Origin: a virus | Lineage: Duplodnaviria > Heunggongvirae > Uroviricota > Caudoviricetes | IMG/VR virus record: IMGVR_UViG_3300031521_000016 | Location: 35,895-99,894 of that record | Strand: one strand, 5' to 3' | Length of the DNA stretch: 64,000 nucleotides | Shown: piece after piece, positions 1 through 64,000 of the stretch | Position numbering within the stretch: the first letter of the stretch is position 1 | How the letters are laid out: every line of letters starts with the position of its first letter | Notes under the pieces: generated by a model | The model's input: the letters and a program-made list of their open reading frames with translations, nothing else | Database searches by the model: none | What the model was told of the DNA's origin: nothing | Made by a program: the position numbers and the translations under genes

Positions 1-7714: not shown

Positions 7715-9340
7715 TTATTTCTCTGTTATTGTTGCATATATTGCAGTACCAAAAGGTACATCAAAAGAAGGATTATTGATTACTAACCAAATAAATTTAG
7801 AAGACATTTTCGATAATTCAGGTACCAAATCTTTGTTCATAGCATGCTCATCACCGTCAGTAATAAATACACCCATTTCCATTTTGCCTGATTTCCATTC
7901 TTCTAACATCTTCATTAGAGGAAGATCGTAGTTTGTTCCACCACCCGGTTCTAATCTAAAGTCAAATACAGGAGGTTGATTCAACATATCGTCATGGTAG
8001 ATTGAGTGATCAAATAGAATCAAGTGAGTCTTTTTGATTTTCTTAGCCATGATAATACCATTAACTTCACCTAGAACATGTTTAAGTCTATCATGTCCCA
8101 TAGAACCTGATGTATCAACAGCAATCATTGCTTTACCTAAGTGTTTAGGTACACCTTTCTTTCTGTCATAAACATAAAGTCCACGTGAGATATGTTTTCT
8201 TTTACCGAGAAATTCTTTTTCTTCAGATGCTATTCTACCTACGAATCTACGTAATTCAGATTTCCAGTCTATTAAAGGACGTGTCAATCTTGCTACACCT
8301 TTTGCTAATAGATTTTTTTCACCAGACATAGTTACTCTAGTTGATACTGCTCTTACTTGATCGGTTAATTTTTGTACAGTTTCATTATTTGGAATATCTA
8401 CTCCTACTCCTAATTCTCTCTGTATCTGTCTACTCAATTCAACAGTTATAGTTCCACCTATACCTTGATCTTCATAACCGTCTCCTTCGATTCGTTTAGT
8501 TTTACGTTCACCATCAGATCCGGTCTTTGAACCGCCTTTCTGTTCCTTTTCGGGTTTTCCAGCTTCTTTTCCGTCTTTATCTTCACCCGATTTTCCAGAT
8601 TTTCCGTCCTTTCCATCTTCACTGTCTTCTCCGTCACCACTTTCTCCGTCACCTTCACCATCTTCCTTATCGTCATCTTCTTCACCATCATATCCATCTG
8701 AATCATTGTCGTCGTCATCATCAGATTCTCCAGGATCTTGGTCGTCATCTCCAGAGTTCATATCTCCCCAACCCGGAGGTGGCGGTGGTTGTTTGTCAGT
8801 CTTTAAAAGCTTATAGATTTCTTCAGCTGCAAGTCCTACATATTCGTCTTTGTATAACCCTTTTAAACTATTTACTAATTGGTCCTTTGTTAATAAACCT
8901 TCATCAACTAGCATAGGATTTATTTCGTGGTCAGCTGCAACATTCCATTTACGTGGTTTTGCGCTAATATTCTGTCTTCTTACAAAATGTAGCATTACAT
9001 TATGTAAAATTTCATGACATAGTACAAATACAATTTCTTGTAAGCTTAGTTTTTCTGTCCAAGTTGGATTTATAAAGATATTGGCACCGTCTGTTGCCAT
9101 AGTTTTTACATGCTTACTGTTTCCAGGGACATATAAAATTCTAAATGAGTATACAAATTCACCAAAGAATGGATATCTACCGGTGATCATAGTAAGAGCT
9201 TTTAATACTCTATTTTTCACCTGATCCAAAGCAGGATCGTCCTGAGAGGAGTTACCCTCTAGGACTGCCTGATTTGATTTCCATGCTGAAAATCTATTAA
9301 AATCCTCAAAAAGAAGTGTTCTAGTTAATTCTTTTCTCAT
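7715..9340 (-). CDS. VWA-domain protein with N-terminal HExxH metallopeptidase-like domain and poly-acidic linker (CobT/DUF2201-like partner of MoxR)
   Basis: HEILH zinc motif, a D/E-rich linker of more than 100 aa, and the VWA MIDAS-like motif VDTSGSM. Confidence 0.7.
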   Translation of the reverse strand: MRKELTRTLLFEDFNRFSAWKSNQAVLEGNSSQDDPALDQVKNRVLKALTMITGRYPFFGEFVYSFRILYVPGNSKHVKTMATDGANIFINPTWTEKLSLQEIVFVLCHEILHNVMLHFVRRQNISAKPRKWNVAADHEINPMLVDEGLLTKDQLVNSLKGLYKDEYVGLAAEEIYKLLKTDKQPPPPPGWGDMNSGDDDQDPGESDDDDDNDSDGYDGEEDDDKEDGEGDGESGDGEDSEDGKDGKSGKSGEDKDGKEAGKPEKEQKGGSKTGSDGERKTKRIEGDGYEDQGIGGTITVELSRQIQRELGVGVDIPNNETVQKLTDQVRAVSTRVTMSGEKNLLAKGVARLTRPLIDWKSELRRFVGRIASEEKEFLGKRKHISRGLYVYDRKKGVPKHLGKAMIAVDTSGSMGHDRLKHVLGEVNGIIMAKKIKKTHLILFDHSIYHDDMLNQPPVFDFRLEPGGGTNYDLPLMKMLEEWKSGKMEMGVFITDGDEHAMNKDLVPELSKMSSKFIWLVINNPSFDVPFGTAIYATITEK

Positions 9341-9354
9341 TTCAATTTATTTCA

Positions 9355-10920
9355 TTAATCTTCATCATTGAAGACATTAGGATATGCATCTATAAGATCT
9401 GCTTTACATACATCTACCCAGTGATCGTCTTTTCTTAAAGCTGGGAAGATTCCTTGAATCATATTCATAGCTTTAACTGAGTTAGGAGCATCTTTAGTTT
9501 TCAATAACCATTGAATAAAGTTGTCTTGTTCTTTTTCAGTTAAAGAATCTTTATCTCTCACATAGTAGCAAACTGCTGATATAAGAGCATGAACTTCATC
9601 TTGTTTAAGTTTACTCCAAGAAGGTGCTTTAGCAGGATTTGTCCATACAAATTTAATATCTTCTGGATTAAATTTATCCATAAGCTTCACGAAACCGGCG
9701 TATGCATTAGCAGCTGCTGGTCCTACAGTAGCTCTAAGAATTGTAAGCTGAACTTTATCAGATACTGATCCTTCAGTTTTTGCAATTTGTTTGATTTTCT
9801 TAGAAGCCATTTCCCATGATCTAGGAGAAGGCCAAGGAGATGACCCAACAGAACCTTCGAATTCATCTAAGTCAAGTAAGTGGAAATATTCTTTGTTCCA
9901 TTTCAAGAATGCTACCATTCTAGGATCAATTAATAATTCACCGGCATCATTTTGTGCTGTTTTAGCCCATGTTTCCCATTCTTCAAGAGTAGGAGCAAAA
10001 TTGACTTGAATTACACGGTTTGATAGGGCAGTATCCCAGTGGAATAATTCCTTTTTAGCATCGATAAGGTCACTACGTCTATTAGCTAGAGCTATAATAA
10101 CCCATTTTGAACCCAATTTATAATCACCGATTTTACGTTCTCTCATAAGTTTTAGACAAACGTCTTGAACTCTTTCATCACATCTAGCGATCTCATCGAG
10201 AAGCAAAATACCTCCTTTTTCACCATTTACTGTCTTTTCTAGTTCTGGTTTTGATAGAGGATATACAGGAAGCATACCGTGTGGCAAAGAAATGTATTCA
10301 ATATCTTCTTTACTATTTCCTACTGTAGCAGGTAAACTGAAATCTTCAGGTCCCATGTTCATTAATGGAAAGTCAAGAATTCTTCTTTGTTTTTCTGCAT
10401 CTACTCCATAAAATTCTTGTGCTAAGGCATAGATAAGAGCAGTTTTACCGATACCTGGAGCTCCCCACATTAGAATTGGATCAGCTTCACCACCAGTTCT
10501 AATAGCTGAACGTAATAGGATTCCCAATGTTTCTCCATCAACATTTTCAATTTTGTCTGTTACCGGAAGCTTTAAATCTATCACATTTTTTTCATCTAGA
10601 GCTGTAACACTTTCGTAAAGAAATGCATTTCTTTTTCCGTTACCACCAGAAAATTCTGTTGGTTTAGATGGCATAGGTGGTATAGAAATAGCTAACCCAA
10701 GTGCTTTAGCTTCTTCGATATCAGCTTTTGTAGGATAGATTACTAATCCTTTAGGTTTTTTAGCCGATTTAACGAAATTGAAAAACCAAGAACCCGATCC
10801 TTTGAAAAAATTACCTACTTTTTCAATAGCATTTTTTATTGTGTCCTTAACTCCTTCGTTTGTGAACTGTGACGAGTCGTAATTTTCGTTGACAAAATCG
10901 TCAAACTTTTTAAATCTCAT
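9355..10920 (-). CDS. MoxR-like AAA+ ATPase (CobS-like)
   Basis: Walker A GAPGIGKT and Walker B LLLDEIARCDERVQDVCLKLM, typical of MoxR/CobS. Confidence 0.75.
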   Translation of the reverse strand: MRFKKFDDFVNENYDSSQFTNEGVKDTIKNAIEKVGNFFKGSGSWFFNFVKSAKKPKGLVIYPTKADIEEAKALGLAISIPPMPSKPTEFSGGNGKRNAFLYESVTALDEKNVIDLKLPVTDKIENVDGETLGILLRSAIRTGGEADPILMWGAPGIGKTALIYALAQEFYGVDAEKQRRILDFPLMNMGPEDFSLPATVGNSKEDIEYISLPHGMLPVYPLSKPELEKTVNGEKGGILLLDEIARCDERVQDVCLKLMRERKIGDYKLGSKWVIIALANRRSDLIDAKKELFHWDTALSNRVIQVNFAPTLEEWETWAKTAQNDAGELLIDPRMVAFLKWNKEYFHLLDLDEFEGSVGSSPWPSPRSWEMASKKIKQIAKTEGSVSDKVQLTILRATVGPAAANAYAGFVKLMDKFNPEDIKFVWTNPAKAPSWSKLKQDEVHALISAVCYYVRDKDSLTEKEQDNFIQWLLKTKDAPNSVKAMNMIQGIFPALRKDDHWVDVCKADLIDAYPNVFNDED

Positions 10921-10964
10921 AAAGTATGTTATTTTTTATTTTGGTATATATTCAGTGGTGCACG

Positions 10965-11000
10965 TAAAAAATAAAAAGGGAGGAGCTTTAAAGCTCCTCC
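10965..11000 (-). terminator. rho-independent terminator (stem GGAGGAGCTTT/AAAGCTCCTCC plus T-run)
   Basis: 11-bp perfect stem; on the minus strand it is followed by TTTTTATTTTTT. Confidence 0.6.
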
Positions 11001-11004
11001 TATC

Positions 11005-11208
11005 TTATTTCTTTTTCTTTTTGTCCTTCACCTTTTCTTTGGGAAGTTCTTCTGTACCACCTATTTCTTCTATAATAGGATTACGTACTTTAGTTTTCCA
11101 TTCCGATTTTGGACAGAAAATCCATCTTGATGTTTCAACTTTAATGTAAGCTTCTGCATCTTTAACTCTCTCAATTCTTTGTGTCGATATCTCCTTTACT
11201 GTTTTCAT
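11005..11208 (-). CDS. hypothetical small basic protein
   Basis: Track ORF followed by a strong hairpin terminator. Confidence 0.4.
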   Translation of the reverse strand: MKTVKEISTQRIERVKDAEAYIKVETSRWIFCPKSEWKTKVRNPIIEEIGGTEELPKEKVKDKKKKK

Positions 11209-11827
11209 CTGGTACTATTGTTTTTCGTTTACGTTTTTTAGCTTTCTTTAAATTCTCTGGTGATAGAAGAGGGGCTCCAATGACTTCATCAATAATATTG
11301 AACTCAGCAGCTGTCACAGGATCCATGTACCAATCAGACTTTGTCCTTTTGTATACTTCCAAATCTTTTTTCGTTAATTTTGTACGTGAAAAGAGTATGT
11401 TTTCACATACTTTAGTCAATCTTTCTCCTTCTTCTATGGATAGTTTTAATCCTTCTAATGAATCCTGCACTCCCATTGCTATTTCATGATACATGATAGT
11501 AGATAAATGGTGAGCTCGTCTCATATGTCCTGATGCTAGGATAAATAGCCCCATGCTCATAGCAGAGCCTAGACATGTTACACATACCGGTGTAGCAGAT
11601 AGTTCTATGGCGCCAATTAAAGCTAGTCCGTCATATACACTTCCACCATACGTATTTAAAAGTATGTGGATAGATGGCCGCTGATATCCATTATAGCTCA
11701 TCTCTTTTTCTTCATCATCTAAGTTAATCTCATAGATTGCCTTTATAATGTCTTCTACTGATAAAGATGTAATAGTTTTACCGAGTATAAAGATTCTTTC
11801 TTTTGGTTTAAAGTCTAGTGTGGCCAA
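11171..11827 (-). CDS. ClpP-family serine protease
   Basis: INTYGGSVYDGLALIGAIE...CLGSAMSMG matches the ClpP GxSxG serine motif, and a His lies downstream. Confidence 0.7.
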   Translation of the reverse strand: MATLDFKPKERIFILGKTITSLSVEDIIKAIYEINLDDEEKEMSYNGYQRPSIHILLNTYGGSVYDGLALIGAIELSATPVCVTCLGSAMSMGLFILASGHMRRAHHLSTIMYHEIAMGVQDSLEGLKLSIEEGERLTKVCENILFSRTKLTKKDLEVYKRTKSDWYMDPVTAAEFNIIDEVIGAPLLSPENLKKAKKRKRKTIVPDENSKGDIDTKN

Positions 11828-11846
11828 GTTTTTTAATTTTGATAGT

Positions 11847-12071
11847 TTATAAAATTTTTCGTATAATAAAAGTCATACTTGCCGATATCAATATTGCGAT
11901 AGGCACATATATGATTGATAATATTATACTAAGTGTTGTTTTAAAAGATGTTGCTAGGTATAAATTCTGTAAATCTACAGACTTACAGAGTGCTGTAATT
12001 AATGTTCGTTCTAAAATAGAAAATAGAATGAAGATAATAAGGAAAATCAGAATAGTTAATATTTTTTTCAT
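11847..12071 (-). CDS. small membrane protein
   Basis: Two hydrophobic helices. Chosen over the overlapping plus-strand ORF because of strand consistency. Confidence 0.4.
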   Translation of the reverse strand: MKKILTILIFLIIFILFSILERTLITALCKSVDLQNLYLATSFKTTLSIILSIIYVPIAILISASMTFIIRKIL

Positions 12072-12352
12072 TTGAAAGATATATTTTTTGAATCATGGGC
12101 GGCTTTCATGAAAATCTTTATAGCTTTTTCGTATGGAAGAAACTCTTCATTTTTCGTAAATTCAGTGATTCCAATATTTTTGCTTCTACATTCTTTCCAT
12201 GTCATACGATATTGTACTTCTAATCTCGAATATGCTTTTGCAGATTTTGTTTTTCTAAACTTTGTCACGATTACAGATCTGCTTTGAAATTCAAAAACTT
12301 TATCATTTATATCTATTGACAATATGGTTGAGTAATTATTCGTGGTTTTCAT
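12068..12352 (-). CDS. hypothetical protein
   Basis: The track ORF extends to 12412, into a palindrome. The internal ATG at 12352 (MKTTNNY) is the more plausible start. Confidence 0.4.
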   Translation of the reverse strand: MKTTNNYSTILSIDINDKVFEFQSRSVIVTKFRKTKSAKAYSRLEVQYRMTWKECRSKNIGITEFTKNEEFLPYEKAIKIFMKAAHDSKNISFK

Positions 12353-12400
12353 ATTGTTTTTAGAGTATTGTGTACAAAGTTCTTTATCTAGTTTACACAC

Positions 12401-12430
12401 AAATAACGACAAAACGTTTTGTCGTTATTT
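12401..12430. terminator. 30-nt perfect palindrome AAATAACGACAAAACG|CGTTTTGTCGTTATTT, possible bidirectional terminator
   Basis: Perfect inverted repeat flanked by T-runs on both strands. Confidence 0.45.
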
Positions 12431-12440
12431 GTTTTTTATT

Positions 12441-12899
12441 TTACGATAATAGATGGAATATGTCAGTATCAGTTTTTACTGTGTCAATATATGTACGCGG
12501 AGTCCGTGGTGTATTATAATCATAGCCGATTGGAGAAAGCATATATTTATATTCGATATTTTTATACAGAATCTTAACGTATAAGCTTGAATTGTTATAA
12601 TTCCAGACTTCGATTGAACATTTCACATCACGTGTGTCTTTACATGAAAATTTAAAGACTTTACAGTCTTTATTAGTTTGAACCTCTACAGAATCATAAG
12701 TATAGCTCTGTAAAAATCTAGAAAAAATGAAGATTTTTTTGTCTTCATAATTGAACATTAAATCGAGATTTGAATCTTCCCAATCTGACCATTTTTGTTC
12801 CGGAACTCTTACACTAAATGCTTCTGATTTATACCATACTTTATTTTGTGCTGTTAAAAAGATAGGGATAAAAAGTAAAATTGTTAGAATTTTTCTCAT
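12441..12899 (-). CDS. secreted protein
   Basis: Signal peptide MRKILTILLFIPIFLTAQ. Confidence 0.5.
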   Translation of the reverse strand: MRKILTILLFIPIFLTAQNKVWYKSEAFSVRVPEQKWSDWEDSNLDLMFNYEDKKIFIFSRFLQSYTYDSVEVQTNKDCKVFKFSCKDTRDVKCSIEVWNYNNSSLYVKILYKNIEYKYMLSPIGYDYNTPRTPRTYIDTVKTDTDIFHLLS

Positions 12900-12903
12900 G
12901 TCT

Positions 12904-13401
12904 TTATTTTTCTAATTGTTCTTCGATATAATTTGCAATTATGATAACATCTTCATCTCGCAGCGGCCAAAATTCTTTACCATTTACTTCTACTGCAAAG
13001 TCACCATCTGTTGGATCGATATGAACATTTGTTAATGTATTTACAGGATTATGTTTTGATGCAGAATAATCATCGATGCTTTTCAATAATCGACTATATG
13101 ACGAATCATCACTTTCTCTTGTAGACGGTTCATGCTTGAAGAATGAAATGACATCTTCATTCGTGTCGACCAAATCAATAGAAAGATCACTCCAGTCAGT
13201 TACTTTTTCCCAGTTTTCTACGATGAATATTTTGGCACATATTGCTATGAACTCCATATGTGCAAGATGATCATTGTATGATTCTAAAAAGTTAAAATCT
13301 ACATGTGAATGTGAAGCTTTAATGTGCTTAGACATATCTTCTAATGAAGAAAAACACGGTCTTACTATATGGCCATGTATTAACAATCCATTTCTGTTCA
13401 T
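12904..13401 (-). CDS. hypothetical protein
   Basis: Track ORF. Confidence 0.5.
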   Translation of the reverse strand: MNRNGLLIHGHIVRPCFSSLEDMSKHIKASHSHVDFNFLESYNDHLAHMEFIAICAKIFIVENWEKVTDWSDLSIDLVDTNEDVISFFKHEPSTRESDDSSYSRLLKSIDDYSASKHNPVNTLTNVHIDPTDGDFAVEVNGKEFWPLRDEDVIIIANYIEEQLEK

Positions 13402-14084
13402 TTGTACTTAGTTAGTTTTTCGTCCAGAATTTTTACACCTTCTGTTGCAGTTTGTTGAATAAAGATTCTGTTTCTTTCTCTTACAGGTTCATTGTTCGGA
13501 TCAATAATATAGATTGGAATATCGTCGTATACCAAATCCACTAATCCAGCTGCTGGATATACTTGTAATGATGTTCCAATGACTACTACGATATCTGCTC
13601 GTTCGATAAGTTCGGCTGCTTCGTCCATATTCGGTACACTTTCACCGAACCAAACAATATGTGGTCTTAATGCTGATCCATCGGCTGCTATAGAGCTAGT
13701 TTCGATTTTGAAATCGGCTGGCCAATCTACTATCTTTTTATCACCACATGATTTCATTTTAGTTAACTCACCATGTAAATGTAATACTTTCGTAGAACCG
13801 GCTCTTTCATGTAAATCGTCCACATTTTGTGTTATGATTTGTACATCAAATTCTTTTTCAAGATCTGCCAGATATTTATGGGCAGCATTAGGTTCGACAG
13901 TAGATAATTGTGCTCTTCGTTTATTATAGAATTCTAACATTTGAGCTCGATTCTTTTGCCAGCCAGTTACAGTAGCAACATCTGAAATGTTATATTCTTC
14001 CCATAGACCGTCAGAATCTCGAAAAGTTTTTATTCCACTTTCGGCGCTTATACCAGCACCAGTAAATACGATAAGTTTTTTCAT
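13398..14084 (-). CDS. Sir2-family NAD-dependent deacylase (sirtuin)
   Basis: GAGISAESGIKTFRD, QNVDDLHERAG and HGEL match the sirtuin Rossmann/NAD-binding motifs. Confidence 0.8.
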   Translation of the reverse strand: MKKLIVFTGAGISAESGIKTFRDSDGLWEEYNISDVATVTGWQKNRAQMLEFYNKRRAQLSTVEPNAAHKYLADLEKEFDVQIITQNVDDLHERAGSTKVLHLHGELTKMKSCGDKKIVDWPADFKIETSSIAADGSALRPHIVWFGESVPNMDEAAELIERADIVVVIGTSLQVYPAAGLVDLVYDDIPIYIIDPNNEPVRERNRIFIQQTATEGVKILDEKLTKYK

Positions 14085-14103
14085 TTGTTTTTATTTATGA
14101 TAC

Positions 14104-14113
14104 AAAAATAACA
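14104..14113 (-). promoter_or_regulatory. TGTTATTTTT variant
   Basis: 20 nt upstream of the Sir2 start; TATTTTTG also fits a TAnnTTTG-type -7 box. Confidence 0.3.
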
Positions 14114-14119
14114 CAATTT

Positions 14120-14407
14120 TCATTTAGTGGGAAACGCTAGTTCTTTCTTATGTCTCATATCTTTCTTAGGCTCATACCCAATATAAATAAAATTACCTGA
14201 ATAGAACTGTCTATTCTCATATATTACGTATGAGAACTTATGTTCTCCATGGCATATGAGATTGAATTCAGTATCAGTAACTCTATCTCTATTGAAAGAT
14301 GACATACTACAATTACGCATAGAATCTGGATATACTGATGTTATCTCATATTTCCCATCGAATGTAAAAATATGTCCATGCAAATCTTCTACTTTAGATT
14401 TGAACAT
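14120..14407 (-). CDS. hypothetical protein
   Basis: Track ORF. Confidence 0.45.
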   Translation of the reverse strand: MFKSKVEDLHGHIFTFDGKYEITSVYPDSMRNCSMSSFNRDRVTDTEFNLICHGEHKFSYVIYENRQFYSGNFIYIGYEPKKDMRHKKELAFPTK

Positions 14408-14886
14408 TATGCTAATCTGAATTTTCGCGTAAAGTTACGCAGAAATAAGATTTTTTCCAATTCTTCTTCAGAATCTACATTGAACTGTTTTACCCATTCT
14501 TTATAGGGTTCATCTTCAGTGATATAGTCTGTTTCGACAAAATCAGGATAAGCTTCTTTATCCCATACTCTTTCATCTGCTAACCACACGATACCGGTCA
14601 TTTGATTACCCAAGTCAGGCTCATGGAATACAGCATGTTTTATATTTGCAGCTTCTAAAGCATACGCATGCATATTCATAGTTCCCTTAGAAGCAATAGA
14701 ATCATTAGTAGTACCACCATTTAAGATAATAAATGTTTTATCTACATATGCCCATTTGATGCAATCATCCTGTGGCAAAAAAATGTTCATGTATTCTACA
14801 ACAGCATGTCCAAATTGTATTCCTTTTTGTATTCCACTCAATTGATAAGGTACTAGCCCCATCATTCTATATGTGTATTTTTTCAT
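14407..14886 (-). CDS. hypothetical protein (weak PTH2-like peptidyl-tRNA hydrolase resemblance)
   Basis: GIQKGIQFGHAVV...TFIILNG...GNQMTGIVW is loosely similar to the PTH2 core; weak support. Confidence 0.4.
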   Translation of the reverse strand: MKKYTYRMMGLVPYQLSGIQKGIQFGHAVVEYMNIFLPQDDCIKWAYVDKTFIILNGGTTNDSIASKGTMNMHAYALEAANIKHAVFHEPDLGNQMTGIVWLADERVWDKEAYPDFVETDYITEDEPYKEWVKQFNVDSEEELEKILFLRNFTRKFRLA

Positions 14887-15266
14887 AAAAATATTGTTGT
14901 TTGTATTAATTCATTTAAGTCATGTTTATCTTCTATGACATCTACTTTTTTAGTTTGCTCAAGAACATCGACAACTTCTTGTTCACTGATTACTTCATGA
15001 TACTCACCACTAAACGGTATAGATTCATCTAAAACATATTCATATTCATTTTTTAGATGTTTGAATAATGGTACTCTTTTATGTGTAGTTTCACAGTATG
15101 GACATTCATCATCTATTAATGAGATAATGAGAGAGTCTTTTTTGTAGTAAATCTTCATTTGAACATTACGAATATCGGCTAATAATTCCTTTTCGTGTAA
15201 TTCAAATCCTATACATGTCAATAATAAGCTAGTAACTTTATCGTCAAGATTAAGATTCAGGATCAT
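14883..15266 (-). CDS. hypothetical protein
   Basis: Track ORF. Confidence 0.45.
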   Translation of the reverse strand: MILNLNLDDKVTSLLLTCIGFELHEKELLADIRNVQMKIYYKKDSLIISLIDDECPYCETTHKRVPLFKHLKNEYEYVLDESIPFSGEYHEVISEQEVVDVLEQTKKVDVIEDKHDLNELIQTTIFL

Positions 15267-15795
15267 ATTCGATAAAGGGCTCTGAGTTTGTTATTATCTG
15301 TTTGTATCTATTAAATTCGCACATGGTCAAGTGTATGTTTTCACCACCTCCATAGTTCATACTGTGAACATAGTGTGCTGGAATATCGAGATCATGTTTT
15401 ACACAAAAATCTCTTAACCATTCTGCACATGCTTTACCAGTCTTTTCGACAAATTCTCCATCTGGATCTGCTCCATAATGTTCAAAACTTAAATCGTGGT
15501 CAAAAGAAATCAGCCAAAGAAACTTTTTCTGTTCGAAGAGTTCTGTTATCTTTTGTACAAATTCTGTATACGATCTTACTATTACCCAGTCTGTTTCAGA
15601 ATAGATAACTTTATTCATCGGCATATGCGGCATGTGATAATACATACACTCTCTAGGATGCCGCATATCGTCCAGAAACAATTTATATACTAAGATATCT
15701 CTTTCCATAATAGTTGTAAAGTTTCTTTTTCTGATTCCCAAACTTCTCGAGGTAATCCTGCTCTTGTTCCCTTTTCGAATATTACGCCTGGACAT
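15250..15795 (-). CDS. hypothetical protein
   Basis: Track ORF. Confidence 0.45.
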   Translation of the reverse strand: MSRRNIRKGNKSRITSRSLGIRKRNFTTIMERDILVYKLFLDDMRHPRECMYYHMPHMPMNKVIYSETDWVIVRSYTEFVQKITELFEQKKFLWLISFDHDLSFEHYGADPDGEFVEKTGKACAEWLRDFCVKHDLDIPAHYVHSMNYGGGENIHLTMCEFNRYKQIITNSEPFIEYDPES

Positions 15796-15849
15796 ATTTC
15801 ATACGTCTCTTCGATGTATTCTAGTTCTACCCAATCGGTACGTGGTACT

Positions 15850-16338
15850 TTATTGTCGTTTTCCATCTTCAATGATCAAATAGTTTAGAACAGCTGTCCA
15901 ATCGGGAAATTCTCCTGAACCGAAATGAATATGTTCACCAGTAAAGTCTAATACACCATTAGCATCCCTATCATCAATGATATAGTCTCCTTTTAGCAAG
16001 CCTTTATTATGTGAAAGAATAAGTTTTTTCTTTGCATCGATACCGAATAATACTTCTACACTCTTTCGTTTTTCTCCCCACGCGTCTGGATTACTCCAAG
16101 GTGGTGTACTTAAAATGTAAACTTCATATTTTTCTTGTAAAGCTTTAAATGCTTCTTGTGCACCTTCAATCGGTTCAAGATTCTTATATGCTTCAGGATG
16201 TTGAAATAGCTTATGTTGTTTGATACCTAGTGATGCTAATTCACCTACTCTCTTATCGAAGTCTACTAACACACCATCCATATCGATGTATACAATAGGT
16301 TTGTCAATTTGAATATGTGATCTTAAATAACTACTCAT
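15850..16338 (-). CDS. 5'(3')-deoxyribonucleotidase, HAD family (NT5C-like)
   Basis: HAD motif I VYIDMDGVLVDF and downstream GDYIIDDR. Confidence 0.75.
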   Translation of the reverse strand: MSSYLRSHIQIDKPIVYIDMDGVLVDFDKRVGELASLGIKQHKLFQHPEAYKNLEPIEGAQEAFKALQEKYEVYILSTPPWSNPDAWGEKRKSVEVLFGIDAKKKLILSHNKGLLKGDYIIDDRDANGVLDFTGEHIHFGSGEFPDWTAVLNYLIIEDGKRQ

Positions 16339-16342
16339 TCCT

Positions 16343-16588
16343 TTAGAATATTTTTATTAAAGATTTACGAGCTGATTCTATCATGACAATAGCATCATAC
16401 AGATCTTTGTCAGGATTCATCTCGTAAATTTTATTTGAATTGATAACTAGTTCCTCGCAGAACTTATTCAGTTGTTTCTTTAGCAGAGCACGATCTTCTG
16501 CCGATAATTTTTCTTTTTCTTCTGTTATAGAAACTGATTTCTTACTCCAGTTTGCACTCCACGTAATGTTGTTAGGGGTCTGTCTCAT
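16343..16588 (-). CDS. hypothetical protein
   Basis: Track ORF. Confidence 0.4.
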   Translation of the reverse strand: MRQTPNNITWSANWSKKSVSITEEKEKLSAEDRALLKKQLNKFCEELVINSNKIYEMNPDKDLYDAIVMIESARKSLIKIF

Positions 16589-17784
16589 TTTAAAAATTTA
16601 AAGTCGCAACGTCTATTTGGTCTATATTTAATTTTTGGATCGTTTAGTTTTCCTCTTCCGTCAGTCTGAATTCTTGATCCGTCGATTTTCCAGACTTTTA
16701 CCATTTCTTTCTTGGTACGTTCTACTCTTTCATCGCTTAACTTAAAATTGTATGGAATATCACCCATATAATCACAGTAACCGACTATTTGAAGTTTCAG
16801 CTTTGGATTATCTTGCATTTTCTTAGCTACTTTACAAATAGTAATCAATGCCCAATCATCTAACTCATATTTATCGAAGTCAAAATAGATGCTTGGAATT
16901 TCATTATCTGTTAAGTTAATAGTATCTACATTATGTTTTCCGTCTAGATTATTATTTCTATTCAGAATATAGGCTGATAATGAGTCGATCTTATTGTCTT
17001 GTGAAATATTTTTCTTTTTTAGTGATTTTATTTCTTTGTTTAGATCATTTATATCAGATTGTAGATTTCTATCTTTCTTCGGATACTTAACCGGTGAAAA
17101 TTTATACGATATGCCTAATGTCGCTAAACCAACTTTATCATTAGTTACTCCTTTGTATGTCCAGATACCTTCTAAATTATCTTTATTGAAACATATATAG
17201 CTCATTTTAGCTAGAATGTCGATATGTTTAGAATAATTATACTTTAAATATACAGAAATAGGTAATGTTACTGCTAATCCATATTTTTCTGTTACTGGGA
17301 AAGTAGGCATAATTCCGGGTGATGGAGACTTAATATGTAACATATCGTCTGCTGTAAGTCCCGGAGTCAAATCGTATGAGTAAAATGAATATCCTAATCC
17401 TACTGAACCATTTACTGTAAGTTTAGATAGTGAGTACGGTAAAATTAAATGCGTAATATCTATTGTAAGGTTTAAACCACCTGTCCAGATATCACTGCCT
17501 ATGTTTCGAGTAACCCCATTTAATCCGGTGTTAGCATTAATAGGTATATAATAACCGTTAGCACTTATTCCCCAAATATGATTAATCTTATATTCGAGAT
17601 TTAATCCGGCTGTTACTCCCCACACCGAACTTGGGAAAATATTCTTGAGAGACTGATTAATGTCTCCATCGAATCTGTTTAGACCAACTTCTGGTGTAAC
17701 AGACCACTTTGAGTAAGTGGGATAATTGTATGCATTACTATTCAATGACAGTAAACATACTAGAAATAGTATTAATTTTTTCAT
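16585..17784 (-). CDS. OmpA-family outer-membrane protein
   Basis: Signal peptide, a beta-rich N-terminal half, a coiled-coil linker, and a C-terminal OmpA peptidoglycan-binding domain (IYFDFDKYEL...LQIVGYCDYMGD...N..LSDERVE). Confidence 0.7.
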   Translation of the reverse strand: MKKLILFLVCLLSLNSNAYNYPTYSKWSVTPEVGLNRFDGDINQSLKNIFPSSVWGVTAGLNLEYKINHIWGISANGYYIPINANTGLNGVTRNIGSDIWTGGLNLTIDITHLILPYSLSKLTVNGSVGLGYSFYSYDLTPGLTADDMLHIKSPSPGIMPTFPVTEKYGLAVTLPISVYLKYNYSKHIDILAKMSYICFNKDNLEGIWTYKGVTNDKVGLATLGISYKFSPVKYPKKDRNLQSDINDLNKEIKSLKKKNISQDNKIDSLSAYILNRNNNLDGKHNVDTINLTDNEIPSIYFDFDKYELDDWALITICKVAKKMQDNPKLKLQIVGYCDYMGDIPYNFKLSDERVERTKKEMVKVWKIDGSRIQTDGRGKLNDPKIKYRPNRRCDFKFLK

Positions 17785-18479
17785 GATACAGTTTTATGTG
17801 AATAAAATTTATAGATGACATATGCATATATTAAGACTGTTAAGAATATAGGAGCATCTCCTACTGGTACACTATTTGGACATTCTACATATACATGTTC
17901 CCATTCCCAATATTCAATCCATCTATTTTGACACCAGTCATAATATACCTTTTTAACTTTAACGTTATATCCACAATCTGAATAGCATCTTTGTAACACA
18001 GATGCATTACCTATTGATGTCTTATTTGCATCTTCACTATTAAGAACTGAAGCATCTGCAGTAGGTGCTAGTTGACTACTAGATGTAGAAGTAGTATTTT
18101 TAGATCCGAATGAATTAAAGAATATTGGTTGTACAGATTGTGGTTGAATACTGGTTTCAGTCTTTACATTCATAGAAGAATTATATGTCATTGCTCCATT
18201 ACTTACTGAATTTACTGGAGTAGCATTAAATGCTTCATATTTATTTTCAGTAGGTGTCATCTGAATGCTATTAAAATCTTCATTATTATCAGACTCAGCT
18301 GAATAACTATTCATTTTTGGTGCATTAGGGATCGTAGTCTTGAAATTAGAATCAAAATTACTTTTCGTTACACTAGTATAGAAAAATGACTCATGATTCT
18401 CTGTGAGTTGAGTTACTGTTAATGATAATACGCTTATCAATGTAATAACTAGAGCGATAATGAATAGATTTTTTTTCAT
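17781..18479 (-). CDS. S/T/N-rich membrane protein with Cys-rich C-terminus
   Basis: TM segments at the N- and C-termini flank a low-complexity middle. Confidence 0.45.
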   Translation of the reverse strand: MKKNLFIIALVITLISVLSLTVTQLTENHESFFYTSVTKSNFDSNFKTTIPNAPKMNSYSAESDNNEDFNSIQMTPTENKYEAFNATPVNSVSNGAMTYNSSMNVKTETSIQPQSVQPIFFNSFGSKNTTSTSSSQLAPTADASVLNSEDANKTSIGNASVLQRCYSDCGYNVKVKKVYYDWCQNRWIEYWEWEHVYVECPNSVPVGDAPIFLTVLIYAYVIYKFYSHKTVS

Positions 18480-18985
18480 GGTTGATGATTAAATACATTT
18501 ATTGCATACCCATTTACCATGGGTCTTCCAGTGTTATATGCTCCAAATGCTAGTTTCCAACTTCCGTACGTATTATATAAATGTCTAATAATTTTCATAC
18601 TAGTTTGTACGTTAAAATCGATGTCATTCAGTAACATTTCTCTTGTGACTTTACGTCTTGGCCACATTAACTTAGCAGTAGAAGGCATAATTTGCATGGC
18701 TCCTAATGCTCCAACAGGTGATATTCTGGATTGATTATAAGACCATTGAAAGGGTCCCCTATATTCAGTTTCCTGTTTTGCAATCCCATATGCATATTGT
18801 TTAGGGACATCATATTCTTCAGCATACTTTTCAATGCAGTAATGCATCTGTAAGCAAGGCGGAATCATTTTAGATGTAGCATTGGGATTAAATTTATCAC
18901 CAGTTGCTATTGCTGGTGCAGTCCTAAAACTTAGGAATACGATAGCAATAGCAGACATGATAATTGTTGTGTAAAATAATTTCAT
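18476..18985 (-). CDS. lytic transglycosylase (SLT domain) with signal anchor, endolysin-like
   Basis: GIAKQETEY...GALGAMQIMPSTAKLM matches the SLT catalytic motif. Confidence 0.7.
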   Translation of the reverse strand: MKLFYTTIIMSAIAIVFLSFRTAPAIATGDKFNPNATSKMIPPCLQMHYCIEKYAEEYDVPKQYAYGIAKQETEYRGPFQWSYNQSRISPVGALGAMQIMPSTAKLMWPRRKVTREMLLNDIDFNVQTSMKIIRHLYNTYGSWKLAFGAYNTGRPMVNGYAINVFNHQP

Positions 18986-19324
18986 TTATTTACTTTTTTG
19001 TTTAGCGTAAATGTCTTTGGCATACAGGTTGAAAATTGCCTGTCCAAATTCTTTACTGTAAAGAGTGTACTTATGTGTAGCACGGTCTCCAAAAATTAAT
19101 TCTCCCTGTTCGTTTAATGCAACAGTGGTAGTTTGCAGGTTACAAACAGGTGTTACTACTAGTGTAGAATTGTACTTGTTGTAAAGCTGCGAAGCGTAAA
19201 ATCCAATGACCATCGCGATAGCAATAACCAAAACATTTAACAGATTCTTGAAGATTGGTAAAATCTTGCCAAATAGTTTTTTAACTTGTTCTTTGTCGAT
19301 ACTTACTTTTTCATTTGTTATCAT
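18986..19324 (-). CDS. single-TM protein, holin or i-spanin candidate
   Basis: One central TM helix (LLNVLVIAIAMVIGFYASQLY); sits beside the transglycosylase. Confidence 0.4.
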   Translation of the reverse strand: MITNEKVSIDKEQVKKLFGKILPIFKNLLNVLVIAIAMVIGFYASQLYNKYNSTLVVTPVCNLQTTTVALNEQGELIFGDRATHKYTLYSKEFGQAIFNLYAKDIYAKQKSK

Positions 19325-19348
19325 ATTCTATGTTTTATAATTATGTAC

Positions 19349-19358
19349 AAAAATAACA
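19349..19358 (-). promoter_or_regulatory. TGTTATTTTT variant
   Basis: 25 nt upstream of the start at 19324. Confidence 0.3.
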
Positions 19359-19397
19359 AAAAAGCATATCGTAGTAAAACGCTACCTGACACAAAAT

Positions 19398-19422
19398 GGG
19401 GAGAATCATAATGACACTCCCC
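19398..19422 (-). terminator. hairpin GGGGAG...CTCCCC followed by ATTTTGTG on the coding strand
   Basis: Follows the small lipoprotein ORF. Confidence 0.45.
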
Positions 19423-19441
19423 AAAAGTTCAACTCTATTGA

Positions 19442-19588
19442 TTAAATAGAATCTACACAAGCTATCGTATCGACTACCTGTACAGAATCAGTTTTAATAG
19501 AATCATTTGCAGGTGTTGCTACAGTAGATTGTTTTACACATGCAATAAATCCCATGCAAATAATAGAGATAAGAAGAATCTTTTTCAT
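19442..19588 (-). CDS. small lipoprotein (48 aa), o-spanin-like candidate
   Basis: Manual translation MKKILLISIICMGFIACVKQSTVATPANDS... has a signal peptide and lipobox Cys. Followed by hairpin terminator 19398-19422. Below the ORF-track size cutoff. Confidence 0.4.
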   Translation of the reverse strand: MKKILLISIICMGFIACVKQSTVATPANDSIKTDSVQVVDTIACVDSI

Positions 19589-19695
19589 TTTCGTTTATTT
19601 AATTTGAATATGTTATAGTACACCCTTATAATTGTTCTGTTCTTGTTTAGAAACTGTTTGTGTGTACTAGATAAATAAAAAAATAAAAACTCATA

Positions 19696-20076
19696 ATGAA
19701 ATTAAAAAGCTTTTCAGAATATATCAAAGAGGATGAAAATGTAGATGCTCCTGTAGCTGCACCTAGTTCAGTAGATGATACTAGAGATGAAACGAAAAAG
19801 AAATTTCGTACAAAGAAAGAGTTACTGGGATATACATCTGAAAGTGAACCTGTAATGGCCGTTATAAAAGTAGGACATACTATTGAACTTACTCCAGACG
19901 ATTTTAAACAACTGAAGAATTTAAAAGTTACTCAGTATGAAAGTGACATGTATGAACATGTTAGAGGAGGTAAAGTATATAAGATCAAGAAAGACGGAAA
20001 AGGAAAATATGTAATTTTTCACTATCATAAAACATTACACAAATTAACTCCAGTAGGTACATTTAGATTAGAGTAG
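19696..20076 (+). CDS. hypothetical protein (only plus-strand gene in the window)
   Basis: Track ORF in an otherwise non-coding plus-strand gap, convergent with the Thg1-like gene. Confidence 0.5.
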   Translation: MKLKSFSEYIKEDENVDAPVAAPSSVDDTRDETKKKFRTKKELLGYTSESEPVMAVIKVGHTIELTPDDFKQLKNLKVTQYESDMYEHVRGGKVYKIKKDGKGKYVIFHYHKTLHKLTPVGTFRLE

Positions 20077-20103
20077 TCTAAATGTACCTTGAGTTTACTT
20101 TAG

Positions 20104-20940
20104 TTATTGCAAGTATACTGTCAATATATCGTCGAAGAACTCTTTGTTCTGTGTAAAGATCGGCGTTTCAACAGCTTCCCATTTATTTCGTCTTGCTCCA
20201 TTCTTTAGATACTCAACCTTTTTAATGATTGCTCCTCGCTTCCTGCGGTAATCATACTCATTCCAATTGATACCTTTTTCAAAGATCATATCTTGCATTA
20301 CATCTGTTTTCTTACCGTGTAGTTCTTTTGGGCTGTATAAGCTTTGAGCTACAGAAGAAATAGAATTGCGAGTGGCATCTTGCTGTCTCCAAATGAAATA
20401 ATTTATAACTTCCTGTCTAGCTGGAATAGTGAATACTCTAGCATCAAATTCAGCTAATTTTTTGAAGCATCCCATGATGTCATCATGTGTCTGAAAAACA
20501 AGATTTTCAAATTTTGACAGAGCACGTTTGATTCGCAATTCATTAAACTTATTAGTTGCCATAGAAGCTGATACACTTACAATCTTTTGGATATTATTAT
20601 CGTACCATGCATCGGTTGTTACATCATCGAAATCAGTAATTAATACTGAGATTTCATCAGATTGGACGTAAGCACATTTAGCACCTTGGATATTTTTACA
20701 CAGATATGCTGCAGTAAGATTCATATCTTCAATTAATCCATCATCAAATGGACGTTGCAACCCTTTCGTGTAAGTATGAAATGCTTTTCCATCGATTCTG
20801 ATTACTGCATATGTACGTCTGGGTAGATACATTCGAGTTCTGTTCTCGTAGAACTCTTTCATCCTGTTCCCTAAATCATCTTTTTTATTTTCCACGGTCG
20901 GTGTAATATTTAATGTATAATGCTTGTTGTCTGATGCCAA
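20104..20940 (-). CDS. Thg1-like tRNA 5'-guanylyltransferase (TLP)
   Basis: FYENRTRMYLPRRTYAVIRIDGKAFHTY...RPFDDGLIEDMN...CAYVQSDEISVLITDF matches the Thg1 catalytic core (RxDG, PFD, SDEIS). The start may be the internal M27. Confidence 0.75.
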   Translation of the reverse strand: MASDNKHYTLNITPTVENKKDDLGNRMKEFYENRTRMYLPRRTYAVIRIDGKAFHTYTKGLQRPFDDGLIEDMNLTAAYLCKNIQGAKCAYVQSDEISVLITDFDDVTTDAWYDNNIQKIVSVSASMATNKFNELRIKRALSKFENLVFQTHDDIMGCFKKLAEFDARVFTIPARQEVINYFIWRQQDATRNSISSVAQSLYSPKELHGKKTDVMQDMIFEKGINWNEYDYRRKRGAIIKKVEYLKNGARRNKWEAVETPIFTQNKEFFDDILTVYLQ

Positions 20941-21133
20941 ATTCTCTAGTTAATAAATTCGGCATTGCTCCGCCATTTATTACATCTTCTACATATCCTG
21001 CCATTTTAATAGCATTAAACTCTCTTTCTCTTCCTTGGATAATTCCATCTTCTGCAATTTCAAGGATAGCAGCAGCTAAATCTGCTGCAGTTTCGGCAGC
21101 ATTTACTAAATCGTAATGTTCTAATCTTTTCAT
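20885..21133 (-). CDS. hypothetical protein
   Basis: Track ORF; overlaps the annotated Thg1 start unless Thg1 uses M27. Confidence 0.35.
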   Translation of the reverse strand: MKRLEHYDLVNAAETAADLAAAILEIAEDGIIQGREREFNAIKMAGYVEDVINGGAMPNLLTREFGIRQQALYIKYYTDRGK

Positions 21134-21137
21134 TCTC

Positions 21138-21572
21138 TTAATCTTTTATGAATTTGCCGTGTAATGTACGGTATATAAGTTCTTTGACATATAGTCTATT
21201 AGCTGTACTTTTCCATTTAATGCCTCTTTTCCAATTGTACGATATGCAGTTAATCAACCAAGAATTTGACATTTCAGATATTGGAACCCATTTTAATGGT
21301 TCGTCACCATTCTTGCCTCTACCTCCTCTGCAAACATATTTTCGTATTTCTTTAAATGTGCTATCTGAATAGATAGAGACATCTTTCATTGGTGCTTCTG
21401 GATAATCTGACATTCTTCTGTATGAATTACCACCGTCTAACATGTATCGTTTACCATTAGCATCGTCATGTGTAACATAATGATGTGTATGTAAGGACGT
21501 AAGTATTGTACCATCAGGGGTTTGCATTCTGCAAACTAACATTTTTCTTTCTTTCATATTCAAATATAACAC
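21138..21572 (-). CDS. hypothetical protein
   Basis: Track ORF. Confidence 0.45.
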   Translation of the reverse strand: MLYLNMKERKMLVCRMQTPDGTILTSLHTHHYVTHDDANGKRYMLDGGNSYRRMSDYPEAPMKDVSIYSDSTFKEIRKYVCRGGRGKNGDEPLKWVPISEMSNSWLINCISYNWKRGIKWKSTANRLYVKELIYRTLHGKFIKD

Positions 21573-21583
21573 ATTATTTCTAT

Positions 21584-22006
21584 TTAGAAACCGAATTGTA
21601 TAGATTTTATCAGTCCTCGTTTTTTTATCTCGAATTCATCTACAGTCATACCAGATTTTGAAAATTCAGTAAATATCATGGGATCTTTTCTTATCCAGCT
21701 TAAAGTTTTACTGTTAAGTAATGATTTTTTCTTGATAAGTCCGAATCTATCTTTATATGCAAAATATGTATCGCCAATTTTTACAATTAGTATATCGTAA
21801 ACATATTTATCTGTAGTAGTACATCTTGGTTCAATTGTATCGCCTATAGCATAATATCCTTTTACGACTAACATCTTAACGTAATGACATGCAAGTCCAT
21901 CATGAATGAAACATTTTGTATCTAATATCGTAGGACTATCTTGATTAAGAAGCGAGCGCGTTTCGAATCTTTTTCTGAGTATTCTATCTAAAGTTGCCTG
22001 GTTCAT
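21584..22006 (-). CDS. hypothetical protein with C-terminal QFGF tail
   Basis: Ends ...KKRGLIKSIQFGF; lies immediately downstream of the PARP-like gene. Confidence 0.5.
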   Translation of the reverse strand: MNQATLDRILRKRFETRSLLNQDSPTILDTKCFIHDGLACHYVKMLVVKGYYAIGDTIEPRCTTTDKYVYDILIVKIGDTYFAYKDRFGLIKKKSLLNSKTLSWIRKDPMIFTEFSKSGMTVDEFEIKKRGLIKSIQFGF

Positions 22007-23263
22007 TTAGTTGCTAATTTCTATAATATAGCGGATAGTAGCTTGCGATATATCGTAAATGATGTATTCATTGTTTCGTAAGTCTGCTCCACCCTCAGCG
22101 AATACAGAATCGAAACCATCAGCTGCAAGATTCTTTTTATTTAGCCCGTAATTAGAACGTGTTACATGTTTCTGATTTCCTACGTGAAAGTCAAATAATG
22201 CCAAGAAAGCAGTAGCAGCAGAACCTCTCGCCCAGTATGAACCGGATAATGATGTATAGCCGATAGACTTTTGTGCTTTATCAGCTCCATAGATACCGTC
22301 TCCGAACATAGAACCAGAATATACTGCTCCAGATGGTCTAATCAAAAGCCCTGTCTGTAAAATGTTAAGCCAGTTTTCATTTCTAGAACCATGCCAGAAT
22401 GTTTGTATCTTTTTATTTTTAGCTGAATCTACTTGTTTAATGAAGCGTTCTTCTGTTTGTATATTTTTTACACCGAATGCTCTAACGAATTGTTTAGCAT
22501 TTGGCCCCATAAGCGATTTGATTTTTTGAACTTCTGCATCTGTAATTTCTACCATTTCAAGACCAAGCATCTTTAATGTATCAACTTTTTCATCTGCATC
22601 ATCTTCTTCTCCACCATTTTCTGCAAGTTTTTGTTTCTTCAACATTTCAACTTGTCCTGCCATAGTATCTAAAAGTTTTTGTTCTTTGTCCATCATGTCG
22701 AACAGAGTTTTGTTTTTTGTATCTTTTAGATCGAAGTCTTTGGGTAAAAGATGATAACTTACATGCTTCATCTTTCTAGGTATAATCGAATACAGCTCTA
22801 AGAATAAGTTGTTGATATCATTAACCGTAAGAGTGGATAATCCGGCAGATATCGTATTAATGATGCCTTGTGCTGCATCAACTTGTTGTTGTGTAACGTC
22901 AGATTGAGAAATCGTGTAGTTTTCTTCTACCGTCTTTTTAGCAAAAGCTTGTAGTCTGTCGAAGAATAACTTAATCTTAGCATTAGCAATCTGAGTAATC
23001 GTTTTCTTCTTGCCGGTTTTAACATCAGTAGCAGTGGCTCCAATAGATTCGATGAATAGTGTGGTTACATCTTTATAACCTTTTTTCGTTTTCGCTCGAT
23101 ATGTCTTTTCCCATTCTCTAATCGGATAAGTTTTTTCAGCTGGTTTACCTCCTTGTACTCTACCATATACGACTGTGAATGTTCCATTTTCATTATCAGT
23201 CATATGATAAAATTTGTTGTTATTTTCACTGGTCACCATGACCAATTTTACTACTTTCCCCAT
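22007..23263 (-). CDS. PARP-like ADP-ribosyltransferase with N-terminal WGR domain
   Basis: WGR-like N-terminus (NNKFYHM...VVYGRVQGG...KGYKDV). Catalytic domain FWHGSRNENWLNILQTGL...GDGIYGADKAQKSIGY...NNEYIIYDISQATIRYIIE aligns with the PARP1 H-G-S / Y-Y / E triad. Confidence 0.8.
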   Translation of the reverse strand: MGKVVKLVMVTSENNNKFYHMTDNENGTFTVVYGRVQGGKPAEKTYPIREWEKTYRAKTKKGYKDVTTLFIESIGATATDVKTGKKKTITQIANAKIKLFFDRLQAFAKKTVEENYTISQSDVTQQQVDAAQGIINTISAGLSTLTVNDINNLFLELYSIIPRKMKHVSYHLLPKDFDLKDTKNKTLFDMMDKEQKLLDTMAGQVEMLKKQKLAENGGEEDDADEKVDTLKMLGLEMVEITDAEVQKIKSLMGPNAKQFVRAFGVKNIQTEERFIKQVDSAKNKKIQTFWHGSRNENWLNILQTGLLIRPSGAVYSGSMFGDGIYGADKAQKSIGYTSLSGSYWARGSAATAFLALFDFHVGNQKHVTRSNYGLNKKNLAADGFDSVFAEGGADLRNNEYIIYDISQATIRYIIEISN

Positions 23264-23264
23264 A

Positions 23265-23723
23265 TTATTGTTCTACGTTTTTTATTGTTCCCATTTCTAC
23301 TTCTCTGATAAACTCGGCATTGACGATCCCTACTCTAGGTACAAACTCGGAACCATCAGGTAAGCACCATTCATAATATAGTGATTCGCCATATCTATTA
23401 GCTATTTCTTTTACTGAAAGAAATTTCTTTACACCCAAAAATGAATTTAGTTTCTTTTCCATTTCTTCGATAGAAACGCGGGTATGATCTATACGTCTAG
23501 ATGCATTAGCAATTTTTATTGATAGTACAGATTTGAATAATTCTACATTAGATGAAACATCGTCAAAATCTACATTGTAGCCGTAATTTTGTCCGCCTGG
23601 ATCTGATTCAGCCCAGTCTTCTACATCACCTCTAATGTCTTCTTCCGTGTGTTCATCTGGTACTATCAAGTGATGAAGTCGTTCACCATTTCTAAATCGT
23701 TTTTTTATTTGTATCAGTTTCAT
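23265..23723 (-). CDS. hypothetical protein
   Basis: Track ORF. Confidence 0.45.
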   Translation of the reverse strand: MKLIQIKKRFRNGERLHHLIVPDEHTEEDIRGDVEDWAESDPGGQNYGYNVDFDDVSSNVELFKSVLSIKIANASRRIDHTRVSIEEMEKKLNSFLGVKKFLSVKEIANRYGESLYYEWCLPDGSEFVPRVGIVNAEFIREVEMGTIKNVEQ

Positions 23724-24013
23724 TGCTCTATAAAATAATCGATTTTACATGCTAACATATTTTTATCTTCTATTTTAAATGAGAATTTTCCAGAAGTGTA
23801 AATCATTATGCAATTTTCATGATTTATGATACGATAAGCATCCTTAGGAAGAAAAACTTCTTGTTTTGCTTTATAATCATATTTCAAAACACATAGAACA
23901 CCGGCTATACTTGTTTCTACAGTATCTATTTGTGTCTGAATATTGGGGCTTAATTTTTTTACTTGTTCTTCAAGTTCTGCAAATTCTTTTGCTGTAGTTG
24001 CGATTATTTTCAT
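23720..24013 (-). CDS. hypothetical protein
   Basis: Track ORF. Confidence 0.45.
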   Translation of the reverse strand: MKIIATTAKEFAELEEQVKKLSPNIQTQIDTVETSIAGVLCVLKYDYKAKQEVFLPKDAYRIINHENCIMIYTSGKFSFKIEDKNMLACKIDYFIEQ

Positions 24014-24014
24014 A

Positions 24015-25091
24015 TCAAAATATCATTTCATTAAGTTTTACATTGTCGATATATTTACTTCCGATATATTCGAATTGTCCACGAAACTCTGTACCTGAAC
24101 AATAATCTTCTTTTGTCGAGAAAATTTTATTCCGGTAAAGATATGATTCTACACGAGAAGCTAATTCGAACAGCTGAGGTTGTCTAATGTCATCCTTTGT
24201 GTATTTACCAAAAAATGGTTCGAGTTTTTGAATCTTTACTTTCGATTTACCGAGTAAGATTTTTGAAACTGAGGTAGCAGAGTGAGAAGATGGCAAGTCT
24301 CTGTATAAAATAAGTACGTCATTTAGAATAGCAGATGGCTTACCGACAGTTGATTCTTTATCGAAAATTAAGTTTGCAATATATTTCTTAAAATCGAGAA
24401 AGGACATGTCTGAAAAATCTTGTCTTTCATAACGGTCTGGTACATCGACATAATGTTTCATTTCACTATATTCAATAGAACTTTCACATGGAAATGAAGA
24501 GAGCTCTAAGAACATCATGTGTACTATTTTATTATGTAAATCACCAGGTACATCTTTTATTTTTAAAGAATGATGCATATCTGTAGGAATTTGTTGTGTC
24601 AGATATTCTCTGGCTTCTGCTATATCTTCAAAATATGAAGTATTAGTAACAACTCTTCCTAGTTTGCTATATGTTACTGCAGCAATAGATGCAACTGCTT
24701 TTGGATATGAGCCAAAAATACATCGATTAGTAATAATAAATTCTACTGATTTACGGCATCGTGAATTATGAGAATTTACGAGTTCTCCAGTAGAACATGG
24801 GATATCTTCCCATCCTAAGAAGATTTCAGGAGTGGCTTGCGTCTGCCAGATAAGTTCAATGAGAGCTTCATTTTTTCTCTCTACTACGGCATCGTATGTC
24901 TTACCCGATAATTCGTAATCACACACTTTAAGCGGAACATCATATCCACGCTTATCTTGAACGTAAATTTCGAGGCCCCGCTTAGTAGCAAAACATTGAG
25001 ATATCGTGTATTTTTCATCTCTATGAAAAGATGAATTCTCAGAACGAGAAAAAATAACGTCTCCAGGTTTTAAAAATAGATATTCATTCAT
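24015..25091 (-). CDS. hypothetical protein (358 aa)
   Basis: Track ORF with a promoter-like motif 25 nt upstream. Confidence 0.55.
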   Translation of the reverse strand: MNEYLFLKPGDVIFSRSENSSFHRDEKYTISQCFATKRGLEIYVQDKRGYDVPLKVCDYELSGKTYDAVVERKNEALIELIWQTQATPEIFLGWEDIPCSTGELVNSHNSRCRKSVEFIITNRCIFGSYPKAVASIAAVTYSKLGRVVTNTSYFEDIAEAREYLTQQIPTDMHHSLKIKDVPGDLHNKIVHMMFLELSSFPCESSIEYSEMKHYVDVPDRYERQDFSDMSFLDFKKYIANLIFDKESTVGKPSAILNDVLILYRDLPSSHSATSVSKILLGKSKVKIQKLEPFFGKYTKDDIRQPQLFELASRVESYLYRNKIFSTKEDYCSGTEFRGQFEYIGSKYIDNVKLNEMIF

Positions 25092-25114
25092 TTGATTATT
25101 TTTTTAGAATAAAT

Positions 25115-25124
25115 AAAAATAACA
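25115..25124 (-). promoter_or_regulatory. TGTTATTTTT variant
   Basis: 24 nt upstream of the start at 25091. Confidence 0.3.
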
Positions 25125-25374
25125 CAAAATGATGAACAGAGAAAATGTGTTAGTCTTTCTCTAACATGGTTTTTACGATGTATACACCAAAACCGATTAC
25201 GATAATAGCACCAAATACTTTATCAGAATTATCGACTATGTATTTAAAAAGATCGAACATAAATTGTTTTTTAATTATTACTTGAGAACGCTTAGTATAC
25301 TAAGTCTTGAATAGCATACTTTACCACTAAATGATCTGATAATTATTGTATTCAACGACCGCAAAAGTTCTGGG

Positions 25375-25983
25375 TTACATGAAGAGATCAAGCTTGTCGA
25401 TTAACGTATTTACTTCATCAGAAAAAACAGAACTTTTTTTGACTGTCGTAACATTGTTTGGACTATACATTTCTACCCAATTATACCCAATTAATAGTTG
25501 AGGAATTTCAAGTGGTTTATTACCACGATATTCATAGACATAATTTCCATCTGATCTTGATTGATATTTATATCTGAAATCTGGGTGACCAACTTGTGCA
25601 CTGACACTTACATAAATCTTGTCTGATGTAGTAGATATAGTTTTTGTTTCTCTCACTTTAGGGTTGTAAATATTATTCCTATTCGAGTTCGAATCGAACT
25701 CTTTCTGATAAAAACCTGACGATCCCGATATTCCATCAGAACCTGATGGGCCACGACCTGTTTTAACGGGTTCTGTACGTATCCACGGTTGATCATTTGG
25801 ATATGAGACGGCTTTTGCTTCATTTTCTTTTATCCAATGTTTCTCTCTCTTTTCTTCTAACGAAGCGGGAATTACACTTGGAATATGCTTTACATTCACA
25901 TTTATAATCTCATGTTCTTTTATAGAACTCACTGTTTTTTCGACTCCGAAAAATTTCTTTATTTTGTCATAAAATTTACTCAT
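25375..25983 (-). CDS. hypothetical protein
   Basis: Track ORF. Confidence 0.5.
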   Translation of the reverse strand: MSKFYDKIKKFFGVEKTVSSIKEHEIINVNVKHIPSVIPASLEEKREKHWIKENEAKAVSYPNDQPWIRTEPVKTGRGPSGSDGISGSSGFYQKEFDSNSNRNNIYNPKVRETKTISTTSDKIYVSVSAQVGHPDFRYKYQSRSDGNYVYEYRGNKPLEIPQLLIGYNWVEMYSPNNVTTVKKSSVFSDEVNTLIDKLDLFM

Positions 25984-26369
25984 AACATCATATCATTAGA
26001 TAAGTTATCTGCCCATGATGATACATTTAGTTCTGAAGGCATTACAAGACCTCCATGATCTTCTATAAACTCTTTCTGTGTCAAAATATGTTCGATTCTC
26101 ATAGTATGAGTACGACTACCAGAAGAGTTTGGTTCTATTGTTTCTATTAACCCTTCATTTGCATCAATTACACTTAAGATTTTAAGCTCGAAGAAATTTG
26201 TCTCATAACCACCGTCTGTATCTTCATGATAGTACTTATGATTCATATCTAAACTATCCATCATTCTTTTTCGACGGAGCAACTTAATATTTGTGTTCTT
26301 TATTTGAGCTTCCCAGTCTTTTCCGAGAAGCTCTTTCAATTCAAATTCAGTTAATGTATAATTTCTCAT
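25980..26369 (-). CDS. hypothetical protein
   Basis: Track ORF. Confidence 0.5.
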   Translation of the reverse strand: MRNYTLTEFELKELLGKDWEAQIKNTNIKLLRRKRMMDSLDMNHKYYHEDTDGGYETNFFELKILSVIDANEGLIETIEPNSSGSRTHTMRIEHILTQKEFIEDHGGLVMPSELNVSSWADNLSNDMML

Positions 26370-26668
26370 ACGATAAGTTTTAGATTTTTAGCACGATTAT
26401 ACATTTCACGATAGACTTCATTTTCTAAGAATTTATCTACACTACCAGACATATATTGTCCAGGCACATCTCCATATACGATTGCAGCACAAGGTTCGAT
26501 ATCGTCCATAAAAATGCCCAGATCATAATTACAACCTTTACTATCAGTAAATGGACCTAGATATGTACAATAGCTCCACATCCACTCAACAGCAGATGGA
26601 TAAAACAATAAAGTTACTACTGTTGAAAATTTAGGCTTTGCTTTCTGCGATTCCTCGTTCATATTCAT
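26366..26668 (-). CDS. hypothetical protein
   Basis: Track ORF. Confidence 0.45.
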   Translation of the reverse strand: MNMNEESQKAKPKFSTVVTLLFYPSAVEWMWSYCTYLGPFTDSKGCNYDLGIFMDDIEPCAAIVYGDVPGQYMSGSVDKFLENEVYREMYNRAKNLKLIV

Positions 26669-27056
26669 CTTCTTTTATAAAAGTTGCGTTGTCTTGTAGT
26701 TCAGGATATTTTCTCCACTCTTCCGGTACGTCTCCTTGACGCCATAAGTTGTTCGTATATCTAAAAGAACCATCTTTCATCTTTATGTAGAATTTTCTAC
26801 CACCGTGACCTGCAAAACGAGTTACTCCTGAAAGTTCACCACTGCCATGATATCTAGTGCCATCCACGATATAAGTATGTTCGTCGAATAATTGAATTTT
26901 TTCAATCCAAAATGCACAATTGAAGCAACATTTTTTGTCGTTCATGATATCTGATAGATTGCCTGGATGCATACCCTCAGTGCTGATCCAGACTCTATTA
27001 TGCGGATCGTGTGATTCTTCTCTATTGCATATTGAGCATCTTAGTTCAGTGTCCAT
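26631..27056 (-). CDS. hypothetical Cys/His-rich protein (possible zinc-binding)
   Basis: CSICNREESHDPH near the N-terminus and a later CCFNC motif. Confidence 0.45.
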   Translation of the reverse strand: MDTELRCSICNREESHDPHNRVWISTEGMHPGNLSDIMNDKKCCFNCAFWIEKIQLFDEHTYIVDGTRYHGSGELSGVTRFAGHGGRKFYIKMKDGSFRYTNNLWRQGDVPEEWRKYPELQDNATFIKEDEYERGIAESKA

Positions 27057-27499
27057 TAATCTTGCGATAAAAGTTCTTCTAATACGATCAATCTTTGTCT
27101 TTCTTTTTCTTCAGGAGATAATAAAGTTCCCAACTCAGCTTCAATAAGCTCTAGTTGCTTTTTCTTTTTTGAAACACCGATTACGTCTATGCGCAATTGC
27201 AAGTCTGTCTTCCATTGATCGATAGGATAGCCTTGCCATACATAGTCACTTTTCTTTACATTCAATTCACCGGCCGCTTTTTCGAAATAATCAGCTCTCA
27301 TTAATAAGAATGCCCACATTTCTACAATTTGTGCTACTTGTTGAATAGTGTGTAGATTAACTCTGGTACTAGAAAGTTCAGGATTAAAACTGAATGAGCA
27401 GTTGGTCAACCATGTAGGTTTTTCGATTTTCTTAATCTCTGCTCTTTTCTTTTCTGCTAACTTAAGCAGATCGTGAATTTTTTGATCGTTATTTGCCAT
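27056..27499 (-). CDS. hypothetical protein, paralog A of a duplicated about 150-aa family
   Basis: Shares WQGYPIDQW ... LSPEEK ... LLSQD with 29554-30006 (FLGYSIKDW ... LSPDDK ... LLSDD). Confidence 0.5.
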   Translation of the reverse strand: MANNDQKIHDLLKLAEKKRAEIKKIEKPTWLTNCSFSFNPELSSTRVNLHTIQQVAQIVEMWAFLLMRADYFEKAAGELNVKKSDYVWQGYPIDQWKTDLQLRIDVIGVSKKKKQLELIEAELGTLLSPEEKERQRLIVLEELLSQD

Positions 27500-27500
27500 T

Positions 27501-28646
27501 TTAATTGATGTGTATAGTTGTTTTTGAATTATTTTTTAGTTTGAGTGCTATTCTGACAAATGGTAATGTCGGTAAATCTGTTCTGTCATACAGTGTGATC
27601 ACTTTCTTAGAAAGTTCTTTTATGATTATTTCACCGAATAGATCAAATTCTATTGTACTTACTTTGGTAAGTGTGAACGTTTTAAATGTATAGTTGCGCT
27701 CTCCATAACTATAATATCCATTCGCGTGGTTTTCATTTTTTATTTTATGAGCAGTAAACTTGAAAACATCGAATGTATTACCAAACGGACCATCAGTTTT
27801 TATATACACTTTATCCGGTAGTACATAATCTTGGTCATCCGCTATTGGTTTACGATATGTTGATTTAAAGCTTAATTTGACATCTTCTGTCCAGAACTTA
27901 TTTACAACTCCGAAACATGGTTGAAGTAATAATTTTTCTATCAGATCTGAAAGATTAGATACAGGTGTAGAACTTATTTCTGATGCTATAGATGTTAAAT
28001 CAGATTTAGCTTCATAATTTTGACGTTTAACGTTATATACTACGTGTTTCTTAGAAGGTGTACAGTCAGATGATGAGCTCCAAGTCCGATAATCATAATG
28101 CATAAATTTGCCGAGATAGATTACAGGCTCTTGTTTTTTGTTTTCATATTCTCCACCAATAATCATTTCAGATGATTTTACTTTCTTGGCTTGAATAGAA
28201 GTAAATTCTTTCGATTTCTTATATTCTAAACTACAAGTAGGAATCAAAACGAGATCAGATTTATCCCATGCATATACGAAATCACCATCAAGTCCTTTTC
28301 CTTGGAATGAAGTTGTTTCCGATAAGATGAAAAGAAGGTTTGCAATAGTTATTTCAAACTCAAATCCTCTTGGATCGTAAATTCTAATCTTTTCATTACG
28401 GGCATTCCAACCCCAACGTTCTCTTGCTCCACCTACACCTTTATTTAGAACGAATCCAGATAATGGTGAATTATCGAAATCATCTACACCTAGTTTAGAC
28501 TGAATCCAATCTTTCCAAGATGTTTCTTTGCGTAGTTTGCCTTTCTGATCAATATACACTACATAAGCTAATTTGCCAGTGTAAGTATCCGATCTTTCAT
28601 TATACCCAACTTTTATTGTCTGCGGTATGTATAATTGTTCATTCAT
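27501..28646 (-). CDS. hypothetical protein (381 aa)
   Basis: Track ORF. Confidence 0.5.
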   Translation of the reverse strand: MNEQLYIPQTIKVGYNERSDTYTGKLAYVVYIDQKGKLRKETSWKDWIQSKLGVDDFDNSPLSGFVLNKGVGGARERWGWNARNEKIRIYDPRGFEFEITIANLLFILSETTSFQGKGLDGDFVYAWDKSDLVLIPTCSLEYKKSKEFTSIQAKKVKSSEMIIGGEYENKKQEPVIYLGKFMHYDYRTWSSSSDCTPSKKHVVYNVKRQNYEAKSDLTSIASEISSTPVSNLSDLIEKLLLQPCFGVVNKFWTEDVKLSFKSTYRKPIADDQDYVLPDKVYIKTDGPFGNTFDVFKFTAHKIKNENHANGYYSYGERNYTFKTFTLTKVSTIEFDLFGEIIIKELSKKVITLYDRTDLPTLPFVRIALKLKNNSKTTIHIN

Positions 28647-29554
28647 CGTCTTATTTCTTCGGTTTCTCGTGAATATGTATGAGTGTGTCTAGCATACTCA
28701 TTAGTTTTTATATTGTACCATACTGTAAAATCTTCATTCGTAATTACTCTTTTACCTAACCAAGTAGGAGCATGATTCCAGTTATCTACACTAGAATAGT
28801 AATCAGACGTGATTAAACATTCAGTTTGATCACTAGTTATAGATACTTTTATGTCTTTTTGATTTGGCAGACATACCGGGGTATTGTTATCGACCAATAT
28901 AAACTTTTTCTTGGCATTCTCTAGAACTAAAAATTTTCTATATTTTAAGACTAAAGAATTGATACGTTCCTTATAATTTTCGTTTAAAAGTTTTTTTACG
29001 CCGTTCACTTTGGCATAATATGCATCTTTATCCATAGCCGGATCTGCTTCATGGCATAATTTATCGACATATGTCTGAATTTTAAATTCTTCACGTATTT
29101 TACGAGCTAGATCATCAAATTCATCATTTATTTCATATCGACGTCTTTTAGCAACATCATATATTTTAGATGCTACTTTCCATCCAAGTACTTCATCAAT
29201 GCTTTTATTCTTATTACCTTTCATTGCCAATTGCTGTTCAGTAGTTAGCTTAATAAAATGATCTTCAGACAATTCAGCAATACATGGGATATACATATTC
29301 AGTTTCAATTTAGAGTACCATCGTGATTCTCTAAAACCTCCGGTCACATCGACCCAATTTACTCGATCAATTATGCTTAAGATATGATTAAAGCTTACTG
29401 TTTTAGAAAGCATGAAAGATGTGTGGAAGTTTTTTACTTCTTCTAACATCTTTAATGCCTTCTGCTCTTGTATCAAAAAGAATTCGAGATTCTTATCGGC
29501 ATGATAGTCTTTTTCCTTGAGATGGATATCAGTATAAACTGATTCCTTTTCCAT
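28643..29554 (-). CDS. hypothetical protein (303 aa)
   Basis: Track ORF. Confidence 0.5.
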   Translation of the reverse strand: MEKESVYTDIHLKEKDYHADKNLEFFLIQEQKALKMLEEVKNFHTSFMLSKTVSFNHILSIIDRVNWVDVTGGFRESRWYSKLKLNMYIPCIAELSEDHFIKLTTEQQLAMKGNKNKSIDEVLGWKVASKIYDVAKRRRYEINDEFDDLARKIREEFKIQTYVDKLCHEADPAMDKDAYYAKVNGVKKLLNENYKERINSLVLKYRKFLVLENAKKKFILVDNNTPVCLPNQKDIKVSITSDQTECLITSDYYSSVDNWNHAPTWLGKRVITNEDFTVWYNIKTNEYARHTHTYSRETEEIRR

Positions 29555-30006
29555 TAATTGTTGATAGATTCTTTTAATGCTGAATCATCAGAAAGCAAAC
29601 TTTCAAGCTCGATCATGTCACGGGTAAACTTATCGTCCGGTGAAAGATGTGTTTCCAATACATGGATAGCTTGTTCGTTCTTTTGATACTGTAAAATATT
29701 TTTGATTTGTTCAGCTCTAGTTTTTACATCGTCTGACCAATCTTTAATAGAATAGCCCAAGAACGTGTTGTCTACGGCAACTTCTAAACCCAATTCTTTA
29801 GCAGCTTCAGCACCTACAATAGATTGATTTTTAATAAATGCAAGAGCAGAAATACATTCGCCTAAAGATTCTAATTGATTAATGAATCCAAATTGCTCTA
29901 GTTTACGATTGACCGCATATTTAGCTTCTTGGATTTTATTCCATAGTGCTTTATTTTCATCAATAAGAGAATTCTGTTTGTCTAAAATTTGTTCACGTTT
30001 TAACAT
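29554..30006 (-). CDS. hypothetical protein, paralog B of the duplicated family
   Basis: See 27056-27499; length and motif order are collinear. Confidence 0.5.
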   Translation of the reverse strand: MLKREQILDKQNSLIDENKALWNKIQEAKYAVNRKLEQFGFINQLESLGECISALAFIKNQSIVGAEAAKELGLEVAVDNTFLGYSIKDWSDDVKTRAEQIKNILQYQKNEQAIHVLETHLSPDDKFTRDMIELESLLSDDSALKESINN

Positions 30007-30025
30007 ATATTATTTTTTAAAAATT

Positions 30026-30958
30026 TTAAAATACTAGGGATGACTTTGTTTCCCATCTGAAATACAATTTTGCATTTTCTCTAAGAACCAGATACTTGTA
30101 CGTATCTTTTATTTCAGATGCCATGCAATCATCATCTACACATATAGACATTTCATCTATGTCATATAGATTTGCACCAAATGGTAAAATAGTCAATAAT
30201 CTGTATGAAGTTTTCACATACTCTACGATAGCATTATAGAAATGCTTACTCGCATTCTCATCTATCCATTTATCGATTTCTGAGTTCGATTCAGATTTAT
30301 AGAGTTTTCTGAATGTTACTTGATCAGCTCCTAGAAATTTACATCTGTCGATTATCGCTTTTGGACTATAGTTATCGAAGTCATTAACTAAATTTATAGA
30401 TAATCTGATATTGAAATCTAACTCTTTTGCAAGGGCAATTTTATCGAATACATTAAATTCAGTACTTTTGGCACATCCTATTAATTCTAAATTGCGTAAA
30501 TTATCAACTATGTTTGAAATTGAAAATGAAATAGTAGTAACTCCAATACGACGTAAATGCGTCAAATTTGATTTATCCAGTAATACACCGGTAGTTTGTA
30601 GTTCGATGCTTTTAAATGGTGAAGTCAATCTTGAATTGATCTCAGAGAAGAAATCTAAGAATTGTGGATTTTGAATAGGTTCACCTGTACCAGTTAATAC
30701 TACTGTGTTACAGCCGTTATCTCTAGCAAATTGCAATCGATTAAAATAATCTTTGTAATACTGAGAGTCTTTAGAAATTATTTTATCTAATGCATGTCTT
30801 CTGGCTAAAGATGTGTTAAACTCTTTAAAATTCGGTTTAATCAACGCAGATATAACGTCATTGTATGGATTAGTATGAGTTCTACTAACACAAAATTTAC
30901 AGTGATTTATACATTTGTTCTTCGTCGGAACAACGATACTAAGACTTTGGATATTCAT
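30026..30958 (-). CDS. radical SAM enzyme
   Basis: CINHCKFC (CX3CX2C) at residues 16-23 and a downstream GTGEP SAM-binding motif. Confidence 0.7.
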   Translation of the reverse strand: MNIQSLSIVVPTKNKCINHCKFCVSRTHTNPYNDVISALIKPNFKEFNTSLARRHALDKIISKDSQYYKDYFNRLQFARDNGCNTVVLTGTGEPIQNPQFLDFFSEINSRLTSPFKSIELQTTGVLLDKSNLTHLRRIGVTTISFSISNIVDNLRNLELIGCAKSTEFNVFDKIALAKELDFNIRLSINLVNDFDNYSPKAIIDRCKFLGADQVTFRKLYKSESNSEIDKWIDENASKHFYNAIVEYVKTSYRLLTILPFGANLYDIDEMSICVDDDCMASEIKDTYKYLVLRENAKLYFRWETKSSLVF

Positions 30959-30984
30959 ATTGCTTTAGTTCTGAATTATTATAA

Positions 30985-30994
30985 AAATATAACA
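30985..30994 (-). promoter_or_regulatory. TGTTATATTT motif
   Basis: Between terminator 31008-31037 and the radical SAM start at 30958. Confidence 0.4.
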
Positions 30995-31007
30995 TATATT
31001 TTCACAC

Positions 31008-31037
31008 AAAAAAAAAGGAGTATCGCCACGATACTCC
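31008..31037 (-). terminator. rho-independent terminator (9-bp stem GGAGTATCG/CGATACTCC, 3-nt loop, then T9)
   Basis: Perfect stem followed on the minus strand by TTTTTTTTT; downstream of the flotillin gene stop. Confidence 0.7.
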
Positions 31038-31060
31038 TTTTGATATTAAGAAAGGTATTT

Positions 31061-32923
31061 TTATTCTTTAACGTCTGGTTTAGTCAATGGTTTTGTCGTT
31101 TCATCAGAGTTACGGACCATCTTTAAAACTTCCATACCTAATATACCATTTAATGCTCCATTTCCTCCTTCACCATTACCCGAAACAAGGACTTCAGGAA
31201 TAATTTTCACGTTGTTTATACCGATTTGTTCGATCACCTTAAACTTGGCGAAATTATCTTGACCCATAGAATCAACTTGCAATTTGTAAGATTCAGCAGT
31301 AGCTCTACCAATTGCTTCGATCTTGGTAGCTTCAGCCTTACCGGTAAGTTCAATTTGTGTTGCTTCAGCATCTGCATTAACCTTTTTAGCTTCAGCTTGA
31401 GCTCCAGCTTTAAGTTTAATTGCTTTTGCTTCACCTTCAGCTCTTTTTACTTCAGATTCTGCATTTCGTTGTGAAATTTCAACTTGTTGTTGAGCATTTA
31501 CAACTTCTCTTTGCATGTCTGCGATAGCTTCAGCAGATGCTAAAGTTTTTCTCATATCTTGAGCTTTTCTTTGTGTTTCAAATGTAACCTCTTGTTCCTG
31601 AGCAATTTTACGGTCAGTAAGAGTTTTCATAAGTTCGATAGGTGGAACAATATCACCGATTAGTGTATCAACGGCATGTACATTATATTCTTCTAATACT
31701 GCTGAGATTTTAGCTTTTGCGTCACCTTGTTTCTCTTGACGGTGGCCTAAGAATTCGATAACATCTGCATCTTGAGCAGAATTTCGGAAATAGTTACCGA
31801 TTGTTGGTTCAAGAACCTGTGATACCATGTTTTGCATAGATCCGAATCGGGCAATAACTTTAGGAGCTTCAGTAGATGGAACGTGAATGATCTGAGATAC
31901 ATCAAGGTTGAATGGGAAACCATCTTTTGAACGAACAGTAATAGTATTCAGATTCTTATCCAAGTTATGTGATTCTGTTCTTGCATTTGCCCAATTTAAT
32001 ACAAGATTTGTAGTAGGCACAACTTCAATCTTATGTGTATAAGGATTAATCGGATACTTACCTGGATTCAAAGTTTCAATCCATACACCCTTTTCACCTT
32101 TTTTCACGATGTTACCATGTTTGAAGTTTGCTCCGGTTACATCTTCACCTTCTTTTCCAACAAATGATATAACTACTCCAGCAGTACCAATTCCGATTTC
32201 AGTCATCGGTTTCTTTTCAATTTCCACTGCCCATGGGTTAAGTGAATATGTACCAGCCTGAATAACTTGCTCTTGCATACCTCTTTCTCCGCCATTTGCT
32301 AAGAATGTTTCAAAATCTTGGAAGTTATTATGACCATCGATAGTTGGACCAGCAATATTACCAGCACCTAATTGTACACCATCTAATGCAGTAACAATAC
32401 CTATCATTCCATCTTCTATAGATACAATATCAGTTTGGAATACATCGAACAATAAAGTATTAAGTCTGTATACACCAGTATTAAGATACCCAAGTTGTCT
32501 ACCACGTTTACCGCCATTGTTCAAGAATAGTCTGGCATTTTGAAAATTGTCAGAGTCTACACTACGAGCAAGCATAGTACCATCCGGTAATTTCTGTCCA
32601 TCTTTTGCGGAAATGATTCCTAATCTACCCTTTGGAATAACAGTAAGTGGTTCTTGCTTAATTTCATATTGCCAAATCCACTTAAACCAGTACAAACCTG
32701 GTGCTAATGTATCAGCTTGATAACCTGCTTCACCGTTTAATGCGATAATTTTACCGTCGGGTAACGATTTTTCTTTTCCGAATAGCACGAATTTTTTGAT
32801 GACAAGACCAATCTTATCTTCAGGAATAATAATCATCCCAAAGAATACTCTTAAGATGAACTTGTAAAATACAAGGGCTAGTACAACTACTGGCACCCAC
32901 CAATACGCTAATAATGCAATCAT
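31061..32923 (-). CDS. flotillin-like SPFH/band-7 protein
   Basis: N-terminal TM, SPFH-like core, and a C-terminal A/E/K-rich coiled-coil flotillin tail (AEAKKVNADAEATQIELTGKAEATKIEAIGRATAESY). Confidence 0.6.
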   Translation of the reverse strand: MIALLAYWWVPVVVLALVFYKFILRVFFGMIIIPEDKIGLVIKKFVLFGKEKSLPDGKIIALNGEAGYQADTLAPGLYWFKWIWQYEIKQEPLTVIPKGRLGIISAKDGQKLPDGTMLARSVDSDNFQNARLFLNNGGKRGRQLGYLNTGVYRLNTLLFDVFQTDIVSIEDGMIGIVTALDGVQLGAGNIAGPTIDGHNNFQDFETFLANGGERGMQEQVIQAGTYSLNPWAVEIEKKPMTEIGIGTAGVVISFVGKEGEDVTGANFKHGNIVKKGEKGVWIETLNPGKYPINPYTHKIEVVPTTNLVLNWANARTESHNLDKNLNTITVRSKDGFPFNLDVSQIIHVPSTEAPKVIARFGSMQNMVSQVLEPTIGNYFRNSAQDADVIEFLGHRQEKQGDAKAKISAVLEEYNVHAVDTLIGDIVPPIELMKTLTDRKIAQEQEVTFETQRKAQDMRKTLASAEAIADMQREVVNAQQQVEISQRNAESEVKRAEGEAKAIKLKAGAQAEAKKVNADAEATQIELTGKAEATKIEAIGRATAESYKLQVDSMGQDNFAKFKVIEQIGINNVKIIPEVLVSGNGEGGNGALNGILGMEVLKMVRNSDETTKPLTKPDVKE

Positions 32924-32944
32924 GTTTTTGTTTTTTAATTATGT

Positions 32945-33463
32945 TTATTTAATGTAATTCGAATTGAAAGTAGAATTTAAACTGTTTAATTTGTCTGTTA
33001 GCTTAGTAGTTTTTATGTTATCAATATTATACTTCTCTTGATACTCAGCATCATAACGTTCATATAGTGATTCAGGAGTACCTGTTAAAGAGTTAGTAAT
33101 AAAGTCATCGTCTACATCTTTTCGATGATTATGAATCCAGTATTCACCGACTTGTTTATAGTAGTACTTATAGAAATCTGTTGGCCAGAATATCCATAGA
33201 TCGTAAATAGTAAATTCTTGATGATAGTCTAATACAAATTTTCTTACATAGTATCCGCCATGCTTCCTGTAAATTTCATAGATAGGCGTGTGTCTTCCTA
33301 TGAACCGTTTAGCTTTAGGCAGTTTTATCTTAATAATGAGCTTCTTTGGAACAACATATGACAATAAAAAACGTAAGAATGCAATTCCACATAGAAAAAT
33401 AGCTATAGCGAATATTACCATTAATGAGTATACTATGATACATTCTAGAGGTTTATCATTCAT
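32945..33463 (-). CDS. membrane protein
   Basis: N-terminal TM helices. Confidence 0.45.
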   Translation of the reverse strand: MNDKPLECIIVYSLMVIFAIAIFLCGIAFLRFLLSYVVPKKLIIKIKLPKAKRFIGRHTPIYEIYRKHGGYYVRKFVLDYHQEFTIYDLWIFWPTDFYKYYYKQVGEYWIHNHRKDVDDDFITNSLTGTPESLYERYDAEYQEKYNIDNIKTTKLTDKLNSLNSTFNSNYIK

Positions 33464-33968
33464 AATTTTCTGTGTAAGTTTTGTTTAAATTTTCAATTTT
33501 CTGTTCAATCTTCTGAGTTTTTGATAGTCGTCTATTGTATTCAGTATTAGAGATAGCATCTAGCTCTTCATATTTAGCACATAGATCATTAATTTCATGC
33601 TCTATTGAAGCATAGTCTACAGGATGTCTATTAACCATTTCATATCTCCATCCTTTTATTTCGAACGGTATAGGACATAAAATGTATATCAAAATGTTTA
33701 ATGATTCAATAGAAGTCCATTGTAATGCATATTTTTCAATATGCCAATCATCCCAAGTATATGCAAGTTTATAAATAGGATCAACTTTAGAATCATATTT
33801 ATGCGACTTTCGCAAGTATATTTTGATTGTTTTACTATAGCATGCAAATATGCAATTCGAAATGATATTAAATGCAGCGTATGCAATAAAACAAAAAATA
33901 AAGAAAACTATCATTGGCATACCGTCAAATGGAGATGATAAAGGAGCTGATAATAAAAAATTACTCAT
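33456..33968 (-). CDS. membrane protein
   Basis: N-terminal TM helices. Confidence 0.45.
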   Translation of the reverse strand: MSNFLLSAPLSSPFDGMPMIVFFIFCFIAYAAFNIISNCIFACYSKTIKIYLRKSHKYDSKVDPIYKLAYTWDDWHIEKYALQWTSIESLNILIYILCPIPFEIKGWRYEMVNRHPVDYASIEHEINDLCAKYEELDAISNTEYNRRLSKTQKIEQKIENLNKTYTENYE

Positions 33969-34146
33969 CTTTTTTTGTTTTTACAGTAATATTATGGTCC
34001 CTTTTTATACGTGTCTTTTTCGTTAATGCTGAAACCACGTTAACAACCATAGAAGTTAATAGTGATAGAGCTATTAGTATGAAAATACAGTATCCAAATA
34101 ATCTGTCTCCAGATTGTCCATTTAGAAAATTAAAAAATTCTGTCAT
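33961..34146 (-). CDS. small membrane protein
   Basis: One TM helix. Chosen over the overlapping plus-strand ORF because of strand consistency. Confidence 0.3.
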   Translation of the reverse strand: MTEFFNFLNGQSGDRLFGYCIFILIALSLLTSMVVNVVSALTKKTRIKRDHNITVKTKKDE

Positions 34147-34309
34147 GTCGTTTAAAGTTGATCATTATCTATATCATGTGTAATATTCTTGTCCCACCAT
34201 TTTCCAAGTTTGGATGTAGGATATTTTTCGGCGATATAGTTACCGATAAAGAATATGGTTGCAAGTACAAGATATGTACCTAGAATCCAGTATAAAATTT
34301 GCATCGTTG

Positions 34310-34543
34310 TCATTTTTTAGGGCACCAATCAGGAGTTGAACATTCTTTACGTTTGTTGTATGGTCTACAGCTAGATGTTATAAGCTTGTAATTTTGTCTA
34401 TCTGCGAGATATTTTGAGCCCTCATCTTTTTTATCGTTTTCTTTGAGAGTACATGCTACAGCACAATCATCGTCACAGAACCAATCGAAAGGGTCTGGAT
34501 CATGTAATAGAACATGATATGGGCAATCTATACAGTTATCCAT
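34310..34543 (-). CDS. small Cys-rich protein (possible metal-binding)
   Basis: Nine Cys in 77 aa, including CIDCPYH and CDDDCAVAC. Confidence 0.4.
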   Translation of the reverse strand: MDNCIDCPYHVLLHDPDPFDWFCDDDCAVACTLKENDKKDEGSKYLADRQNYKLITSSCRPYNKRKECSTPDWCPKK

Positions 34544-34545
34544 GA

Positions 34546-35031
34546 TTAAATTTTGACAGTGTTAATAGTTACAATTAATTCGGCAATCTTATCATCCAAT
34601 CTTTTCTTATTGTCTTCAATAGTACTTATAACAGCTCTACATTGCATTCTGTAATGTTCCAGACATTCATCTGCATTATCGAAACATGCAACGAACGGTG
34701 TCGGTTTAAATGAATTTCCACTTCTACCCCAAGCGTATAGTTGTTCGTTATATTCATAAATCTGCACAATAGATTTGCATCGTACACCCTTTTTAGTTAA
34801 TTTCACGAGAGCATTCTCTGAACCATAAAGTTGTTTAACAGAAGGTGATTCAGATTTTGGTACGAGTATACATTTTGTAGGAACAGTATGTCTATATGCT
34901 CCATTACTACATAGATCAAAATCAAAATGTAAATAATTGCATACAAAAATTTCTTTCCCTAAATAAGGTGAATTTTTTTGAGCTAGAATTTCTGAATCAA
35001 GTTTCATATTAATGTGAATGTGAGGTTTCAA
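34546..35031 (-). CDS. hypothetical protein
   Basis: Track ORF. Confidence 0.45.
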   Translation of the reverse strand: MKPHIHINMKLDSEILAQKNSPYLGKEIFVCNYLHFDFDLCSNGAYRHTVPTKCILVPKSESPSVKQLYGSENALVKLTKKGVRCKSIVQIYEYNEQLYAWGRSGNSFKPTPFVACFDNADECLEHYRMQCRAVISTIEDNKKRLDDKIAELIVTINTVKI

Positions 35032-35917
35032 TGTATATCATTTCTGCATTACTATATGCTGCGGTAATATCAGCTTTCATTTCAGAAATAATAGATTCTA
35101 CTTTATATACATGAATATCATCTTCTAAATCAAGTGACATAGCAAGAATAAATTTGTTATTGCCATTGTATTCAGATCGCATGTTATTTATATGCTTAAC
35201 ATCTGGATACGATTTAATGATCTGTTTTATATGCATTCTCATTTCCCTTGATATGCTTTCACCAATCATTAATTTTCTAAATTCGTTACTCAAAAAATAT
35301 GAGGATGATAATAAAAGTAATCCAACAGTGATCGATCCAATTGCATCAAATACGGGAGATATGCATATAGCTAATGTAGTAGAAAGTAGTACAATAACTA
35401 ATCCTGTAAGGGCAGCAAAATCTTCAATTATGATAACGAATATATTAGCATCAGTTGAATTTTTAAGATGATTTAGCCAACTAACTTTTCTATGCTTATC
35501 CATTTTGAATCGTTTGAATGCAACATAGAATGAATTTGCCTCAATGATGATCGATATAATTAGAACGATAAAAATCCACATCATATTTGAAAGGCCCTCT
35601 GGTTCTATTATCTTATGAATGCCTTCATATACTGAATATAAACCACCAACAAAGAATAGTAAAACTCCTACTAACAGTCCATAAAAATATTCCTCTTTGC
35701 CATAACCAAATGCATGTTGTTCATCAGGTTCTTTTTTAGAACGTTTAGAGCCCACGATTAAAAGAATTTGGTTTGCAGTGTCAGCAAAAGAGTGAATAGA
35801 TTCAGCGAACATTCCAGCACTTCCAGTAATGAATGATACTATCAACTTAATTGCACTTATTATGAGATTTCCTACTCCTGCTACAATTACTGCCTTTAAA
35901 CTTCCTTCTGTACTCAT
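35009..35917 (-). CDS. cation diffusion facilitator (CDF) family metal efflux transporter
   Basis: Six predicted TM helices, the CDF signature SIHSFADTANQ in TM2, and a C-terminal cytoplasmic domain. Confidence 0.75.
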   Translation of the reverse strand: MSTEGSLKAVIVAGVGNLIISAIKLIVSFITGSAGMFAESIHSFADTANQILLIVGSKRSKKEPDEQHAFGYGKEEYFYGLLVGVLLFFVGGLYSVYEGIHKIIEPEGLSNMMWIFIVLIISIIIEANSFYVAFKRFKMDKHRKVSWLNHLKNSTDANIFVIIIEDFAALTGLVIVLLSTTLAICISPVFDAIGSITVGLLLLSSSYFLSNEFRKLMIGESISREMRMHIKQIIKSYPDVKHINNMRSEYNGNNKFILAMSLDLEDDIHVYKVESIISEMKADITAAYSNAEMIYIETSHSH

Positions 35918-36420
35918 TCAGCCTCCATTATTCGTTCAAGATATTCCCATGCTTTTAATACGTCGATCGGATGTTCTGTGCATTGAATAGCATTTCTGAA
36001 TTCTGCATATTCATTTTTGTACATTAAGAACTTATCTTTGTTGTATTCTTTACTTTGAATAGTATTTGCAATTCTATCACATATTTTGACAGCTGTTGCT
36101 TTCCAGTTTCCACGAATTTTAGGATAAGTCTTGGCATGTTTTTCTGTCCGGTTTCTTCCTAATTCATCAGTTACACAGAATACTATTTCTGCGATATTTT
36201 TACCGAATGCTTTCTTAATATCATTGAACGATAAATGAGTATCTTCCAATACATCATGTAAAATACATCCAATAACAATTTCTTCATCAAATCCCAAAAT
36301 CTCAGCGATTTCAGCTACACGCTTTACATGATATGCATATGGGTAGATATCGTAAGTCTGGCCTTTATGAACCAACTCAGCTACCATCAAAGCTCTATCC
36401 TTTTTTGTTATCGTTATCAT
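35914..36420 (-). CDS. HD-domain small alarmone hydrolase (SpoT/Mesh1-like (p)ppGpp hydrolase)
   Basis: H...HDVLEDT...FG..IAEIVFCVTDE matches the RelA/SpoT HD hydrolase motifs; 168 aa, single domain. Confidence 0.7.
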   Translation of the reverse strand: MITITKKDRALMVAELVHKGQTYDIYPYAYHVKRVAEIAEILGFDEEIVIGCILHDVLEDTHLSFNDIKKAFGKNIAEIVFCVTDELGRNRTEKHAKTYPKIRGNWKATAVKICDRIANTIQSKEYNKDKFLMYKNEYAEFRNAIQCTEHPIDVLKAWEYLERIMEAE

Positions 36421-36577
36421 TTATTTTTAATTTTGTTTCTTTTTCTATTCTTTTACGTTCTTTCTTGCCAGCTTTATATGCATCATATAGAATCGATGGC
36501 CGTCTAACGTACTTTGGACAGGTTTTACCTTCAAGACCACGTTTAAATACTACTCCTTGAATCTGTAAATATGGCAT
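36395..36577 (-). CDS. hypothetical small basic protein
   Basis: 60-aa track ORF overlapping the HD gene's start region. Confidence 0.3.
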   Translation of the reverse strand: MPYLQIQGVVFKRGLEGKTCPKYVRRPSILYDAYKAGKKERKRIEKETKLKINDNDNKKG

Positions 36578-36579
36578 AA

Positions 36580-36888
36580 TTATTCAATTTTCCTTATGAT
36601 TTTTCCACTTTCAAGTGGTTCTACCGCCCCATCAGTGGATTGTGTAGTACTGGCAATTTTTACAAGTGTTATTGTCGTGACGTAATGATTATCTTGAAGT
36701 TTTTCTGCGAATACTTTAGCAGTACACTTTAAACGTACTTCTTTTGCATTAGACATCCATAAAGTTATATACGGTTCTTGTTTTTCATCTGCATTTTGTT
36801 GAATGAGACATATTTTGTCTGCTGGTATAATTACAGGATTGCCGTACCAGTCATTAACTACGATAAAATTTTGTTCTACACTACTCAT
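36580..36888 (-). CDS. hypothetical protein
   Basis: Track ORF. Confidence 0.45.
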   Translation of the reverse strand: MSSVEQNFIVVNDWYGNPVIIPADKICLIQQNADEKQEPYITLWMSNAKEVRLKCTAKVFAEKLQDNHYVTTITLVKIASTTQSTDGAVEPLESGKIIRKIE

Positions 36889-37129
36889 TGTTTTTTCTTT
36901 TCAATTCTTTATTTCGCAGAAACTCTTCATCTGAAATGAAATTCAACATGAAAGTTTGCGGAATACGTAATGTAACCTCAGTTCTGGTCATACTTGGAGC
37001 TTTGAACTCCTGAATTGTAGAAGTTATACCCATCCAAATAACTGGAATAGATAAAACAATTTGTACGATCAAAATAATCGAGGTTCGACGAGTTGAACGA
37101 TAATCTAAGAAATCGCTTTTCTTTCTCAT
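36881..37129 (-). CDS. small membrane protein
   Basis: One TM helix. Confidence 0.4.
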   Translation of the reverse strand: MRKKSDFLDYRSTRRTSIILIVQIVLSIPVIWMGITSTIQEFKAPSMTRTEVTLRIPQTFMLNFISDEEFLRNKELKRKNNE

Positions 37130-37130
37130 T

Positions 37131-37895
37131 TTATTTTTTATTTGTTGGTTCTAACCAAGTTCCATCTCTAAATATTAGATCAAGAAAGCCCGGAATATAT
37201 GTTGATTCTACTAAATTCAACAGTTTTAAAGTTTTGACTGTATCATGTTTCATCATCTTCTTAACTTCTTCTCTTATACGTTCATTACTCACAGTCTTTC
37301 CAAGTTTTTCGAGGATAGCAGGTTGCTTCATAGCTTCCCAAATATCTACGTGGATATCGAAGTTTTTTGTGATAGAAAAACGCATAGCTCGCAAGATACG
37401 TAATGGATCGTCCATCATAGTAATCTTTGGATCGATAGGGGTAATCAAAATACGATTACTTAATGCAAGCTTGCCATTGAATAAGTCGATAATTTTGCCC
37501 TCTTCATCTTCTGCCATTGCATTGACAGTAAAATCTCTTCGTTCTAAGTCATCAGCTAAAGTACCCAGTGCTAAGATAGGAGTTCTTGTATCGGGTATGT
37601 AACCGAGCTCTTTTCGTGCTAATACAAAATCAGCAACTAATCCGTCATAAATATGACCATGTGGAAATTTAGCGCGAATAGTAAACATTTCTGGAGTAGA
37701 AAGAAAGATACTATATTTGCGTTCTTTCATCCATTCATACATGACGTTGAAACCTTCAGTGACAGTTAATTCACTGCATAAGCCAGGAACTATACGTTCT
37801 TGTTCATTTAGTACAAAAGTGAAATCGACATCTTTGTTTTCGATACCTAATAGAGCATCTCTTACTACTCCTCCTACTTTATAAATTTTTGGCAT
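37131..37895 (-). CDS. class-II tRNA nucleotidyltransferase head/neck domain (minimal CCA- or A-adding enzyme / poly(A) polymerase family)
   Basis: GGVVRDALLG...DVDF, ERRDFTVNAMA and DDPLRILRAMRF are the canonical PolyA_pol head-domain motifs; only 254 aa. Confidence 0.8.
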   Translation of the reverse strand: MPKIYKVGGVVRDALLGIENKDVDFTFVLNEQERIVPGLCSELTVTEGFNVMYEWMKERKYSIFLSTPEMFTIRAKFPHGHIYDGLVADFVLARKELGYIPDTRTPILALGTLADDLERRDFTVNAMAEDEEGKIIDLFNGKLALSNRILITPIDPKITMMDDPLRILRAMRFSITKNFDIHVDIWEAMKQPAILEKLGKTVSNERIREEVKKMMKHDTVKTLKLLNLVESTYIPGFLDLIFRDGTWLEPTNKK

Positions 37896-38109
37896 ATTGT
37901 ATGTTTAATTCGTATCTTTTTATTGAGGTAGTAATTGATGGAATAACTTGACCATTAGTTATGAGGCTTAATCTATCAATAAGTTCCCTATCATTATAAT
38001 GTTCAGAATTTCGTATAATCTTTGAAAAATTCTGATTAAAACGTAATCTATAAGGTACTTTACTTCCCCCTCGATAATACTTTACATTATGAAATTTTAT
38101 AAGCTGCAT
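37879..38109 (-). CDS. hypothetical protein
   Basis: Track ORF. Confidence 0.4.
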   Translation of the reverse strand: MQLIKFHNVKYYRGGSKVPYRLRFNQNFSKIIRNSEHYNDRELIDRLSLITNGQVIPSITTSIKRYELNIQYAKNL

Positions 38110-38486
38110 TAATCAATAGCTTGGGCAGTAAATGTTAACGAGGCTGGTCTTACATCATTGAATCCAAGCTGTTTGAGTTGATAAATAATGGCATCTTCCA
38201 TTATGTCATCCTCTTCGATTTTTATGAATACTGCATAATTCGGTTTCTCAGCATAGTTACCGTCTGGAAAATAAACAAACTTGCAGTTTATCAGAAATCT
38301 ATACAGAACGGGATCTTTTACTGCTTCGACTTCAGTGAAAGAATCGATTGTGACAAGATGATGAATTTCATACTTATCGATGAGAACAATAGAATCGAAT
38401 TCTTCAGCATCTTTGTAATAAGTACCTTTGATAGGTCTATTTGTTCTGAATTCTTTTCCGGCGTATAATTTACCTACTTCTAACAT
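38109..38486 (-). CDS. hypothetical protein
   Basis: Track ORF with a promoter-like motif 19 nt upstream. Confidence 0.5.
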   Translation of the reverse strand: MLEVGKLYAGKEFRTNRPIKGTYYKDAEEFDSIVLIDKYEIHHLVTIDSFTEVEAVKDPVLYRFLINCKFVYFPDGNYAEKPNYAVFIKIEEDDIMEDAIIYQLKQLGFNDVRPASLTFTAQAID

Positions 38487-38504
38487 ATATTTGATTTTAT
38501 AGAT

Positions 38505-38514
38505 AAATATAACA
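38505..38514 (-). promoter_or_regulatory. TGTTATATTT motif
   Basis: Between terminator 38544-38578 and the start at 38486. Confidence 0.4.
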
Positions 38515-38543
38515 TATTTTGATGCGAAGAGTAAACCTCGGAA

Positions 38544-38578
38544 ATAAAAAAATGCCTGAATTAAAAAATTCAGGCATT
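38544..38578 (-). terminator. rho-independent terminator (stem AATGCCTGAATT/AATTCAGGCATT plus T7)
   Basis: 12-bp stem followed on the minus strand by TTTTTTT. Confidence 0.65.
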
Positions 38579-38602
38579 TTACATTTTCTTGGCAATATAT
38601 TT

Positions 38603-38866
38603 TTATTTCTTTTTCTTGTCGTAGAGCTTTACGCCTTTGTCCATAATCGAAGTCCAGATTAATGTACGTTCAGATTTCGACAATGTAGTCATCGACATAG
38701 CATTTTTCAATGAAATTTTACGACCGACAGCGTAGCTGTATTGATCACCGTGTACACATTTTGATTGCGATGTAACTTCGCTATCATTGACTATAAGAAT
38801 ACAATTTGTCTTCTTGTCATCGAGTTTATGTTTCCATAAAACTGCAATATTATCAGTAATTTGCAT
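38603..38866 (-). CDS. hypothetical protein
   Basis: Track ORF followed by a strong terminator. Confidence 0.45.
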   Translation of the reverse strand: MQITDNIAVLWKHKLDDKKTNCILIVNDSEVTSQSKCVHGDQYSYAVGRKISLKNAMSMTTLSKSERTLIWTSIMDKGVKLYDKKKK

Positions 38867-38874
38867 ATTAATTA

Positions 38875-39120
38875 TTATTTAGTTGTAGAATCATCGGGTT
38901 CATAGTAAATTGGAGCAGGGGTAGAAATTTCTGGAATCTCAAAATAGCCTATAACAGAACCCGTTAATGTTACAAATGCTAGAGAATAATATGAACCCCT
39001 TTTGGTTTCACCCGAACAAAAAGCTGTAATACCTTTGTAGATGCACTGTATTTCTCCTAGTGTGGCAAGTAATAAAATAAATGCAAAAACTGGTAAAAAT
39101 TTAGAACGTATCTTTATCAT
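38875..39120 (-). CDS. small membrane/secreted protein
   Basis: N-terminal hydrophobic segment. Confidence 0.4.
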   Translation of the reverse strand: MIKIRSKFLPVFAFILLLATLGEIQCIYKGITAFCSGETKRGSYYSLAFVTLTGSVIGYFEIPEISTPAPIYYEPDDSTTK

Positions 39121-39516
39121 AGCTTTAAGAAAAAATAACCGTATTATACCCTATCATCTCTTCGTTAATTTACTAGAGTTTGTAGATAGTCCTAGTACGT
39201 TGCAAATCTCGGTCCATATTTTGGTCGATTATGTATTTCTACATCAACGCTTCTTTATTACTAAAGCTTTAAACTAGGGTCGACTGGTACAATATTTCCG
39301 ACCGATTGGATGGTTAAAGATTATTACTTGTTAAGTCCTTTGCTGTATTTTTCACCCATCTTCACGATATTGAAACATTCAGTATTCGTGATTTGATTTA
39401 ACTTGGCAGTTTTATCGATGTTACTACCGTCTGCTACATACGCATTATACAATGCAATTGCGTGATCTTTGAAAATTGTGTTCATTTGATTATTTTTTTA
39501 AATTGTTTTTATAATC

Positions 39517-39526
39517 TAATATAACA
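39517..39526 (-). promoter_or_regulatory. TGTTATATTA motif
   Basis: 32 nt upstream of a 53-aa ORF (39324-39485) that is not in the track. Confidence 0.3.
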
Positions 39527-39546
39527 TAATGAACACGCATAGAAAA

Positions 39547-39987
39547 TTACGCTTTGATAATTTTGTGTTTTTCTAGGTCAATTTGGCCTATCTTCGTAAC
39601 ATCTTGAATGTACCAGTTTAGAATTCTATGACTGTTAGTAGCTTCTTCACAGTCATTCTCATCTATGAAAATTTCATATACTGTATCATGAACAAGAATA
39701 TATTGAGAATAAGAATCGAGGTTATCCCATGAGTCAAACTCGAACATATCTCTTATGTAATCTTCAAGAAATGCCGTCAATGAATGTTCTATAGTCTCAC
39801 CGGACACTTCTTCAAATTCGTCCATGAATGTATCAGAATAGTCGAATACTTTTATCTTCCTAGCTTTCTTAGGTGCAGATTTAAGGATTGCCATGAAATC
39901 GATAACGGCTTTGTCTGTAGATTTCCCTTCAGGTAAAGTTCTACCATATTCAATAGCATCGAATATGATTTGATTTGTTAGTGTCAT
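39547..39987 (-). CDS. hypothetical protein
   Basis: Track ORF. Confidence 0.5.
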   Translation of the reverse strand: MTLTNQIIFDAIEYGRTLPEGKSTDKAVIDFMAILKSAPKKARKIKVFDYSDTFMDEFEEVSGETIEHSLTAFLEDYIRDMFEFDSWDNLDSYSQYILVHDTVYEIFIDENDCEEATNSHRILNWYIQDVTKIGQIDLEKHKIIKA

Positions 39988-40487
39988 AAAATTATATCGT
40001 AATCAAATTGTGAATACTTATCTAAAATATCTATATTAGTGTTAACAGGAACTGGAGCAGTTAAGCCCGTGTTTTCTTTTTCTACAAATGACGCAAAATT
40101 CATACTATTTACGATAAGTCGTTTATCTGGCATCATGTATTTGCAATACTCAGTTTGCCAATTCTTACGGACAACTTGTCCCAAAGTCGATGTATCTAAT
40201 ACTAGATGATCTGGTGTAGAATCTGCTATGAACCAAACATTTTTCTTTCCATTTTTCTTACGCCAATAATTGATAGTATCATACTGTCCCTTACCGGTAT
40301 AGAAATCACGTCCTTCTATTTTTGGAGGCAATACAAATAACATGTCGCATTCATACATCGGTTCAGGAGAATATTCTCCACCTACATACTCTACTAATTC
40401 ACATCCAAACTTATTCTTTATGATGGATCTAGTACGTAGCAACTGATCATAATCACAGTTATTGCTTTTAGATAAATAAATTTTCAT
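39984..40487 (-). CDS. hypothetical protein
   Basis: Track ORF. An MKIYL start loosely recalls nucleoside 2-deoxyribosyltransferase-like folds, but this is unsupported. Confidence 0.45.
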   Translation of the reverse strand: MKIYLSKSNNCDYDQLLRTRSIIKNKFGCELVEYVGGEYSPEPMYECDMLFVLPPKIEGRDFYTGKGQYDTINYWRKKNGKKNVWFIADSTPDHLVLDTSTLGQVVRKNWQTEYCKYMMPDKRLIVNSMNFASFVEKENTGLTAPVPVNTNIDILDKYSQFDYDIIL

Positions 40488-40489
40488 TT

Positions 40490-40927
40490 TTACACTAATT
40501 TTGAAAAATCTTTTAGCTCATTTCTAACTTTCATCAGGATTTTACCAAGCATATTTTTACCTACACCTTCGCATACTCCCCAATATTTATCTCCCCACCA
40601 ATTACCTTCAATAAGCATTGCATCACCGGTAGCAATTAATTTCTTTGTAAGTTCGGCACTTTGTGAAAATTTAGCCATTACGACTTCTTCCATAATGCTA
40701 TCTTTAACTAAATCCCAATCGGAACGTAGATTTACAGATCTGCCAAGTTTTTTACTCTCGCTTGGATTAAGCGATACGAATGATTCTCTAGCAACTGAAT
40801 CATTCGTTTTCATAGAATGAAATGCGCCTTCTGAGTTGGCATACGTTCTTCCGTCATAAGTAACTGGTGATTCCCAGAAGTTACTGAGGAATGCGTATTC
40901 CCCTTTGAAAAAGTCAATAGTTTTCAT
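40490..40927 (-). CDS. NADAR (YbiA-like) ADP-ribosyl hydrolase domain protein
   Basis: FLSNFW, E at SEGAFHSMK, MEEVVMAKFSQ...LTKKLIATGDAMLIEGNWWGDKYWG and NMLGKILMKVR match the NADAR signature. Confidence 0.75.
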   Translation of the reverse strand: MKTIDFFKGEYAFLSNFWESPVTYDGRTYANSEGAFHSMKTNDSVARESFVSLNPSESKKLGRSVNLRSDWDLVKDSIMEEVVMAKFSQSAELTKKLIATGDAMLIEGNWWGDKYWGVCEGVGKNMLGKILMKVRNELKDFSKLV

Positions 40928-41606
40928 CGTTTGTATATTTTGAACATTTTTTAGTTTCTTTTGTTATAAGCTGAATATTTGTCGTTATTCCGCTAGGCTT
41001 TGTAAATGGTCTTGATCGTAAATCTACCCATCCTTCTGCTATTTCATACGCAGATTCTACAATTTCATGTGAACAGTCATACTTAACGTATGAACAGCAA
41101 CCTACATAGCCATTATTTTGTAAAGCTATCGACCATGTTTTACGTGAATTTTTACATGTGTAACAGATGCTAGGATATTTAGCTGATACAGTTTCCTCAT
41201 CTAATTCAGGATCGTTTTCGCTAGCTTGTGCCAACTCTTTATCGTCTACTTTGTCTTCATCTTCTGTAACATCACAGTTTTTATTGTCAATGCATGATTC
41301 TTCCTCGTAATTTTCCAATTCTAAATCATGCATGAGAATTTTATCGACATAATCTTCATACAAGAGCATGTTGCATTTTAAATATTGCGCTGCTACAGCC
41401 GAATTATGTTTTTTCAGTTCATCAAATGATAGTCCTAATGTATTTTTGCTACAATCTGTATCAATTGAATATTCTAATCCTTTTGACCAGTTTACTAAAA
41501 AATATACATTATTGTTCTCGCCGAATTTATCAGCCTGCATAGCTATAAATGCATCAGTTACACTTTTTATGTAACTTTCATATTTTAATCTGGTATCCGT
41601 GTTCAT
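40914..41606 (-). CDS. hypothetical acidic protein with Cys-rich C-terminus
   Basis: Track ORF. Confidence 0.45.
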   Translation of the reverse strand: MNTDTRLKYESYIKSVTDAFIAMQADKFGENNNVYFLVNWSKGLEYSIDTDCSKNTLGLSFDELKKHNSAVAAQYLKCNMLLYEDYVDKILMHDLELENYEEESCIDNKNCDVTEDEDKVDDKELAQASENDPELDEETVSAKYPSICYTCKNSRKTWSIALQNNGYVGCCSYVKYDCSHEIVESAYEIAEGWVDLRSRPFTKPSGITTNIQLITKETKKCSKYTNDENY

Positions 41607-41607
41607 A

Positions 41608-41919
41608 TCAGTTAAGTTGAAAAAGCCACTCTGCGTAATTACCCCAATGAAATCTATCTTTCGGACAATCTTTTTGAAATTGATCTAAGTCACATTTAGC
41701 AATTAAATTTAATGCATCCTCTAATGCATTTTCATAAGTAGTGAAACTTCCAGATTCTTTACAATCACCTCTAAAGTCTGACCATCCTAAATCAGTGCCA
41801 CTATCTACTTTCATTATTTGCCAAAGAAACCCTGAAGCATTGGTGTAAATGCTTATTAAAATATTCTTTTCTAACATTTGGGTTTTATGCCGTTTTGTCA
41901 ATTCAATTAGTCTTTCCAT
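41608..41919 (-). CDS. hypothetical protein (start trimmed to avoid an 80-nt overlap)
   Basis: Internal ATG at 41919 (MERLIELTK). Confidence 0.4.
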   Translation of the reverse strand: MERLIELTKRHKTQMLEKNILISIYTNASGFLWQIMKVDSGTDLGWSDFRGDCKESGSFTTYENALEDALNLIAKCDLDQFQKDCPKDRFHWGNYAEWLFQLN

Positions 41920-41926
41920 GAAAAAT

Positions 41927-42385
41927 CTATTTACAGATCTTGTCTGCACAATATGTAGCAGCAAAACCGTCAGGTTTAAAACGAGGTTTATATCCCATTG
42001 ATTCAATATATCCTAAAGATGCACGTAATACTGCATTGGATTTATATTTCGGATCAGGATTAAAGTCAATATCGATAAACTCAGGTTTTTGAATTCCAGA
42101 ATTTCTCAAGTACTCAGAAATTTCAATTGAGATTTCTACTTCTTTCCACAATCTTGAAAATGAATCATATACACGTTTTGTCAATTCCTTTGAATAAAGA
42201 ACGTGAGCACCGTGATTTCCGTAATGTAGAACAATTACTACTGCATATAATGTAGAAGCTCCTCTGCTCTGCGAATCTGTACCTACGTAGATTTTTATAT
42301 CTTCGTGGTCAATAAATTGCTGTTGCAAGTATGGTATTAAGTCGACTTCTTTTTTTGTAGTCAAACTTTTAAATTTTCTTTCCAT
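41927..42385 (-). CDS. hypothetical protein
   Basis: Track ORF adjacent to the nucleotidyltransferase gene. Confidence 0.45.
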   Translation of the reverse strand: MERKFKSLTTKKEVDLIPYLQQQFIDHEDIKIYVGTDSQSRGASTLYAVVIVLHYGNHGAHVLYSKELTKRVYDSFSRLWKEVEISIEISEYLRNSGIQKPEFIDIDFNPDPKYKSNAVLRASLGYIESMGYKPRFKPDGFAATYCADKICK

Positions 42386-42394
42386 AATGAATTA

Positions 42395-43588
42395 TTATCT
42401 TGATGCACTAGGCCTGGGAATCCTTCCCTTTTCTACTTCAGGTCTATTACTTATTCTACTTTTTTTGACATGCCTAATTTGATCATTACAATTTTTCCAT
42501 CTCATGGATATGAGTAAATTGTTGATATAGTCACGATCTGGAGATTCTTGCATGTCGGATTTGTCAAATGCTTCATTTACTTGTTTCATCAAGTCTTCAG
42601 CTTCATTAACTAAATCTTCATATTCATATTCTCCTTTTCTGATAGCTAACAATTTATCTCTATTTGTGCGTCTTACATTTATTCCTTTGCCTTGCGCAAT
42701 CTCTAATGACATTTCAAGCAAACGTAAAGTATGTGCTAAATTTTTACCGTCATATCCTTTTCCGTGCAACATGTTATCATTGAAACGGTGAACATTCCTT
42801 TTGGCAACCCATTCCCAGTATTCTTTATATTCTTTGCAGTATACAGAATAACCTTCCATGTTAAATTGCATTAAGAAATCTGGTTTTATACCACTTGGAA
42901 TATTACTAAGACTTACATCCATCGCAGTTTCTTCGTCTGAAACAATACCTCTATAGTAATCAGATATGAGAATGCCTTGTTCTCTAGCAAGAAATTGATT
43001 ACGATTATAGTATACACCGTATGTGTTTTTCATATGAGGTAGTGCAACTAATCCACAACAATCTTGTACCATGTCGTTCATTCGTAAGTACTCTTTAACG
43101 TTAATAGAGCCTTGCTTCCATTGAACGAAACAGAATTCTAAAATGCTTTTGCGTTTTTCATCGAACTGTTTAACAATCTTTTTGTTCAATCCTCTAGCTT
43201 TCTTTATTTGTTGAGTAGCATACCCACCAAATGAATTTTTACAGAGCTTAGAGATAAATTTATCTCTATTTTCGAGGATCATATCGAATATTGGTGCTTT
43301 ATAAATTACACAATCTTCAGGTGTATTCAAAAGCTCTATGATATTAGGATTGTTAGTGTATATTAATTCCAAAAATTTTCCTAATTCGTAGAATGTGATA
43401 TCGTTCATTTCATCAGATACTTGATCGTCATATTCTAATCCAAGAATTTTATCGATAGGTTGCATGAATACACCACGTATGTCTGTATCAGAAGTTTCTG
43501 TTGCAGTACCATATGCGTGTGAACCAGCGATAACTTCATAAATTATCAGTCCATTATCTCGTAAATCTTGTAAAGTTAATTTCTTCAT
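42395..43588 (-). CDS. Pol-beta-superfamily nucleotidyltransferase (RlaP/PF10127-like; CD-NTase/OAS-like not excluded)
   Basis: GSHAYGTATETSDTDIRGV is the G[S]-x9-DxD nucleotidyltransferase motif followed by RGV, as in RNA-repair-associated predicted nucleotidyltransferases; 397 aa. Confidence 0.6.
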   Translation of the reverse strand: MKKLTLQDLRDNGLIIYEVIAGSHAYGTATETSDTDIRGVFMQPIDKILGLEYDDQVSDEMNDITFYELGKFLELIYTNNPNIIELLNTPEDCVIYKAPIFDMILENRDKFISKLCKNSFGGYATQQIKKARGLNKKIVKQFDEKRKSILEFCFVQWKQGSINVKEYLRMNDMVQDCCGLVALPHMKNTYGVYYNRNQFLAREQGILISDYYRGIVSDEETAMDVSLSNIPSGIKPDFLMQFNMEGYSVYCKEYKEYWEWVAKRNVHRFNDNMLHGKGYDGKNLAHTLRLLEMSLEIAQGKGINVRRTNRDKLLAIRKGEYEYEDLVNEAEDLMKQVNEAFDKSDMQESPDRDYINNLLISMRWKNCNDQIRHVKKSRISNRPEVEKGRIPRPSASR

Positions 43589-43884
43589 TTGAAGTTCTTT
43601 ATTGTATTAAATTCTGAAATAAAATCTTGATAATTAATTTCAGTATATTGATGTTCATTGAAATATTGTATGTCATTGCTAAATGACATTTGCATATCTG
43701 CTACAAAAATAAACGGTCCTAAAACTGGCTTTATTCTTCGTGTATCTACATGGGTATGCAATATTGAAGTATCAGCAAAAGAACTCCAATTGAAGCCATG
43801 CTCTAACATGATAGCTTGAAATAATCTTCCTTCGCCAGTGTTAGCTAGTCGTATTCTAAAGGTTGTAGTTTTATCGAGTTGCAT
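43585..43884 (-). CDS. hypothetical protein
   Basis: Track ORF. Confidence 0.45.
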   Translation of the reverse strand: MQLDKTTTFRIRLANTGEGRLFQAIMLEHGFNWSSFADTSILHTHVDTRRIKPVLGPFIFVADMQMSFSNDIQYFNEHQYTEINYQDFISEFNTIKNFK

Positions 43885-43908
43885 CTTATGCTATTATTGA
43901 TTATTTTA

Positions 43909-43918
43909 AAATATAACA
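43909..43918 (-). promoter_or_regulatory. TGTTATATTT motif
   Basis: Between hairpin 43931-43964 and the start at 43884. Confidence 0.4.
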
Positions 43919-43930
43919 AAATAAGTACAT

Positions 43931-43964
43931 ATAGAAAAGGAGGCATTTTACGTAAAATGCCTCC
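43931..43964 (-). terminator. hairpin (stem GGAGGCATTTTA/TAAAATGCCTCC) with T-runs on both sides
   Basis: Perfect 12-bp stem located 25 nt after the stop of 43989-44435. Confidence 0.55.
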
Positions 43965-43988
43965 TTTTTTCTTCAAATTAAGTGTGTC

Positions 43989-44435
43989 TTATTCCACTTT
44001 TTTCTTCCGTGGAGCAGCTTTCTTAACTGTTGTTTCTGATGTAGCTACAGTTTTGGCACGTGGTTTGCGAACTTTTGCAGGCAAAACTTCTGATTCTACA
44101 GGGGCTGAACCAGTTACTGTACCATTTGATTCATCTACAGCTTTTTCTTCTTGTTCGATTGGTTCAGAGGTAAAACCGGGATCTGATACATTATTAAGTT
44201 TTAAGTTTGCGAAAGGTTTCCCTTGGTCAGGGGATAGAGAACGTTCAAACTTTGCAATAGTATCATCTACTGCGGTTACTGATGTTTCAACTGGTGCGGC
44301 AGTTTCTTCTTGAACTACAGCAGGAGCTTCTACTACTACATCTACAGGCGTTTCTGCTACAGACGGATCAGATTTCTTCGAAAGAACTAGAACGACTATA
44401 ATAATCGCTACAGCTACTAATAAAAATGTTGTCAT
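43989..44435 (-). CDS. membrane-anchored P/A/V/E-rich protein
   Basis: N-terminal TM followed by low-complexity sequence. Confidence 0.45.
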   Translation of the reverse strand: MTTFLLVAVAIIIVVLVLSKKSDPSVAETPVDVVVEAPAVVQEETAAPVETSVTAVDDTIAKFERSLSPDQGKPFANLKLNNVSDPGFTSEPIEQEEKAVDESNGTVTGSAPVESEVLPAKVRKPRAKTVATSETTVKKAAPRKKKVE

Positions 44436-44439
44436 TGTG

Positions 44440-44670
44440 TTATTTAATTAATTGTGGTTTATCTTTACTTTTGATTGAAAATTCTTTGTTTATATGTCCA
44501 CATTTTGAACATTTAAAAGATGGCATAGGTACTACAGTATCTTGTTGTGATCCGGTAACCAGTTTAGATATTCTATATAAATAGACGATATTTTCAAAGG
44601 TTCCATTTGAACATTCTTCACATAATATAGCAGTTCCATGTTCAGCAAGATTAATTCTTGATTGATCCAT
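44440..44670 (-). CDS. zinc-ribbon protein
   Basis: CEEC...CSKCGH (CxxC...CxxC). Confidence 0.45.
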   Translation of the reverse strand: MDQSRINLAEHGTAILCEECSNGTFENIVYLYRISKLVTGSQQDTVVPMPSFKCSKCGHINKEFSIKSKDKPQLIK

Positions 44671-44709
44671 ATTTTATTTTTATTTTTATAGATCAATCAA
44701 GAAAAAGTT

Positions 44710-45123
44710 TTATTTCATCGTTATCCTAAAAGCAGGAGTATAGAAAGTACCGGCTTCAGTAATTATATATGCACTGACATCGTAAGTTTTTCCGCTTTCT
44801 AATTCTACGTATTGAAAATATTGTGCGGCATCACCTAAATATGCAGTGTCATATGCAACATCATTTGGTTCGTCACCACCTACTTCAAGATATCGTACAC
44901 CTTTTTCAATGTAAGGAAGAGTGTCCCAATCAGATTGAAAAATAAAGAGTTGTAATCTTCCCCAACCAACATCGGTTGTACGAATAATTCGTAGTTCACC
45001 TATACCGTCTTCGGCAGTCATGTTAGTGTTTGTACTTGCAGACATTGAAGTCGTTGCGAACGCAGTCGATACCACAAATAGCGATATCAGAATAAATAAA
45101 AGTTTTTTCATTTTCATTTTCAT
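44710..45123 (-). CDS. secreted protein
   Basis: Signal peptide MKMKMKKLLFILISLFVVSTAFA. Confidence 0.5.
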   Translation of the reverse strand: MKMKMKKLLFILISLFVVSTAFATTSMSASTNTNMTAEDGIGELRIIRTTDVGWGRLQLFIFQSDWDTLPYIEKGVRYLEVGGDEPNDVAYDTAYLGDAAQYFQYVELESGKTYDVSAYIITEAGTFYTPAFRITMK

Positions 45124-45129
45124 TTGTTT

Positions 45130-45366
45130 TTAATTGTTATTTACTAATTCTGTTGTTTCTGTTACGATTAATTCATACTCAGGTTCTTCTATTTTGGTAA
45201 CGAAAAATAGATTGCCTTCTTTCCTGAATGCCGTTTCGACACCAAGTTTTTCTTTCATTTCATTCACATCGGAAACATTTGCTTCAGGCAATATCCTGAA
45301 TACTTCAAACATATCTTCTCCTACATATATGAAAGTACGTTTGAATAATTCTTTAGCTGTATACAT
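45130..45366 (-). CDS. hypothetical protein
   Basis: Track ORF. Confidence 0.4.
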   Translation of the reverse strand: MYTAKELFKRTFIYVGEDMFEVFRILPEANVSDVNEMKEKLGVETAFRKEGNLFFVTKIEEPEYELIVTETTELVNNN

Positions 45367-45868
45367 ATTTGCTTATTAATTTTATTGCAGATACTATAGC
45401 TTGTTCTAATGCATCTTCATATGAGACATAGTCATGTTTATCATATACGATTTTTCCTCGTAAGTCGATATATTCATTTCCAATATTGCATAATGCAAAT
45501 GTCCAATTATCTGTGATTGTTGGATTAACAATGATGTGAATCTTATGGCTTTTTCTGAACCATTTTTTTGCAATAGAAAGTGTCGGGGCTGGAATGTAAT
45601 TCGCTACAGTGTAAATTTCTTCTGGTGTAGTAGACCAAGATGGATTTGTGTCATTTAGTACGCAAAAATATCCTAAATCACCTTTAGCTATAGGGAATTT
45701 TACATCTTTCAGCATCTGAGCTGTACCAAAAGATACACGATCATCTTCTAAAATTTTTCCCAATTCTTCAAAACTGTATTTTTCTTTCGAAATAGTATGT
45801 AAATCTTCGGGACTTATTTTGTTAAAGAAGGTATCAATATGCATTCTTAATGTTTTTGTAAGTTTCAT
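45353..45868 (-). CDS. hypothetical protein
   Basis: Track ORF. Confidence 0.5.
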   Translation of the reverse strand: MKLTKTLRMHIDTFFNKISPEDLHTISKEKYSFEELGKILEDDRVSFGTAQMLKDVKFPIAKGDLGYFCVLNDTNPSWSTTPEEIYTVANYIPAPTLSIAKKWFRKSHKIHIIVNPTITDNWTFALCNIGNEYIDLRGKIVYDKHDYVSYEDALEQAIVSAIKLISKYVYS

Positions 45869-45874
45869 GTAATC

Positions 45875-45884
45875 TAATATAACA
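45875..45884 (-). promoter_or_regulatory. TGTTATATTA motif
   Basis: Only 7 nt upstream of the ATG at 45868, which would give a near-leaderless transcript. Confidence 0.3.
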
Positions 45885-45897
45885 AAAGATGATACGA

Positions 45898-46278
45898 CTA
45901 GATAATTTCTTTTAATGATTCAGCAGTCTTCAAGTATTCTTTTATGAACTGTGCCAATTTGTAGTCATATAGAGAAATATGATATAATAACCATTTTCTC
46001 GATATATTTACAAGTTCTTCACTTGTTTTATCACATTTCATTGATTCTAAACTATTAAGAAAGTCCGAATGCAAACATATATGAGATTTGAAATCTGGAT
46101 AATCTAGCAATAACATTATCTGCTCTTCGTGAGCAAAATGAATGCGTGAATAGTCTTTTAATGCCGCTACAGCATTAGTTACATCTATTTCTTCATTTTC
46201 TATTTGTTCGAAAATCTCGAAAAATCGTTGGTGATCATTATCTAAAATGTCAATCTCAAGCTTTAAAAAGTCTATCAT
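45898..46278 (-). CDS. hemerythrin-like HHE cation-binding domain protein
   Basis: Spacing of HFAHEEQIM ... HICLH ... WLLYHISLYDYK fits hemerythrin iron ligands. Confidence 0.5.
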   Translation of the reverse strand: MIDFLKLEIDILDNDHQRFFEIFEQIENEEIDVTNAVAALKDYSRIHFAHEEQIMLLLDYPDFKSHICLHSDFLNSLESMKCDKTSEELVNISRKWLLYHISLYDYKLAQFIKEYLKTAESLKEII

Positions 46279-47369
46279 GGCACGTATTGTATTTCAGGCC
46301 TCATCGTAGCAGAGGATTTCGGTAAAAATATTTTCGTTGCAGTACTAGTTTCTGAACCAGAAAAACTAACCGCCTCAGTTACAGATTTTTCATTAAAGCA
46401 TACATAATCACCAGTAGGAACTCTTTTCTCGCCGACTCCGACTTCATAGAATACTAACATGATTTTGCCATTTAGTGACTTAATGATATACTGTCTACAT
46501 AGTTCATCATATATTGCACATAATGAAGTATTATCGGGATTCAATAAAAAGTTGTCAACTATTTTAATGAATTTATCGTTCATGTTATTCTGCATATAGA
46601 ACTCGTATTGATACTTAATGAGCTCATAAGCAGAAGCAGGAGATTGTTTAGTCATATTTATGAAAATGGGAGACCAAACTGTACTAAACTTCTTACCAAA
46701 TGAAAAAGTTTCATAGTTGAATTTACAACCTGACTGTTCAAATATAGAAGAGATTGTTTCAATATAAGTTATCTTCGATCCTAGAGATTCACCTACAGCT
46801 GCATTAGTAGATTTTATCTCATACTCATTTTCATCTATGTTAACGTCTGAACTTTTATACGCATTTTTTACGAATAAGTCTAAGAGATATTCACCTTTAC
46901 CGCTAGGGTTTTTGCCTATTTGAGTATTCAAACTGTATATAGCTATTAACAATTCATCGATAGCTTTACTTTCAAACTGAAAATGTATCTTTATCTCATT
47001 AAAGATATTTCCCTTTTTTACACCTTCTTCGTATGTAAAAATGAAACTTTTGTTTAGAATTGCATCAAGAATGATATCGAAATTGACAGGATCTTGAAAC
47101 TGAAATTTTACTAACTTTCCTCTAAACTGATCCCATAAAATTTTGAATCCAGAGATTGGCTTTTCGATAGCAAAATAAGGCAAAATCTTCTTCTGTATCT
47201 CATCGTATAAGATTGGATCGTAAAGAAGTTCTCTCATTATTTTTTCCGTTTTCTTTTCATCAGATAAAAATGCATTAGCAATTCTGACTAAAAATGGTGC
47301 ATGATGCAAACTGCCATTCTTTGAATCGAAAAAATCTATAGAAGCTTTAAGTAGTTTAATATCTTCCAT
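46275..47369 (-). CDS. hypothetical protein (364 aa)
   Basis: Track ORF. Confidence 0.5.
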   Translation of the reverse strand: MEDIKLLKASIDFFDSKNGSLHHAPFLVRIANAFLSDEKKTEKIMRELLYDPILYDEIQKKILPYFAIEKPISGFKILWDQFRGKLVKFQFQDPVNFDIILDAILNKSFIFTYEEGVKKGNIFNEIKIHFQFESKAIDELLIAIYSLNTQIGKNPSGKGEYLLDLFVKNAYKSSDVNIDENEYEIKSTNAAVGESLGSKITYIETISSIFEQSGCKFNYETFSFGKKFSTVWSPIFINMTKQSPASAYELIKYQYEFYMQNNMNDKFIKIVDNFLLNPDNTSLCAIYDELCRQYIIKSLNGKIMLVFYEVGVGEKRVPTGDYVCFNEKSVTEAVSFSGSETSTATKIFLPKSSATMRPEIQYVP

Positions 47370-47401
47370 TTAAGCTCCGTTTTTTTAGGAGCTCTATACA
47401 T

Positions 47402-47656
47402 TTAAGCATTTTTATTGTGTATTTTTTTCAAATTAGATTCTATTTCAAGAATCTTATCTACTGGTACATTATCTGCATAAAAGCAGAAGTAGTTCCATTT
47501 AGATTTTATTTGGGAATATTTAAAGCCTGGTATCTTAACAAGTTCTAAAAATTCTGAGTCGAGAAAATCGATCGCTTCTTCGTTTAAAAGAGCACATCCA
47601 TAATGTCGTTCCTCTAAATAATATGCATATTTTGTATTAAATTCTGTCGAGGTCAT
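47402..47656 (-). CDS. hypothetical protein
   Basis: Track ORF. Confidence 0.45.
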   Translation of the reverse strand: MTSTEFNTKYAYYLEERHYGCALLNEEAIDFLDSEFLELVKIPGFKYSQIKSKWNYFCFYADNVPVDKILEIESNLKKIHNKNA

Positions 47657-47901
47657 AAAATATTGATAAAGTCACTAATATCTGGTAAATTTTTCTCATT
47701 TGGTAGAATTGAAATGTCGGGTTCACCATCATTGTCAAATTGAACGTAATATATGTCTGGTAAGATTTCCATTATTTCTACGCATTTAGGGCAATAGATG
47801 TTGTACATATTCAGTTGAGCAAGTTCTCTTATAGTCTGTACTGAACGTTCAGTTTCGAAACTGCAGCAAGGACACTGATATTTTCTATATTCGGTTATCA
47901 T
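47653..47901 (-). CDS. zinc-finger protein
   Basis: CPCC...CPKC. Confidence 0.45.
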   Translation of the reverse strand: MITEYRKYQCPCCSFETERSVQTIRELAQLNMYNIYCPKCVEIMEILPDIYYVQFDNDGEPDISILPNEKNLPDISDFINIL

Positions 47902-48101
47902 GTTCTATGCTCATCTAAAAATTGAATCTTAGCTTCAGCTTCAGATTCTTCGATATACAAGATTTCCACGGTTAATGCTTCAATCTTACGTTGTAGTAGA
48001 ACTAAATCGTGTTCTAATTTACGTTTCTGTATTTCTAATTCTCTCAACTGAGCTGCTTTTTCGTCTTCATAAGCATATATGCTCATTCCTGTACTTTTCA
48101 T
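47898..48101 (-). CDS. small coiled-coil protein
   Basis: Track ORF. Confidence 0.4.
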   Translation of the reverse strand: MKSTGMSIYAYEDEKAAQLRELEIQKRKLEHDLVLLQRKIEALTVEILYIEESEAEAKIQFLDEHRT

Positions 48102-49828
48102 CTTATTATTTTTATACGTTTTTGAAATTCTGGTGGAAAATTATTTCTGCTATTTCTGAATAAATCAGAGAGGCATCCGTCTAAGAAGTACGTTATTGCC
48201 CAATCATCTTTTGATCGTATACTTCTACCTACTCCTTGAAGTATTGCATTACATGTTTTCCAGTTGTACCATTCTGGCATATATTTAAGCTTTGCACTTA
48301 CAAACTTATCTCCTAATGATGGATATGGTACTTTTAAGAAAATTTGGAATCGTGATTTCTCATTCATTAAGTCTAAGCCTTCTAATATTGAAGGCCCCAT
48401 TAATACAGCATTCGGTATGTCATTGAATCGTTTTAATGCGTCATCCTTTTCTTTTGAATTACTATAGAGAATAATTCTCTGTTGTTCTTGAAAGTCTAAT
48501 GCATTAAATAATTTTGACGATATTTCATATGAACCACTATGAATTATACCACTGTCGGTTTCATGAGATCGTAGAAGTTCTTTGACTTTATCCTTCATCC
48601 AATCAAAGTTAGCTTCACGTTTAGCCATACTCATACGTTTGTCGGGATAGAAAAAGATAGGAGAATTATTGAAATCAAACTTCGATTCCATTCTCATGTA
48701 TTTAACTTTACTTGCTCCTATAGTCTTCATGAAATCTTTAGGATCGCCCATAGTAGCAGTCATTAAAAGCTTGAACTTAGCTTGTTCATGAAAGTGTCTA
48801 TTCATCATGTAAGATTCTTCTAGACAATTAAAAACTGCTCCTCCTTCTTGAGGATTCTTAACAATAAAATCTACCCCAACCTGAGAGATAATGTGATTAT
48901 AGTCTTCAAATTTACAGTGTGAATCTGATATGAAATCCGCTTGGGCAAAGGCAGCTCGCCAATCTCTTGGTATAGCTTTAGTAGATGGAAATCTAGAAGC
49001 AGCTTCTTTTTTCATAGGTTCTGCTGCTCTTGCATAATCACGTAAAAACAGTTCTATGTCTTTTAGTACAATAAATAGCTTTCCATTATCTTCCTCTTCT
49101 AATAAAGCTTGAATTATACGTTTTACTCTTGATGGCTGCCTAGAAGGTGCTGGAAATCCAGTCTTCTTTAGAAAAGCATAAAAATCTTCAGCTTTCTGTA
49201 CAAAATCTACGTTAATTTTTGGACTAAAGTGATTTTGTACAATCTCAGAAACTTTATGTGCTTCATCACATATCGTAAAATCTCTTATTGGGAAAGGTAC
49301 ACTTTTATTCTGTTCTTGCATTTTACCATCTACATAATTACGTTGCAATATCCAATACGGATATGTCATTAACGTTGTATATGATTTTATTGCCTTTTTT
49401 CTATTTACTAAATATCCGCATTCGTTAAAACATGGTAGTTCCTCAGCATCCTCATAAGATACACCCTGTAATTTACAGTCACCTAATGAAAATTTTTCGC
49501 CATTTACTGCACAAGTATAATTATCTATACCCTTGATATAGCCAAATCTATCAATTCGTTCAATATCTTTTAAGTATTGATCGAATAGTGATAGATCTGA
49601 TGCTAGAATATAACCTTTCATGTTATACTCATTTAATAAACTAGAAAAGAGAATTGCTATTACTGACTTACCAGAACCTGTAGGTGCATCTAATAAGTAA
49701 AGATTTTTTTCTCCTTTGAAAAAAGTATCTAGTATGTCTACTAGAACTTCAAATTGTCCATCTCGAAATTCAAAATTATCGCCGAGAAGTTTCTTTGCAT
49801 GTCGTATTATAGTATTATGGTCTATCAT
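48098..49828 (-). CDS. SF2 DEAH-box helicase
   Basis: Walker A DAPTGSGKS, DEAH box ICDEAHKV, and motif VI QGVGRSIR. Confidence 0.75.
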   Translation of the reverse strand: MIDHNTIIRHAKKLLGDNFEFRDGQFEVLVDILDTFFKGEKNLYLLDAPTGSGKSVIAILFSSLLNEYNMKGYILASDLSLFDQYLKDIERIDRFGYIKGIDNYTCAVNGEKFSLGDCKLQGVSYEDAEELPCFNECGYLVNRKKAIKSYTTLMTYPYWILQRNYVDGKMQEQNKSVPFPIRDFTICDEAHKVSEIVQNHFSPKINVDFVQKAEDFYAFLKKTGFPAPSRQPSRVKRIIQALLEEEDNGKLFIVLKDIELFLRDYARAAEPMKKEAASRFPSTKAIPRDWRAAFAQADFISDSHCKFEDYNHIISQVGVDFIVKNPQEGGAVFNCLEESYMMNRHFHEQAKFKLLMTATMGDPKDFMKTIGASKVKYMRMESKFDFNNSPIFFYPDKRMSMAKREANFDWMKDKVKELLRSHETDSGIIHSGSYEISSKLFNALDFQEQQRIILYSNSKEKDDALKRFNDIPNAVLMGPSILEGLDLMNEKSRFQIFLKVPYPSLGDKFVSAKLKYMPEWYNWKTCNAILQGVGRSIRSKDDWAITYFLDGCLSDLFRNSRNNFPPEFQKRIKIIR

Positions 49829-49861
49829 ATTAATTATATGAAGACCTATACAAAGTTCTAA

Positions 49862-50137
49862 TTATTTTTTGTCCCAATCTTCATCCCACTCTTCTTCATC
49901 AGCTTCTTCTCCAGGTGCAAGTAATGAGTTGATAAATGCAGCTGAACAGCTTTTATGTGTAGGATATGAGTTAAATTCTGGGTAAAAATGATGTACATCG
50001 TGAGGAGTGCCCATTGATATGCTTTTTCCACAATGTTCACAAGTTTTTGTACTTCTCCCTGACTTTACGGGACGATTTTCGTAATAATTTTCAGCTTCAA
50101 GATATTCATGCTTGACTCTTCCTTCTGTATTTTCCAT
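49862..50137 (-). CDS. small zinc-binding protein
   Basis: CEHCGK...HKSC; acidic C-terminus. Confidence 0.4.
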   Translation of the reverse strand: MENTEGRVKHEYLEAENYYENRPVKSGRSTKTCEHCGKSISMGTPHDVHHFYPEFNSYPTHKSCSAAFINSLLAPGEEADEEEWDEDWDKK

Positions 50138-50634
50138 TAGAATCCAAATTTAGTTGATATTTTTCGTTTACGTAAAAGCTTTAGTTCATTCTCATCAGAT
50201 AGTGTGCTCAATAAAGATTCACGTGTTATAGGATATACAAGTTTTCTTATATTCTTAACTATTAATGATTTCTGTAAAGCTAAAGCTAAATTCTCATATT
50301 TTGTGGGCAGCGCCGGTAATTGTATAGTTTCCCAGTTGCCAGATTTAGCAGTAATGTTCTTGGTTTCAATATCTATTTCTAACCCATAATCTTCATTTGA
50401 TGATAAAATCGATATAGCACATGTATTATCTACATTGCCGTAAAAAATCATTTTATCAAAAGTTTGTAGAATATCTATTGCACACGCAGTCAGACGTGAA
50501 ATGAATATATCGTCACAATCAATGAAACTTTCATCCCATAATACACTATGTGCAATATTATGGGATGAAGGCGTTTTGTTCACATCTCTGTAAATGACAA
50601 TACGTTGCATGTTTTTAGAGAATCCTAGAACCAT
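50137..50634 (-). CDS. hypothetical protein with C-terminal KFGF tail
   Basis: Ends ...RKRKISTKFGF; immediately downstream of the Nudix gene. Confidence 0.5.
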   Translation of the reverse strand: MVLGFSKNMQRIVIYRDVNKTPSSHNIAHSVLWDESFIDCDDIFISRLTACAIDILQTFDKMIFYGNVDNTCAISILSSNEDYGLEIDIETKNITAKSGNWETIQLPALPTKYENLALALQKSLIVKNIRKLVYPITRESLLSTLSDENELKLLRKRKISTKFGF

Positions 50635-51176
50635 GAAGGAAACAAGATCTGTAAAATTTGTTTAACTTTGTATCTGAATGGATGTTTCACCTTTTCATTG
50701 TAGATATTGTTTATGCGAGAATAATGATTGAATGCCCAATCGTAATTATGCAGACATTTGACATTTATCCATCTTAAATCTTCAACTTCATTTTCTTCAG
50801 AGCCAAGGCGGTTCAGATGAGGCAAAGGTTGAGTATAATCAAACTTTAAGACTAAGTAGTATCTAAATGTGATATTCTGCTCATTGTATGCATCTTCATT
50901 CCAAGAATCGAATTTGAGCATTTCTGGATCGATTCTGATCCCGGTTTCTTCGAATAATTCTCTTACACAACCCTGGCGAGAAGTTTCATCGTAATCTAAA
51001 TAGCCACAAGGTGCATTCCAATAGCCTTGAAAATTCGGTGTTCCGCTTCCACGTTTATTTGCTAAAATGTAAGTTTCACCATCTTTTTTTGCAAAAATGA
51101 AACCTGTTACAGCAGTGGCTCTGCTAATCCAATAAGTTTTACCTTCATGTTCAACTGGAAAATTTTTTCTACTCAT
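50625..51176 (-). CDS. Nudix hydrolase
   Basis: Nudix box GYLDYDETSRQGCVRELFEETGI (Gx5Ex7REuxEExGu). Confidence 0.75.
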   Translation of the reverse strand: MSRKNFPVEHEGKTYWISRATAVTGFIFAKKDGETYILANKRGSGTPNFQGYWNAPCGYLDYDETSRQGCVRELFEETGIRIDPEMLKFDSWNEDAYNEQNITFRYYLVLKFDYTQPLPHLNRLGSEENEVEDLRWINVKCLHNYDWAFNHYSRINNIYNEKVKHPFRYKVKQILQILFPSWF

Positions 51177-51352
51177 AATGTTGTTTGTTCTGATATTAAT
51201 TCTGATAAGATGTGTATAATGTCATCTTTAGTCATAAATAAAGGATAGTGTGTATGTGCTGTAGGAATATAACTGTTGATCTGATGTAGTAATTTACTTT
51301 TCAAATCGTCTCTTGCTTCTTGTCTATACTTTGCTTTATCTTCAGATGTCAT
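51173..51352 (-). CDS. small hypothetical protein (59 aa, not in track)
   Basis: Manual translation MTSEDKAKYRQEARDDLKSKLLHQ...; its stop overlaps the Nudix ATG (ATGA). Confidence 0.35.
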   Translation of the reverse strand: MTSEDKAKYRQEARDDLKSKLLHQINSYIPTAHTHYPLFMTKDDIIHILSELISEQTTL

Positions 51353-51434
51353 ATTAATAAGTTATTAATAAAGATATATTGATGATAGGTGATGATCTCT
51401 GTGTTATTGACTAAGATCATCACCTATGTATTTA

Positions 51435-52664
51435 TTACCAACGAATATTTCTCCGTTTTTCTTTTGTTTTCAATGGACTATTTTCGTCTGCAACATAATC
51501 ATTTGTTATTGACCAGTAACATACTCCTCCTGTTATAAGCAATGTTACTATCCAAGTCATTATTTTTGCCCATAGTGGTGGTTCTACACGAATGTATGAA
51601 AATTCTTCGAAGTGTCTTCGTTTCCATTCTTTGCCGATATATCGTATAGTAACTGTAGCAATCTGTTTTGGATCAAATTTACCAGATTCCATAATTCCTT
51701 GACGGATATCGGGAATTATTTGACGTTGTGGAGACCAAGTGAAAGGATATACCCAACTAATTCCATTACCTGAAGTATTTAGACCGATACAGATGACTAA
51801 TTCATTGTCGTTTCCACCTTCCCAAAGTGCTTCTTGATATCTTCCAGCTATTTCAGGTCTATTTGCAAAGAATAGAAAATATACTCTCGCATGTTTAGTT
51901 TTTCCGTAATATCCATTAATGTATGTACTCCACTGTCTCATTAATCCTTTGTCTTTTGGTGTCATCCATTTTACAGAATCGAGGCCAAGTACAGTTTCTT
52001 GTGACATACCGTCCACTTTTGGGTAATCGTATAGACTATAGGCTTTAATGTCTTGTTCTGTAACATCCATAAAATCGAAAGAGGAGTGAGCAGCTTTTAC
52101 ACGATTTTCATATGAATGCTCTGTAGTAGAAGATATAGCAGATAGTGCTACTTTATCCCATTCAAATTGATACATATCGCCATCTTTACCGTATGATCTA
52201 CCCCAAGAGTTATGATAATTAATGTGTCTATTAAGTTCTACGAATTGTGGTTTACCGTGCCATTTCTTTATCAATTGATTGTAATAACCAGATGATACTG
52301 AAAATGATTCTCCTAATGAATTTACAACTTTCCATTCTGGTTGATGTACATCACAATAAGAACAGTCATAATACACAGTATGTGATGTTCGATGCTTACC
52401 AGAACCTGAATAAGTAGTATGAGAACATGTTTTTTGTACCCATGTTTCATAATATTCATAATACTGTGCCTTTACAATTAAAGCACCATGATACTCTGTG
52501 TCAGTCATAGCAATTTTTTCTGTGACGACTTTAGAGATTCCGATGAAAATAACACTTACGGCAAGAGGCAGAATTAATTCCCACCATGTCATATCCTTCT
52601 TAAAGAATACGGCCATTACTACTATCCCAATTATAGGGACTAAGAGAGCAAACCAAATTGACAT
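51435..52664 (-). CDS. membrane protein (409 aa)
   Basis: TM helices at both termini. Confidence 0.5.
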   Translation of the reverse strand: MSIWFALLVPIIGIVVMAVFFKKDMTWWELILPLAVSVIFIGISKVVTEKIAMTDTEYHGALIVKAQYYEYYETWVQKTCSHTTYSGSGKHRTSHTVYYDCSYCDVHQPEWKVVNSLGESFSVSSGYYNQLIKKWHGKPQFVELNRHINYHNSWGRSYGKDGDMYQFEWDKVALSAISSTTEHSYENRVKAAHSSFDFMDVTEQDIKAYSLYDYPKVDGMSQETVLGLDSVKWMTPKDKGLMRQWSTYINGYYGKTKHARVYFLFFANRPEIAGRYQEALWEGGNDNELVICIGLNTSGNGISWVYPFTWSPQRQIIPDIRQGIMESGKFDPKQIATVTIRYIGKEWKRRHFEEFSYIRVEPPLWAKIMTWIVTLLITGGVCYWSITNDYVADENSPLKTKEKRRNIRW

Positions 52665-52695
52665 ATTTACATTTTTTAAATTGATTATTTTAAAC

Positions 52696-52705
52696 TAATA
52701 TAACA
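52696..52705 (-). promoter_or_regulatory. TGTTATATTA motif
   Basis: Between hairpin 52711-52737 and the start at 52664. Confidence 0.4.
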
Positions 52706-52710
52706 CAAAT

Positions 52711-52737
52711 GAGGGTAGGAAAAAAATTCCTACCCTC
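52711..52737 (-). terminator. hairpin (11-bp stem GAGGGTAGGAA/TTCCTACCCTC) followed by ATTTGTG
   Basis: Perfect stem immediately upstream of a TGTTATATT motif. Confidence 0.5.
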
Positions 52738-52862
52738 TTAACTGAAAAAATGTATTGATGCAAAAAGTTGCGTACGCAATTAAATTACTGCAATGATTTA
52801 CGAAATAACAGTTTCAGTCATAATAAAACCTAATTGATTTTATTATATATCTGCTCCTACTG

Positions 52863-53429
52863 TTAGAAAACGCTTACATTATTATCTTTTCCGGTTTTCA
52901 TTACTTCATCTGTACGATCAGATGTAATAGGCTTGTATTCTAGTGCTTTTCTACTGAAGAACAAGTTATAAAATGAACCGGGGAATTTTTGCAATAAGTT
53001 ATTATGTTCGAGAACAATACCTTGAATTATTTTTTCTTCAATAAAGAATCCGTCTCGTTGGCCTTCTATTTGGTTAGCCAAATTTTGATACATTTTACCG
53101 ATAATGTCGAAATTAGCATTCGGATTAGATTCCTGAACCCATTTCATAAATAGTCCTTGTGAATCTTTTCGACCGGCCATGATTGCATCTACATTATGTT
53201 TAAAAGAAGAATCTGCTTTCAGTGTTACCTGAGCATTACCAGAGATTGTTTTCCACATTTTGTCGTAGAATGCGGTACGTTCATCCATTTTTTGTTTAAA
53301 ACGGTTGTTCAAATCTACTTCATCATTGGAGAACCCGATGAAACCACTCGCAAAAATGAATGTGAAAATAACAGCTATACCAATACCTGCTATTTTAATA
53401 ATTGAAATTCCTTTGAAGTCTAAATTCAT
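52863..53429 (-). CDS. LemA-like membrane protein
   Basis: N-terminal TM and C-terminal HNNLLQKFPGSFYNLFF, resembling the LemA YNxxIxxFPxN tail. Confidence 0.45.
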   Translation of the reverse strand: MNLDFKGISIIKIAGIGIAVIFTFIFASGFIGFSNDEVDLNNRFKQKMDERTAFYDKMWKTISGNAQVTLKADSSFKHNVDAIMAGRKDSQGLFMKWVQESNPNANFDIIGKMYQNLANQIEGQRDGFFIEEKIIQGIVLEHNNLLQKFPGSFYNLFFSRKALEYKPITSDRTDEVMKTGKDNNVSVF

Positions 53430-53462
53430 TGTTTTTTTTATTTTATGATTATTTTTATAGAC

Positions 53463-53472
53463 AAATATAACA
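53463..53472 (-). promoter_or_regulatory. TGTTATATTT motif
   Basis: 34 nt upstream of the start at 53429. Confidence 0.35.
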
Positions 53473-53495
53473 CATGTTCTAGCACAAAGAAAATA

Positions 53496-53984
53496 TCATT
53501 TGACATGTTTCAATACAGCGAATAATGTAGAGTATGTACCAATTTTATCGTCATATCCACCCTTAAATAAGCTATAATTTCTTATCTTTACACCATTTTT
53601 ACTTATGCCGATTCTGTACAAATATTTGTCGCGATTCTTATGTTCATCATACCACAAATTATCTTCTTCGTCGTACCTAAATCCATTATCGTATAGTGAT
53701 TGAACGATATCGATAACCGGCACGTAACCAGTGTAACGCTTAATAGTTTTATAGTCAAATCTTAGACCTCCAAAATACATTGTATAGTATCTATCATGAT
53801 CACCGTTGGATGTTAAAAGATCGAATATTACTTCACCAATATGTGATATTGCAGCTAATTCTTTTTCTACTTCTAAGATATAGTCAGAAATAGTAAAATA
53901 ATCTAACGCATACACCATATACGGGTATGTACTATTTATTGTAACTTCTATTTTATATAAGAGTCTGGTCGGAATTGATTCCAT
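53496..53984 (-). CDS. hypothetical protein
   Basis: Track ORF. Confidence 0.5.
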   Translation of the reverse strand: MESIPTRLLYKIEVTINSTYPYMVYALDYFTISDYILEVEKELAAISHIGEVIFDLLTSNGDHDRYYTMYFGGLRFDYKTIKRYTGYVPVIDIVQSLYDNGFRYDEEDNLWYDEHKNRDKYLYRIGISKNGVKIRNYSLFKGGYDDKIGTYSTLFAVLKHVK

Positions 53985-54250
53985 GTAAGTGCTGGTTTTG
54001 TTATAGACATTAAAGAGTCTTCTGTTATAAATAAGACAGTTTCTGGGAAAAATCTTGCTTCAAATTCGAATATTAATTTTGCTTCACTTATACTGAATAA
54101 TTTATCTTCATTATGAAATGAAACAGGAGAAATTTCAACTAAATGACAATCTGTATATTCGATAAACTGATAACGAATAGAAATTTCAGGATACTGCTTA
54201 CTTAGCTCCGTCAATTTCGTGTTTAAATAATTTTTTGATTCTCGATTCAT
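53948..54250 (-). CDS. hypothetical protein
   Basis: Track ORF. Confidence 0.4.
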   Translation of the reverse strand: MNRESKNYLNTKLTELSKQYPEISIRYQFIEYTDCHLVEISPVSFHNEDKLFSISEAKLIFEFEARFFPETVLFITEDSLMSITKPALTWNQFRPDSYIK

Positions 54251-54261
54251 ATAGCGCTAAA

Positions 54262-54291
54262 AACCCTCCAAATAGAATTATGAGGAGGGTT
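54262..54291 (-). terminator. hairpin AACCCTCC...GGAGGGTT followed by TTTTTAG, lying between a promoter-like motif and a start codon
   Basis: 8-bp stem with a 14-nt loop; an unusual position that could be an attenuator-like element. Confidence 0.35.
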
Positions 54292-54301
54292 AAATATAAC
54301 A
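54292..54301 (-). promoter_or_regulatory. TGTTATATTT motif
   Basis: Upstream of hairpin 54262-54291 and the start at 54250. Confidence 0.35.
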
Positions 54302-54318
54302 AAATATTGCAAAACGAA

Positions 54319-54915
54319 TTACATCGTCTGTTTTCTTTTATTTTTCCATTCAGTATATGGCATTTTGACATCTTTTTCTGTATCACCATCTTTTACTTTT
54401 AGTGTTACATCTTTTCCATCATAGTCATAAAGATAGAACGTACCTAAATCGTCAGCTCTATATTTATTTCCCAATTCAATCTTATCTTGAATAGAGTTAC
54501 CAACAGCAACTTCTTCAATTTTACCGATTTGAATTTTGAATTTTCTACCCTTTTTGTCTCTTAGTACGATAAGAACTTTATTAGGATCTACTTTCTTTGC
54601 TTCTGCAGCAGTTTCGATAGGTTTGATAATGTCTTTCTTATCTTTGCCAAATTCTTCCATACCTACTACATCTAATTCAGATTCTAGTCTATTGAAAGGT
54701 GGTTCGCCTGCTGGTGTATCAAATTCTGGACCTTCATTGTTTATTACTGCAGTAAAAGGTTTACCAGCAGAAAGAAGATCGAAAAAGTAAGATGCTACTA
54801 CCGGTACGCTTAAGCTTTTTGAAGCAGTACCTTTATCACCTGGTTGGTATGCTGCAATTCTACCTTCTGCTAGCATAGTAAAACCATCGAAGGTTTTGAT
54901 TTTTTTATAACCCAT
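54319..54915 (-). CDS. hypothetical protein (possible head-assembly protein by position)
   Basis: Track ORF two genes downstream of the portal-like gene. Confidence 0.45.
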   Translation of the reverse strand: MGYKKIKTFDGFTMLAEGRIAAYQPGDKGTASKSLSVPVVASYFFDLLSAGKPFTAVINNEGPEFDTPAGEPPFNRLESELDVVGMEEFGKDKKDIIKPIETAAEAKKVDPNKVLIVLRDKKGRKFKIQIGKIEEVAVGNSIQDKIELGNKYRADDLGTFYLYDYDGKDVTLKVKDGDTEKDVKMPYTEWKNKRKQTM

Positions 54916-54928
54916 TGTCTTGTTTATT

Positions 54929-55246
54929 TTATGTTATTTTAATCCAGCCTTCTCCGCCTGGACCACATTCATTTTCTATAGTTATCTTTATCAGTTTTTG
55001 ATTCTCATAACCTCCAGCTCTTATAGCTATTGGCATAAATTCTTTTTCTAACATCTCTTCATCGAAGGGATGACTATCTCCTAAGCATACAAATACATGA
55101 TTCTCTTTCTCGTTAAGATATACATCACCGTATTCACCATTGCAAAGAATTGCAATGGCATACGCATAATGTTGAAGTTTAGCAAAATCGATAGGTCCCG
55201 GATATTTAACGTCTTCGTTAAATTCTTTGTATTTCTTTATTCTCAT
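54929..55246 (-). CDS. hypothetical protein
   Basis: Track ORF. Confidence 0.45.
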   Translation of the reverse strand: MRIKKYKEFNEDVKYPGPIDFAKLQHYAYAIAILCNGEYGDVYLNEKENHVFVCLGDSHPFDEEMLEKEFMPIAIRAGGYENQKLIKITIENECGPGGEGWIKIT

Positions 55247-56964
55247 TAGATTGCAGGTTTTGTTTCTTCAGCAGCAGGTTCAGGAGTACTTTCTGGTTCA
55301 GGAGTAGTTGCTGGTTCAGGAGTAGATGATGATCCAGAACCTGAGCTATCACTAGATGGTTCAGATGATGATGAACTTCCTCCAGCTGGAGCTGATGGAG
55401 CAGTATAACTTAGTCCTCCTGCGGACGCAGTATTTTCACCACCATTTTCTTCTTCATCTTCTTTAATCATACGTTCATTCATAGCTAATACGTCCTTATC
55501 CATGTGTAAATATTGTTGAACTAAGAATCTCATAGAGAAGAATGGTTTGCCTTCTGCCTTTTGAAGCTGTGACATAGAACCGATAAATTCTAGACGCTTA
55601 GTCATAATCTCTTGTTCTCTGATTTCTTCGAACATGTTATCTTTAACGAAACGCAATCCTAATGATGACTTAAACAGCTCATCATCTTCAAGATGATTAT
55701 ATTTAAGACACATTTGAATCCAGAGTGGTTTCAACAATATTTCTTGGAATGCTGAACGAATTCTGCTTACAAATTTACCGAAACGTACTTCTTCACGGTC
55801 TACACCAGTAGCAGCCGAACCAGACATTTGTCCACCAGAATTGGCTTTATCGAAACGAGCAAAAGGAATTTTTGAATCTTCTTTAAGCTTATTCATCCAA
55901 TACATCAATAGTGTACTATTTTGTAAGTCTGGACCATCACCACCCATAGTGGATATATCTATTTGTTCACCGTTCTTAGAAGGGAATAAGTAATTCTTGT
56001 AGAATTGACCTACAGAAGGTGATCCGTTGATTCTTAATTGGCCATCGTTAGAATCCAAGATTATGTCTTCTTTATAGATCGCCATTAATTCAGCTAAGGT
56101 TTCTTTTGCTTTCTGAGGAGATTTCGATCCAATTGGAACAATCATTTTTACTCTCCAAGTAGCATTCATCATAGTCCACATAACCATTGCATTCTCGATC
56201 ATTCTTAGAAGATTGAAAGAACGTACCAGATTTTCAACGTATGATATTCTTGAAGGTAAATTGCCTTTAGCATAAGAGATGTATACAACTTGTGTATCAT
56301 ATAGCATTCTTGTCATAGCAGGTCTATCAGGGTAAAGGTACCATACCTTTTTCATTATTCCGTTTTCCTGTAAGACATCAGGCTTCAGAAATGCGGCATC
56401 TAATTCTTTAAACCCTAGTACATTTTCACCTTTTGCATCAAATACAATTTCAAATGCTAGTACTCCATCTACTAAAAATTGACGGAAATATTGCCAACCT
56501 GTGATATCAGCTCCAAATCCATGTCTATTATAGATTCGTTTATATTCATCACTTATGGCATCTCTTATTTCCTCACTTATATCTAAGTTTGCCACAGAAG
56601 GATAAGCAAAATAGTTAGTTTCATCATATACAATACCTTCATCAGCAAGTGTGGTCATCATGAAATCGATTTCACCATTTAAAGCAAATTTTCTCAGATA
56701 ATCTCTTCGTGATGGGTAATCTTTATCGAAAATAGCTGTGTACTTTTTCTGTGAAACATCAGCTAATGCAAATGCATAAGCTAAATCTTTTGGAGCATAT
56801 TCTCCCAGTGTAGCTTCAGTAGGTCCGATAGCTCTTGAATTTCGTATGACTAGATCATCATACTTCATCCCTAAACTAGATATCTTTCGGATACCATCAC
56901 CTACACTGACAAGTGATTTAACTCCAAAACGATCAAAAAATCCGCTTTCAAATAATTTAGACAT
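55246..56964 (-). CDS. portal protein (T4 gp20-like)
   Basis: FGKFVSRIRSAFQEILLKPLWIQMCLK, ENAMVMWTMMNATWRVKMIVPIG and the following helical segment align with T4 gp20 ([50 protein letters not shown]). C-terminal S/P/E-rich tail. Confidence 0.65.
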   Translation of the reverse strand: MSKLFESGFFDRFGVKSLVSVGDGIRKISSLGMKYDDLVIRNSRAIGPTEATLGEYAPKDLAYAFALADVSQKKYTAIFDKDYPSRRDYLRKFALNGEIDFMMTTLADEGIVYDETNYFAYPSVANLDISEEIRDAISDEYKRIYNRHGFGADITGWQYFRQFLVDGVLAFEIVFDAKGENVLGFKELDAAFLKPDVLQENGIMKKVWYLYPDRPAMTRMLYDTQVVYISYAKGNLPSRISYVENLVRSFNLLRMIENAMVMWTMMNATWRVKMIVPIGSKSPQKAKETLAELMAIYKEDIILDSNDGQLRINGSPSVGQFYKNYLFPSKNGEQIDISTMGGDGPDLQNSTLLMYWMNKLKEDSKIPFARFDKANSGGQMSGSAATGVDREEVRFGKFVSRIRSAFQEILLKPLWIQMCLKYNHLEDDELFKSSLGLRFVKDNMFEEIREQEIMTKRLEFIGSMSQLQKAEGKPFFSMRFLVQQYLHMDKDVLAMNERMIKEDEEENGGENTASAGGLSYTAPSAPAGGSSSSSEPSSDSSGSGSSSTPEPATTPEPESTPEPAAEETKPAI

Positions 56965-57727
56965 TATTAGTATTTATTTTTCTCCCTGGATACAATATCA
57001 TCTCTTGTATTTTTATTTTGTATGAAAATGGTGTAAGAAAATAAGTGTTCATACCATCATTATACCAACGCTTAGATATAGCTGCATTTGACATATTTGA
57101 TATTGCTATATTTGAATATAGGTTAGATTTTAATGTAGGTTTAATTCTTTTCTTATATGGTTTACTTTTCTTCAGAATGGGATTTTTATACTTCCATATA
57201 AATCCCATAGAATATTCTCGTTCTCCTCTGCAGCAATCTGTTACATGTCCGATACCTAATGTTCTCTGTATTTCTTTAGCTGAAGGCCATTCTTTTATAA
57301 AAACTCCATCTAGATCATATTGCAATACAACCTTACTTCTATTAGAATTTAGATTGTTTATTAATCTTTCACGATGAATATATGAATAAGCTTCTCTTGC
57401 TTCAGCATATCCTTTGCTAGAATATTTAGATGGTCGTTGTTTAAAGTTTTTTCCTGTGAATAGACTTGTGAATGCATTAAATGCATAAGCTGATGCTCTA
57501 TTTCTATATATTCTCCATAGTAACCAATGTGCAATAAAATGTTCTCTAGCTGTCAAAAATACTAGATTTGTATCTTCATCGCCACCTCCCATAGATTTCA
57601 TAATAATATGATGACGTTCATAATATACACCATATTCTTTTACTCTATCTCTACGAGTTTCTATCAAGCTATGATAATGCCAAATATAATTCATTTTATA
57701 TATCGTCCTCGTCAAAGAATAAGTCAT
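56957..57727 (-). CDS. HNH homing endonuclease
   Basis: ERHHIIMKSMGGGDEDTNLVFLTAREHFIAH HNH motif. Confidence 0.7.
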   Translation of the reverse strand: MTYSLTRTIYKMNYIWHYHSLIETRRDRVKEYGVYYERHHIIMKSMGGGDEDTNLVFLTAREHFIAHWLLWRIYRNRASAYAFNAFTSLFTGKNFKQRPSKYSSKGYAEAREAYSYIHRERLINNLNSNRSKVVLQYDLDGVFIKEWPSAKEIQRTLGIGHVTDCCRGEREYSMGFIWKYKNPILKKSKPYKKRIKPTLKSNLYSNIAISNMSNAAISKRWYNDGMNTYFLTPFSYKIKIQEMILYPGRKINTNNV

Positions 57728-58382
57728 ATTTTATGTCATTCAGAGTAGTATTCTTTTCTTCGAAGACATTTATTTCTTCAGTTGCAGTTTTATTGTACTC
57801 TTCAGGAATTTCTTTCTCTTTTTCTTTTTTGACTTTCTTTTCTTTTATTTTCTTAATCGCAACAGTATTTTCTTTATTCCAGTCAAATACTAATCCGTTA
57901 TAGTTTATATTCCCAAATTTATGTCTTGGTAAAGTAGGCAGTTTACCCCAGTCCTCTTTTTCAATTTTACCACACTTTAGAATATACGAATTGAAATATT
58001 CTTTTCTAGTATGAATCATGAATGATGTAGACAAAGATGCTACATTATCATGCTTCAGAAAATCATGCATAGTCTTTTCATTAAAATAGAGAAGATTGAA
58101 TCCTATAAATGCATCAGCTTTAACTTCTAAAACATAAGTTATGCATAATCTATGCCATTTATCTGTATCTTTTGCATTTGCTCCGTATGTAAAAATGTAG
58201 ATGTTTCCTTTTTCTAGAGGCTGAGTAGTTTCATTTTCTTTCAGAATATTCAAGAAATAGTCTGCAGTTTTCAATTTGTTAATCGAGATTTTCTCCTTTC
58301 TATAGACTTTAGAAAATTCAGTATCTAAATTTTTTATAGTTTCTATAAGCTTTTCTAGATTGTACACTTTATTGGTTTCCAT
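57696..58382 (-). CDS. hypothetical protein
   Basis: Track ORF. Confidence 0.45.
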   Translation of the reverse strand: METNKVYNLEKLIETIKNLDTEFSKVYRKEKISINKLKTADYFLNILKENETTQPLEKGNIYIFTYGANAKDTDKWHRLCITYVLEVKADAFIGFNLLYFNEKTMHDFLKHDNVASLSTSFMIHTRKEYFNSYILKCGKIEKEDWGKLPTLPRHKFGNINYNGLVFDWNKENTVAIKKIKEKKVKKEKEKEIPEEYNKTATEEINVFEEKNTTLNDIKYDLFFDEDDI

Positions 58383-58878
58383 ATAAGAATTTTTCTGTTA
58401 CTATCATAAATTGCCAGCCTCTATCTTCAGCCCATTTCTTAGCAGTTTGAAATTTATGCATATTTATAGCATATTCTTTCATTTGTTCATTATGGGCTAA
58501 AATACGTTTTTCCGTTAGTCTGCTAGTAGGGAGTGTTGGTTTTTCAAGCTTCTTTGACGGTTTCACTTCTATGATGAATTCAGTAAATGTACCGTCAGCT
58601 TGTCTTACTTTCATATAGAAGTCTAAGTTATATATGCAAGTTTTATTTTGGATAGGATGTAAGTATGGAATCTGAATAGACTCCGATGACCATTTTACTA
58701 CTTGTGCATTTATATCGCAAAAGGTAGCAAATTTCTGTTCCCAGCTAGATCTAAATATTATCTTAGAGTAATCTCCAACATATTTTTCTGGGTATATGAT
58801 CTTGTAATAGCCCTGTTTCGTAGCAGCATTTTTACGAGGGACTAAATTTTTTATGTTTAAGCTTCTTCCCATAATCAA
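58369..58878 (-). CDS. hypothetical protein (possible PD-(D/E)xK nuclease fold)
   Basis: NLDFYMKV...EFIIEVKPS resembles a D...ExK motif; weak. Confidence 0.35.
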   Translation of the reverse strand: MIMGRSLNIKNLVPRKNAATKQGYYKIIYPEKYVGDYSKIIFRSSWEQKFATFCDINAQVVKWSSESIQIPYLHPIQNKTCIYNLDFYMKVRQADGTFTEFIIEVKPSKKLEKPTLPTSRLTEKRILAHNEQMKEYAINMHKFQTAKKWAEDRGWQFMIVTEKFLYGNQ

Positions 58879-59222
58879 AAATTATGTACACCATCTGTTT
58901 CAGATATCGAAACTTTCATTGAAGATTTAACTGGATAGAGGTCTCTCCAGCCTTTTGCCATACCATTTTTACACATCTGTGTATAATATGCAAAAGCATT
59001 TGATGATTTAGTGGGATCAAAACTGCGCCAGTATTTTATGCAATCTTCTATCGCATATGATATACAATCTTGTCTATCATCTTCATATTTGTACTTAAAG
59101 ACTTTCGAAATTTCATTCGCCATTCTCATTAGTAATTCAACAGCTCTAGGAGTTAGTACTCCGGCTTCTTTAGATTTTATAATCTCAGCTAACAATTCTT
59201 TATTGTCACAGTATTTGGCCAT
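58875..59222 (-). CDS. late sigma factor (T4 gp55-like)
   Basis: DNKELLAEIIKSK, ISYAIEDCIKYWRSFD and SNAFAYYTQMC parallel T4 gp55 (NNKELLQAIIDWK; IADGIEASIKGLHNFD; NPHAYITQAC). Confidence 0.6.
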   Translation of the reverse strand: MAKYCDNKELLAEIIKSKEAGVLTPRAVELLMRMANEISKVFKYKYEDDRQDCISYAIEDCIKYWRSFDPTKSSNAFAYYTQMCKNGMAKGWRDLYPVKSSMKVSISETDGVHNF

Positions 59223-59315
59223 TTTAGTAAATGATATTAGTTATTCTGAACTATTATTAGTAGTAGAGAATTTATAGTATTTATATGGCTAGCTGTTATT
59301 AGTTCTAACAACAAA

Positions 59316-59344
59316 AAGCCTGAATGAAATTAATCACTCAGGCT
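59316..59344 (-). terminator. hairpin AAGCCTGA...TCAGGCTT followed by TTTTTGTTG
   Basis: Downstream of the 858-aa gene stop. Confidence 0.5.
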
Positions 59345-59365
59345 TTTCATGAAATATATTAAATA

Positions 59366-61942
59366 TTAGTCTAGTTCTGGTTTATCTTTAGATTCCATTA
59401 CTTTCTTAACTTCTTTAGGATATGCATCATAAATTGCGTTAAGTACTCCATTATAGTCTTCATCATCATCACTGATTTTGTGTGATTTCTTAAGAGTTTT
59501 AATTTCTTTTATGATTTCAGTGAAACTTACTTCTCCGATGTTTGCTTTTACTTCTTTCAGTGCAGCTTTAGCTTCTGATGAAGCTTCATTTAAATCTGCA
59601 TTCATAGCATCTAAAAGTCCTTTAACACCACTGATTGTTCCGTTGATACTTTCATTTGAAGTAAAAACTGCATTCATATCGTCACGAATTTTTTCTAGTG
59701 AGTCAAGTGCTTTTGCAAGTTTAGCTTTAATTGTATCTGGAGTTGGTTCTTCTTCCTCTTCTGTTTCTTCAGATTCTGGTTCTTCTTCAGGTTCTGGTTC
59801 TTCTTCAGGTTCTTCTTCTGTAGCTGGTTCTTCTTCAGCAGCTGGTTCTTCTTCAGACTCAGGTGACTTTTCAACAGTTTCAGTTTTCTTTTTATCTGTA
59901 GGTGCTTCAGCATCAAAATCGATAGTCAAATTTTCTTCTTCTTCGAGTTCGTTTACTTTTACATTTCTTTTTTCTACAAATGCTAGTTCACCATCACATT
60001 CAACCTGTATCAATTCATCATCTCCTTTTGATGTATAGTCAGAAGCTAAAACATTTACTTCTTTACCTGCATATGGTCCTTCTTGATCATCAGATATTGT
60101 AGCTTTTACGTAAGAAGGTTCTCCTTCTTCTTCTGGATCAATAGCTGTAGCAGTAGGTGCATCTTCAGTTTCTTTAGATACAAGAGCTTCTTGTGGAAGC
60201 AATTCTTCTTCTTGAAGTTTATCTCCTACCTTTTCATTTTTATCAAATGCTTGTTTCTTTTCATCTTCAAGAGAATCTAATTCTGTAACAGAAATAGTTT
60301 TTGTAGTACCAGCAGAAGTTACTACTGTAACTTTTTTATTGCTACTATCAACTGATTGTACAGTAGCTTGTTCTCCTGATTTCAGTTTTACATCATCTCC
60401 TGGTGAAACACCAGCATCTGATACGGCAGATTCAAATTTCTTTAATTCTTCAGAAAGACTTCTGTAATCATTTCTTAGTTTAGAAAGTTGTGTAGTTAAA
60501 GTTTCTTCTAACTGTTTAACCTGAGCAGATGCTCCTAAGAATGGATCTTTTTTAACACCTTCTATTTTAGACATTTCAGCTTCTAAAATAGACATATTTT
60601 TCAAAAGTTCAGTTTGTTGTTTCTTGATACCGAAGATTGCAGCTTTATCTTTTTCAATATATTCTGCCAAAGATTCAGTTATATCGTATCCTAAAAATTC
60701 TAGAATAATATCTCTTGCTTGTGTTACGTTGATTCCAGTATAGAATTCATTAGTCATCATAGAATCATTTACTTTGTTCAAGTAAATTTGTTCATCAACT
60801 TTCATGAGTGTTACATAAGAACCTACATATCTTTTTGATGAGATAACTTTGGCGAAATCAATTTCATAGAAGTTTTCGAACATGTCAGTTACGAATTGGA
60901 TATCTGATGCAATTTTTGCTTCATCCAATCTGAACATTCCAGTTGATACTAAACTTTTTGCTATGTTGGTAGCTGGTACATTTTTACCGTTGAATTTTAC
61001 TACGGTTTTGTTTTCGTTTTCGAAAATTTCAACTTTATTTCTACCTACATAGAAAGATGCTTTCCCTTCTTTTACGAAGAAATGTGGAGAATTAATGATA
61101 CCGTAAGAACGTTTAATATTTTCCGATAATGTAGAAAATTCTTCTTGTCCTACTTTTTCTACCACAGAACCTACTTTCTTGTATACATCACCTTTAATAG
61201 TGAAGTATTCTTTTCCATTTTCTAAAAGAATTGGAGAATATACTGTCTGTAAATCTGAATTACCATTTTCAGCTATAAGTTGTAAACTACCATTTGATGA
61301 AGTTTGTACTTTCTTTAAGCTTTCTAGCAATTTTTTAGCACCACTGTGGAAAGTGAATTTAGAAAGTGTATCAATAACGTTACTTCTAGAAGAAGAAGTA
61401 GGGTCTTCAAAGTGATTTTCTAATTTTTCAACAGTAGCTTCGTATAAGAAATTACCCTTTCCCTGATTAAGCTCATATATAGCTTTAGAAAGTAGAACAC
61501 TTTCTTTACGGGCTTCGAAATTTTCTTTTAATGTCTTTAAAGATTCGCTAACATTATTGTCCCATGTGAAATTGCCTAATGCAATCATAAAGTCTTCAAT
61601 GATAAGATAATCCTGAGAAATGTTTTCTACCACATATCTTTCAAATTTATCCAACGTGTATCTTAAAGTTGGATAATGATAAGCTTGTGATTCTCTTATG
61701 TGTGATATAGCTTGTGCTATACCAAGATTCTTTACTCCTTCATACTTATCAGCAGTTTGAATAAATCTAGTAACATGCTTATCTGCATCCTTGATGTTCT
61801 TCAATTTTTCTACTATAGCTTTAGTCAATTGTTCTTCGGGTACAGAAGTGTATGTTTCAAGAACTTCTTTACAAACATTTTTGCACTCTAGTGATGTTGT
61901 TTTCTCTAAGAGTTTGTTTACTCGTTTGTTCAAATTAAGCAT
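59366..61942 (-). CDS. large coiled-coil protein with acidic EEEP tandem repeats (858 aa)
   Basis: Track ORF with long coiled-coil stretches and a repeat block (EEEPAAEEEPATEEEPEEEPEPEEEPESEE) encoded by 15-nt tandem repeats at about 59750-59870. Confidence 0.6.
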   Translation of the reverse strand: MLNLNKRVNKLLEKTTSLECKNVCKEVLETYTSVPEEQLTKAIVEKLKNIKDADKHVTRFIQTADKYEGVKNLGIAQAISHIRESQAYHYPTLRYTLDKFERYVVENISQDYLIIEDFMIALGNFTWDNNVSESLKTLKENFEARKESVLLSKAIYELNQGKGNFLYEATVEKLENHFEDPTSSSRSNVIDTLSKFTFHSGAKKLLESLKKVQTSSNGSLQLIAENGNSDLQTVYSPILLENGKEYFTIKGDVYKKVGSVVEKVGQEEFSTLSENIKRSYGIINSPHFFVKEGKASFYVGRNKVEIFENENKTVVKFNGKNVPATNIAKSLVSTGMFRLDEAKIASDIQFVTDMFENFYEIDFAKVISSKRYVGSYVTLMKVDEQIYLNKVNDSMMTNEFYTGINVTQARDIILEFLGYDITESLAEYIEKDKAAIFGIKKQQTELLKNMSILEAEMSKIEGVKKDPFLGASAQVKQLEETLTTQLSKLRNDYRSLSEELKKFESAVSDAGVSPGDDVKLKSGEQATVQSVDSSNKKVTVVTSAGTTKTISVTELDSLEDEKKQAFDKNEKVGDKLQEEELLPQEALVSKETEDAPTATAIDPEEEGEPSYVKATISDDQEGPYAGKEVNVLASDYTSKGDDELIQVECDGELAFVEKRNVKVNELEEEENLTIDFDAEAPTDKKKTETVEKSPESEEEPAAEEEPATEEEPEEEPEPEEEPESEETEEEEEPTPDTIKAKLAKALDSLEKIRDDMNAVFTSNESINGTISGVKGLLDAMNADLNEASSEAKAALKEVKANIGEVSFTEIIKEIKTLKKSHKISDDDEDYNGVLNAIYDAYPKEVKKVMESKDKPELD

Positions 61943-61981
61943 TTTTTATTTCGTTATTTTGTCTATATATTATTGTGTGCA

Positions 61982-62281
61982 TCATAAAAGCATAGATGTG
62001 TACATTCTCATCCTATCTCCCATTGTTGCAATTTGTGAGAAAATTTCATTTTTTCTTAAAGGGAGATTATCTCCATAGAATATTGCAGTCATAGCCGGAA
62101 TATCTTGCGACTGTAAATAATTCTCAAATGAGTCAAAATTAGACGTATTTTTTAGATACTCTTTAAAGTGTACTTTCACTTCATCATTTTTCAACGGTGA
62201 AATTACTACCAATCTATGAGGATATAAATCATATCTAAAAGAATATAGCTGATCCCAGGTAAAATCTTCTAGGTGTTTCAT
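61982..62281 (-). CDS. hypothetical protein
   Basis: Track ORF. Confidence 0.45.
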   Translation of the reverse strand: MKHLEDFTWDQLYSFRYDLYPHRLVVISPLKNDEVKVHFKEYLKNTSNFDSFENYLQSQDIPAMTAIFYGDNLPLRKNEIFSQIATMGDRMRMYTSMLL

Positions 62282-62346
62282 TTCTATTTAGTTTTTTGAG
62301 TTGTACATAATCTATTGAATATATATAACTTTCGTACACATATAAC

Positions 62347-63213
62347 TTACTCCCAATATCCTTCACCAAATTTTTGATTCTGTGATGGAATAGTAGAAGA
62401 TTCTGTAAATGGAGCAGTAAAAGTAACTCCATCATTTACTATTTGATTATCTAAAGATTGTTGTGTCAAGTCTAATGGATTCCCTAAGTCTGTAGGAGAT
62501 GTGCTTACAGTGCTTACATTAATCTGTGTATGTTGAATTGTAGATTGTGCGTGCATCTCTTGTTTTGGATCGAAGATAGGATAAAAGGTTTCTAATTCTA
62601 GATCGAAAGTTATAGTAGTTCTGCTATTTTCGCCGTACGTATAATCGAACAACTTTGTATTCGTATATGACTCTGGAAATCCTACTTGAACTGGTACTAC
62701 TGTACCACCATAATTTACTCTATAAACTAGAGTCTTGTAGAATATTTTGATAAGCTCTTGTGTAATCTTAAATGAATCAATGACTGAATCTACTAAGACT
62801 GTCACTGTAAAGTTCATGCTCAATGGTATAGAATTCAAGTATGAATTATATCTGTTAAGTTGACCCTCTTCTTCTTTTGTATAGAATCCTCTAACGAATC
62901 TACTAGTCATTTGACCAGATAGGACTGAAGTGCCAGTTAATGATAATGAACCTCTTGGAATTGGATCGTAATTTCCTTCTATCATGTTGGGTTTACAGTC
63001 ACCCCAATCTATGAAATAGTCTTGTATAAAACGTTCATCGCCTGAAAATGCATAATAAAAGGGTACCTGAATCACATTAGTAACAGTATCAGACTCTATA
63101 TTATTGATAGAAATCTTACCATTCAGTGAATTGATAAGACCAACTATGATTGTTCTAATTAGTACATCGTCAGTATTATACTTATGATTAAATCCACTTT
63201 TTTCTGTTATCAT
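62347..63213 (-). CDS. hypothetical structural protein (C-terminal ...GYWE as in T4 tail tube gp19 ...DYWE)
   Basis: Track ORF. Only the C-terminal motif matches T4 gp19; the length (288 aa) differs. Confidence 0.4.
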   Translation of the reverse strand: MITEKSGFNHKYNTDDVLIRTIIVGLINSLNGKISINNIESDTVTNVIQVPFYYAFSGDERFIQDYFIDWGDCKPNMIEGNYDPIPRGSLSLTGTSVLSGQMTSRFVRGFYTKEEEGQLNRYNSYLNSIPLSMNFTVTVLVDSVIDSFKITQELIKIFYKTLVYRVNYGGTVVPVQVGFPESYTNTKLFDYTYGENSRTTITFDLELETFYPIFDPKQEMHAQSTIQHTQINVSTVSTSPTDLGNPLDLTQQSLDNQIVNDGVTFTAPFTESSTIPSQNQKFGEGYWE

Positions 63214-63256
63214 TTCCTTATTATTTATTCTATATATTAAGTGTGTACAGAGTGTA

Positions 63257-64000: not shown

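What the first reader, a model, noticed from the sequence alone, without database searches (positions are those of the whole stretch)
13398..51176. Dispersed phage-encoded NAD+/ADP-ribose toolkit: PARP-like writer, NADAR eraser, sirtuin, Nudix and an orphan RES-antitoxin domain
One phage region carries five NAD+/ADP-ribose-related genes. These are a catalytically intact WGR-PARP (22007-23263), a NADAR ADP-ribosyl hydrolase (40490-40927), a Sir2 sirtuin (13398-14084), a Nudix hydrolase (50625-51176) and an orphan ParS/MbcA-like antitoxin domain (3786-3986). T4-type phages normally ADP-ribosylate host RNA polymerase and ribosomal proteins with Alt/ModA/ModB-type toxins-like ARTs, and no such gene was recognised here. 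A PARP-family writer together with NADAR, Nudix and Sir2 would be a different ADP-ribosylation and counter-defence strategy. Possible targets are host or phage proteins or nucleic acids. The eraser and antitoxin genes could counter NAD+-depleting or ADP-ribosylating defences such as DarTG, RES-Xre and Thoeris- or Sir2-based systems. As far as I know, this combination in a single phage has not been described.
Basis: partly seen in the sequence, partly recalled or inferred. Interest (0 to 1): 0.85.

Follow-up and report, generated by a model that had tools for sequence, protein, structure and literature searches.

The report
Scattered NAD/ADP-ribose genes in a phage
A large uncultured phage of Bacteroidota really does carry intact PARP, NADAR, sirtuin, Nudix and orphan RES-antitoxin genes, but they are five separately placed accessory genes of already catalogued kinds, not one system; the freshest piece is the captured antitoxin fragment.

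Summary
All five ORFs exist at the stated coordinates and their family assignments hold: WGR-HD-PARP with an intact H-Y-E triad, YbiA-type NADAR, CobB-like Sir2, Nudix with a complete box, and a 66-aa Xre/MbcA/ParS C-terminal domain. The "toolkit" reading is not supported. The genes lie 8-20 kb apart. Cultured PARP phages of about 145 kb lack the others. In 80 viral PARP loci, NADAR is within 10 kb in 2, and Sir2, this Nudix type and ParS_C in none. PARP's recurrent neighbours are instead p159, an HD protein, RlaP and, in one lineage, RNA and DNA ligases. The window keeps part of that order. NADAR is known to erase guanine ADP-ribose; activity on PARP-type protein marks is not reported in the papers read. 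No PARG, macro or ARH gene was found. Phage PARPs, NADAR, Sir2 and Nudix networks were surveyed in 2021-2022, and phage NADAR counter-defence is experimentally shown. The newest element is the orphan antitoxin fragment. It is 59-62% identical to the closest antitoxins in Bacteroidota genomes. Thirty-four of 34 loci checked there carry a RES toxin directly downstream. An exact 21-nt duplication flanks the phage gene, and the window has no RES gene. Verdict: new members of known kinds, moderate interest.

The parts
22007..23263 (-). WGR - helical regulatory - ART (PARP) protein, 418 aa, with H291/Y325/E399
   Evidence: Pfam PARP 5.8e-22. Aligns with the PARP1 helical and catalytic domains with H-Y-E kept. 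The triad is invariant in 36 homologues. AF2 model pLDDT 82.9 with best Foldseek hit PARP1 WGR-HD-CAT 4DQY_C.
40490..40927 (-). YbiA-family NADAR ADP-ribosyl glycohydrolase, 145 aa
   Evidence: Pfam NADAR 1e-27. TIGR02464 scores 83.1 bits, above its cutoff. E. coli YbiA 2B3W 1.7e-20 with E33, E107 and D113 conserved.
13398..14084 (-). CobB-like class III sirtuin, 228 aa, without the zinc-binding cysteines
   Evidence: Pfam SIR2 6.8e-45. E. coli CobB 1S5P 4.4e-51 with the catalytic His and YxxR kept. No PADLOC defence-Sir2 hit.
50625..51176 (-). Nudix hydrolase, 183 aa, complete Nudix box, substrate class unresolved
   Evidence: Pfam NUDIX 4.5e-15. Best named matches are MutT and the NadM Nudix domain, all far below their cutoffs. 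Only 17 phage records carry a relative, mostly Lak megaphages of Prevotella.
3786..3986 (-). Orphan Xre/MbcA/ParS C-terminal toxin-binding domain, 66 aa, with no HTH and no toxin
   Evidence: Pfam 6.4e-11 and NCBIfam Xre_ParS_antitoxin positions 52-112 of 112. PDB 8GUG_B and ParS 6D0H_B align to their very C-termini. 70% identical to the C-terminus of a 176-aa HTH+ParS_C antitoxin. 34 of 34 Bacteroidota loci checked carry a RES toxin directly downstream of the antitoxin.
3966..3986 (-). First copy of the exact 21-nt direct repeat ATGATAGATCAAGAACAAATA, which forms the start of the ParS_C gene
   Evidence: Sequence read directly. Two exact copies 203 bp apart.
3763..3783 (-). Second copy of the 21-nt repeat, which forms the start of the next gene, 3436-3783
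   Evidence: Both genes begin with MIDQEQI. Homology to cellular antitoxins begins at residue 6.
14407..14886 (-). p159, a conserved uncharacterised 'hydrolase' (phrog_3668) and the commonest neighbour of PARP in other viral contigs
   Evidence: Homologue in 44 of 80 viral PARP loci, typically 0.2-0.5 kb downstream on the same strand. Invariant motifs GIQ..H, LNGGTTN, EPDL and DERV. PHROG hit 3.4e-16.
27056..28646 (-). p381 and p147, unknown proteins that lie directly upstream of PARP in about 10 related loci
   Evidence: phrog_2475 and phrog_2574, both of unknown function.
35914..36420 (-). HD-domain phosphohydrolase, a recurrent upstream neighbour of PARP in relatives
   Evidence: Pfam HD_4 3e-09. 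Homologue in 26 of 80 PARP loci, 4-6 kb upstream.
42395..43588 (-). RlaP (PF10127) Pol-beta-family nucleotidyltransferase, with an RNaseH_like PF04308 gene next to it at 41927-42385
   Evidence: Pfam RlaP 5.6e-22 and RNaseH_like 2.5e-22. Homologue in 30 of 80 PARP loci. Family described in PMC12776372.
15250..16338 (-). cREC (15250-15795) and NT5C/HAD nucleotidase (15850-16338), 1.2-1.8 kb from Sir2
   Evidence: Pfam cREC_REC 4.1e-14 and NT5C 3.5e-12. This is the same type of neighbourhood that PMC9503650 section 3.7.3 predicts for viral sirtuins.

Best explanation
The window is the accessory early-gene region, plus the edge of the T4-like morphogenesis module, of an uncultured myovirus of at least 140 kb that most likely infects Bacteroidota. 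The five NAD+/ADP-ribose genes are intact members of known families. They were acquired and are kept independently, and each probably works on its own front of the NAD+/ADP-ribose conflict.

(i) PARP is one of a large family of roughly 420-aa WGR-HD-ART proteins of uncultured phages. By analogy with PARP1-3 and the bacterial HaPARP and CdPARP, its WGR domain binds a nucleic-acid break or end, the helical domain releases autoinhibition, and the H-Y-E site transfers ADP-ribose from NAD+. The target is unknown. It sits in a conserved gene order, HD .. p381 p147 .. PARP .. p159, which relatives share and which in one lineage also holds RNA ligases, a DNA ligase and RlaP.

(ii) The YbiA-type NADAR removes ADP-ribose from guanine in DNA, as the phage AdfN proteins do against DarT1-type toxins.

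(iii) The CobB-like Sir2 is a deacylase or ADP-ribosyl transferase, possibly working with the adjacent cREC and HAD genes on RNA ends.

(iv) The Nudix cleaves an NDP-X compound that cannot be named from sequence.

(v) The 66-aa protein is the toxin-plugging C-terminal domain of a Bacteroidota Xre-RES antitoxin. It was captured behind a 21-nt duplicated gene start. It most likely binds and blocks host RES NAD+-degrading toxins that would otherwise be freed when host gene expression is shut off.

Shown here: the ORFs, families, motifs, architecture, repeat, phyletic and neighbourhood patterns. Inferred: all activities, targets and the anti-defence roles.
For: Families and catalytic residues.

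Independence of the five genes:
- They are 8-20 kb apart.
- Their nearest relatives lie in different phages.
- Cellulophaga and Klebsiella PARP phages carry PARP only. Extra hits appear only in five PARP-bearing genomes of 309-462 kb. Those hits must be NADAR, because ParS_C and this Nudix have no match there.
- In 80 IMG/VR PARP loci, NADAR is present in 2, and Sir2, Nudix and ParS_C in 0.

PARP backbone: p159 in 44 of 80 loci, RlaP in 30, HD in 26, and p381/p147 in about 10, in the same order as in the window.

Host and origin of the orphan domain:
- 76 of 76 genome loci with the closest full-length antitoxin are Bacteroidota.
- 34 of 34 checked have an overlapping RES gene.
- The best genomic identity is 62%, to a Paludibacter MAG.
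- The 21-nt repeat is exact, and the window has no RES gene.
- In MbcTA and RES-Xre, the antitoxin C-terminus blocks the toxin cleft, and deleting the last 10 residues abolishes neutralisation (PMC6436930).

Literature: NADAR activity and AdfN from PMC11543638, PMC11125620 and PMC11825919. Prior surveys are PMC7824862 and PMC9503650.
Against: - Independence is argued from absence of linkage, which does not exclude cooperation in trans.
- The five PARP phages that also carry NADAR, and four contigs with PARP and NADAR within 10 kb (L040, L056, L198, L235), leave room for a loose link.
- A different Nudix subfamily recurs about 8 kb from PARP in 17 of 80 loci.
- Only 64 kb of the genome was seen, plus about 16 kb of flanks.
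- RES-Xre has not been shown to be an anti-phage system in any paper found.
- The Sir2-cREC proximity is not conserved near the closest Sir2 homologues in three huge phages.
Confidence: 0.6

Rival explanations
1. PARP is a break- or end-sensing component of a phage system that heals and seals broken nucleic acids, and is not a host-takeover enzyme. Its WGR domain recognises broken RNA or DNA made by host nucleases. The enzyme then ADP-ribosylates phosphorylated ends or repair proteins. It would work alongside RNA ligases, kinase/phosphoesterases, HD, RlaP and p159. Sir2 (next to cREC and HAD) and NADAR (1 kb from the RNaseH-like and RlaP genes) would belong to the same RNA-repair arsenal.
For: - Unbiased clustering of ORFs in 80 viral PARP loci gave these co-directional neighbours: an Rnl2-type RNA ligase in 41 loci about 1 kb upstream, an ATP DNA ligase in 44, a T4 Rnl1-type ligase in 32, kinase/2H-like proteins in 38, HD in 24, RlaP in 22-30 and p159 in 44.
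- 43 of 80 loci have an RNA ligase within 10 kb.
- In other PARP clades, an AAA_33 kinase, HAD_PNKP and Metallophos genes sit beside PARP.
- The window also holds Thg1, a CCA-adding enzyme, cREC and RlaP.
- PARPs ADP-ribosylate phosphorylated DNA and RNA ends in vitro (introduction of PMC11543638; PMC9458441 abstract).
- Sirtuin-centred RNA repair is predicted in PMC9503650.
Against: - The ligase-containing loci fall into only 3 PARP clusters at 60% identity or more, and 9 at 70% or more, so much of the pattern is synteny by descent.
- 18 of 80 loci have none of these genes.
- The window and its flanks have no RNA or DNA ligase homologue, and in the window the block is stretched over 29 kb.
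- p159 also occurs in T4-like Aeromonas phages that lack PARP.
- No biochemical data exist for any phage PARP.
Confidence: 0.2
2. One reading: the five genes form one ADP-ribosylation and counter-defence strategy. PARP is the writer, NADAR and Nudix (and perhaps Sir2) are erasers or processors of its marks, and the antitoxin domain gives added protection.
For: - All five genes are intact and sit in one phage.
- PARP and NADAR occur together in 5 of 16 PARP-bearing phage records.
- They lie within 10 kb in L040, L056, L198 and L235.
- An H-Y-E-clade ART paired with a YbiA-type NADAR antitoxin exists in myxobacteria as YarT-YbiA (PMC11125620).
- PMC9503650 reports that Macro, NADAR, SLOG and Nudix co-occur more than chance in DNA viruses.
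Against: - The window shows no operon or adjacency.
- NADAR is near PARP in only 2 of 80 viral loci, and Sir2, this Nudix and ParS_C in 0.
- The 137-147 kb PARP phages lack the others, so co-occurrence tracks genome size.
- The NADAR activity shown in the papers read is on guanine ADP-ribose, not on protein or poly-ADP-ribose.
- The erasers that accompany bacterial PARPs are PARGs (PMC8120803), and none is present.
- The Nudix cannot be assigned to ADP-ribose.
Confidence: 0.1
3. Most of these genes are housekeeping or metabolic passengers with no role in ADP-ribosylation conflicts. The NADAR would act as an N-glycosidase on riboflavin intermediates, the Sir2 as a CobB-like protein deacylase that retunes host metabolism, and the Nudix as a MutT-like nucleotide sanitiser.
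For: - The NADAR passes the NCBIfam model for 'riboflavin biosynthesis intermediates N-glycosidase' (83.1 bits against a cutoff of 73.7).
- The Sir2 is closest to the CobB and SIRT5 deacylases and keeps YxxR.
- The best Nudix matches are MutT proteins.
- Sir2 and NADAR are common in phages, with 1,022 and 767 of 50,697 records.
Against: - All NADAR subfamilies tested, including YbiA and phage types, hydrolyse guanine ADP-ribose, and phage NADARs counter DarTG1.
- The Nudix scores for MutT are far below the cutoffs (32.9 against 148).
- This model does not explain the PARP or the orphan antitoxin.
Confidence: 0.1

Closest known systems
Bacterial and phage PARPs (Herpetosiphon HaPARP, Clostridioides CdPARP; annotated PARPs of Xanthomonas phage XacN1, Cellulophaga phages phi4:1 and phi17:2, Klebsiella phages 05F01 and FBKp34)
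   Same: WGR + helical regulatory + ART architecture with H-Y-E (PMC8120803). 24-28% identical over the full length to the annotated phage PARPs, and 43.6% to the uncultured huge phage LR756500.1.
   Different: No PARG partner gene was found, whereas HaPARP and CdPARP have one. The WGR tryptophan is a tyrosine (YGR, read from the sequence and consensus). No phage member has been tested biochemically. This lineage sits in its own conserved gene order with p159, HD and RlaP.
Phage orphan NADAR antitoxins (AdfN; T4 gp30.3) and E. coli YbiA
   Same: A stand-alone NADAR with no partner toxin, and the catalytic residues conserved. The concept and activity are established in PMC11825919, PMC11543638 and PMC11125620.
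   Different: It belongs to the YbiA subfamily, with Glu in the last strand, not the His-type gp30.3 or the Asp-type DarG1-like group. YbiA and T4 gp30.3 did not rescue cells from DarT1 in the assay of PMC11125620, so the in vivo specificity of this protein is open.
RES-Xre / MbcTA / ParST antitoxins and other phage orphan antitoxins (T4 Dmd; the MbcA homologue gp52 of mycobacteriophage Ibhubesi)
   Same: It has the C-terminal toxin-binding domain through to the last residue (..IEHGIFA), which is the part that plugs the toxin cleft. The idea of a phage carrying an MbcA homologue as anti-defence was raised in PMC6436930.
   Different: It is only the 59-residue C-terminal domain fused to 7 residues duplicated from the neighbouring gene. 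It has no HTH and no toxin. It derives from the Bacteroidota type. It has no tblastn match in 50,697 phage records. The insertion footprint is visible.
Viral sirtuin clade and CobB (class III sirtuins)
   Same: Rossmann core, catalytic His, GAGxS and YxxR; 4.4e-51 to E. coli CobB. cREC and HAD genes lie nearby, as in the neighbourhoods described in PMC9503650.
   Different: The zinc-binding cysteines are lost; the whole protein has one Cys. No 2H enzyme, RNA ligase or PIN gene is beside it. The cREC proximity is not conserved in three huge-phage relatives.
The NAD+-ADPr networks of large phages as surveyed by Iyer, Burroughs, Anantharaman and Aravind (2021, 2022)
   Same: Several NAD+/ADP-ribose domains (ART/PARP, NADAR, Nudix, Sir2, cREC) in one large contractile-tailed phage, with frequency rising with genome size.
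   Different: Those surveys treat phage PARPs as host-protein modifiers. The passages and sections read here do not report the PARP-p159-HD-RlaP-ligase neighbourhood or an HTH-less RES-antitoxin fragment.

Membership tests
PARP (PARP1-3-like ARTD clade) | ART fold with the H-Y-E catalytic triad | tested here: met
   H291, Y325 and E399 align with PARP1 H862, Y896 and E988 and are invariant in 36 homologues. Pfam PARP 78.6 bits against a cutoff of 26.7.
PARP (PARP1-3-like ARTD clade) | Helical regulatory domain preceding the ART domain | tested here: met
   phmmer aligns residues 81-260 with the PARP1 helical domain. The model has helices at 95-216, and the Foldseek hits cover HD plus CAT.
PARP (PARP1-3-like ARTD clade) | N-terminal WGR nucleic-acid-binding domain | tested here: met
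   Pfam WGR is only 17.9 bits, below the cutoff of 22. However, PF05406 is recorded for many homologues at 46-50% identity, and the model's best match is the WGR-containing PARP1 chain 4DQY_C (TM 0.66). The motif reads YGR, not WGR.
PARP (PARP1-3-like ARTD clade) | Poly- or mono-ADP-ribosyl transferase activity stimulated by nucleic acid | not testable with these tools
   Needs purified protein. Shown only for the bacterial HaPARP and CdPARP (PMC8120803).
NADAR, YbiA subfamily | NADAR domain above the curated threshold, with Glu in the last strand | tested here: met
   Pfam 97.8 bits against 35.1. E107 in LIEG aligns with YbiA E125, and E33 with the SE motif (residue roles from PMC11543638).
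NADAR, YbiA subfamily | Hydrolysis of guanine ADP-ribose and protection from DarT1-type toxins | not testable with these tools
   Activity has been shown for all tested subfamilies in vitro, but in vivo rescue is specific to particular pairs (PMC11125620).
Sirtuin class III (CobB/SIRT5-like) | Sir2 core with the catalytic His, the GAGxS NAD motif and the YxxR acyl-recognition motif | tested here: met
   Alignment to CobB 1S5P at 4.4e-51. It shows TGAGISAESGI, FYNKRR and HLHGEL.
Sirtuin class III (CobB/SIRT5-like) | Cys4 zinc-binding module | tested here: not met
   The protein has one cysteine. The positions of CobB's cysteines align with S, S, A and A.
Nudix hydrolase | Nudix box GX5EX7REUXEEXGU | tested here: met
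   G58..E64..R72 E73 L74. E76 E77. G79 I80, read. Pfam 56.3 bits against 21.1.
ADP-ribose / NAD-specific Nudix (NudE, NadM-Nudix, NudC types) | Specific sequence relationship to a characterised ADP-ribose or NAD pyrophosphatase | tested here: inconclusive
   There are weak hits to the NadM-type Nudix (31 bits against cutoffs of 350 or more; PDB 2QJT 9.5e-07), but equally weak hits to MutT.
Xre-RES / MbcTA / ParST type II antitoxin | C-terminal toxin-binding domain (PF09722), complete to the C-terminus | tested here: met
   Pfam 42.5 bits against 24.5. The alignments to 8GUG_B and ParS 6D0H_B end at the last residue.
Xre-RES / MbcTA / ParST type II antitoxin | N-terminal Xre-like HTH domain | tested here: not met
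   The protein is 66 aa. The closest full-length relative P0122 has PF20432 plus PF09722, and homology starts only at residue 6 of the phage protein.
Xre-RES / MbcTA / ParST type II antitoxin | Adjacent cognate RES or ParT toxin gene | tested here: not met
   The downstream gene 3436-3783 has no Pfam hit. A RES HMM and tblastn found nothing in the window.
A single NAD+/ADP-ribose 'toolkit' system | Conserved linkage or co-occurrence of the components across independent phages | tested here: not met
   PARP occurs alone in the 137-147 kb phages. NADAR is within 10 kb in 2 of 80 loci, and the others in 0 of 80.
T4-type phage | T4-like morphogenesis core genes | tested here: met
   Portal_T4 (gp20) 3.5e-62 and T4-gp15_tss 5.5e-10.
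T4-type phage | Presence or absence of Alt/ModA/ModB ARTs | tested here: inconclusive
   None were found in the window's ORFs of 75 aa or more, or in about 16 kb of flanks. More than half of the genome of at least 140 kb is unseen.

The most novel reading that the evidence does not exclude
The phage WGR-PARP is not a host-takeover enzyme. It is instead a sensor of broken nucleic acids within a conserved phage block that heals and seals ends (Rnl1, Rnl2, DNA ligase, kinase/2H, HD, RlaP, p159). On this reading it ADP-ribosylates RNA or DNA ends or repair factors to counter host ribotoxins or nucleases. This would be a PARP-dependent repair pathway in bacteriophages, parallel to eukaryotic PARP1-3 signalling. 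In the same phage, the HTH-less RES-antitoxin fragment would be the first direct evidence that RES-Xre modules act as abortive-infection defences.
Probability: 0.2. Interest if true: 0.75.

Novelty: new member of a known kind. Interest (0 to 1): 0.4.

Why it matters
If the five genes were one system, this would be a new ADP-ribosylation strategy in phages. The evidence instead points to an ordinary, already catalogued pattern: large myoviruses collect NAD+/ADP-ribose domains one at a time. Two leads remain worthwhile.

First, no phage PARP has been characterised. This family is large, with 260 IMG/VR contigs and thousands of metagenomic proteins. Its recurrent neighbours are RNA-repair enzymes, which gives a concrete and testable alternative to 'host-protein modifier'.

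Second, the 66-aa antitoxin fragment has known donor-type loci (Bacteroidota Xre-RES) and a visible insertion footprint. A simple co-expression experiment could therefore test whether RES NAD+-degrading toxins are anti-phage effectors that phages need to disarm.

Tried and rejected
- **Megablast to phages:** a search with 6 kb around PARP found nothing, so no close sequenced relative exists.
- **Single-protein scans of IMG/VR:** the scans for Sir2 and ParS_C found no relatives. The word-indexed protein search for ParS_C returned only itself, so the exhaustive representative search was used instead.
- **The 858-aa ORF at 59366-61942:** I first took it for a DNA polymerase. It has no Pfam hit and only weak matches to huge phages, so I dropped it as a marker.
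- **Presence/absence polymorphism of the ParS_C insertion:** every contig that spans the site or starts inside the gene carries it, so it is fixed in this population. Distant homologues of the neighbouring gene have no ParS_C next to them, and their N-termini vary too much to show which copy of the 21-nt repeat is ancestral.
- **Conservation of Sir2-cREC-HAD proximity:** I tested the three huge phages with the closest Sir2 and found none.
- **Identifying p159:** there was no Pfam hit even at E=10 and no PDB sequence match with a 17-sequence profile. The single-sequence model was unusable at pLDDT 36.8, so I ran no fold search on it.
- **PADLOC:** it gave no hit for Sir2, PARP, ParS_C or the RnlB-like protein.
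- **PARP-p159 as an obligate pair:** I considered and rejected this. p159 occurs without PARP in T4-like Aeromonas phages, and the closest PARP relatives lack it within 10 kb.

Full report
**Observation.** One of them, 3786-3986, lies outside the finding's own start-end range. Pfam places them as stated:
- SIR2, 6.8e-45.
- PARP catalytic domain, 5.8e-22. The WGR match is only 0.0034, below the curated cutoff.
- NADAR, 1e-27.
- NUDIX, 4.5e-15.
- Xre_MbcA_ParS_C, 6.4e-11.

PHROGs and NCBIfam agree.

**What kind of phage this is.** The window has 33% G+C, about 105 genes almost all on one strand, and no tRNA gene. It has no close sequenced relative. It carries a T4-like portal (gp20, 3.5e-62) and a gp15 homologue, so 'T4-type' holds for the morphogenesis core. 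Its nearest relatives are uncultured huge phages, Cellulophaga phages and Lak phages of Prevotella. An identical neighbouring protein occurs on a contig of 140,106 bases, so the window is under half of the genome. Three observations point to a Bacteroidota host:
- Relatives carry Por_Secre_tail genes.
- The closest Nudix homologues are in Prevotella megaphages.
- The captured antitoxin fragment comes from Bacteroidota.

**PARP.**
- phmmer aligns residues 81-416 with the helical and catalytic domains of PARP1. WHGSR, GIYGAD and NNEYIIYD fall on H862, Y896 and E988.
- In an alignment of 36 homologues, H291, Y325 and E399 are invariant.
- An AlphaFold model built from that alignment (pLDDT 82.9) matches the WGR-HD-CAT chain of DNA-bound PARP1 best (4DQY_C, TM 0.66), followed by PARP2 WGR-CAT structures. 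The protein is therefore a minimal WGR-helical-ART PARP, like the bacterial HaPARP and CdPARP. Those two make poly-ADP-ribose in vitro, and HaPARP needs DNA for activity (PMC8120803).
- It is not rare in nature. Thousands of metagenomic proteins match, many on contigs of 100-425 kb, and 260 IMG/VR contigs encode relatives.
- In the curated phage collection it matches 16 of 50,697 records, and several are already annotated as poly(ADP-ribose) polymerase.

**The other four genes.**
- NADAR: it is YbiA-type, with 1.7e-20 to E. coli YbiA, and it keeps the glutamates E33 and E107. Every NADAR subfamily tested so far hydrolyses guanine ADP-ribose in DNA (PMC11125620, PMC11543638). Phage NADARs (AdfN) neutralise DarTG1 (PMC11825919).
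- Sir2: it is closest to CobB (4.4e-51). It keeps the catalytic His, GAGxS and YxxR motifs but has lost the zinc-binding cysteines. It does not match defence-type Sir2 models.
- Nudix: the box is complete, but the substrate class is unresolved. MutT and NadM-type hits are equally weak. Relatives occur in only 17 phage records.
- Frequency: Sir2-like genes occur in 1,022 phage records and NADAR-like genes in 767, so neither is unusual.

**Is it one toolkit?**
- The five genes lie 8-20 kb apart among roughly 100 unrelated genes, and their closest relatives are in different phages.
- A concatenated query showed that the Cellulophaga and Klebsiella PARP phages (137-147 kb) carry PARP alone. Only five PARP-bearing genomes of 309-462 kb (XacN1, Xoo-sp13, CM1, RAS14, LR756500.1) have extra hits. 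Those hits must be NADAR, because ParS_C and this Nudix have no match there.
- In 80 viral PARP loci with up to 10 kb on each side, a relative of the window's NADAR occurs in 2, and Sir2, Nudix and ParS_C in none.
- No PARG, macro or ARH gene was found among the window's ORFs. The bacterial PARPs are paired with PARGs. In the papers read here, NADAR activity is shown on guanine ADP-ribose.
- The writer-eraser toolkit is therefore not supported as a system. A loose PARP-NADAR link cannot be excluded, because they lie within 10 kb in L040, L056, L198 and L235, and YarT-YbiA is a precedent.

**What PARP is actually linked to.**
- The same 80 loci show recurrent co-directional neighbours: p159 (window 14407-14886) in 44, usually 0.2-0.5 kb downstream; RlaP in 30; an HD protein in 26; and p381 with p147 directly upstream in about 10.
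- The window keeps the order HD .. p381 p147 .. PARP .. p159, stretched by insertions.
- Clustering all ORFs of these loci without reference to the window added several neighbours, confirmed by Pfam: an Rnl2-type RNA ligase (41 loci), an ATP-dependent DNA ligase (44), a T4 Rnl1-type RNA ligase (32), kinase/2H-like proteins (38) and another Nudix subfamily (17).
- 43 of 80 loci have an RNA ligase within 10 kb.
- In other PARP clades, AAA_33 kinase, HAD_PNKP and Metallophos genes sit beside PARP.
- This suggests a link to nucleic-acid end healing and sealing, which fits a WGR break-binding domain. The caveats are serious:
  - The ligase-bearing loci fall into only 3 PARP clusters at 60% identity or more, so much of the pattern is shared descent.
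  - 18 of 80 loci have none of these genes.
  - The window and its flanks have no ligase homologue.
  - p159 occurs without PARP in T4-like Aeromonas phages.
- I keep this as the main rival explanation and the most novel reading, at about 0.2.

**Sir2 and NADAR context.** Sir2 lies 1.2-1.8 kb from a cREC gene and an NT5C/HAD gene. PMC9503650 uses this type of neighbourhood to predict sirtuin-based RNA repair. The proximity is not conserved near the closest Sir2 homologues in three huge phages. NADAR lies 1 kb from the RNaseH-like and RlaP genes. RlaP is near a NADAR in 3 of 44 viral NADAR loci. These are hints, not evidence.

**The orphan antitoxin.** This is the part that gained most from testing.
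- The 66-aa protein aligns with the C-terminal toxin-binding domain through to the last residue of 8GUG_B and ParS.
- An exhaustive search found 1,108 relatives. Most are antitoxins of 130-220 aa with the domain at the extreme C-terminus, and the best is 70% identical. That best relative has an Xre-like HTH plus the ParS_C domain.
- All 76 genome loci that encode its relatives are from Bacteroidota. In 34 of 34 examined, an overlapping gene of 151-157 aa follows, and two representatives scanned with Pfam are RES domains.
- The best genomic match to the phage protein is 62%, to a Paludibacter MAG, and homology always starts at residue 6.
- In the phage, the gene and the gene after it both begin with the exact 21-nt sequence ATGATAGATCAAGAACAAATA, 203 bp apart. 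The fragment therefore sits behind a duplicated gene start that supplies its start codon and an ATGA overlap with the preceding cupin gene.
- The window has no RES gene, and the 50,697 phage records contain no relative of the fragment.
- In MbcTA and RES-Xre, the antitoxin C-terminus plugs the NAD+ cleft of the toxin, and removing the last ten residues abolishes neutralisation. The same paper already speculated that an MbcA homologue in mycobacteriophage Ibhubesi is an anti-defence protein (PMC6436930).
- I found no paper showing that RES-Xre defends against phages, or describing an HTH-less phage fragment.
- A second orphan antitoxin-like gene, RnlB-like at 53496-53984, supports the theme.

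**Comparison with what is known.**
- Phage PARPs, NADAR, Macro, Nudix, Sir2 and cREC, and their enrichment and co-occurrence in large myoviruses, are laid out in PMC7824862 and PMC9503650. The finding is therefore a new member of known kinds.
- What appears new at the level of detail is the domain-level capture of a RES antitoxin with its footprint, and the conserved PARP neighbourhood with p159, HD, RlaP and ligases.

**Verdict.**
- The 'toolkit' is five independent accessory genes (confidence 0.6).
- Interest is moderate (0.4).

Noticed in passing
window 53496-53984 (-): A second orphan antitoxin-like gene. It matches the RnlB_antitoxin domain (PF15933, 9.7e-12, above the cutoff), and no RnlA-like toxin gene lies next to it. 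It may be a Dmd-like counter to RnlA/LsoA-type RNase toxins.
   Followed up: partly
window 6046-7452, 21584-22006, 50137-50634 (all -): Three otherwise unrelated ORFs end in a shared basic-aromatic tail (..KKRGDIKARQFGF..KKRGLIKSIQFGF..RKRKISTKFGF). That is 3 of 230 stop-to-stop ORFs, and apart from this phage's own copy in L155 the tail was absent from the eight loci scanned. It resembles the C-terminal docking peptides of clamp-binding proteins (from memory). Two of the three ORFs flank the PARP and Nudix genes.
   Followed up: partly
window 14407-14886 (-); loci L170-L234: The p159 family (phrog_3668 'hydrolase') has enzyme-like invariant motifs (GIQ..H, LNGGTTN, EPDL, DERV) but no Pfam or PDB match. 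It is the commonest PARP neighbour in viral contigs, yet it also occurs without PARP in T4-like Aeromonas phages.
   Followed up: partly
window 1819-2649, 2818-3261, 3983-4357 (-); flank L155 6808-12621: A split HldE/RfaE-like pair (heptose-7-P kinase domain I and adenylyltransferase domain II) plus a cupin. Just beyond the window start lie a thymidylate-synthase-like gene, a GT2 glycosyltransferase, a UDP-GlcNAc 2-epimerase and a dNMP kinase. Together these suggest a sugar-based DNA hypermodification pathway.
   Followed up: no
window 20104-20940, 37131-37895, 15250-15795, 41927-43588 (-): A rich set of tRNA and RNA repair-type genes: Thg1-like, CCA-adding/PolyA_pol, cREC, RNaseH_like PF04308 and RlaP. 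The window has no RNA ligase gene and no tRNA gene.
   Followed up: partly
window 7715-11827 (-): A DUF2201 metallopeptidase/VWA protein with a long acidic low-complexity insert, a MoxR-like AAA ATPase and a ClpP protease, in a row.
   Followed up: no
window 13398-14084 (-): The sirtuin has only one cysteine. The zinc ribbon of CobB-type sirtuins is degenerate although the catalytic motifs are intact.
   Followed up: partly
window 59366-61942 (-): An 858-aa protein with a highly acidic, Glu/Pro-rich C-terminal half lies between the gp15-like gene and the TnsA-like-endonuclease (PF08722) gene. It has no Pfam hit and only weak similarity to Lak megaphages and LR756500.1.
   Followed up: no
L032 3001-4329; L044 1542-2425; L040 51-3405: In viral NADAR loci, one has a Thg1 homologue immediately after NADAR, one has tandem NADAR genes, and one has a 446-aa PARP-domain protein 1.6 kb upstream of NADAR.
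   Followed up: partly
window 4918-5547, 16585-17784, 31061-32923, 35009-35917, 45898-46278 (-): Unusual cargo for a phage: a signal-peptide-bearing (read from the sequence, not tested) DNA/RNA non-specific endonuclease, an OmpA-family protein, a 620-aa SPFH/Band-7 membrane protein, a cation-diffusion-facilitator transporter and a hemerythrin-domain protein.
   Followed up: no
flank L154 2818-3894: Just beyond the window end lies a 358-aa protein with a nucleoside 2-deoxyribosyltransferase-like domain (PF15891), next to DnaB-like and Mre11/Rad50-like genes. From memory, that superfamily is also treated as part of NAD+/nucleotide conflict systems.
   Followed up: no

What the first reader, a model, noticed from the sequence alone, without database searches (positions are those of the whole stretch)
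13398..14084. Phage-encoded sirtuin
This is a canonical Sir2 Rossmann core (GAGISAESGIKTFRD, QNVDDLHERAG). Sir2 domains act as deacylases, ADP-ribosyltransferases or NADases, including in anti-phage defence. A virion-side Sir2 could remodel host acylation, or act as a decoy or regulator of NAD+ pools alongside the PARP-like enzyme.
Basis: partly seen in the sequence, partly recalled or inferred. Interest (0 to 1): 0.55.

Follow-up and report, generated by a model that had tools for sequence, protein, structure and literature searches.

The report
Phage copy of bacterial CobB sirtuin
A large T4-like phage of Bacteroidota carries an intact, zinc-free copy of the ordinary bacterial CobB sirtuin, an NAD-dependent enzyme that removes acyl groups from protein lysines; phage sirtuins have been known for two decades, so this is a new member of a known kind.

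Summary
Window 13398..14084 (minus strand) encodes an intact 228-aa sirtuin: Pfam SIR2 E=7e-45, and the best solved relative is E. coli CobB (E=4e-51). The AlphaFold model matches CobB-peptide complexes at TM 0.86-0.91. The catalytic His (H104), the NAD pocket motifs and the class-III Y53-x-x-R56 pocket are all present. All four zinc-ligand cysteines are replaced (S112/S131/A133/A134). That loss is a lineage trait: 0 of 67 parsed Bacteroidota chromosomal homologues, and only 3 of 56 viral ones, keep the tetrad.

The window is a T4-like phage (portal, gp15). The gene groups with Bacteroidota-type CobB (51-64% identity). It lies outside the T5/rV5/KVP40 phage-sirtuin clade (100/100 bootstraps) and matches no defence-Sir2 model.

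The most likely function is an NAD-dependent protein lysine deacylase used to reset host protein acylation. Rival readings are RNA 2'-phosphate removal in tRNA repair (cREC, HAD, Thg1-like, CCA-adding and RlaP genes lie nearby) and ADP-ribosylation or NADase activity. Nothing supports the "virion-side" or "decoy" ideas.

More than 1000 GenBank phage records encode sirtuins, so interest is low to moderate. The oddest item is the translationally coupled ORF165. It is a conserved family with no recognisable fold, and in related phages it sits next to NAMPT.

The parts
13398..14084 (-). Sirtuin gene: a 228-aa class-III (CobB/SIRT5-type) Sir2 with a Zn-free small domain. Key residues are G9-A-G11, F21, R22, Y53, R56, Q86-N87-V88-D89, H104, F146-G147-E148 and G170-T-S172.
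14103..14113 (-). Promoter-like motif TGTTATTTTTG, 19 nt upstream of the sirtuin ATG. It is one of 13 coding-strand copies of TGTTATWTTWD that lie just upstream of gene starts. It contains TAnnTTTG, the Bacteroidota -7 consensus (from my own knowledge).
   Evidence: 15 matches against 3.2 expected, and 0 of 100 shuffles reach 15. One search gives the positions relative to start codons. Function is inferred, not shown.
12904..13401 (-). ORF165. Its ATG overlaps the sirtuin stop codon (ATGA), so translation is probably coupled. It belongs to a conserved uncharacterised family (motifs HNP, LDPTDGDF, IANYIE) with no family or fold match.
12441..12899 (-). ORF152, the third gene of the putative unit. 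It has an N-terminal signal-peptide-like segment (MRKILTILLFIPIFLTAQ). Its function is unknown.
   Evidence: sequence. One search gives only a sub-threshold Pfam hit. Membership of the same transcript is inferred from spacing only.
12399..12432 (-). Perfect 15-bp palindromic hairpin, 8 nt after the ORF152 stop codon. It is a terminator-like end to the sirtuin-ORF165-ORF152 unit.
   Evidence: scan. RNA fold of -20.1 kcal/mol, z=-4.8, and 0 of 200 shuffles fold as well. There is no U-tract on the minus strand, so a terminator function is inferred.

Best explanation
The gene is a phage-borne orthologue of the Bacteroidota-type CobB, a stand-alone class-III sirtuin.

Mechanism, inferred from conserved residues and the established sirtuin mechanism: NAD+ binds the Rossmann pocket (GAGISAESGIKTFR, TQNVD, GTS). 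The acyl-lysine of a substrate protein enters the tunnel between the Rossmann domain and the small domain (FGE loop, A37, V88, I143). The acyl oxygen attacks C1' of the nicotinamide ribose, and H104 acts as the general base. The products are deacylated lysine, nicotinamide and 2'-O-acyl-ADP-ribose. Y53 and R56 should allow succinyl and malonyl groups as well as acetyl, as in CobB and SIRT5. The small domain folds without zinc.

The gene appears to head its own short transcription unit with ORF165 and ORF152. Its likely role in infection is to strip acyl marks from host (or phage) proteins and so reprogramme metabolism or gene expression. The targets are unknown.

Shown here: family, fold, residues, phage location and phylogenetic placement. 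Inferred: catalytic activity, acyl preference, timing of expression and physiological role.
For: - Family: full-length SIR2 domain and strong hits to CobB-type deacylase models.
- Similarity to characterised enzymes: 50% identity over 180 aligned residues to E. coli CobB, an experimentally characterised deacetylase, desuccinylase and lipoamidase.
- Pocket residues: all named acyl-pocket and catalytic residues of CobB are identical or conservatively replaced. They are invariant across 20 relatives that share only about 62% identity, which argues for selection on catalysis.
- Fold: the AF2 model (pLDDT 88.6) superposes on CobB-acetyl-peptide complexes at TM 0.86-0.91, small domain included.
- Placement: the gene groups with Bacteroidota CobB (51-64% identity).
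- Stability: the identical protein was found on 22 or more metagenome contigs, so it is a stable part of this phage.
- NAD turnover: relatives in other phages sit beside NAMPT, PRPP synthetase, Nudix and NADAR genes. That fits an enzyme that really turns over NAD+ and releases nicotinamide.
- Not a defence type: it has no fused or adjacent sensor or effector domains and matches no defence-Sir2 model.
Against: - No biochemical data exist for this protein. I also found none for any phage sirtuin in the searchable literature.
- All NCBIfam CobB models score below their curated cut-offs (best 217.8 against 243).
- Loss of the structural zinc site could in principle change stability or specificity.
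- The neighbourhood contains RNA-end-processing genes: cREC three genes upstream and a HAD phosphatase five genes upstream. The closest relative on L019 sits two genes from an RNA ligase. This is the context in which Iyer et al. 2022 predicted a non-deacylase, KptA-like role.
- Host CobB has been reported to restrict phage growth in E. coli (PMC7927137), so the benefit to a phage is not obvious.
Confidence: 0.65

Rival explanations
1. RNA-repair sirtuin. The enzyme uses NAD+ to remove a 2'-phosphate from broken tRNA or RNA ends, as KptA/Tpt1 does. It would work with cREC (cyclic-phosphate opening), a HAD phosphatase, a PNK-like kinase, a Thg1-like 5'-end repair polymerase, a CCA-adding enzyme and RlaP, to undo host anticodon-nuclease damage.
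For: - Iyer et al. 2022 predicted this role for the main viral sirtuin clade, from neighbourhoods containing cREC, 2H, Nudix, RNA ligase, kinase and HAD genes.
- The window has cREC at 15250..15795 and HAD/NT5C at 15850..16338, within 2.3 kb of the sirtuin.
- Further out it has Thg1-like 20104..20940, PolyA_pol/CCA-like 37131..37895, RlaP 42395..43588 and an AAA_33 kinase at 5572..5976. The kinase is 41% identical to the kinase in the rV5-like Sir2/RNA-ligase cluster.
- The closest relative, L019, has RNA_ligase, HAD_PNKP and AAA_33 around its sirtuin.
- An RNA-ligase cluster lies near the sirtuin in three loci.
- Thg1-like lies within 10 kb of the sirtuin in 11 of 56 dereplicated groups.
Against: - The window sirtuin is not in the phage clade for which the prediction was made; the split has 100/100 bootstrap support.
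- It is about 59% identical to housekeeping cellular CobBs and keeps the acyl-lysine pocket, including Y-x-x-R.
- cREC and HAD lie upstream of the promoter-like motif, probably in another transcription unit, and are separated from the sirtuin by three unrelated small ORFs.
- No RNA ligase was found in the window.
- The Thg1 linkage comes mostly from one syntenic phage lineage.
- The hypothesis itself has never been tested experimentally.
Confidence: 0.13
2. Conflict enzyme. The sirtuin acts as a protein or nucleic-acid ADP-ribosyltransferase, or as an NADase. It would either take over the host, like T4 Alt/Mod, or exclude competing phages. It might work together with the PARP-like enzyme, with NADAR and Nudix clearing the products.
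For: - The window is rich in NAD/ADP-ribose genes: a PARP1-like ART with the H-Y-E positions, NADAR, Nudix, cREC and an orphan RES/ParT-type antitoxin domain.
- Some sirtuins are ADP-ribosyltransferases or NADases.
Against: - No PADLOC defence-Sir2 model matches it.
- There is no macrodomain partner as in SirTM systems, and no HerA, TIR, SLOG or Argonaute partner.
- The sequence is an orthologue of deacylating CobB, with the acyl pocket conserved.
- The PARP gene is 8 kb away and NADAR is 27 kb away.
Confidence: 0.1
3. Two-protein module with ORF165. The translationally coupled ORF165 would be a regulator, adaptor or substrate of the sirtuin, giving it a phage-specific target or controlling its NAD use.
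For: - The stop and start codons overlap (ATGA).
- ORF165 is a conserved family with 19 invariant positions.
- In related phages its homologue lies directly after NAMPT, another nicotinamide/NAD enzyme.
- Its confident model has no known fold match.
Against: - None of the other 55 dereplicated groups of sirtuin loci has an ORF165 homologue next to the sirtuin.
- Two of the four ORF165 contexts sampled show no NAD-related neighbours.
- Overlapping stop and start codons are common throughout this densely packed genome.
Confidence: 0.07
4. Functionally inert passenger: a captured host gene that is decaying or not expressed.
For: None directly. Its only basis is that host-like auxiliary genes are sometimes transient.
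Against: - The reading frame is intact, of normal length, with every catalytic residue in place.
- The identical sequence occurs on many contigs from several samples.
- It is no more than 64% identical to any other sequence found, so it is not a recent capture.
- It has a promoter-like motif of its own.
Confidence: 0.05

Closest known systems
E. coli CobB (PDB 1S5P, 6RXJ), a class-III sirtuin lysine deacetylase, desuccinylase and lipoamidase
   Same: It has the same two-domain fold (TM 0.86-0.91) and 50% identity over 180 residues. The catalytic His, NAD motifs, FGE loop and Y92/R95 acidic-acyl pocket are identical.
   Different: The window protein has no zinc site, because all four Cys are replaced. 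It lacks the basic N-terminal extension of the long CobB isoform. It is encoded by a phage.
Chromosomal CobB-type deacylases of Bacteroidota (Flavobacterium, Siphonobacter, Emticicia, Prolixibacteraceae and others; NCBIfam NF001753-like)
   Same: They have the same length (about 227-232 aa) and 51-61% identity over the full length. They have the same Zn-free small domain: 0 of 67 parsed sequences have three or more Cys there.
   Different: The window gene is carried by a T4-like phage, in an island of auxiliary genes. No cellular genome sampled exceeds 60% identity, so it is not a recent capture. Whether the phage copies form their own clade is unresolved (39/100 bootstraps).
Known phage sirtuins: KVP40/phiSt2 Sir2/CobB, and T5-like, rV5-like and jumbo-phage Sir2 (PHROG 2162)
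   Same: They are phage-encoded stand-alone Sir2 proteins that also lack the Cys tetrad. They often lie beside NAD-salvage or RNA-repair genes.
   Different: They share only 30-37% identity, and most (T5-like, rV5-like and jumbo-phage Sir2) align only to residues 1-175, whereas the KVP40-type matches run almost full length (residues 3-227). TQNVD is changed to T[TA]NVD, and GTS to GCS or GSS. They form a separate clade (100/100).
Human SIRT5 and Archaeoglobus Sir2Af1 (class III)
   Same: They share the Y-x-x-R pocket and the overall fold.
   Different: Identity is lower (28-38%), and they retain the zinc site.
Defence-associated Sir2 NADases (ThsA, DSR1/2, SIR2-HerA, SIR2-Argonaute)
   Same: They share the Rossmann-type Sir2 NAD-binding core at superfamily level.
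   Different: There is no model match, no partner domains or genes, and a different Pfam family. The window protein keeps the acyl-lysine tunnel and the small domain.

Membership tests
Sirtuin (Sir2) family, Pfam PF02146 | Score above the Pfam gathering threshold over the whole domain | tested here: met
   153.6 bits against a cut-off of 24; profile positions 1-180 of 180.
Sirtuin (Sir2) family | NAD-binding motifs GAGxSxxxGIxxFR, (T)QNxD and GTS | tested here: met
   G9AGISAESGIKTFR22, T85QNVD89 and G170TS172. All are invariant in alignment A1.
Sirtuin (Sir2) family | Catalytic histidine (HG motif) | tested here: met
   H104 aligns to CobB H147.
Sirtuin (Sir2) family | Structural zinc bound by two Cys pairs in the small domain | tested here: not met
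   CobB C155/C174/C176/C177 align to S112/S131/A133/A134. The small domain is still predicted with pLDDT 94-96. The same loss is seen in all 67 parsed cellular Bacteroidota homologues.
Sirtuin (Sir2) family | NAD+-dependent deacylase or ADP-ribosyltransferase activity | not testable with these tools
   This needs an enzyme assay.
Class III sirtuins (CobB/SIRT5 type) | Y-x-x-R pocket for acidic acyl groups | tested here: met
   Y53 and R56 align to CobB Y92 and R95. Both are invariant in A1.
Class III sirtuins (CobB/SIRT5 type) | Closest solved structures and fold are class III | tested here: met
   The top sequence hits are CobB, Sir2Af1 and SIRT5. Foldseek gives TM 0.86-0.91 to CobB.
NCBIfam CobB equivalogs and subfamily (NF001753, NF001755, NF040867 and others) | Score at or above the curated cut-off | tested here: not met
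   The best score is 217.8 against a cut-off of 243. All seven models fall below their cut-offs.
Viral 'RNA-repair' sirtuin clade (Iyer et al. 2022) | Membership of the distinct phage sirtuin clade (T5/SP15, V5, Serratia BF type) | tested here: not met
   The window protein falls in the CobB-like group. The split from T5-like, rV5-like, Yen9-03 and KVP40 sequences has 100/100 bootstrap support.
Viral 'RNA-repair' sirtuin clade (Iyer et al. 2022) | Conserved neighbourhood with cREC, 2H, Nudix, RNA ligase, kinase and HAD genes | tested here: inconclusive
   cREC and HAD lie within 2.3 kb, but behind a separate promoter-like motif. No RNA ligase was found in the window. An RNA ligase sits next to the sirtuin in relative L019.
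Defence-associated Sir2 (Thoeris ThsA, DSR1/2, SIR2-HerA, pAgo-SIR2) | Match to defence Sir2 models, plus a partner sensor or effector domain or gene | tested here: not met
   PADLOC gives only a 14-bit sub-threshold hit to an unrelated candidate model. There are no HerA, TIR, SLOG or Argonaute neighbours.
SirTM (macrodomain-linked ADP-ribosylating sirtuins) | Adjacent or fused macrodomain | tested here: not met
   No Macro domain appears among the genes scanned or looked up, which cover the sirtuin's neighbourhood (about 3.4-24 kb) and most larger ORFs of the window; a few stretches, such as 57.7-59.2 kb and small ORFs near 36.5-39 kb, were not scanned.

The most novel reading that the evidence does not exclude
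The CobB-type sirtuin may not be a simple host-mimicking deacylase. It could be the NAD-consuming step of a phage module. One version pairs it with the fold-orphan ORF165 family, which in sister phages follows NAMPT. The other has it act as a KptA-like RNA 2'-phosphate remover within the phage's tRNA-repair kit (cREC, HAD, Thg1-like, CCA-adding enzyme, RlaP). The second version would mean that a housekeeping-type CobB scaffold was recruited independently of the T5/rV5 sirtuin clade into the same kind of neighbourhood.
Probability: 0.12. Interest if true: 0.65.

Novelty: new member of a known kind. Interest (0 to 1): 0.3.

Why it matters
Phage sirtuins are common: 1022 GenBank phage records in this search. 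Yet I found no biochemical characterisation of one in the searchable literature. Two untested ideas are in print: activation of host acetyl-CoA synthetase, and RNA repair.

This example is about as close to a characterised deacylase as a phage sirtuin gets, with 50% identity to E. coli CobB and an intact pocket. That makes it a convenient test case for asking whether phage sirtuins deacylate proteins at all, and whether a sirtuin small domain works without zinc.

If it is simply a deacylase, it is an ordinary auxiliary metabolic gene. It also belongs to an unusually dense set of NAD and ADP-ribose genes in one phage: a PARP1-like enzyme, NADAR, Nudix, cREC and an orphan RES-toxin antitoxin domain. 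These illustrate how much of the phage-host conflict runs through NAD.

Tried and rejected
- Megablast of 10000..18000 against GenBank phages gave no match, so the phage itself is not in that collection.
- A single-sequence scan of IMG/VR found nothing. The alignment-based scan worked.
- NAD-salvage reading of the PfkB (1819..2649) and cytidylyltransferase (2818..3261) genes: rejected. Their best models are the HldE/RfaE heptose kinase and adenylyltransferase.
- Defence-type Sir2 reading: rejected.
- Recent capture from the host: rejected. No cellular or viral sequence exceeds 64% identity.
- A monophyletic 'Bacteroidota-phage sirtuin clade': not supported (39/100 bootstraps).
- NAD-salvage and Thg1 synteny around CobB-type sirtuins as many independent events: rejected. 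It is mostly one phage lineage.
- My impression that ORF159 (14407..14886, PHROG 3668 'hydrolase') is PTH2-like could not be confirmed. Pfam gave no hit, and phmmer and hmmsearch against PDB gave no hit. It remains a memory-based lead.
- A literature check for a described Zn-free sirtuin (Sir2La preprint) gave nothing usable.
- Rfam and tRNA scans of the window were empty.
- The sigma-70 promoter scan was uninformative: 38 hits against 28.7 expected.
Full report
**1. Observation**

The ORF at 13398..14084 on the minus strand runs from an ATG to a stop codon and encodes 228 aa. Several searches confirm the family:
- Pfam SIR2 (PF02146): E=6.8e-45 over the whole profile.
- PHROG 2162 'Sir2 (NAD-dependent deacetylase)': E=1.9e-48.
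- Solved structures: E. coli CobB 1S5P at E=4.4e-51, then Archaeoglobus Sir2Af1 and human SIRT5.

All of these structures are class-III sirtuins. Seven NCBIfam CobB-type deacylase models hit strongly, but all fall below their curated cut-offs; the best is 217.8 against 243. The plus-strand ORF inside the gene (13579..13929) is a shadow ORF.

**2. Anatomy of the protein**

I aligned the protein to the long isoform of E. coli CobB, taken from MG1655. This gives 50% identity over 180 residues and the following mapping:

| E. coli CobB | Window protein |
|---|---|
| A76 | A37 |
| Y92 | Y53 |
| R95 | R56 |
| Q129-N130-I131-D132 | Q86-N87-V88-D89 |
| H147 | H104 |
| V187 | I143 |
| F190-G191-E192 | F146-G147-E148 |

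The catalytic base, the nicotinamide (C) pocket, the peptide-binding FGE loop and the Y-x-x-R pair are therefore all present. In CobB and SIRT5 that pair recognises succinyl and malonyl groups. These residues are invariant in an alignment of 20 relatives that share only about 62% identity.

The four zinc-ligand cysteines of CobB (C155, C174, C176, C177) align to S112, S131, A133 and A134. The only Cys in the protein, C113, is not at a ligand position.

An AlphaFold2 model built on that alignment has mean pLDDT 88.6 and pTM 0.86, with pLDDT 94-96 across residues 101-140, the former zinc module. Foldseek places it on CobB-acetyl-peptide complexes (6RXM, 6RXJ, 1S5P) at TM 0.86-0.91.

**3. The zinc loss is a lineage trait**

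Among the closest cellular homologues from one genome per species, all 80 best hits are Bacteroidota. They include Emticicia, Prolixibacteraceae, Siphonobacter, Flavobacterium, Bacteroidales and Chitinophagaceae, at 51-60% identity. Of the 67 whose small-domain segment could be parsed, 27 have no Cys there, 36 have one, 4 have two and none has three or more. Of 56 dereplicated viral CobB-type sirtuins, only three keep four Cys, and those three cluster with E. coli CobB. A Zn-less Sir2/CobB was already noted for KVP40-like vibriophages, with salt bridges proposed as a substitute (PMC5107563).

**4. It is a phage, probably of Bacteroidota**

- The window is about 33% GC, and nearly all genes are on the minus strand.
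- It encodes a T4-type portal (55246..56964) and a T4 gp15-like tail-sheath stabiliser (62347..63213).
- The identical sirtuin occurs on 22 or more metagenome contigs with the same gene order.
- A motif, TGTTATWTTWD, occurs 15 times against 3.2 expected, and 0 of 100 shuffles reach that count. Thirteen of the copies are on the coding strand, just upstream of gene starts.
- One copy, 14103..14113, lies 19 nt upstream of the sirtuin ATG. The motif contains TAnnTTTG, which I recall as the Bacteroidota -7 promoter consensus. That is my own knowledge, not tested here.
- Downstream, ORF165 (12904..13401) overlaps the sirtuin stop codon (ATGA).
- ORF152 (12441..12899) follows. Eight nucleotides after its stop lies a perfect 15-bp hairpin (-20.1 kcal/mol, z=-4.8).

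I infer a three-gene unit bounded by the motif and the hairpin. No transcript data exist to confirm it.

**5. Phylogenetic placement**

The best matches overall reach only 61-64% identity.

Several of these lie in phage-like contexts:
- L019 is a 19.5-kb contig carrying Phage_T4_Y07B, RNA ligase, HAD_PNKP and AAA_33.
- L020 is from a 501-kb contig, and L021 from a 236-kb contig (the same protein also occurs on contigs up to 711 kb). Both consist of runs of small unannotated ORFs, and IMG/VR lists the former contig, and close relatives of the latter, as viral.

In neighbour-joining trees the window protein sits in the CobB-like group with these sequences and with cellular Bacteroidota CobB.

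The split from the classical phage sirtuins (T5-like OSYSP, rV5-like JES2013, Yersinia jumbo phage fHe-Yen9-03, KVP40) has 100/100 bootstrap support. A clade of 'phage-only' relatives that excludes the cellular genes has only 39/100.

Mean identity is 61% to the phage and metagenome relatives, 59% to cellular Bacteroidota and 33% to the classical phage clade. So the gene is a Bacteroidota-type CobB. It was acquired long ago, independently of the enterobacterial and vibrio phage sirtuins, and the exact donor is unresolved.

**6. Context**

Within the window:
- cREC_REC at 15250..15795 and an NT5C/HAD phosphatase at 15850..16338, upstream of the sirtuin.
- A Thg1-like enzyme at 20104..20940.
- A PARP1-like ADP-ribosyltransferase at 22007..23263. 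It aligns to the PARP1 catalytic fragment, helical domain included, with the H-Y-E positions present.
- NADAR at 40490..40927 and Nudix at 50625..51176.
- A CCA-adding/PolyA_pol-like enzyme at 37131..37895, and RlaP at 42395..43588.
- An AAA_33 kinase at 5572..5976, 41% identical to ORF75 in the RNA-ligase/Sir2 cluster of the rV5-like phage JES2013.
- An RnlB-antitoxin-like protein at 53496..53984.
- A 66-aa stand-alone Xre/MbcA/ParS C-terminal antitoxin domain at 3786..3986.

No NAMPT, NMNAT or PRPP synthetase was found in the window. The PfkB and cytidylyltransferase pair at 1819..3261 is HldE/RfaE-like.

In 56 dereplicated groups of sirtuin loci (mostly IMG/VR, plus the window and a few phage or metagenome contigs), the genes within 10 kb of the sirtuin include:

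| Neighbour | Groups (of 56) |
|---|---|
| NAMPT-like | 11 |
| PRPP synthetase | 10 |
| Nudix | 13 |
| NADAR | 11 |
| Thg1-like | 11 |

Most of these groups belong to one syntenic lineage, so they represent few independent associations.

**7. Interpretation**

The weight of evidence favours an active CobB-type NAD+-dependent lysine deacylase (confidence about 0.65). That evidence is orthology to characterised deacylases, the conserved acyl-lysine tunnel, conservation across diverged relatives, the lack of partner domains, and the absence of any defence-Sir2 signature.

The proposal by Iyer et al. 2022 (PMC9503650) is that phage sirtuins act like KptA in RNA repair. It was made for a different clade. 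The neighbourhood here resembles it only partly: cREC and HAD are nearby but apparently in another unit, and there is no ligase in the window. However, the closest relative, L019, does have an adjacent RNA ligase. I keep this rival at about 0.13.

An ADP-ribosyltransferase or NADase role, possibly tied to the PARP-like enzyme, gets about 0.10. A specific partnership with ORF165 gets about 0.07. An inert passenger gets about 0.05.

One point remains unexplained: host CobB has been reported to limit phage growth in E. coli (PMC7927137).

**8. ORF165**

In sister phages that share PolyA_pol (62% identity), RlaP (43%) and ORF159 (47%) with the window, the ORF165 homologue lies directly after NAMPT. 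It sits in a cluster with PRPP-transferase, NADAR, 2H and RlaP genes. Two other contexts show no NAD-related neighbours. Its function is unknown.

**9. Novelty and verdict**

Phage sirtuins were annotated in KVP40 in 2003 and are present in 1022 GenBank phage records. PHROGs has a family for them. Their Zn-less small domain and possible roles have been discussed in PMC5107563 and PMC9503650.

This gene is a new member of a known kind. It is distinguished only by being the Bacteroidota CobB type rather than the classical phage type. Interest is low to moderate (0.3). The most novel reading not excluded is a module with ORF165, or an RNA-repair role, at about 0.12 probability.

Noticed in passing
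window 22007..23263 (-): A 418-aa PARP1-like ADP-ribosyltransferase. It aligns to the PARP1 catalytic fragment, including the helical regulatory domain (E=4e-15). The H-Y-E positions are present (WHGSR, GIYGAD, NEYIIYD), so poly-ADP-ribosylation is conceivable.
   Followed up: partly
window 12904..13401 (-); homologues in L102, L103, L104, L105 and L106: The ORF165 family is conserved (19 invariant residues) and has a confident AF2 model, but no sequence-family or fold match. Here it is translationally coupled to the sirtuin. In sister phages it lies directly downstream of NAMPT.
   Followed up: partly
window 3786..3986 (-): A 66-aa stand-alone Xre/MbcA/ParS C-terminal antitoxin domain (NCBIfam NF049845, E=5e-18), with no RES, MbcT or ParT toxin gene beside it. 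It is a candidate phage inhibitor of host NAD-degrading RES-type toxins.
   Followed up: no
window 15250..15795, 15850..16338, 20104..20940, 37131..37895, 42395..43588, 5572..5976 and 53496..53984 (all -): A scattered RNA/tRNA-repair and anti-toxin kit: cREC, an NT5C/HAD phosphatase, a Thg1-like 3'-5' polymerase, a CCA-adding/PolyA_pol-like enzyme, RlaP, an AAA_33 kinase (41% identical to ORF75 in the Sir2/RNA-ligase cluster of rV5-like phage JES2013) and an RnlB-antitoxin-like protein. No RNA ligase was found in the window.
   Followed up: partly
window 40490..40927 (-) and 50625..51176 (-): A NADAR domain protein (Pfam E=1e-27) and a Nudix hydrolase. Together with the PARP-like enzyme and the sirtuin, they give this phage an unusually full NAD/ADP-ribose toolkit.
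   Followed up: partly
window, 13 minus-strand sites: 5991, 14103, 19348, 21561, 25114, 30984, 38504, 39516, 43908, 45874, 52695, 53462 and 54291: The promoter-like motif TGTTATWTTWD occurs 15 times against 3.2 expected. Most copies lie in intergenic gaps, 15-35 nt upstream of start codons (21561 is an exception, at the annotated start of the 21138..21572 ORF), and are often followed by TATAAAA/AATCA. It contains the Bacteroidota-type TAnnTTTG.
   Followed up: partly
window 1819..2649 and 2818..3261 (-): A split HldE/RfaE-like heptose-7-phosphate kinase and heptose-1-phosphate adenylyltransferase. Just beyond the window, contig L009 carries a thymidylate-synthase-like gene, a glycosyltransferase and an epimerase. 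This could be a sugar-nucleotide pathway for DNA or surface modification.
   Followed up: no
window 7715..9340 and 9355..10920 (-); 11171..11827 (-): A MoxR-like AAA ATPase paired with a DUF2201 (VWA-like) protein, followed by a ClpP-family protease that is PHROG-annotated as a head maturation protease.
   Followed up: no
window 31061..32923 (-): A 620-aa Band_7 (SPFH) protein, 63% identical over 575 aa to a gene lying about 10 kb from the sirtuin of the 642-kb uncultured huge phage LR756502.
   Followed up: no
IMG/VR loci such as L043, L055, L061, L084 and L097: In one lineage of large phages the CobB-type sirtuin lies about 1.35 kb upstream of a PRPP synthetase, and near NAMPT, Nudix, NADAR, Thg1-like and a 528-aa metallophosphatase. 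This parallels the reported CobB-Prs crosstalk in E. coli (bioRxiv 10.1101/2020.12.09.417477).
   Followed up: partly
L001 (ENA ERZ27249843 k141_818283): This contig is a perfect inverted duplication of the sirtuin region. The gene order is mirrored around about 11.67 kb, which is almost certainly a hairpin assembly artefact.
   Followed up: no
window 14407..14886 (-): ORF159 matches PHROG 3668 'hydrolase' (E=3e-16). Its homologue (47% identity) lies between RlaP and ClpP in sister phages. The motif GIQFGHAVVEY reminded me of PTH2-type peptidyl-tRNA hydrolases, but no Pfam or PDB sequence match supports that.
   Followed up: partly

Follow-up and report, generated by a model that had tools for sequence, protein, structure and literature searches.

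A bacterial-type Thg1-like protein encoded in a phage genome and its predicted role at tRNA 5' ends

Bacterial-type Thg1-like proteins (TLPs) have a well-described chemistry but an unsettled biological role, and phage TLPs have been annotated by the hundred, while the searchable literature yielded no biochemistry of any of them. The window considered in this study, a stretch of 64,000 nucleotides of viral DNA, contains an open reading frame (ORF) that an earlier note had read as a Thg1-like tRNA 5'-end guanylyltransferase belonging to a tRNA-repair toolkit directed against host nucleases. The locus raises two questions, namely, whether the gene encodes an enzyme of this kind and what such an enzyme would do during infection.

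Identification of the TLP gene

On the minus strand, 20104-20940 forms a single uninterrupted ORF of 278 aa with a TTG start at 20940, and in this extent the gene had been proposed. Inspection of the ORF revealed an in-frame GTG at 20895, which gives a TLP of 263 aa and which, as judged from the sequence, is likelier than the TTG to be the true start; the ORF therefore stands as it had been given, with a different start preferred. The GTG start overlaps the stop of an upstream 82-aa ORF by 11 nt, the N termini of the relatives align from residues 1-8 of the 263-aa form, and exactly this product has been called on at least 18 public metagenome contigs from several samples. An exact-sequence lookup returned no record of the 278-aa form, and one 278-aa JGI call is listed (P0002), which, together with the 263-aa calls, places both starts in public annotation. 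The two overlapping genes are the following.

20104..20895, minus strand: TLP coding sequence, 263 aa, GTG start at 20895, with Pfam, PHROG and PDB matches
20885..21133, minus strand: 82-aa ORF directly upstream of the TLP gene, seen in the sequence

The TLP matched the Pfam profile PF04446 (Thg1) over positions 2-130 of 130 with an E value of 2.6e-28 and 99 bits, the curated cutoff being 29.2 bits. Furthermore, it matched phrog_4717 ("tRNA-His guanylyltransferase") at 6.6e-87 and the TLP of B. thuringiensis (BtTLP; 4KGK) at 1e-65, across residues 21-272 of the 278-aa form. The Pfam search gave no match to the Thg1C profile, and no NCBIfam model matched either the TLP or the ORFs neighboring it. 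At the level of sequence comparison, we could confirm that 20104-20940 encodes a bacterial-type TLP of the Thg1 superfamily, and the Thg1-like identity that had been claimed for it was borne out.

Phage TLP genes are already known, as a PHROG family and in 164 GenBank phage records, and the gene described here is an ordinary member of that family. Annotated examples, besides phrog_4717 itself, are gp143 of the Bacillus phage Bc431v3, GAP32_147 of the Cronobacter phage GAP32, a "putative Thg1" of the Pseudomonas phage 201phi2-1 and the genes of the Lak megaphages. They belong to the same family as the TLP of the window, which is 29-51% identical to the proteins of the 164 GenBank records, and as a rule they occur in large phages in which CCA-type and RlaP nucleotidyltransferases are encoded as well. 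Homologues were also found on at least 370 IMG/VR contigs; those at about 65% identity number in the thousands, and the nearest relatives (62-68% identity) are uncultured. The TLP gene of the window has no near neighbor among sequenced phages at the DNA level, the best phage proteins being about 50% identical; a megablast search of 18000-24000 against GenBank phages returned no match, and the region is thus without a close sequenced relative. The portal protein is closest to those of huge phages of 460-735 kb and of Lak megaphages, so that a huge phage infecting Bacteroidota is the probable origin of the window. The phage is contained in the samples ENA ERZ27249138, ERZ27249649, ERZ27249838 and ERZ27250048 and Logan SRR8555681.

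The 82-aa ORF has no Pfam, PHROG or NCBIfam match. Its homologues lie at most 10 kb from the TLP gene in 9 of 75 non-redundant related viral loci, and within 2 kb in 8 of these 9; this and all the following viral counts refer to the same 75 loci, which come from related phages, so that the counts are not independent. The ORF may be a co-translated partner of the TLP, its membership in the system being uncertain. A scan for sigma-70 promoters and intrinsic terminators across 19300-23600 gave results no better than those for shuffled sequence, so that the transcription unit is not definable from it. The co-directional block that contains the TLP gene is headed by a PARP-like gene.

Active site and predicted structure of the TLP

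Translation of the motifs revealed that both RIDG (20788-20799, with D35) and SDEI (20650-20661, with D80 and E81) are intact, so that the catalytic carboxylates that the earlier note had placed in RIDG and SDEIS are there. In the alignment, D35, D80 and E81 coincide with D30, D75 and E76 of BtTLP, which are essential for activity and correspond to D29, D76 and E77 of hTHG1 (PMC3701042). A residue census of 76 clade members found D80 and E81 without exception and D35 in 72. The residues R33, K104, R153 and S79 are also present, at the places of BtTLP R28, K99 and R131, which serve the incoming NTP and nucleotidyl transfer, and of S74, which serves the activation step; K104 occurs in 76/76 clade members and the other three in 72/76 each.

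Two positions of the activation site differ from BtTLP. The TLP has an arginine, R48, at the site of the ATP-positioning K43 of BtTLP (K44 in ScThg1), a lysine described as highly conserved, and a serine, S181, at the position of M158. Arginine occupies the former site in 56 of the 76 clade members and lysine in 13; roughly three quarters of the phages in the clade share the two substitutions. In BtTLP, the K43A replacement lowers adenylylation about 10-fold and leaves guanylylation unchanged. The arginine is a variant and no bar to membership in the Thg1/TLP family, and the two substitutions suggest that the activation chemistry may differ from that of BtTLP; the clade-wide change from lysine to arginine at an ATP-positioning residue offers a testable lead. 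A further difference is that about 17 additional aa lie between palm and fingers, in a segment whose length varies across the clade; a clade-variable insertion is located between residues ~121 and 146.

These substitutions and the variable insertion are the only features that would fit a decaying or catalytically inactive remnant, a reading that we find barely credible. The ORF is intact, the identical protein recurs on the public contigs mentioned above, the metal-binding and transfer residues are conserved across the 76 clade members, and homologues at about 65% identity are found in the thousands.

The AlphaFold2 model of the TLP (mean pLDDT of 74.8 and pTM of 0.74) was used in a Foldseek search, in which the top 32 PDB matches were all Thg1/TLP structures, the best being BtTLP (4KGM; TM of 0.81). 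The model thus predicts that the whole protein, its C-terminal domain included, adopts the palm-like Thg1 fold. In particular, it features a C-terminal hairpin at residues 223-242, with R236 invariant in our protein alignment (A1). This predicted hairpin may correspond to the C-terminal beta-hairpin R198-R215 of MaTLP, which binds the tRNA elbow with a conserved arginine (PMC4820378).

With regard to the subtype, the PDB search gave 1e-65 for BtTLP versus 1.2e-10, 3.7e-8 and 5.7e-6 for the Thg1 proteins of Candida, yeast and human, respectively. A segment of the HINNLYN type is a marker of eukaryotic Thg1; opposite the Candida segment WRQVDCHINNLYN, the TLP has WRQQDATRNSISS, and BtTLP has the similar WRQQDASKNSISM, so that the eukaryotic segment appears to be absent from the TLP as read from the PDB alignment. 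The distance between 1e-65 for BtTLP and at least 1e-10 for the eukaryotic enzymes, the replacement of CHINNLYN of Candida by ATRNSISS and the predicted hairpin together point to a bacterial-type TLP and not to a tRNA-His-specific Thg1; the class proposed earlier is thereby retained as to the family and narrowed as to the type.

BtTLP is the closest known counterpart, with about 46-50% identity over the full length, the same fold and identical metal-binding carboxylates; the residues that handle the incoming nucleotide and its transfer are also shared. By this likeness, the phage enzyme would share the templated 3'-5' repair of 5'-truncated tRNAs and the activation by ATP or GTP, differing from BtTLP in being phage encoded as well as in the substitutions and the extra segment described above.

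Other RNA-end genes of the window

Besides the TLP, three genes of the window had been assigned to the toolkit.

37131..37895, minus strand: minimal tRNA nucleotidyltransferase of class II, 254 aa, with head and neck domains and with Pfam, PHROG and PDB matches
42395..43588, minus strand: RlaP-family (PF10127) Pol-beta nucleotidyltransferase (Pfam RlaP, 5.5e-23; phrog_388, 1.1e-59)
5572..5976, minus strand: AAA_33 P-loop kinase, 134 aa (Pfam AAA_33, 2.4e-8)

The first, read earlier as a CCA/A-adding enzyme, is real: Pfam PolyA_pol (8.5e-17) and PolyA_pol_RNAbd both match, as do phrog_24229 (8.9e-61) and CCA-adding enzymes of the PDB (6e-22), with the GGxVRD/DxD, RRD and DDPLR motifs in the alignment. 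The product lacks body and tail domains, and NCBIfam CCA models matched far below their cutoffs; the enzyme is of the CCA type by sequence and could be CCA-, CC- or A-adding. The RlaP-like nucleotidyltransferase likewise proved genuine on its Pfam match, with no sequence match in the PDB and none in NCBIfam. By homology with the biochemically characterized RlaP of Pseudomonas (PMC12776372), it would extend damaged RNA 3' ends by 1-2 nucleotides.

The gene that had been called a PNK-like kinase exists, but its likeness to polynucleotide kinases is marginal and it is better described as a generic AAA_33 kinase. Its best PHROG is annotated "ATPase" (7.4e-31), with "polynucleotide kinase" reaching only 8.6e-6, and the NCBIfam Pnkp model scores 17.5 bits against a cutoff of 750. 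Pfam, PHROG and NCBIfam searches detected no phosphatase domain, and a PDB sequence search found no match. The product is 43% identical to that of an AAA_33 gene located just before the TLP gene in a relative (locus L021), and it might, at most tentatively, be an RNA 5'-kinase.

The four genes span 38 kb at distances of 15-22 kb from one another and do not cluster. No RNA ligase (Rnl1, Rnl2 or RtcB) was detected by Pfam and PHROG among the window ORFs screened, and a tblastn search of the window with Rnl1 and Rnl2 of L021 gave no match. The window also encodes RnlB-antitoxin-like, NADAR, SIR2, PARP-like and NUDIX proteins, all putative counter-defence genes.

The idea of an RNA-end repair kit has been published already, and what is new here is one more TLP of a known family. 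Iyer, Anantharaman, Krishnan, Burroughs and Aravind (2021) proposed that RlaP, a CCA-adding enzyme and Thg1 act in jumbo phages as a set that restores RNA ends, the distribution of RlaP mirroring that of RNA ligases (PMC7824862). Likewise, RlaP, the CCA-type enzyme and the TLP occur together in a single 64-kb window of a phage whose portal is closest to those of huge phages; Lak phages have the same trio, and GAP32-like jumbo phages have two or all three of these enzymes. Different from the published set, the genes of the window are dispersed and no ligase was detected among them. The trio proposed as a toolkit is therefore real and matches a published grouping, whereas its compactness and a sealing activity were not found.

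Gene neighborhoods of the TLP homologues

In the related viral loci, a CCA-type gene lies within 10 kb of the TLP gene in 12 of 75 cases, its frequency being flat with distance; for RlaP the figure is 2 of 75. Local clustering of the repair set as a general rule is ruled out by these figures. Adjacency, on which the toolkit idea can draw in part, is seen in single cases: RlaP directly upstream of the TLP gene and abutting it in L012; the order AAA_33-TLP-YqeY with SerRS, Rnl1 and Rnl2 close by in L021; RlaP at 3 kb in GAP32; and a polynucleotide kinase at 0.6 kb in the mycobacteriophage Klein. Furthermore, six Bacteroidota-type loci carry a cassette of TLP, Rnl2-type ligase and tRNA array, and L108 comprises Macro, TLP, tRNA-Arg, RtcB and ADP-ribosylglycohydrolase. 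The RNA-repair, tRNA and NAD-salvage neighbors in relatives support a role in tRNA maintenance, though not a specific target.

The tRNA genes found beside TLP homologues bring forward the reading that the enzyme serves the tRNAs of the phage itself, either by adding or restoring G-1 of tRNA-His opposite C73 or by repairing the 5' ends of tRNAs mis-processed from densely packed arrays. A second, anticodon-dependent mode by which a TLP binds tRNA-His would suit such a role (PMC4820378). In L052, L053, L054 and L062, a large tRNA array surrounds the TLP gene, with tRNA-His at 27-485 nt in the first three, and in L129 an array of 24 tRNAs ends 30 nt before the TLP gene. Cassettes of TLP and tRNA array with tRNA-His recur in Bacteroidota, Armatimonadota and Gemmobacter loci, where the tRNA density is about 2.8 per 10 kb at 1-3 kb from the TLP gene versus about 0.5 at 3-5 kb; we found no description of this association in the literature. 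C73, the template for G-1, is present in 10 of the 12 adjacent tRNA-His genes examined, and huge phages related by portal sequence are tRNA rich as a rule.

Even so, we hold this reading to be possible rather than probable. G-1 is already genome encoded in 11 of the 12 tRNA-His genes, and acceptor positions 1-3 of 137 array tRNAs present no excess of mismatches, as counted from ARAGORN pairing. A tRNA gene search and an Rfam search of the whole 64-kb window found neither a tRNA gene nor any Rfam RNA, and the tRNA density around viral TLP genes amounts to about 1 per 10 kb, which does not clearly exceed the background of tRNA-rich jumbo phages. It also counts against this reading that tRNA-His lacks G-1 in Caulobacter and in Rhizobium relatives, which are hosts of TLP-bearing phages. 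G-1 addition as a requirement is ruled out by the encoded G-1, and 5' editing of the mitochondrial type by the acceptor-stem counts.

In the viral clade, the tightest neighbors of the TLP gene are NAD-salvage genes, YqeY (within 2 kb in 10/75 loci) and a small ORF without assignment; the commonest are NAMPT-like (25/75), PRPP-synthetase-like (22/75) and NADAR (13/75) genes. The Caulobacter phage CcrSC, which is unrelated, has genes for an NMN transporter and NMNAT at a distance of 3-5 kb from its TLP gene. These neighbors, the Macro and ADP-ribosylglycohydrolase genes flanking TLP and RtcB in L108, the PARP-like gene at the head of the block in the window and the two activation-site residues unlike those of BtTLP would all fit an action away from tRNA 5' ends and linked to NAD or ADP-ribose, for example one in which other RNAs have their 5' ends rebuilt or modified after de-ADP-ribosylation, or in which 5'-adenylylated or guanylylated RNA is the final product. 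We regard such an action as very unlikely. All characterized Thg1/TLP enzymes act on tRNA or tRNA-like ends, and the predicted tRNA-binding hairpin and the transfer-step residues are conserved. Moreover, the proximity of NAD genes may be shared synteny of accessory regions in related phages, and a PARP homologue accompanies the TLP gene just once among the 75 viral loci and once among 80 genome loci.

Predicted function of the TLP

Given the family, the fold of the model, the intact active site and the RNA-repair and tRNA genes that recur beside homologues, we suggest that the TLP probably keeps tRNA 5' ends intact in infection, within a dispersed RNA-end-restoring set. We infer its activity and substrate from the identity to BtTLP; the damage could stem from a nuclease of the host or from errors in processing.

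As modeled on the enzymes of B. thuringiensis and Methanosarcina, the TLP would be a two-metal-ion nucleotidyltransferase extending RNA in the 3'-to-5' direction. It would bind the tRNA via the acceptor stem and the elbow, and then activate a 5'-monophosphate end with ATP or GTP, or take a 5'-triphosphate directly. Single NTPs would be added until the acceptor stem is whole again, its 3' strand serving as Watson-Crick template; on tRNA-His, G-1 could be added opposite C73. The substrates in the phage would be tRNAs of the host and perhaps also those that the phage encodes, while the CCA-type nucleotidyltransferase and RlaP would tend 3' ends and the AAA_33 kinase could supply the 5'-phosphate.

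A more specific proposal, close to that of the earlier note, is that the TLP, the CCA-type enzyme, RlaP and the kinase form a dedicated counter-defence that reverses tRNA-end damage inflicted by a tRNA-cleaving defence of the host. This hypothesis has been published for jumbo phages (PMC7824862), and known defences do hit tRNA termini, which fits the CCA-type enzyme and RlaP: Cas12a3 acts on CCA tails, and the 3' acceptor strand is the target of retron Eco2 and HEPN-MNT. The putative counter-defence genes elsewhere in the window and, in cellular loci, the RNA ligases, RtcB and Macro/ARH genes that adjoin TLPs also speak for it. However, the tRNA-directed defences that we found cut the anticodon loop or stem, the D-loop, the CCA tail or the 3' acceptor strand, and none shortens the 5' strand, the sole lesion that a TLP repairs, for which the 3' strand is needed as template. 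Together with the lack of a detected ligase, the dispersal of the genes and the absence of enrichment of CCA-type and RlaP genes close to the TLP gene, this makes a dedicated counter-defence unlikely in our estimation.

The targets that had been named are ill suited to a TLP. PrrC, RloC, colicins and PARIS cleave tRNA anticodon loops or stems, and such breaks need ligation, so that a TLP cannot mend them; Cas12a3, retron Eco2 and HEPN-MNT attack the CCA tail or 3' acceptor strand and hence what a TLP needs as template. The toolkit idea is thereby sharpened, in that a TLP is useful only if the 5' strand of the tRNA is shortened and the 3' strand survives. The literature yielded no natural process or defence that shortens bacterial tRNA 5' ends; since no known defence shortens the 5' strand alone, either the threat is undiscovered or the TLP serves tRNA quality control.

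The role suggested here, maintenance of tRNA 5' ends, can be set beside two known systems. Pnk and Rnl1 of phage T4, the answer to the anticodon nuclease PrrC, are alike in concept, in that a phage enzyme restores damaged tRNAs; different from the TLP, which would polymerize the 5'-terminal nucleotides that are missing and has no means of sealing a nick, the T4 enzymes heal and ligate a break in the anticodon loop, and neither a Pnk-type kinase-phosphatase nor an RNA ligase was detected in the window. The mitochondrial editing TLPs of Dictyostelium and Acanthamoeba and the eukaryotic Thg1 have the superfamily and the chemistry in common with the TLP of the window. The editing TLPs rebuild acceptor-stem 5' nucleotides on many tRNAs from the 3'-strand template, whereas the array tRNAs beside TLP genes have no excess of the corresponding mismatches; unlike the situation of eukaryotic Thg1, the HINNLYN-type anticodon-recognition segment is missing and the neighboring tRNA-His genes encode their G-1.

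Although a single case adds little, the RNA ligases, RlaP, kinase, tRNA-binding YqeY domain, tRNA arrays and NAD/ADP-ribose genes that adjoin TLPs provide leads on the role of these enzymes in vivo. It is possible to speculate, with considerable doubt, that the TLPs of phages and other mobile elements are dedicated partners of horizontally transferred tRNA arrays and RNA-ligase cassettes, in a self-contained module for the supply and repair of tRNAs that answers an undiscovered kind of tRNA 5'-end damage; such damage could come from a host defence nuclease or exonuclease or from systematic mis-processing of array transcripts. If true, this module would explain what bacterial-type TLPs do in the cell, a question that dates from about 2010.

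TLP identity and active site

A Thg1-like tRNA 5'-end repair enzyme (TLP) had been proposed in the earlier note from the sequence alone, and we confirmed the ORF on the minus strand with exactly the coordinates 20104-20940. Its product scores 99 bits against Pfam Thg1 (PF04446; curated cutoff, 29.2), matches phrog_4717, the phage family labeled "tRNA-His guanylyltransferase," with an E value of 6.6e-87, and has the TLP of Bacillus thuringiensis (BtTLP; PDB 4KGK and 4KGM) as its closest solved structure (E = 1e-65; residues 21-272 aligned). The two motifs named for the protein, RIDG and SDEI, were both found by translation, at 20788-20799 and 20650-20661, respectively.

The TTG codon is probably not the true start. 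An in-frame GTG lies at 20895, at which the TLP start overlaps the stop of an 82-aa upstream ORF by 11 nt; the TLPs of relatives begin to align within the first few residues of the resulting 263-aa form; and exactly this form is called on 18 public metagenome contigs, which we read and which all have the same gene order. An exact-sequence lookup of the 278-aa form returned no record, and the JGI call P0002 in a large protein collection has 278 aa; therefore, both starts are given.

20104-20940 (-), TLP ORF, 278 aa from TTG
20104-20895 (-), TLP with the GTG start, 263 aa

The residues of the 263-aa form were mapped by alignment to BtTLP, with residue roles taken from Hyde et al. 2013 (PMC3701042). 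D35, D80, and E81 align with D30, D75, and E76, the carboxylates essential in BtTLP, so that all three catalytic carboxylates of the SDEIS/RIDG motifs named in the earlier note are present; R33 corresponds to the arginine binding the incoming nucleotide, S79 to the serine of the activation step, and K104 and R153 to the lysine and arginine of the transfer step. Among 76 aligned relatives (the clade), D80, E81, and K104 are kept in all members, and D35, R33, S79, and R153 are kept in 72. As judged from this alignment, the active site is intact.

The AlphaFold2 model (17-sequence alignment; mean pLDDT, 74.8) retrieved only Thg1/TLP structures as its top 32 PDB matches, the best being BtTLP (TM, 0.81). 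Its subtype is that of bacterial TLPs rather than eukaryotic-type Thg1: matches to eukaryotic enzymes are at about 1e-10 or weaker, and the stretch aligned to the Candida CHINNLYN motif reads ATRNSISS, BtTLP behaving likewise. A predicted beta-hairpin ends the model and resembles that of the Methanosarcina TLP, which holds the tRNA elbow with its C-terminal beta-hairpin (PMC4820378). The molecular identity is secure: the protein is a TLP of bacterial type whose catalytic apparatus is complete, and by homology it would carry out templated 3'-5' repair of tRNA 5' ends.

Different from BtTLP, the phage TLP presents an arginine (R48) in place of K43, which positions ATP, and a serine (S181) in place of M158. 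Across the clade the two replacements occur at similar frequencies, the K43 position being R in 56/76 and K in 13/76 members, and the M158 position being S in 57/76 and M in 12/76. Since the K43A variant of BtTLP adenylylates about ten-fold more slowly while its guanylylation is not slowed (PMC3701042), the clade may differ in the activating NTP, and the changes at both positions may reflect a changed preference for ATP or GTP at activation. This clade-wide Lys-to-Arg change in the activation site may merit follow-up. A further difference from BtTLP is an extra segment of about 17 aa between palm and fingers, the length of which varies in the clade.

Known phage TLPs and source of the window

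Phage-encoded TLPs are not new. Homologues were found by tblastn in 164 GenBank phage records, many of them annotated as tRNA-His guanylyltransferase, including Bacillus SPO1-like phages, phage G, Lak phages, mycobacteriophages, and jumbo phages of Caulobacter, Erwinia, Cronobacter, and Yersinia. Two peptide patterns alone recovered a relative on at least 370 IMG/VR contigs, and a large protein collection holds thousands of homologues at about 65% identity. RlaP, the CCA-adding enzyme, and Thg1 have been proposed as jumbo-phage restorers of missing RNA-end bases after host RNase attack (Iyer et al. 2021, PMC7824862); no biochemical or genetic study of any phage TLP was found in the searchable literature.

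We infer, short of proof, that the source is a large phage of a Bacteroidota host. The window has a G+C content of 32-36%, with almost all coding on the minus strand, and contains an OmpA-domain gene and genes for a T4-type portal, a gp2-like DNA end protector, a head-closure protein, and a gp15-like tail protein. The portal is nearest to those of uncultured huge phages of 460-735 kb (LR756500, 43.5% identity) and Prevotella Lak megaphages, the nearest isolated-phage relatives of the CCA-type gene and RlaP are in Cellulophaga phage phi4:1 and Tenacibaculum phage PTm5, respectively, and the closest cellular TLPs (58-62% identity) are mostly from Bacteroidota. A homing endonuclease gene (56957-57727, -) lies between the portal and end protector genes.

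Proposed RNA-end repair genes in the window

The TLP had been grouped with three further genes into a repair toolkit.

37131-37895 (-), CCA-type class II tRNA nucleotidyltransferase with GGxVRD/DxD, RRD, and DDPLR motifs
42395-43588 (-), RlaP, by Pfam and PHROG
5572-5976 (-), AAA_33 P-loop kinase, 134 aa, without a phosphatase domain

The motifs bear out the first as a real class II enzyme, consisting of head and neck domains only, and the RlaP assignment is solid; a Pseudomonas RlaP puts one or two nucleotides on damaged RNA 3' ends (preprint, PMC12776372). The supposed PNK-like protein is indeed a P-loop kinase, but its similarity to polynucleotide kinases is marginal. It is 43% identical to the AAA_33 protein encoded directly before TLP in a 247-kb relative (L021), and a 5'-kinase would be mechanistically sensible, given that TLP requires a 5' phosphate on its substrate. 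Many unrelated genes separate the four, which are located at about 5.6, 20, 37, and 42 kb. The window ORFs that were screened (Pfam, PHROGs, and tblastn with a relative's Rnl1 and Rnl2) yielded no RNA ligase, and the 64-kb window holds no tRNA gene or Rfam RNA. The four genes are a loose set and not a cassette.

Viral neighborhoods of TLP genes

Removal of redundancy left 75 of 90 related viral loci, and the 10-kb flanks of TLP on both sides were scanned with the window's proteins and the annotated proteins of relatives.

Genes within 10 kb of TLP in 75 viral loci (the phages are mutually related, and the counts are not independent)
NAMPT-like, 25/75 (15 within 2 kb)
PRPP-synthetase-like, 22/75
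Homologue of window ORF 14407-14886 (-; 159 aa, without family match), 17/75
Nucleoside deoxyribosyltransferase, 16/75
YqeY (GatB-like tRNA-binding domain), 14/75 (10 within 2 kb, four at 14-23 nt)
NADAR, 13/75
CCA-type enzyme, 12/75
HD_4, 11/75
Rnl2, 10/75
82-aa upstream ORF, 9/75 (8 within 2 kb)
AAA_33, 4/75
Band_7, 4/75
Rnl1, 3/75
RlaP, 2/75
PARP, 1/75

In a distance-decay control, YqeY, NAMPT, and the 82-aa ORF are concentrated beside TLP, whereas the frequency of CCA-type and Rnl2 genes does not change with distance. The decay is clearest for YqeY, which starts just after TLP in four jumbo-phage contigs (L021, L025, L030, and L079). YqeY could be a tRNA-binding cofactor; the window gave no homologue of it. 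Among viral neighbors, NAD-salvage genes occur most often (L019, L020, L021, and 22 further loci), and their proximity may be due to shared synteny of accessory regions. Both the tight TLP-YqeY pairing and the unexplained NAD-salvage proximity may merit follow-up.

Repair genes lie near TLP in individual phages: RlaP is directly upstream in L012 and 3 kb away in Cronobacter phage GAP32, a polynucleotide kinase lies at 0.6 kb in mycobacteriophage Klein, and L021 has the order AAA_33-TLP-YqeY with SerRS, Rnl1, and Rnl2 close by. The unrelated Caulobacter phage CcrSC (L181, 8660-10654) carries NMN-transporter and NMNAT genes at 3-5 kb, and nothing informative was found near the TLP of Bacillus phage Kioshi. 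In four loci (L052, L053, L054, and L062) TLP sits inside arrays of up to 35 tRNAs, with tRNA-His near in three. The tRNA density around viral TLPs, about 1 per 10 kb, no more than doubles within the nearest 1 kb and is not clearly an excess over the level of tRNA-rich jumbo phages. The window's Band_7 protein (31061-32923, -; 620 aa) is 68% identical to one encoded 2 kb from TLP in a 294-kb relative (L019, 12655-14541).

Cellular neighborhoods of TLP genes

Eighty loci came from GTDB representative genomes; prophages or phage DNA binned wrongly may account for some of the contigs. Six (L103, L106, L107, L111, L113, and L114; about 5000-8200 in each) share a cassette in which TLP is followed directly by an Rnl2-type RNA ligase (PHA02142 OB fold plus RNA_ligase) and 7-9 tRNAs, with tRNA-His in the array of five of the six. 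Five are labeled Bacteroidota and one is binned as Hydrocarboniphaga, and one contig is 1.5 Mb long. No description of such cassettes was found in the searchable literature, and they may merit follow-up. Moreover, in an Armatimonadota MAG only 30 nt separate TLP from the end of a preceding 24-tRNA array, and in Gemmobacter caeni tRNA arrays flank TLP on both sides. In cellular loci the tRNA density is about 2.8 per 10 kb at 1-3 kb from TLP versus about 0.5 at 3-5 kb; the bacterial average is, by our own estimate, roughly 0.1 per 10 kb. A compact co-directional cluster of a Xanthocytophaga flavus isolate (L108, 188-4503), comprising Macro, TLP, tRNA-Arg(tct), a 147-aa ORF, RtcB, and ADP-ribosylglycohydrolase, unites RNA repair and ADP-ribose removal in a cultured bacterium. 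Overall, TLP genes are recurrently accompanied by RNA ligases and end-healing enzymes, by tRNA genes or tRNA-binding domains, and by NAD or ADP-ribose enzymes.

Possible roles of the phage TLP

Obligatory G-1 addition was rejected: since 11 of the 12 tRNA-His genes examined beside TLP genes already encode G-1 (pairing with C73 in 10 of those 11), TLP is not required for it, although it could serve as a backup by templated addition. The exception, in L052 (6750-6824), combines T at -1 and T73 with two mismatches in the acceptor stem. Nor is 5' editing of the mitochondrial type indicated, with an unpaired acceptor position in only 10 of 137 array tRNAs and no excess at positions 1-3. A G1-U72 wobble tops the acceptor stem in 18/137 tRNAs, concentrated in TLP-containing arrays (L052, L053, L054, and L062, around 10001), which may be a lineage trait since these loci are related; several seeming U1-G72 pairs of tRNA-Ser resemble register shifts introduced by ARAGORN.

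The earlier note saw PrrC, RloC, colicin, retron, or PARIS-type nucleases as the likely target of the toolkit, which our analysis does not support for TLP. [quoted passage not shown] Damage to 3' ends suits the CCA-type enzyme and RlaP, whereas TLP does not match these defenses because the 5' strand is all that it rebuilds and the 3' strand must be there as template. We consider it likely that TLP, together with other enzymes restoring RNA ends, sustains the tRNA pool in the course of infection, in agreement with the published hypothesis and the recurrent gene neighborhoods.

Other genes of the window

The NAD/ADP-ribose theme is strong in the window. A PARP-catalytic-domain protein (22007-23263, -; 418 aa, with a weak WGR match) heads the co-directional gene block of TLP, and this phage enzyme may be more unusual than TLP itself; SIR2, NADAR, and NUDIX genes occur elsewhere (theme loci 13398-14084, 40490-40927, and 50625-51176). 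A 162-aa protein (53496-53984, -) with a precomputed Pfam match to RnlB_antitoxin may, by analogy with T4 Dmd, be an antitoxin mimic against RnlA-type RNase toxins. A MoxR-like AAA ATPase (9355-10920, -) and a DUF2201 metallopeptidase/VWA-like protein (7715-9340, -) form a pair near a ClpP-like protease (11171-11827) and an Endonuclease_NS non-specific nuclease (4918-5547). Finally, at 1819-3261 (-) a PfkB-family kinase lies near a cytidylyltransferase-like protein, with the PHROG label heptose kinase/adenylyltransferase, like a split HldE; alternatively, the two could be a nucleotide or NAD-related pair.
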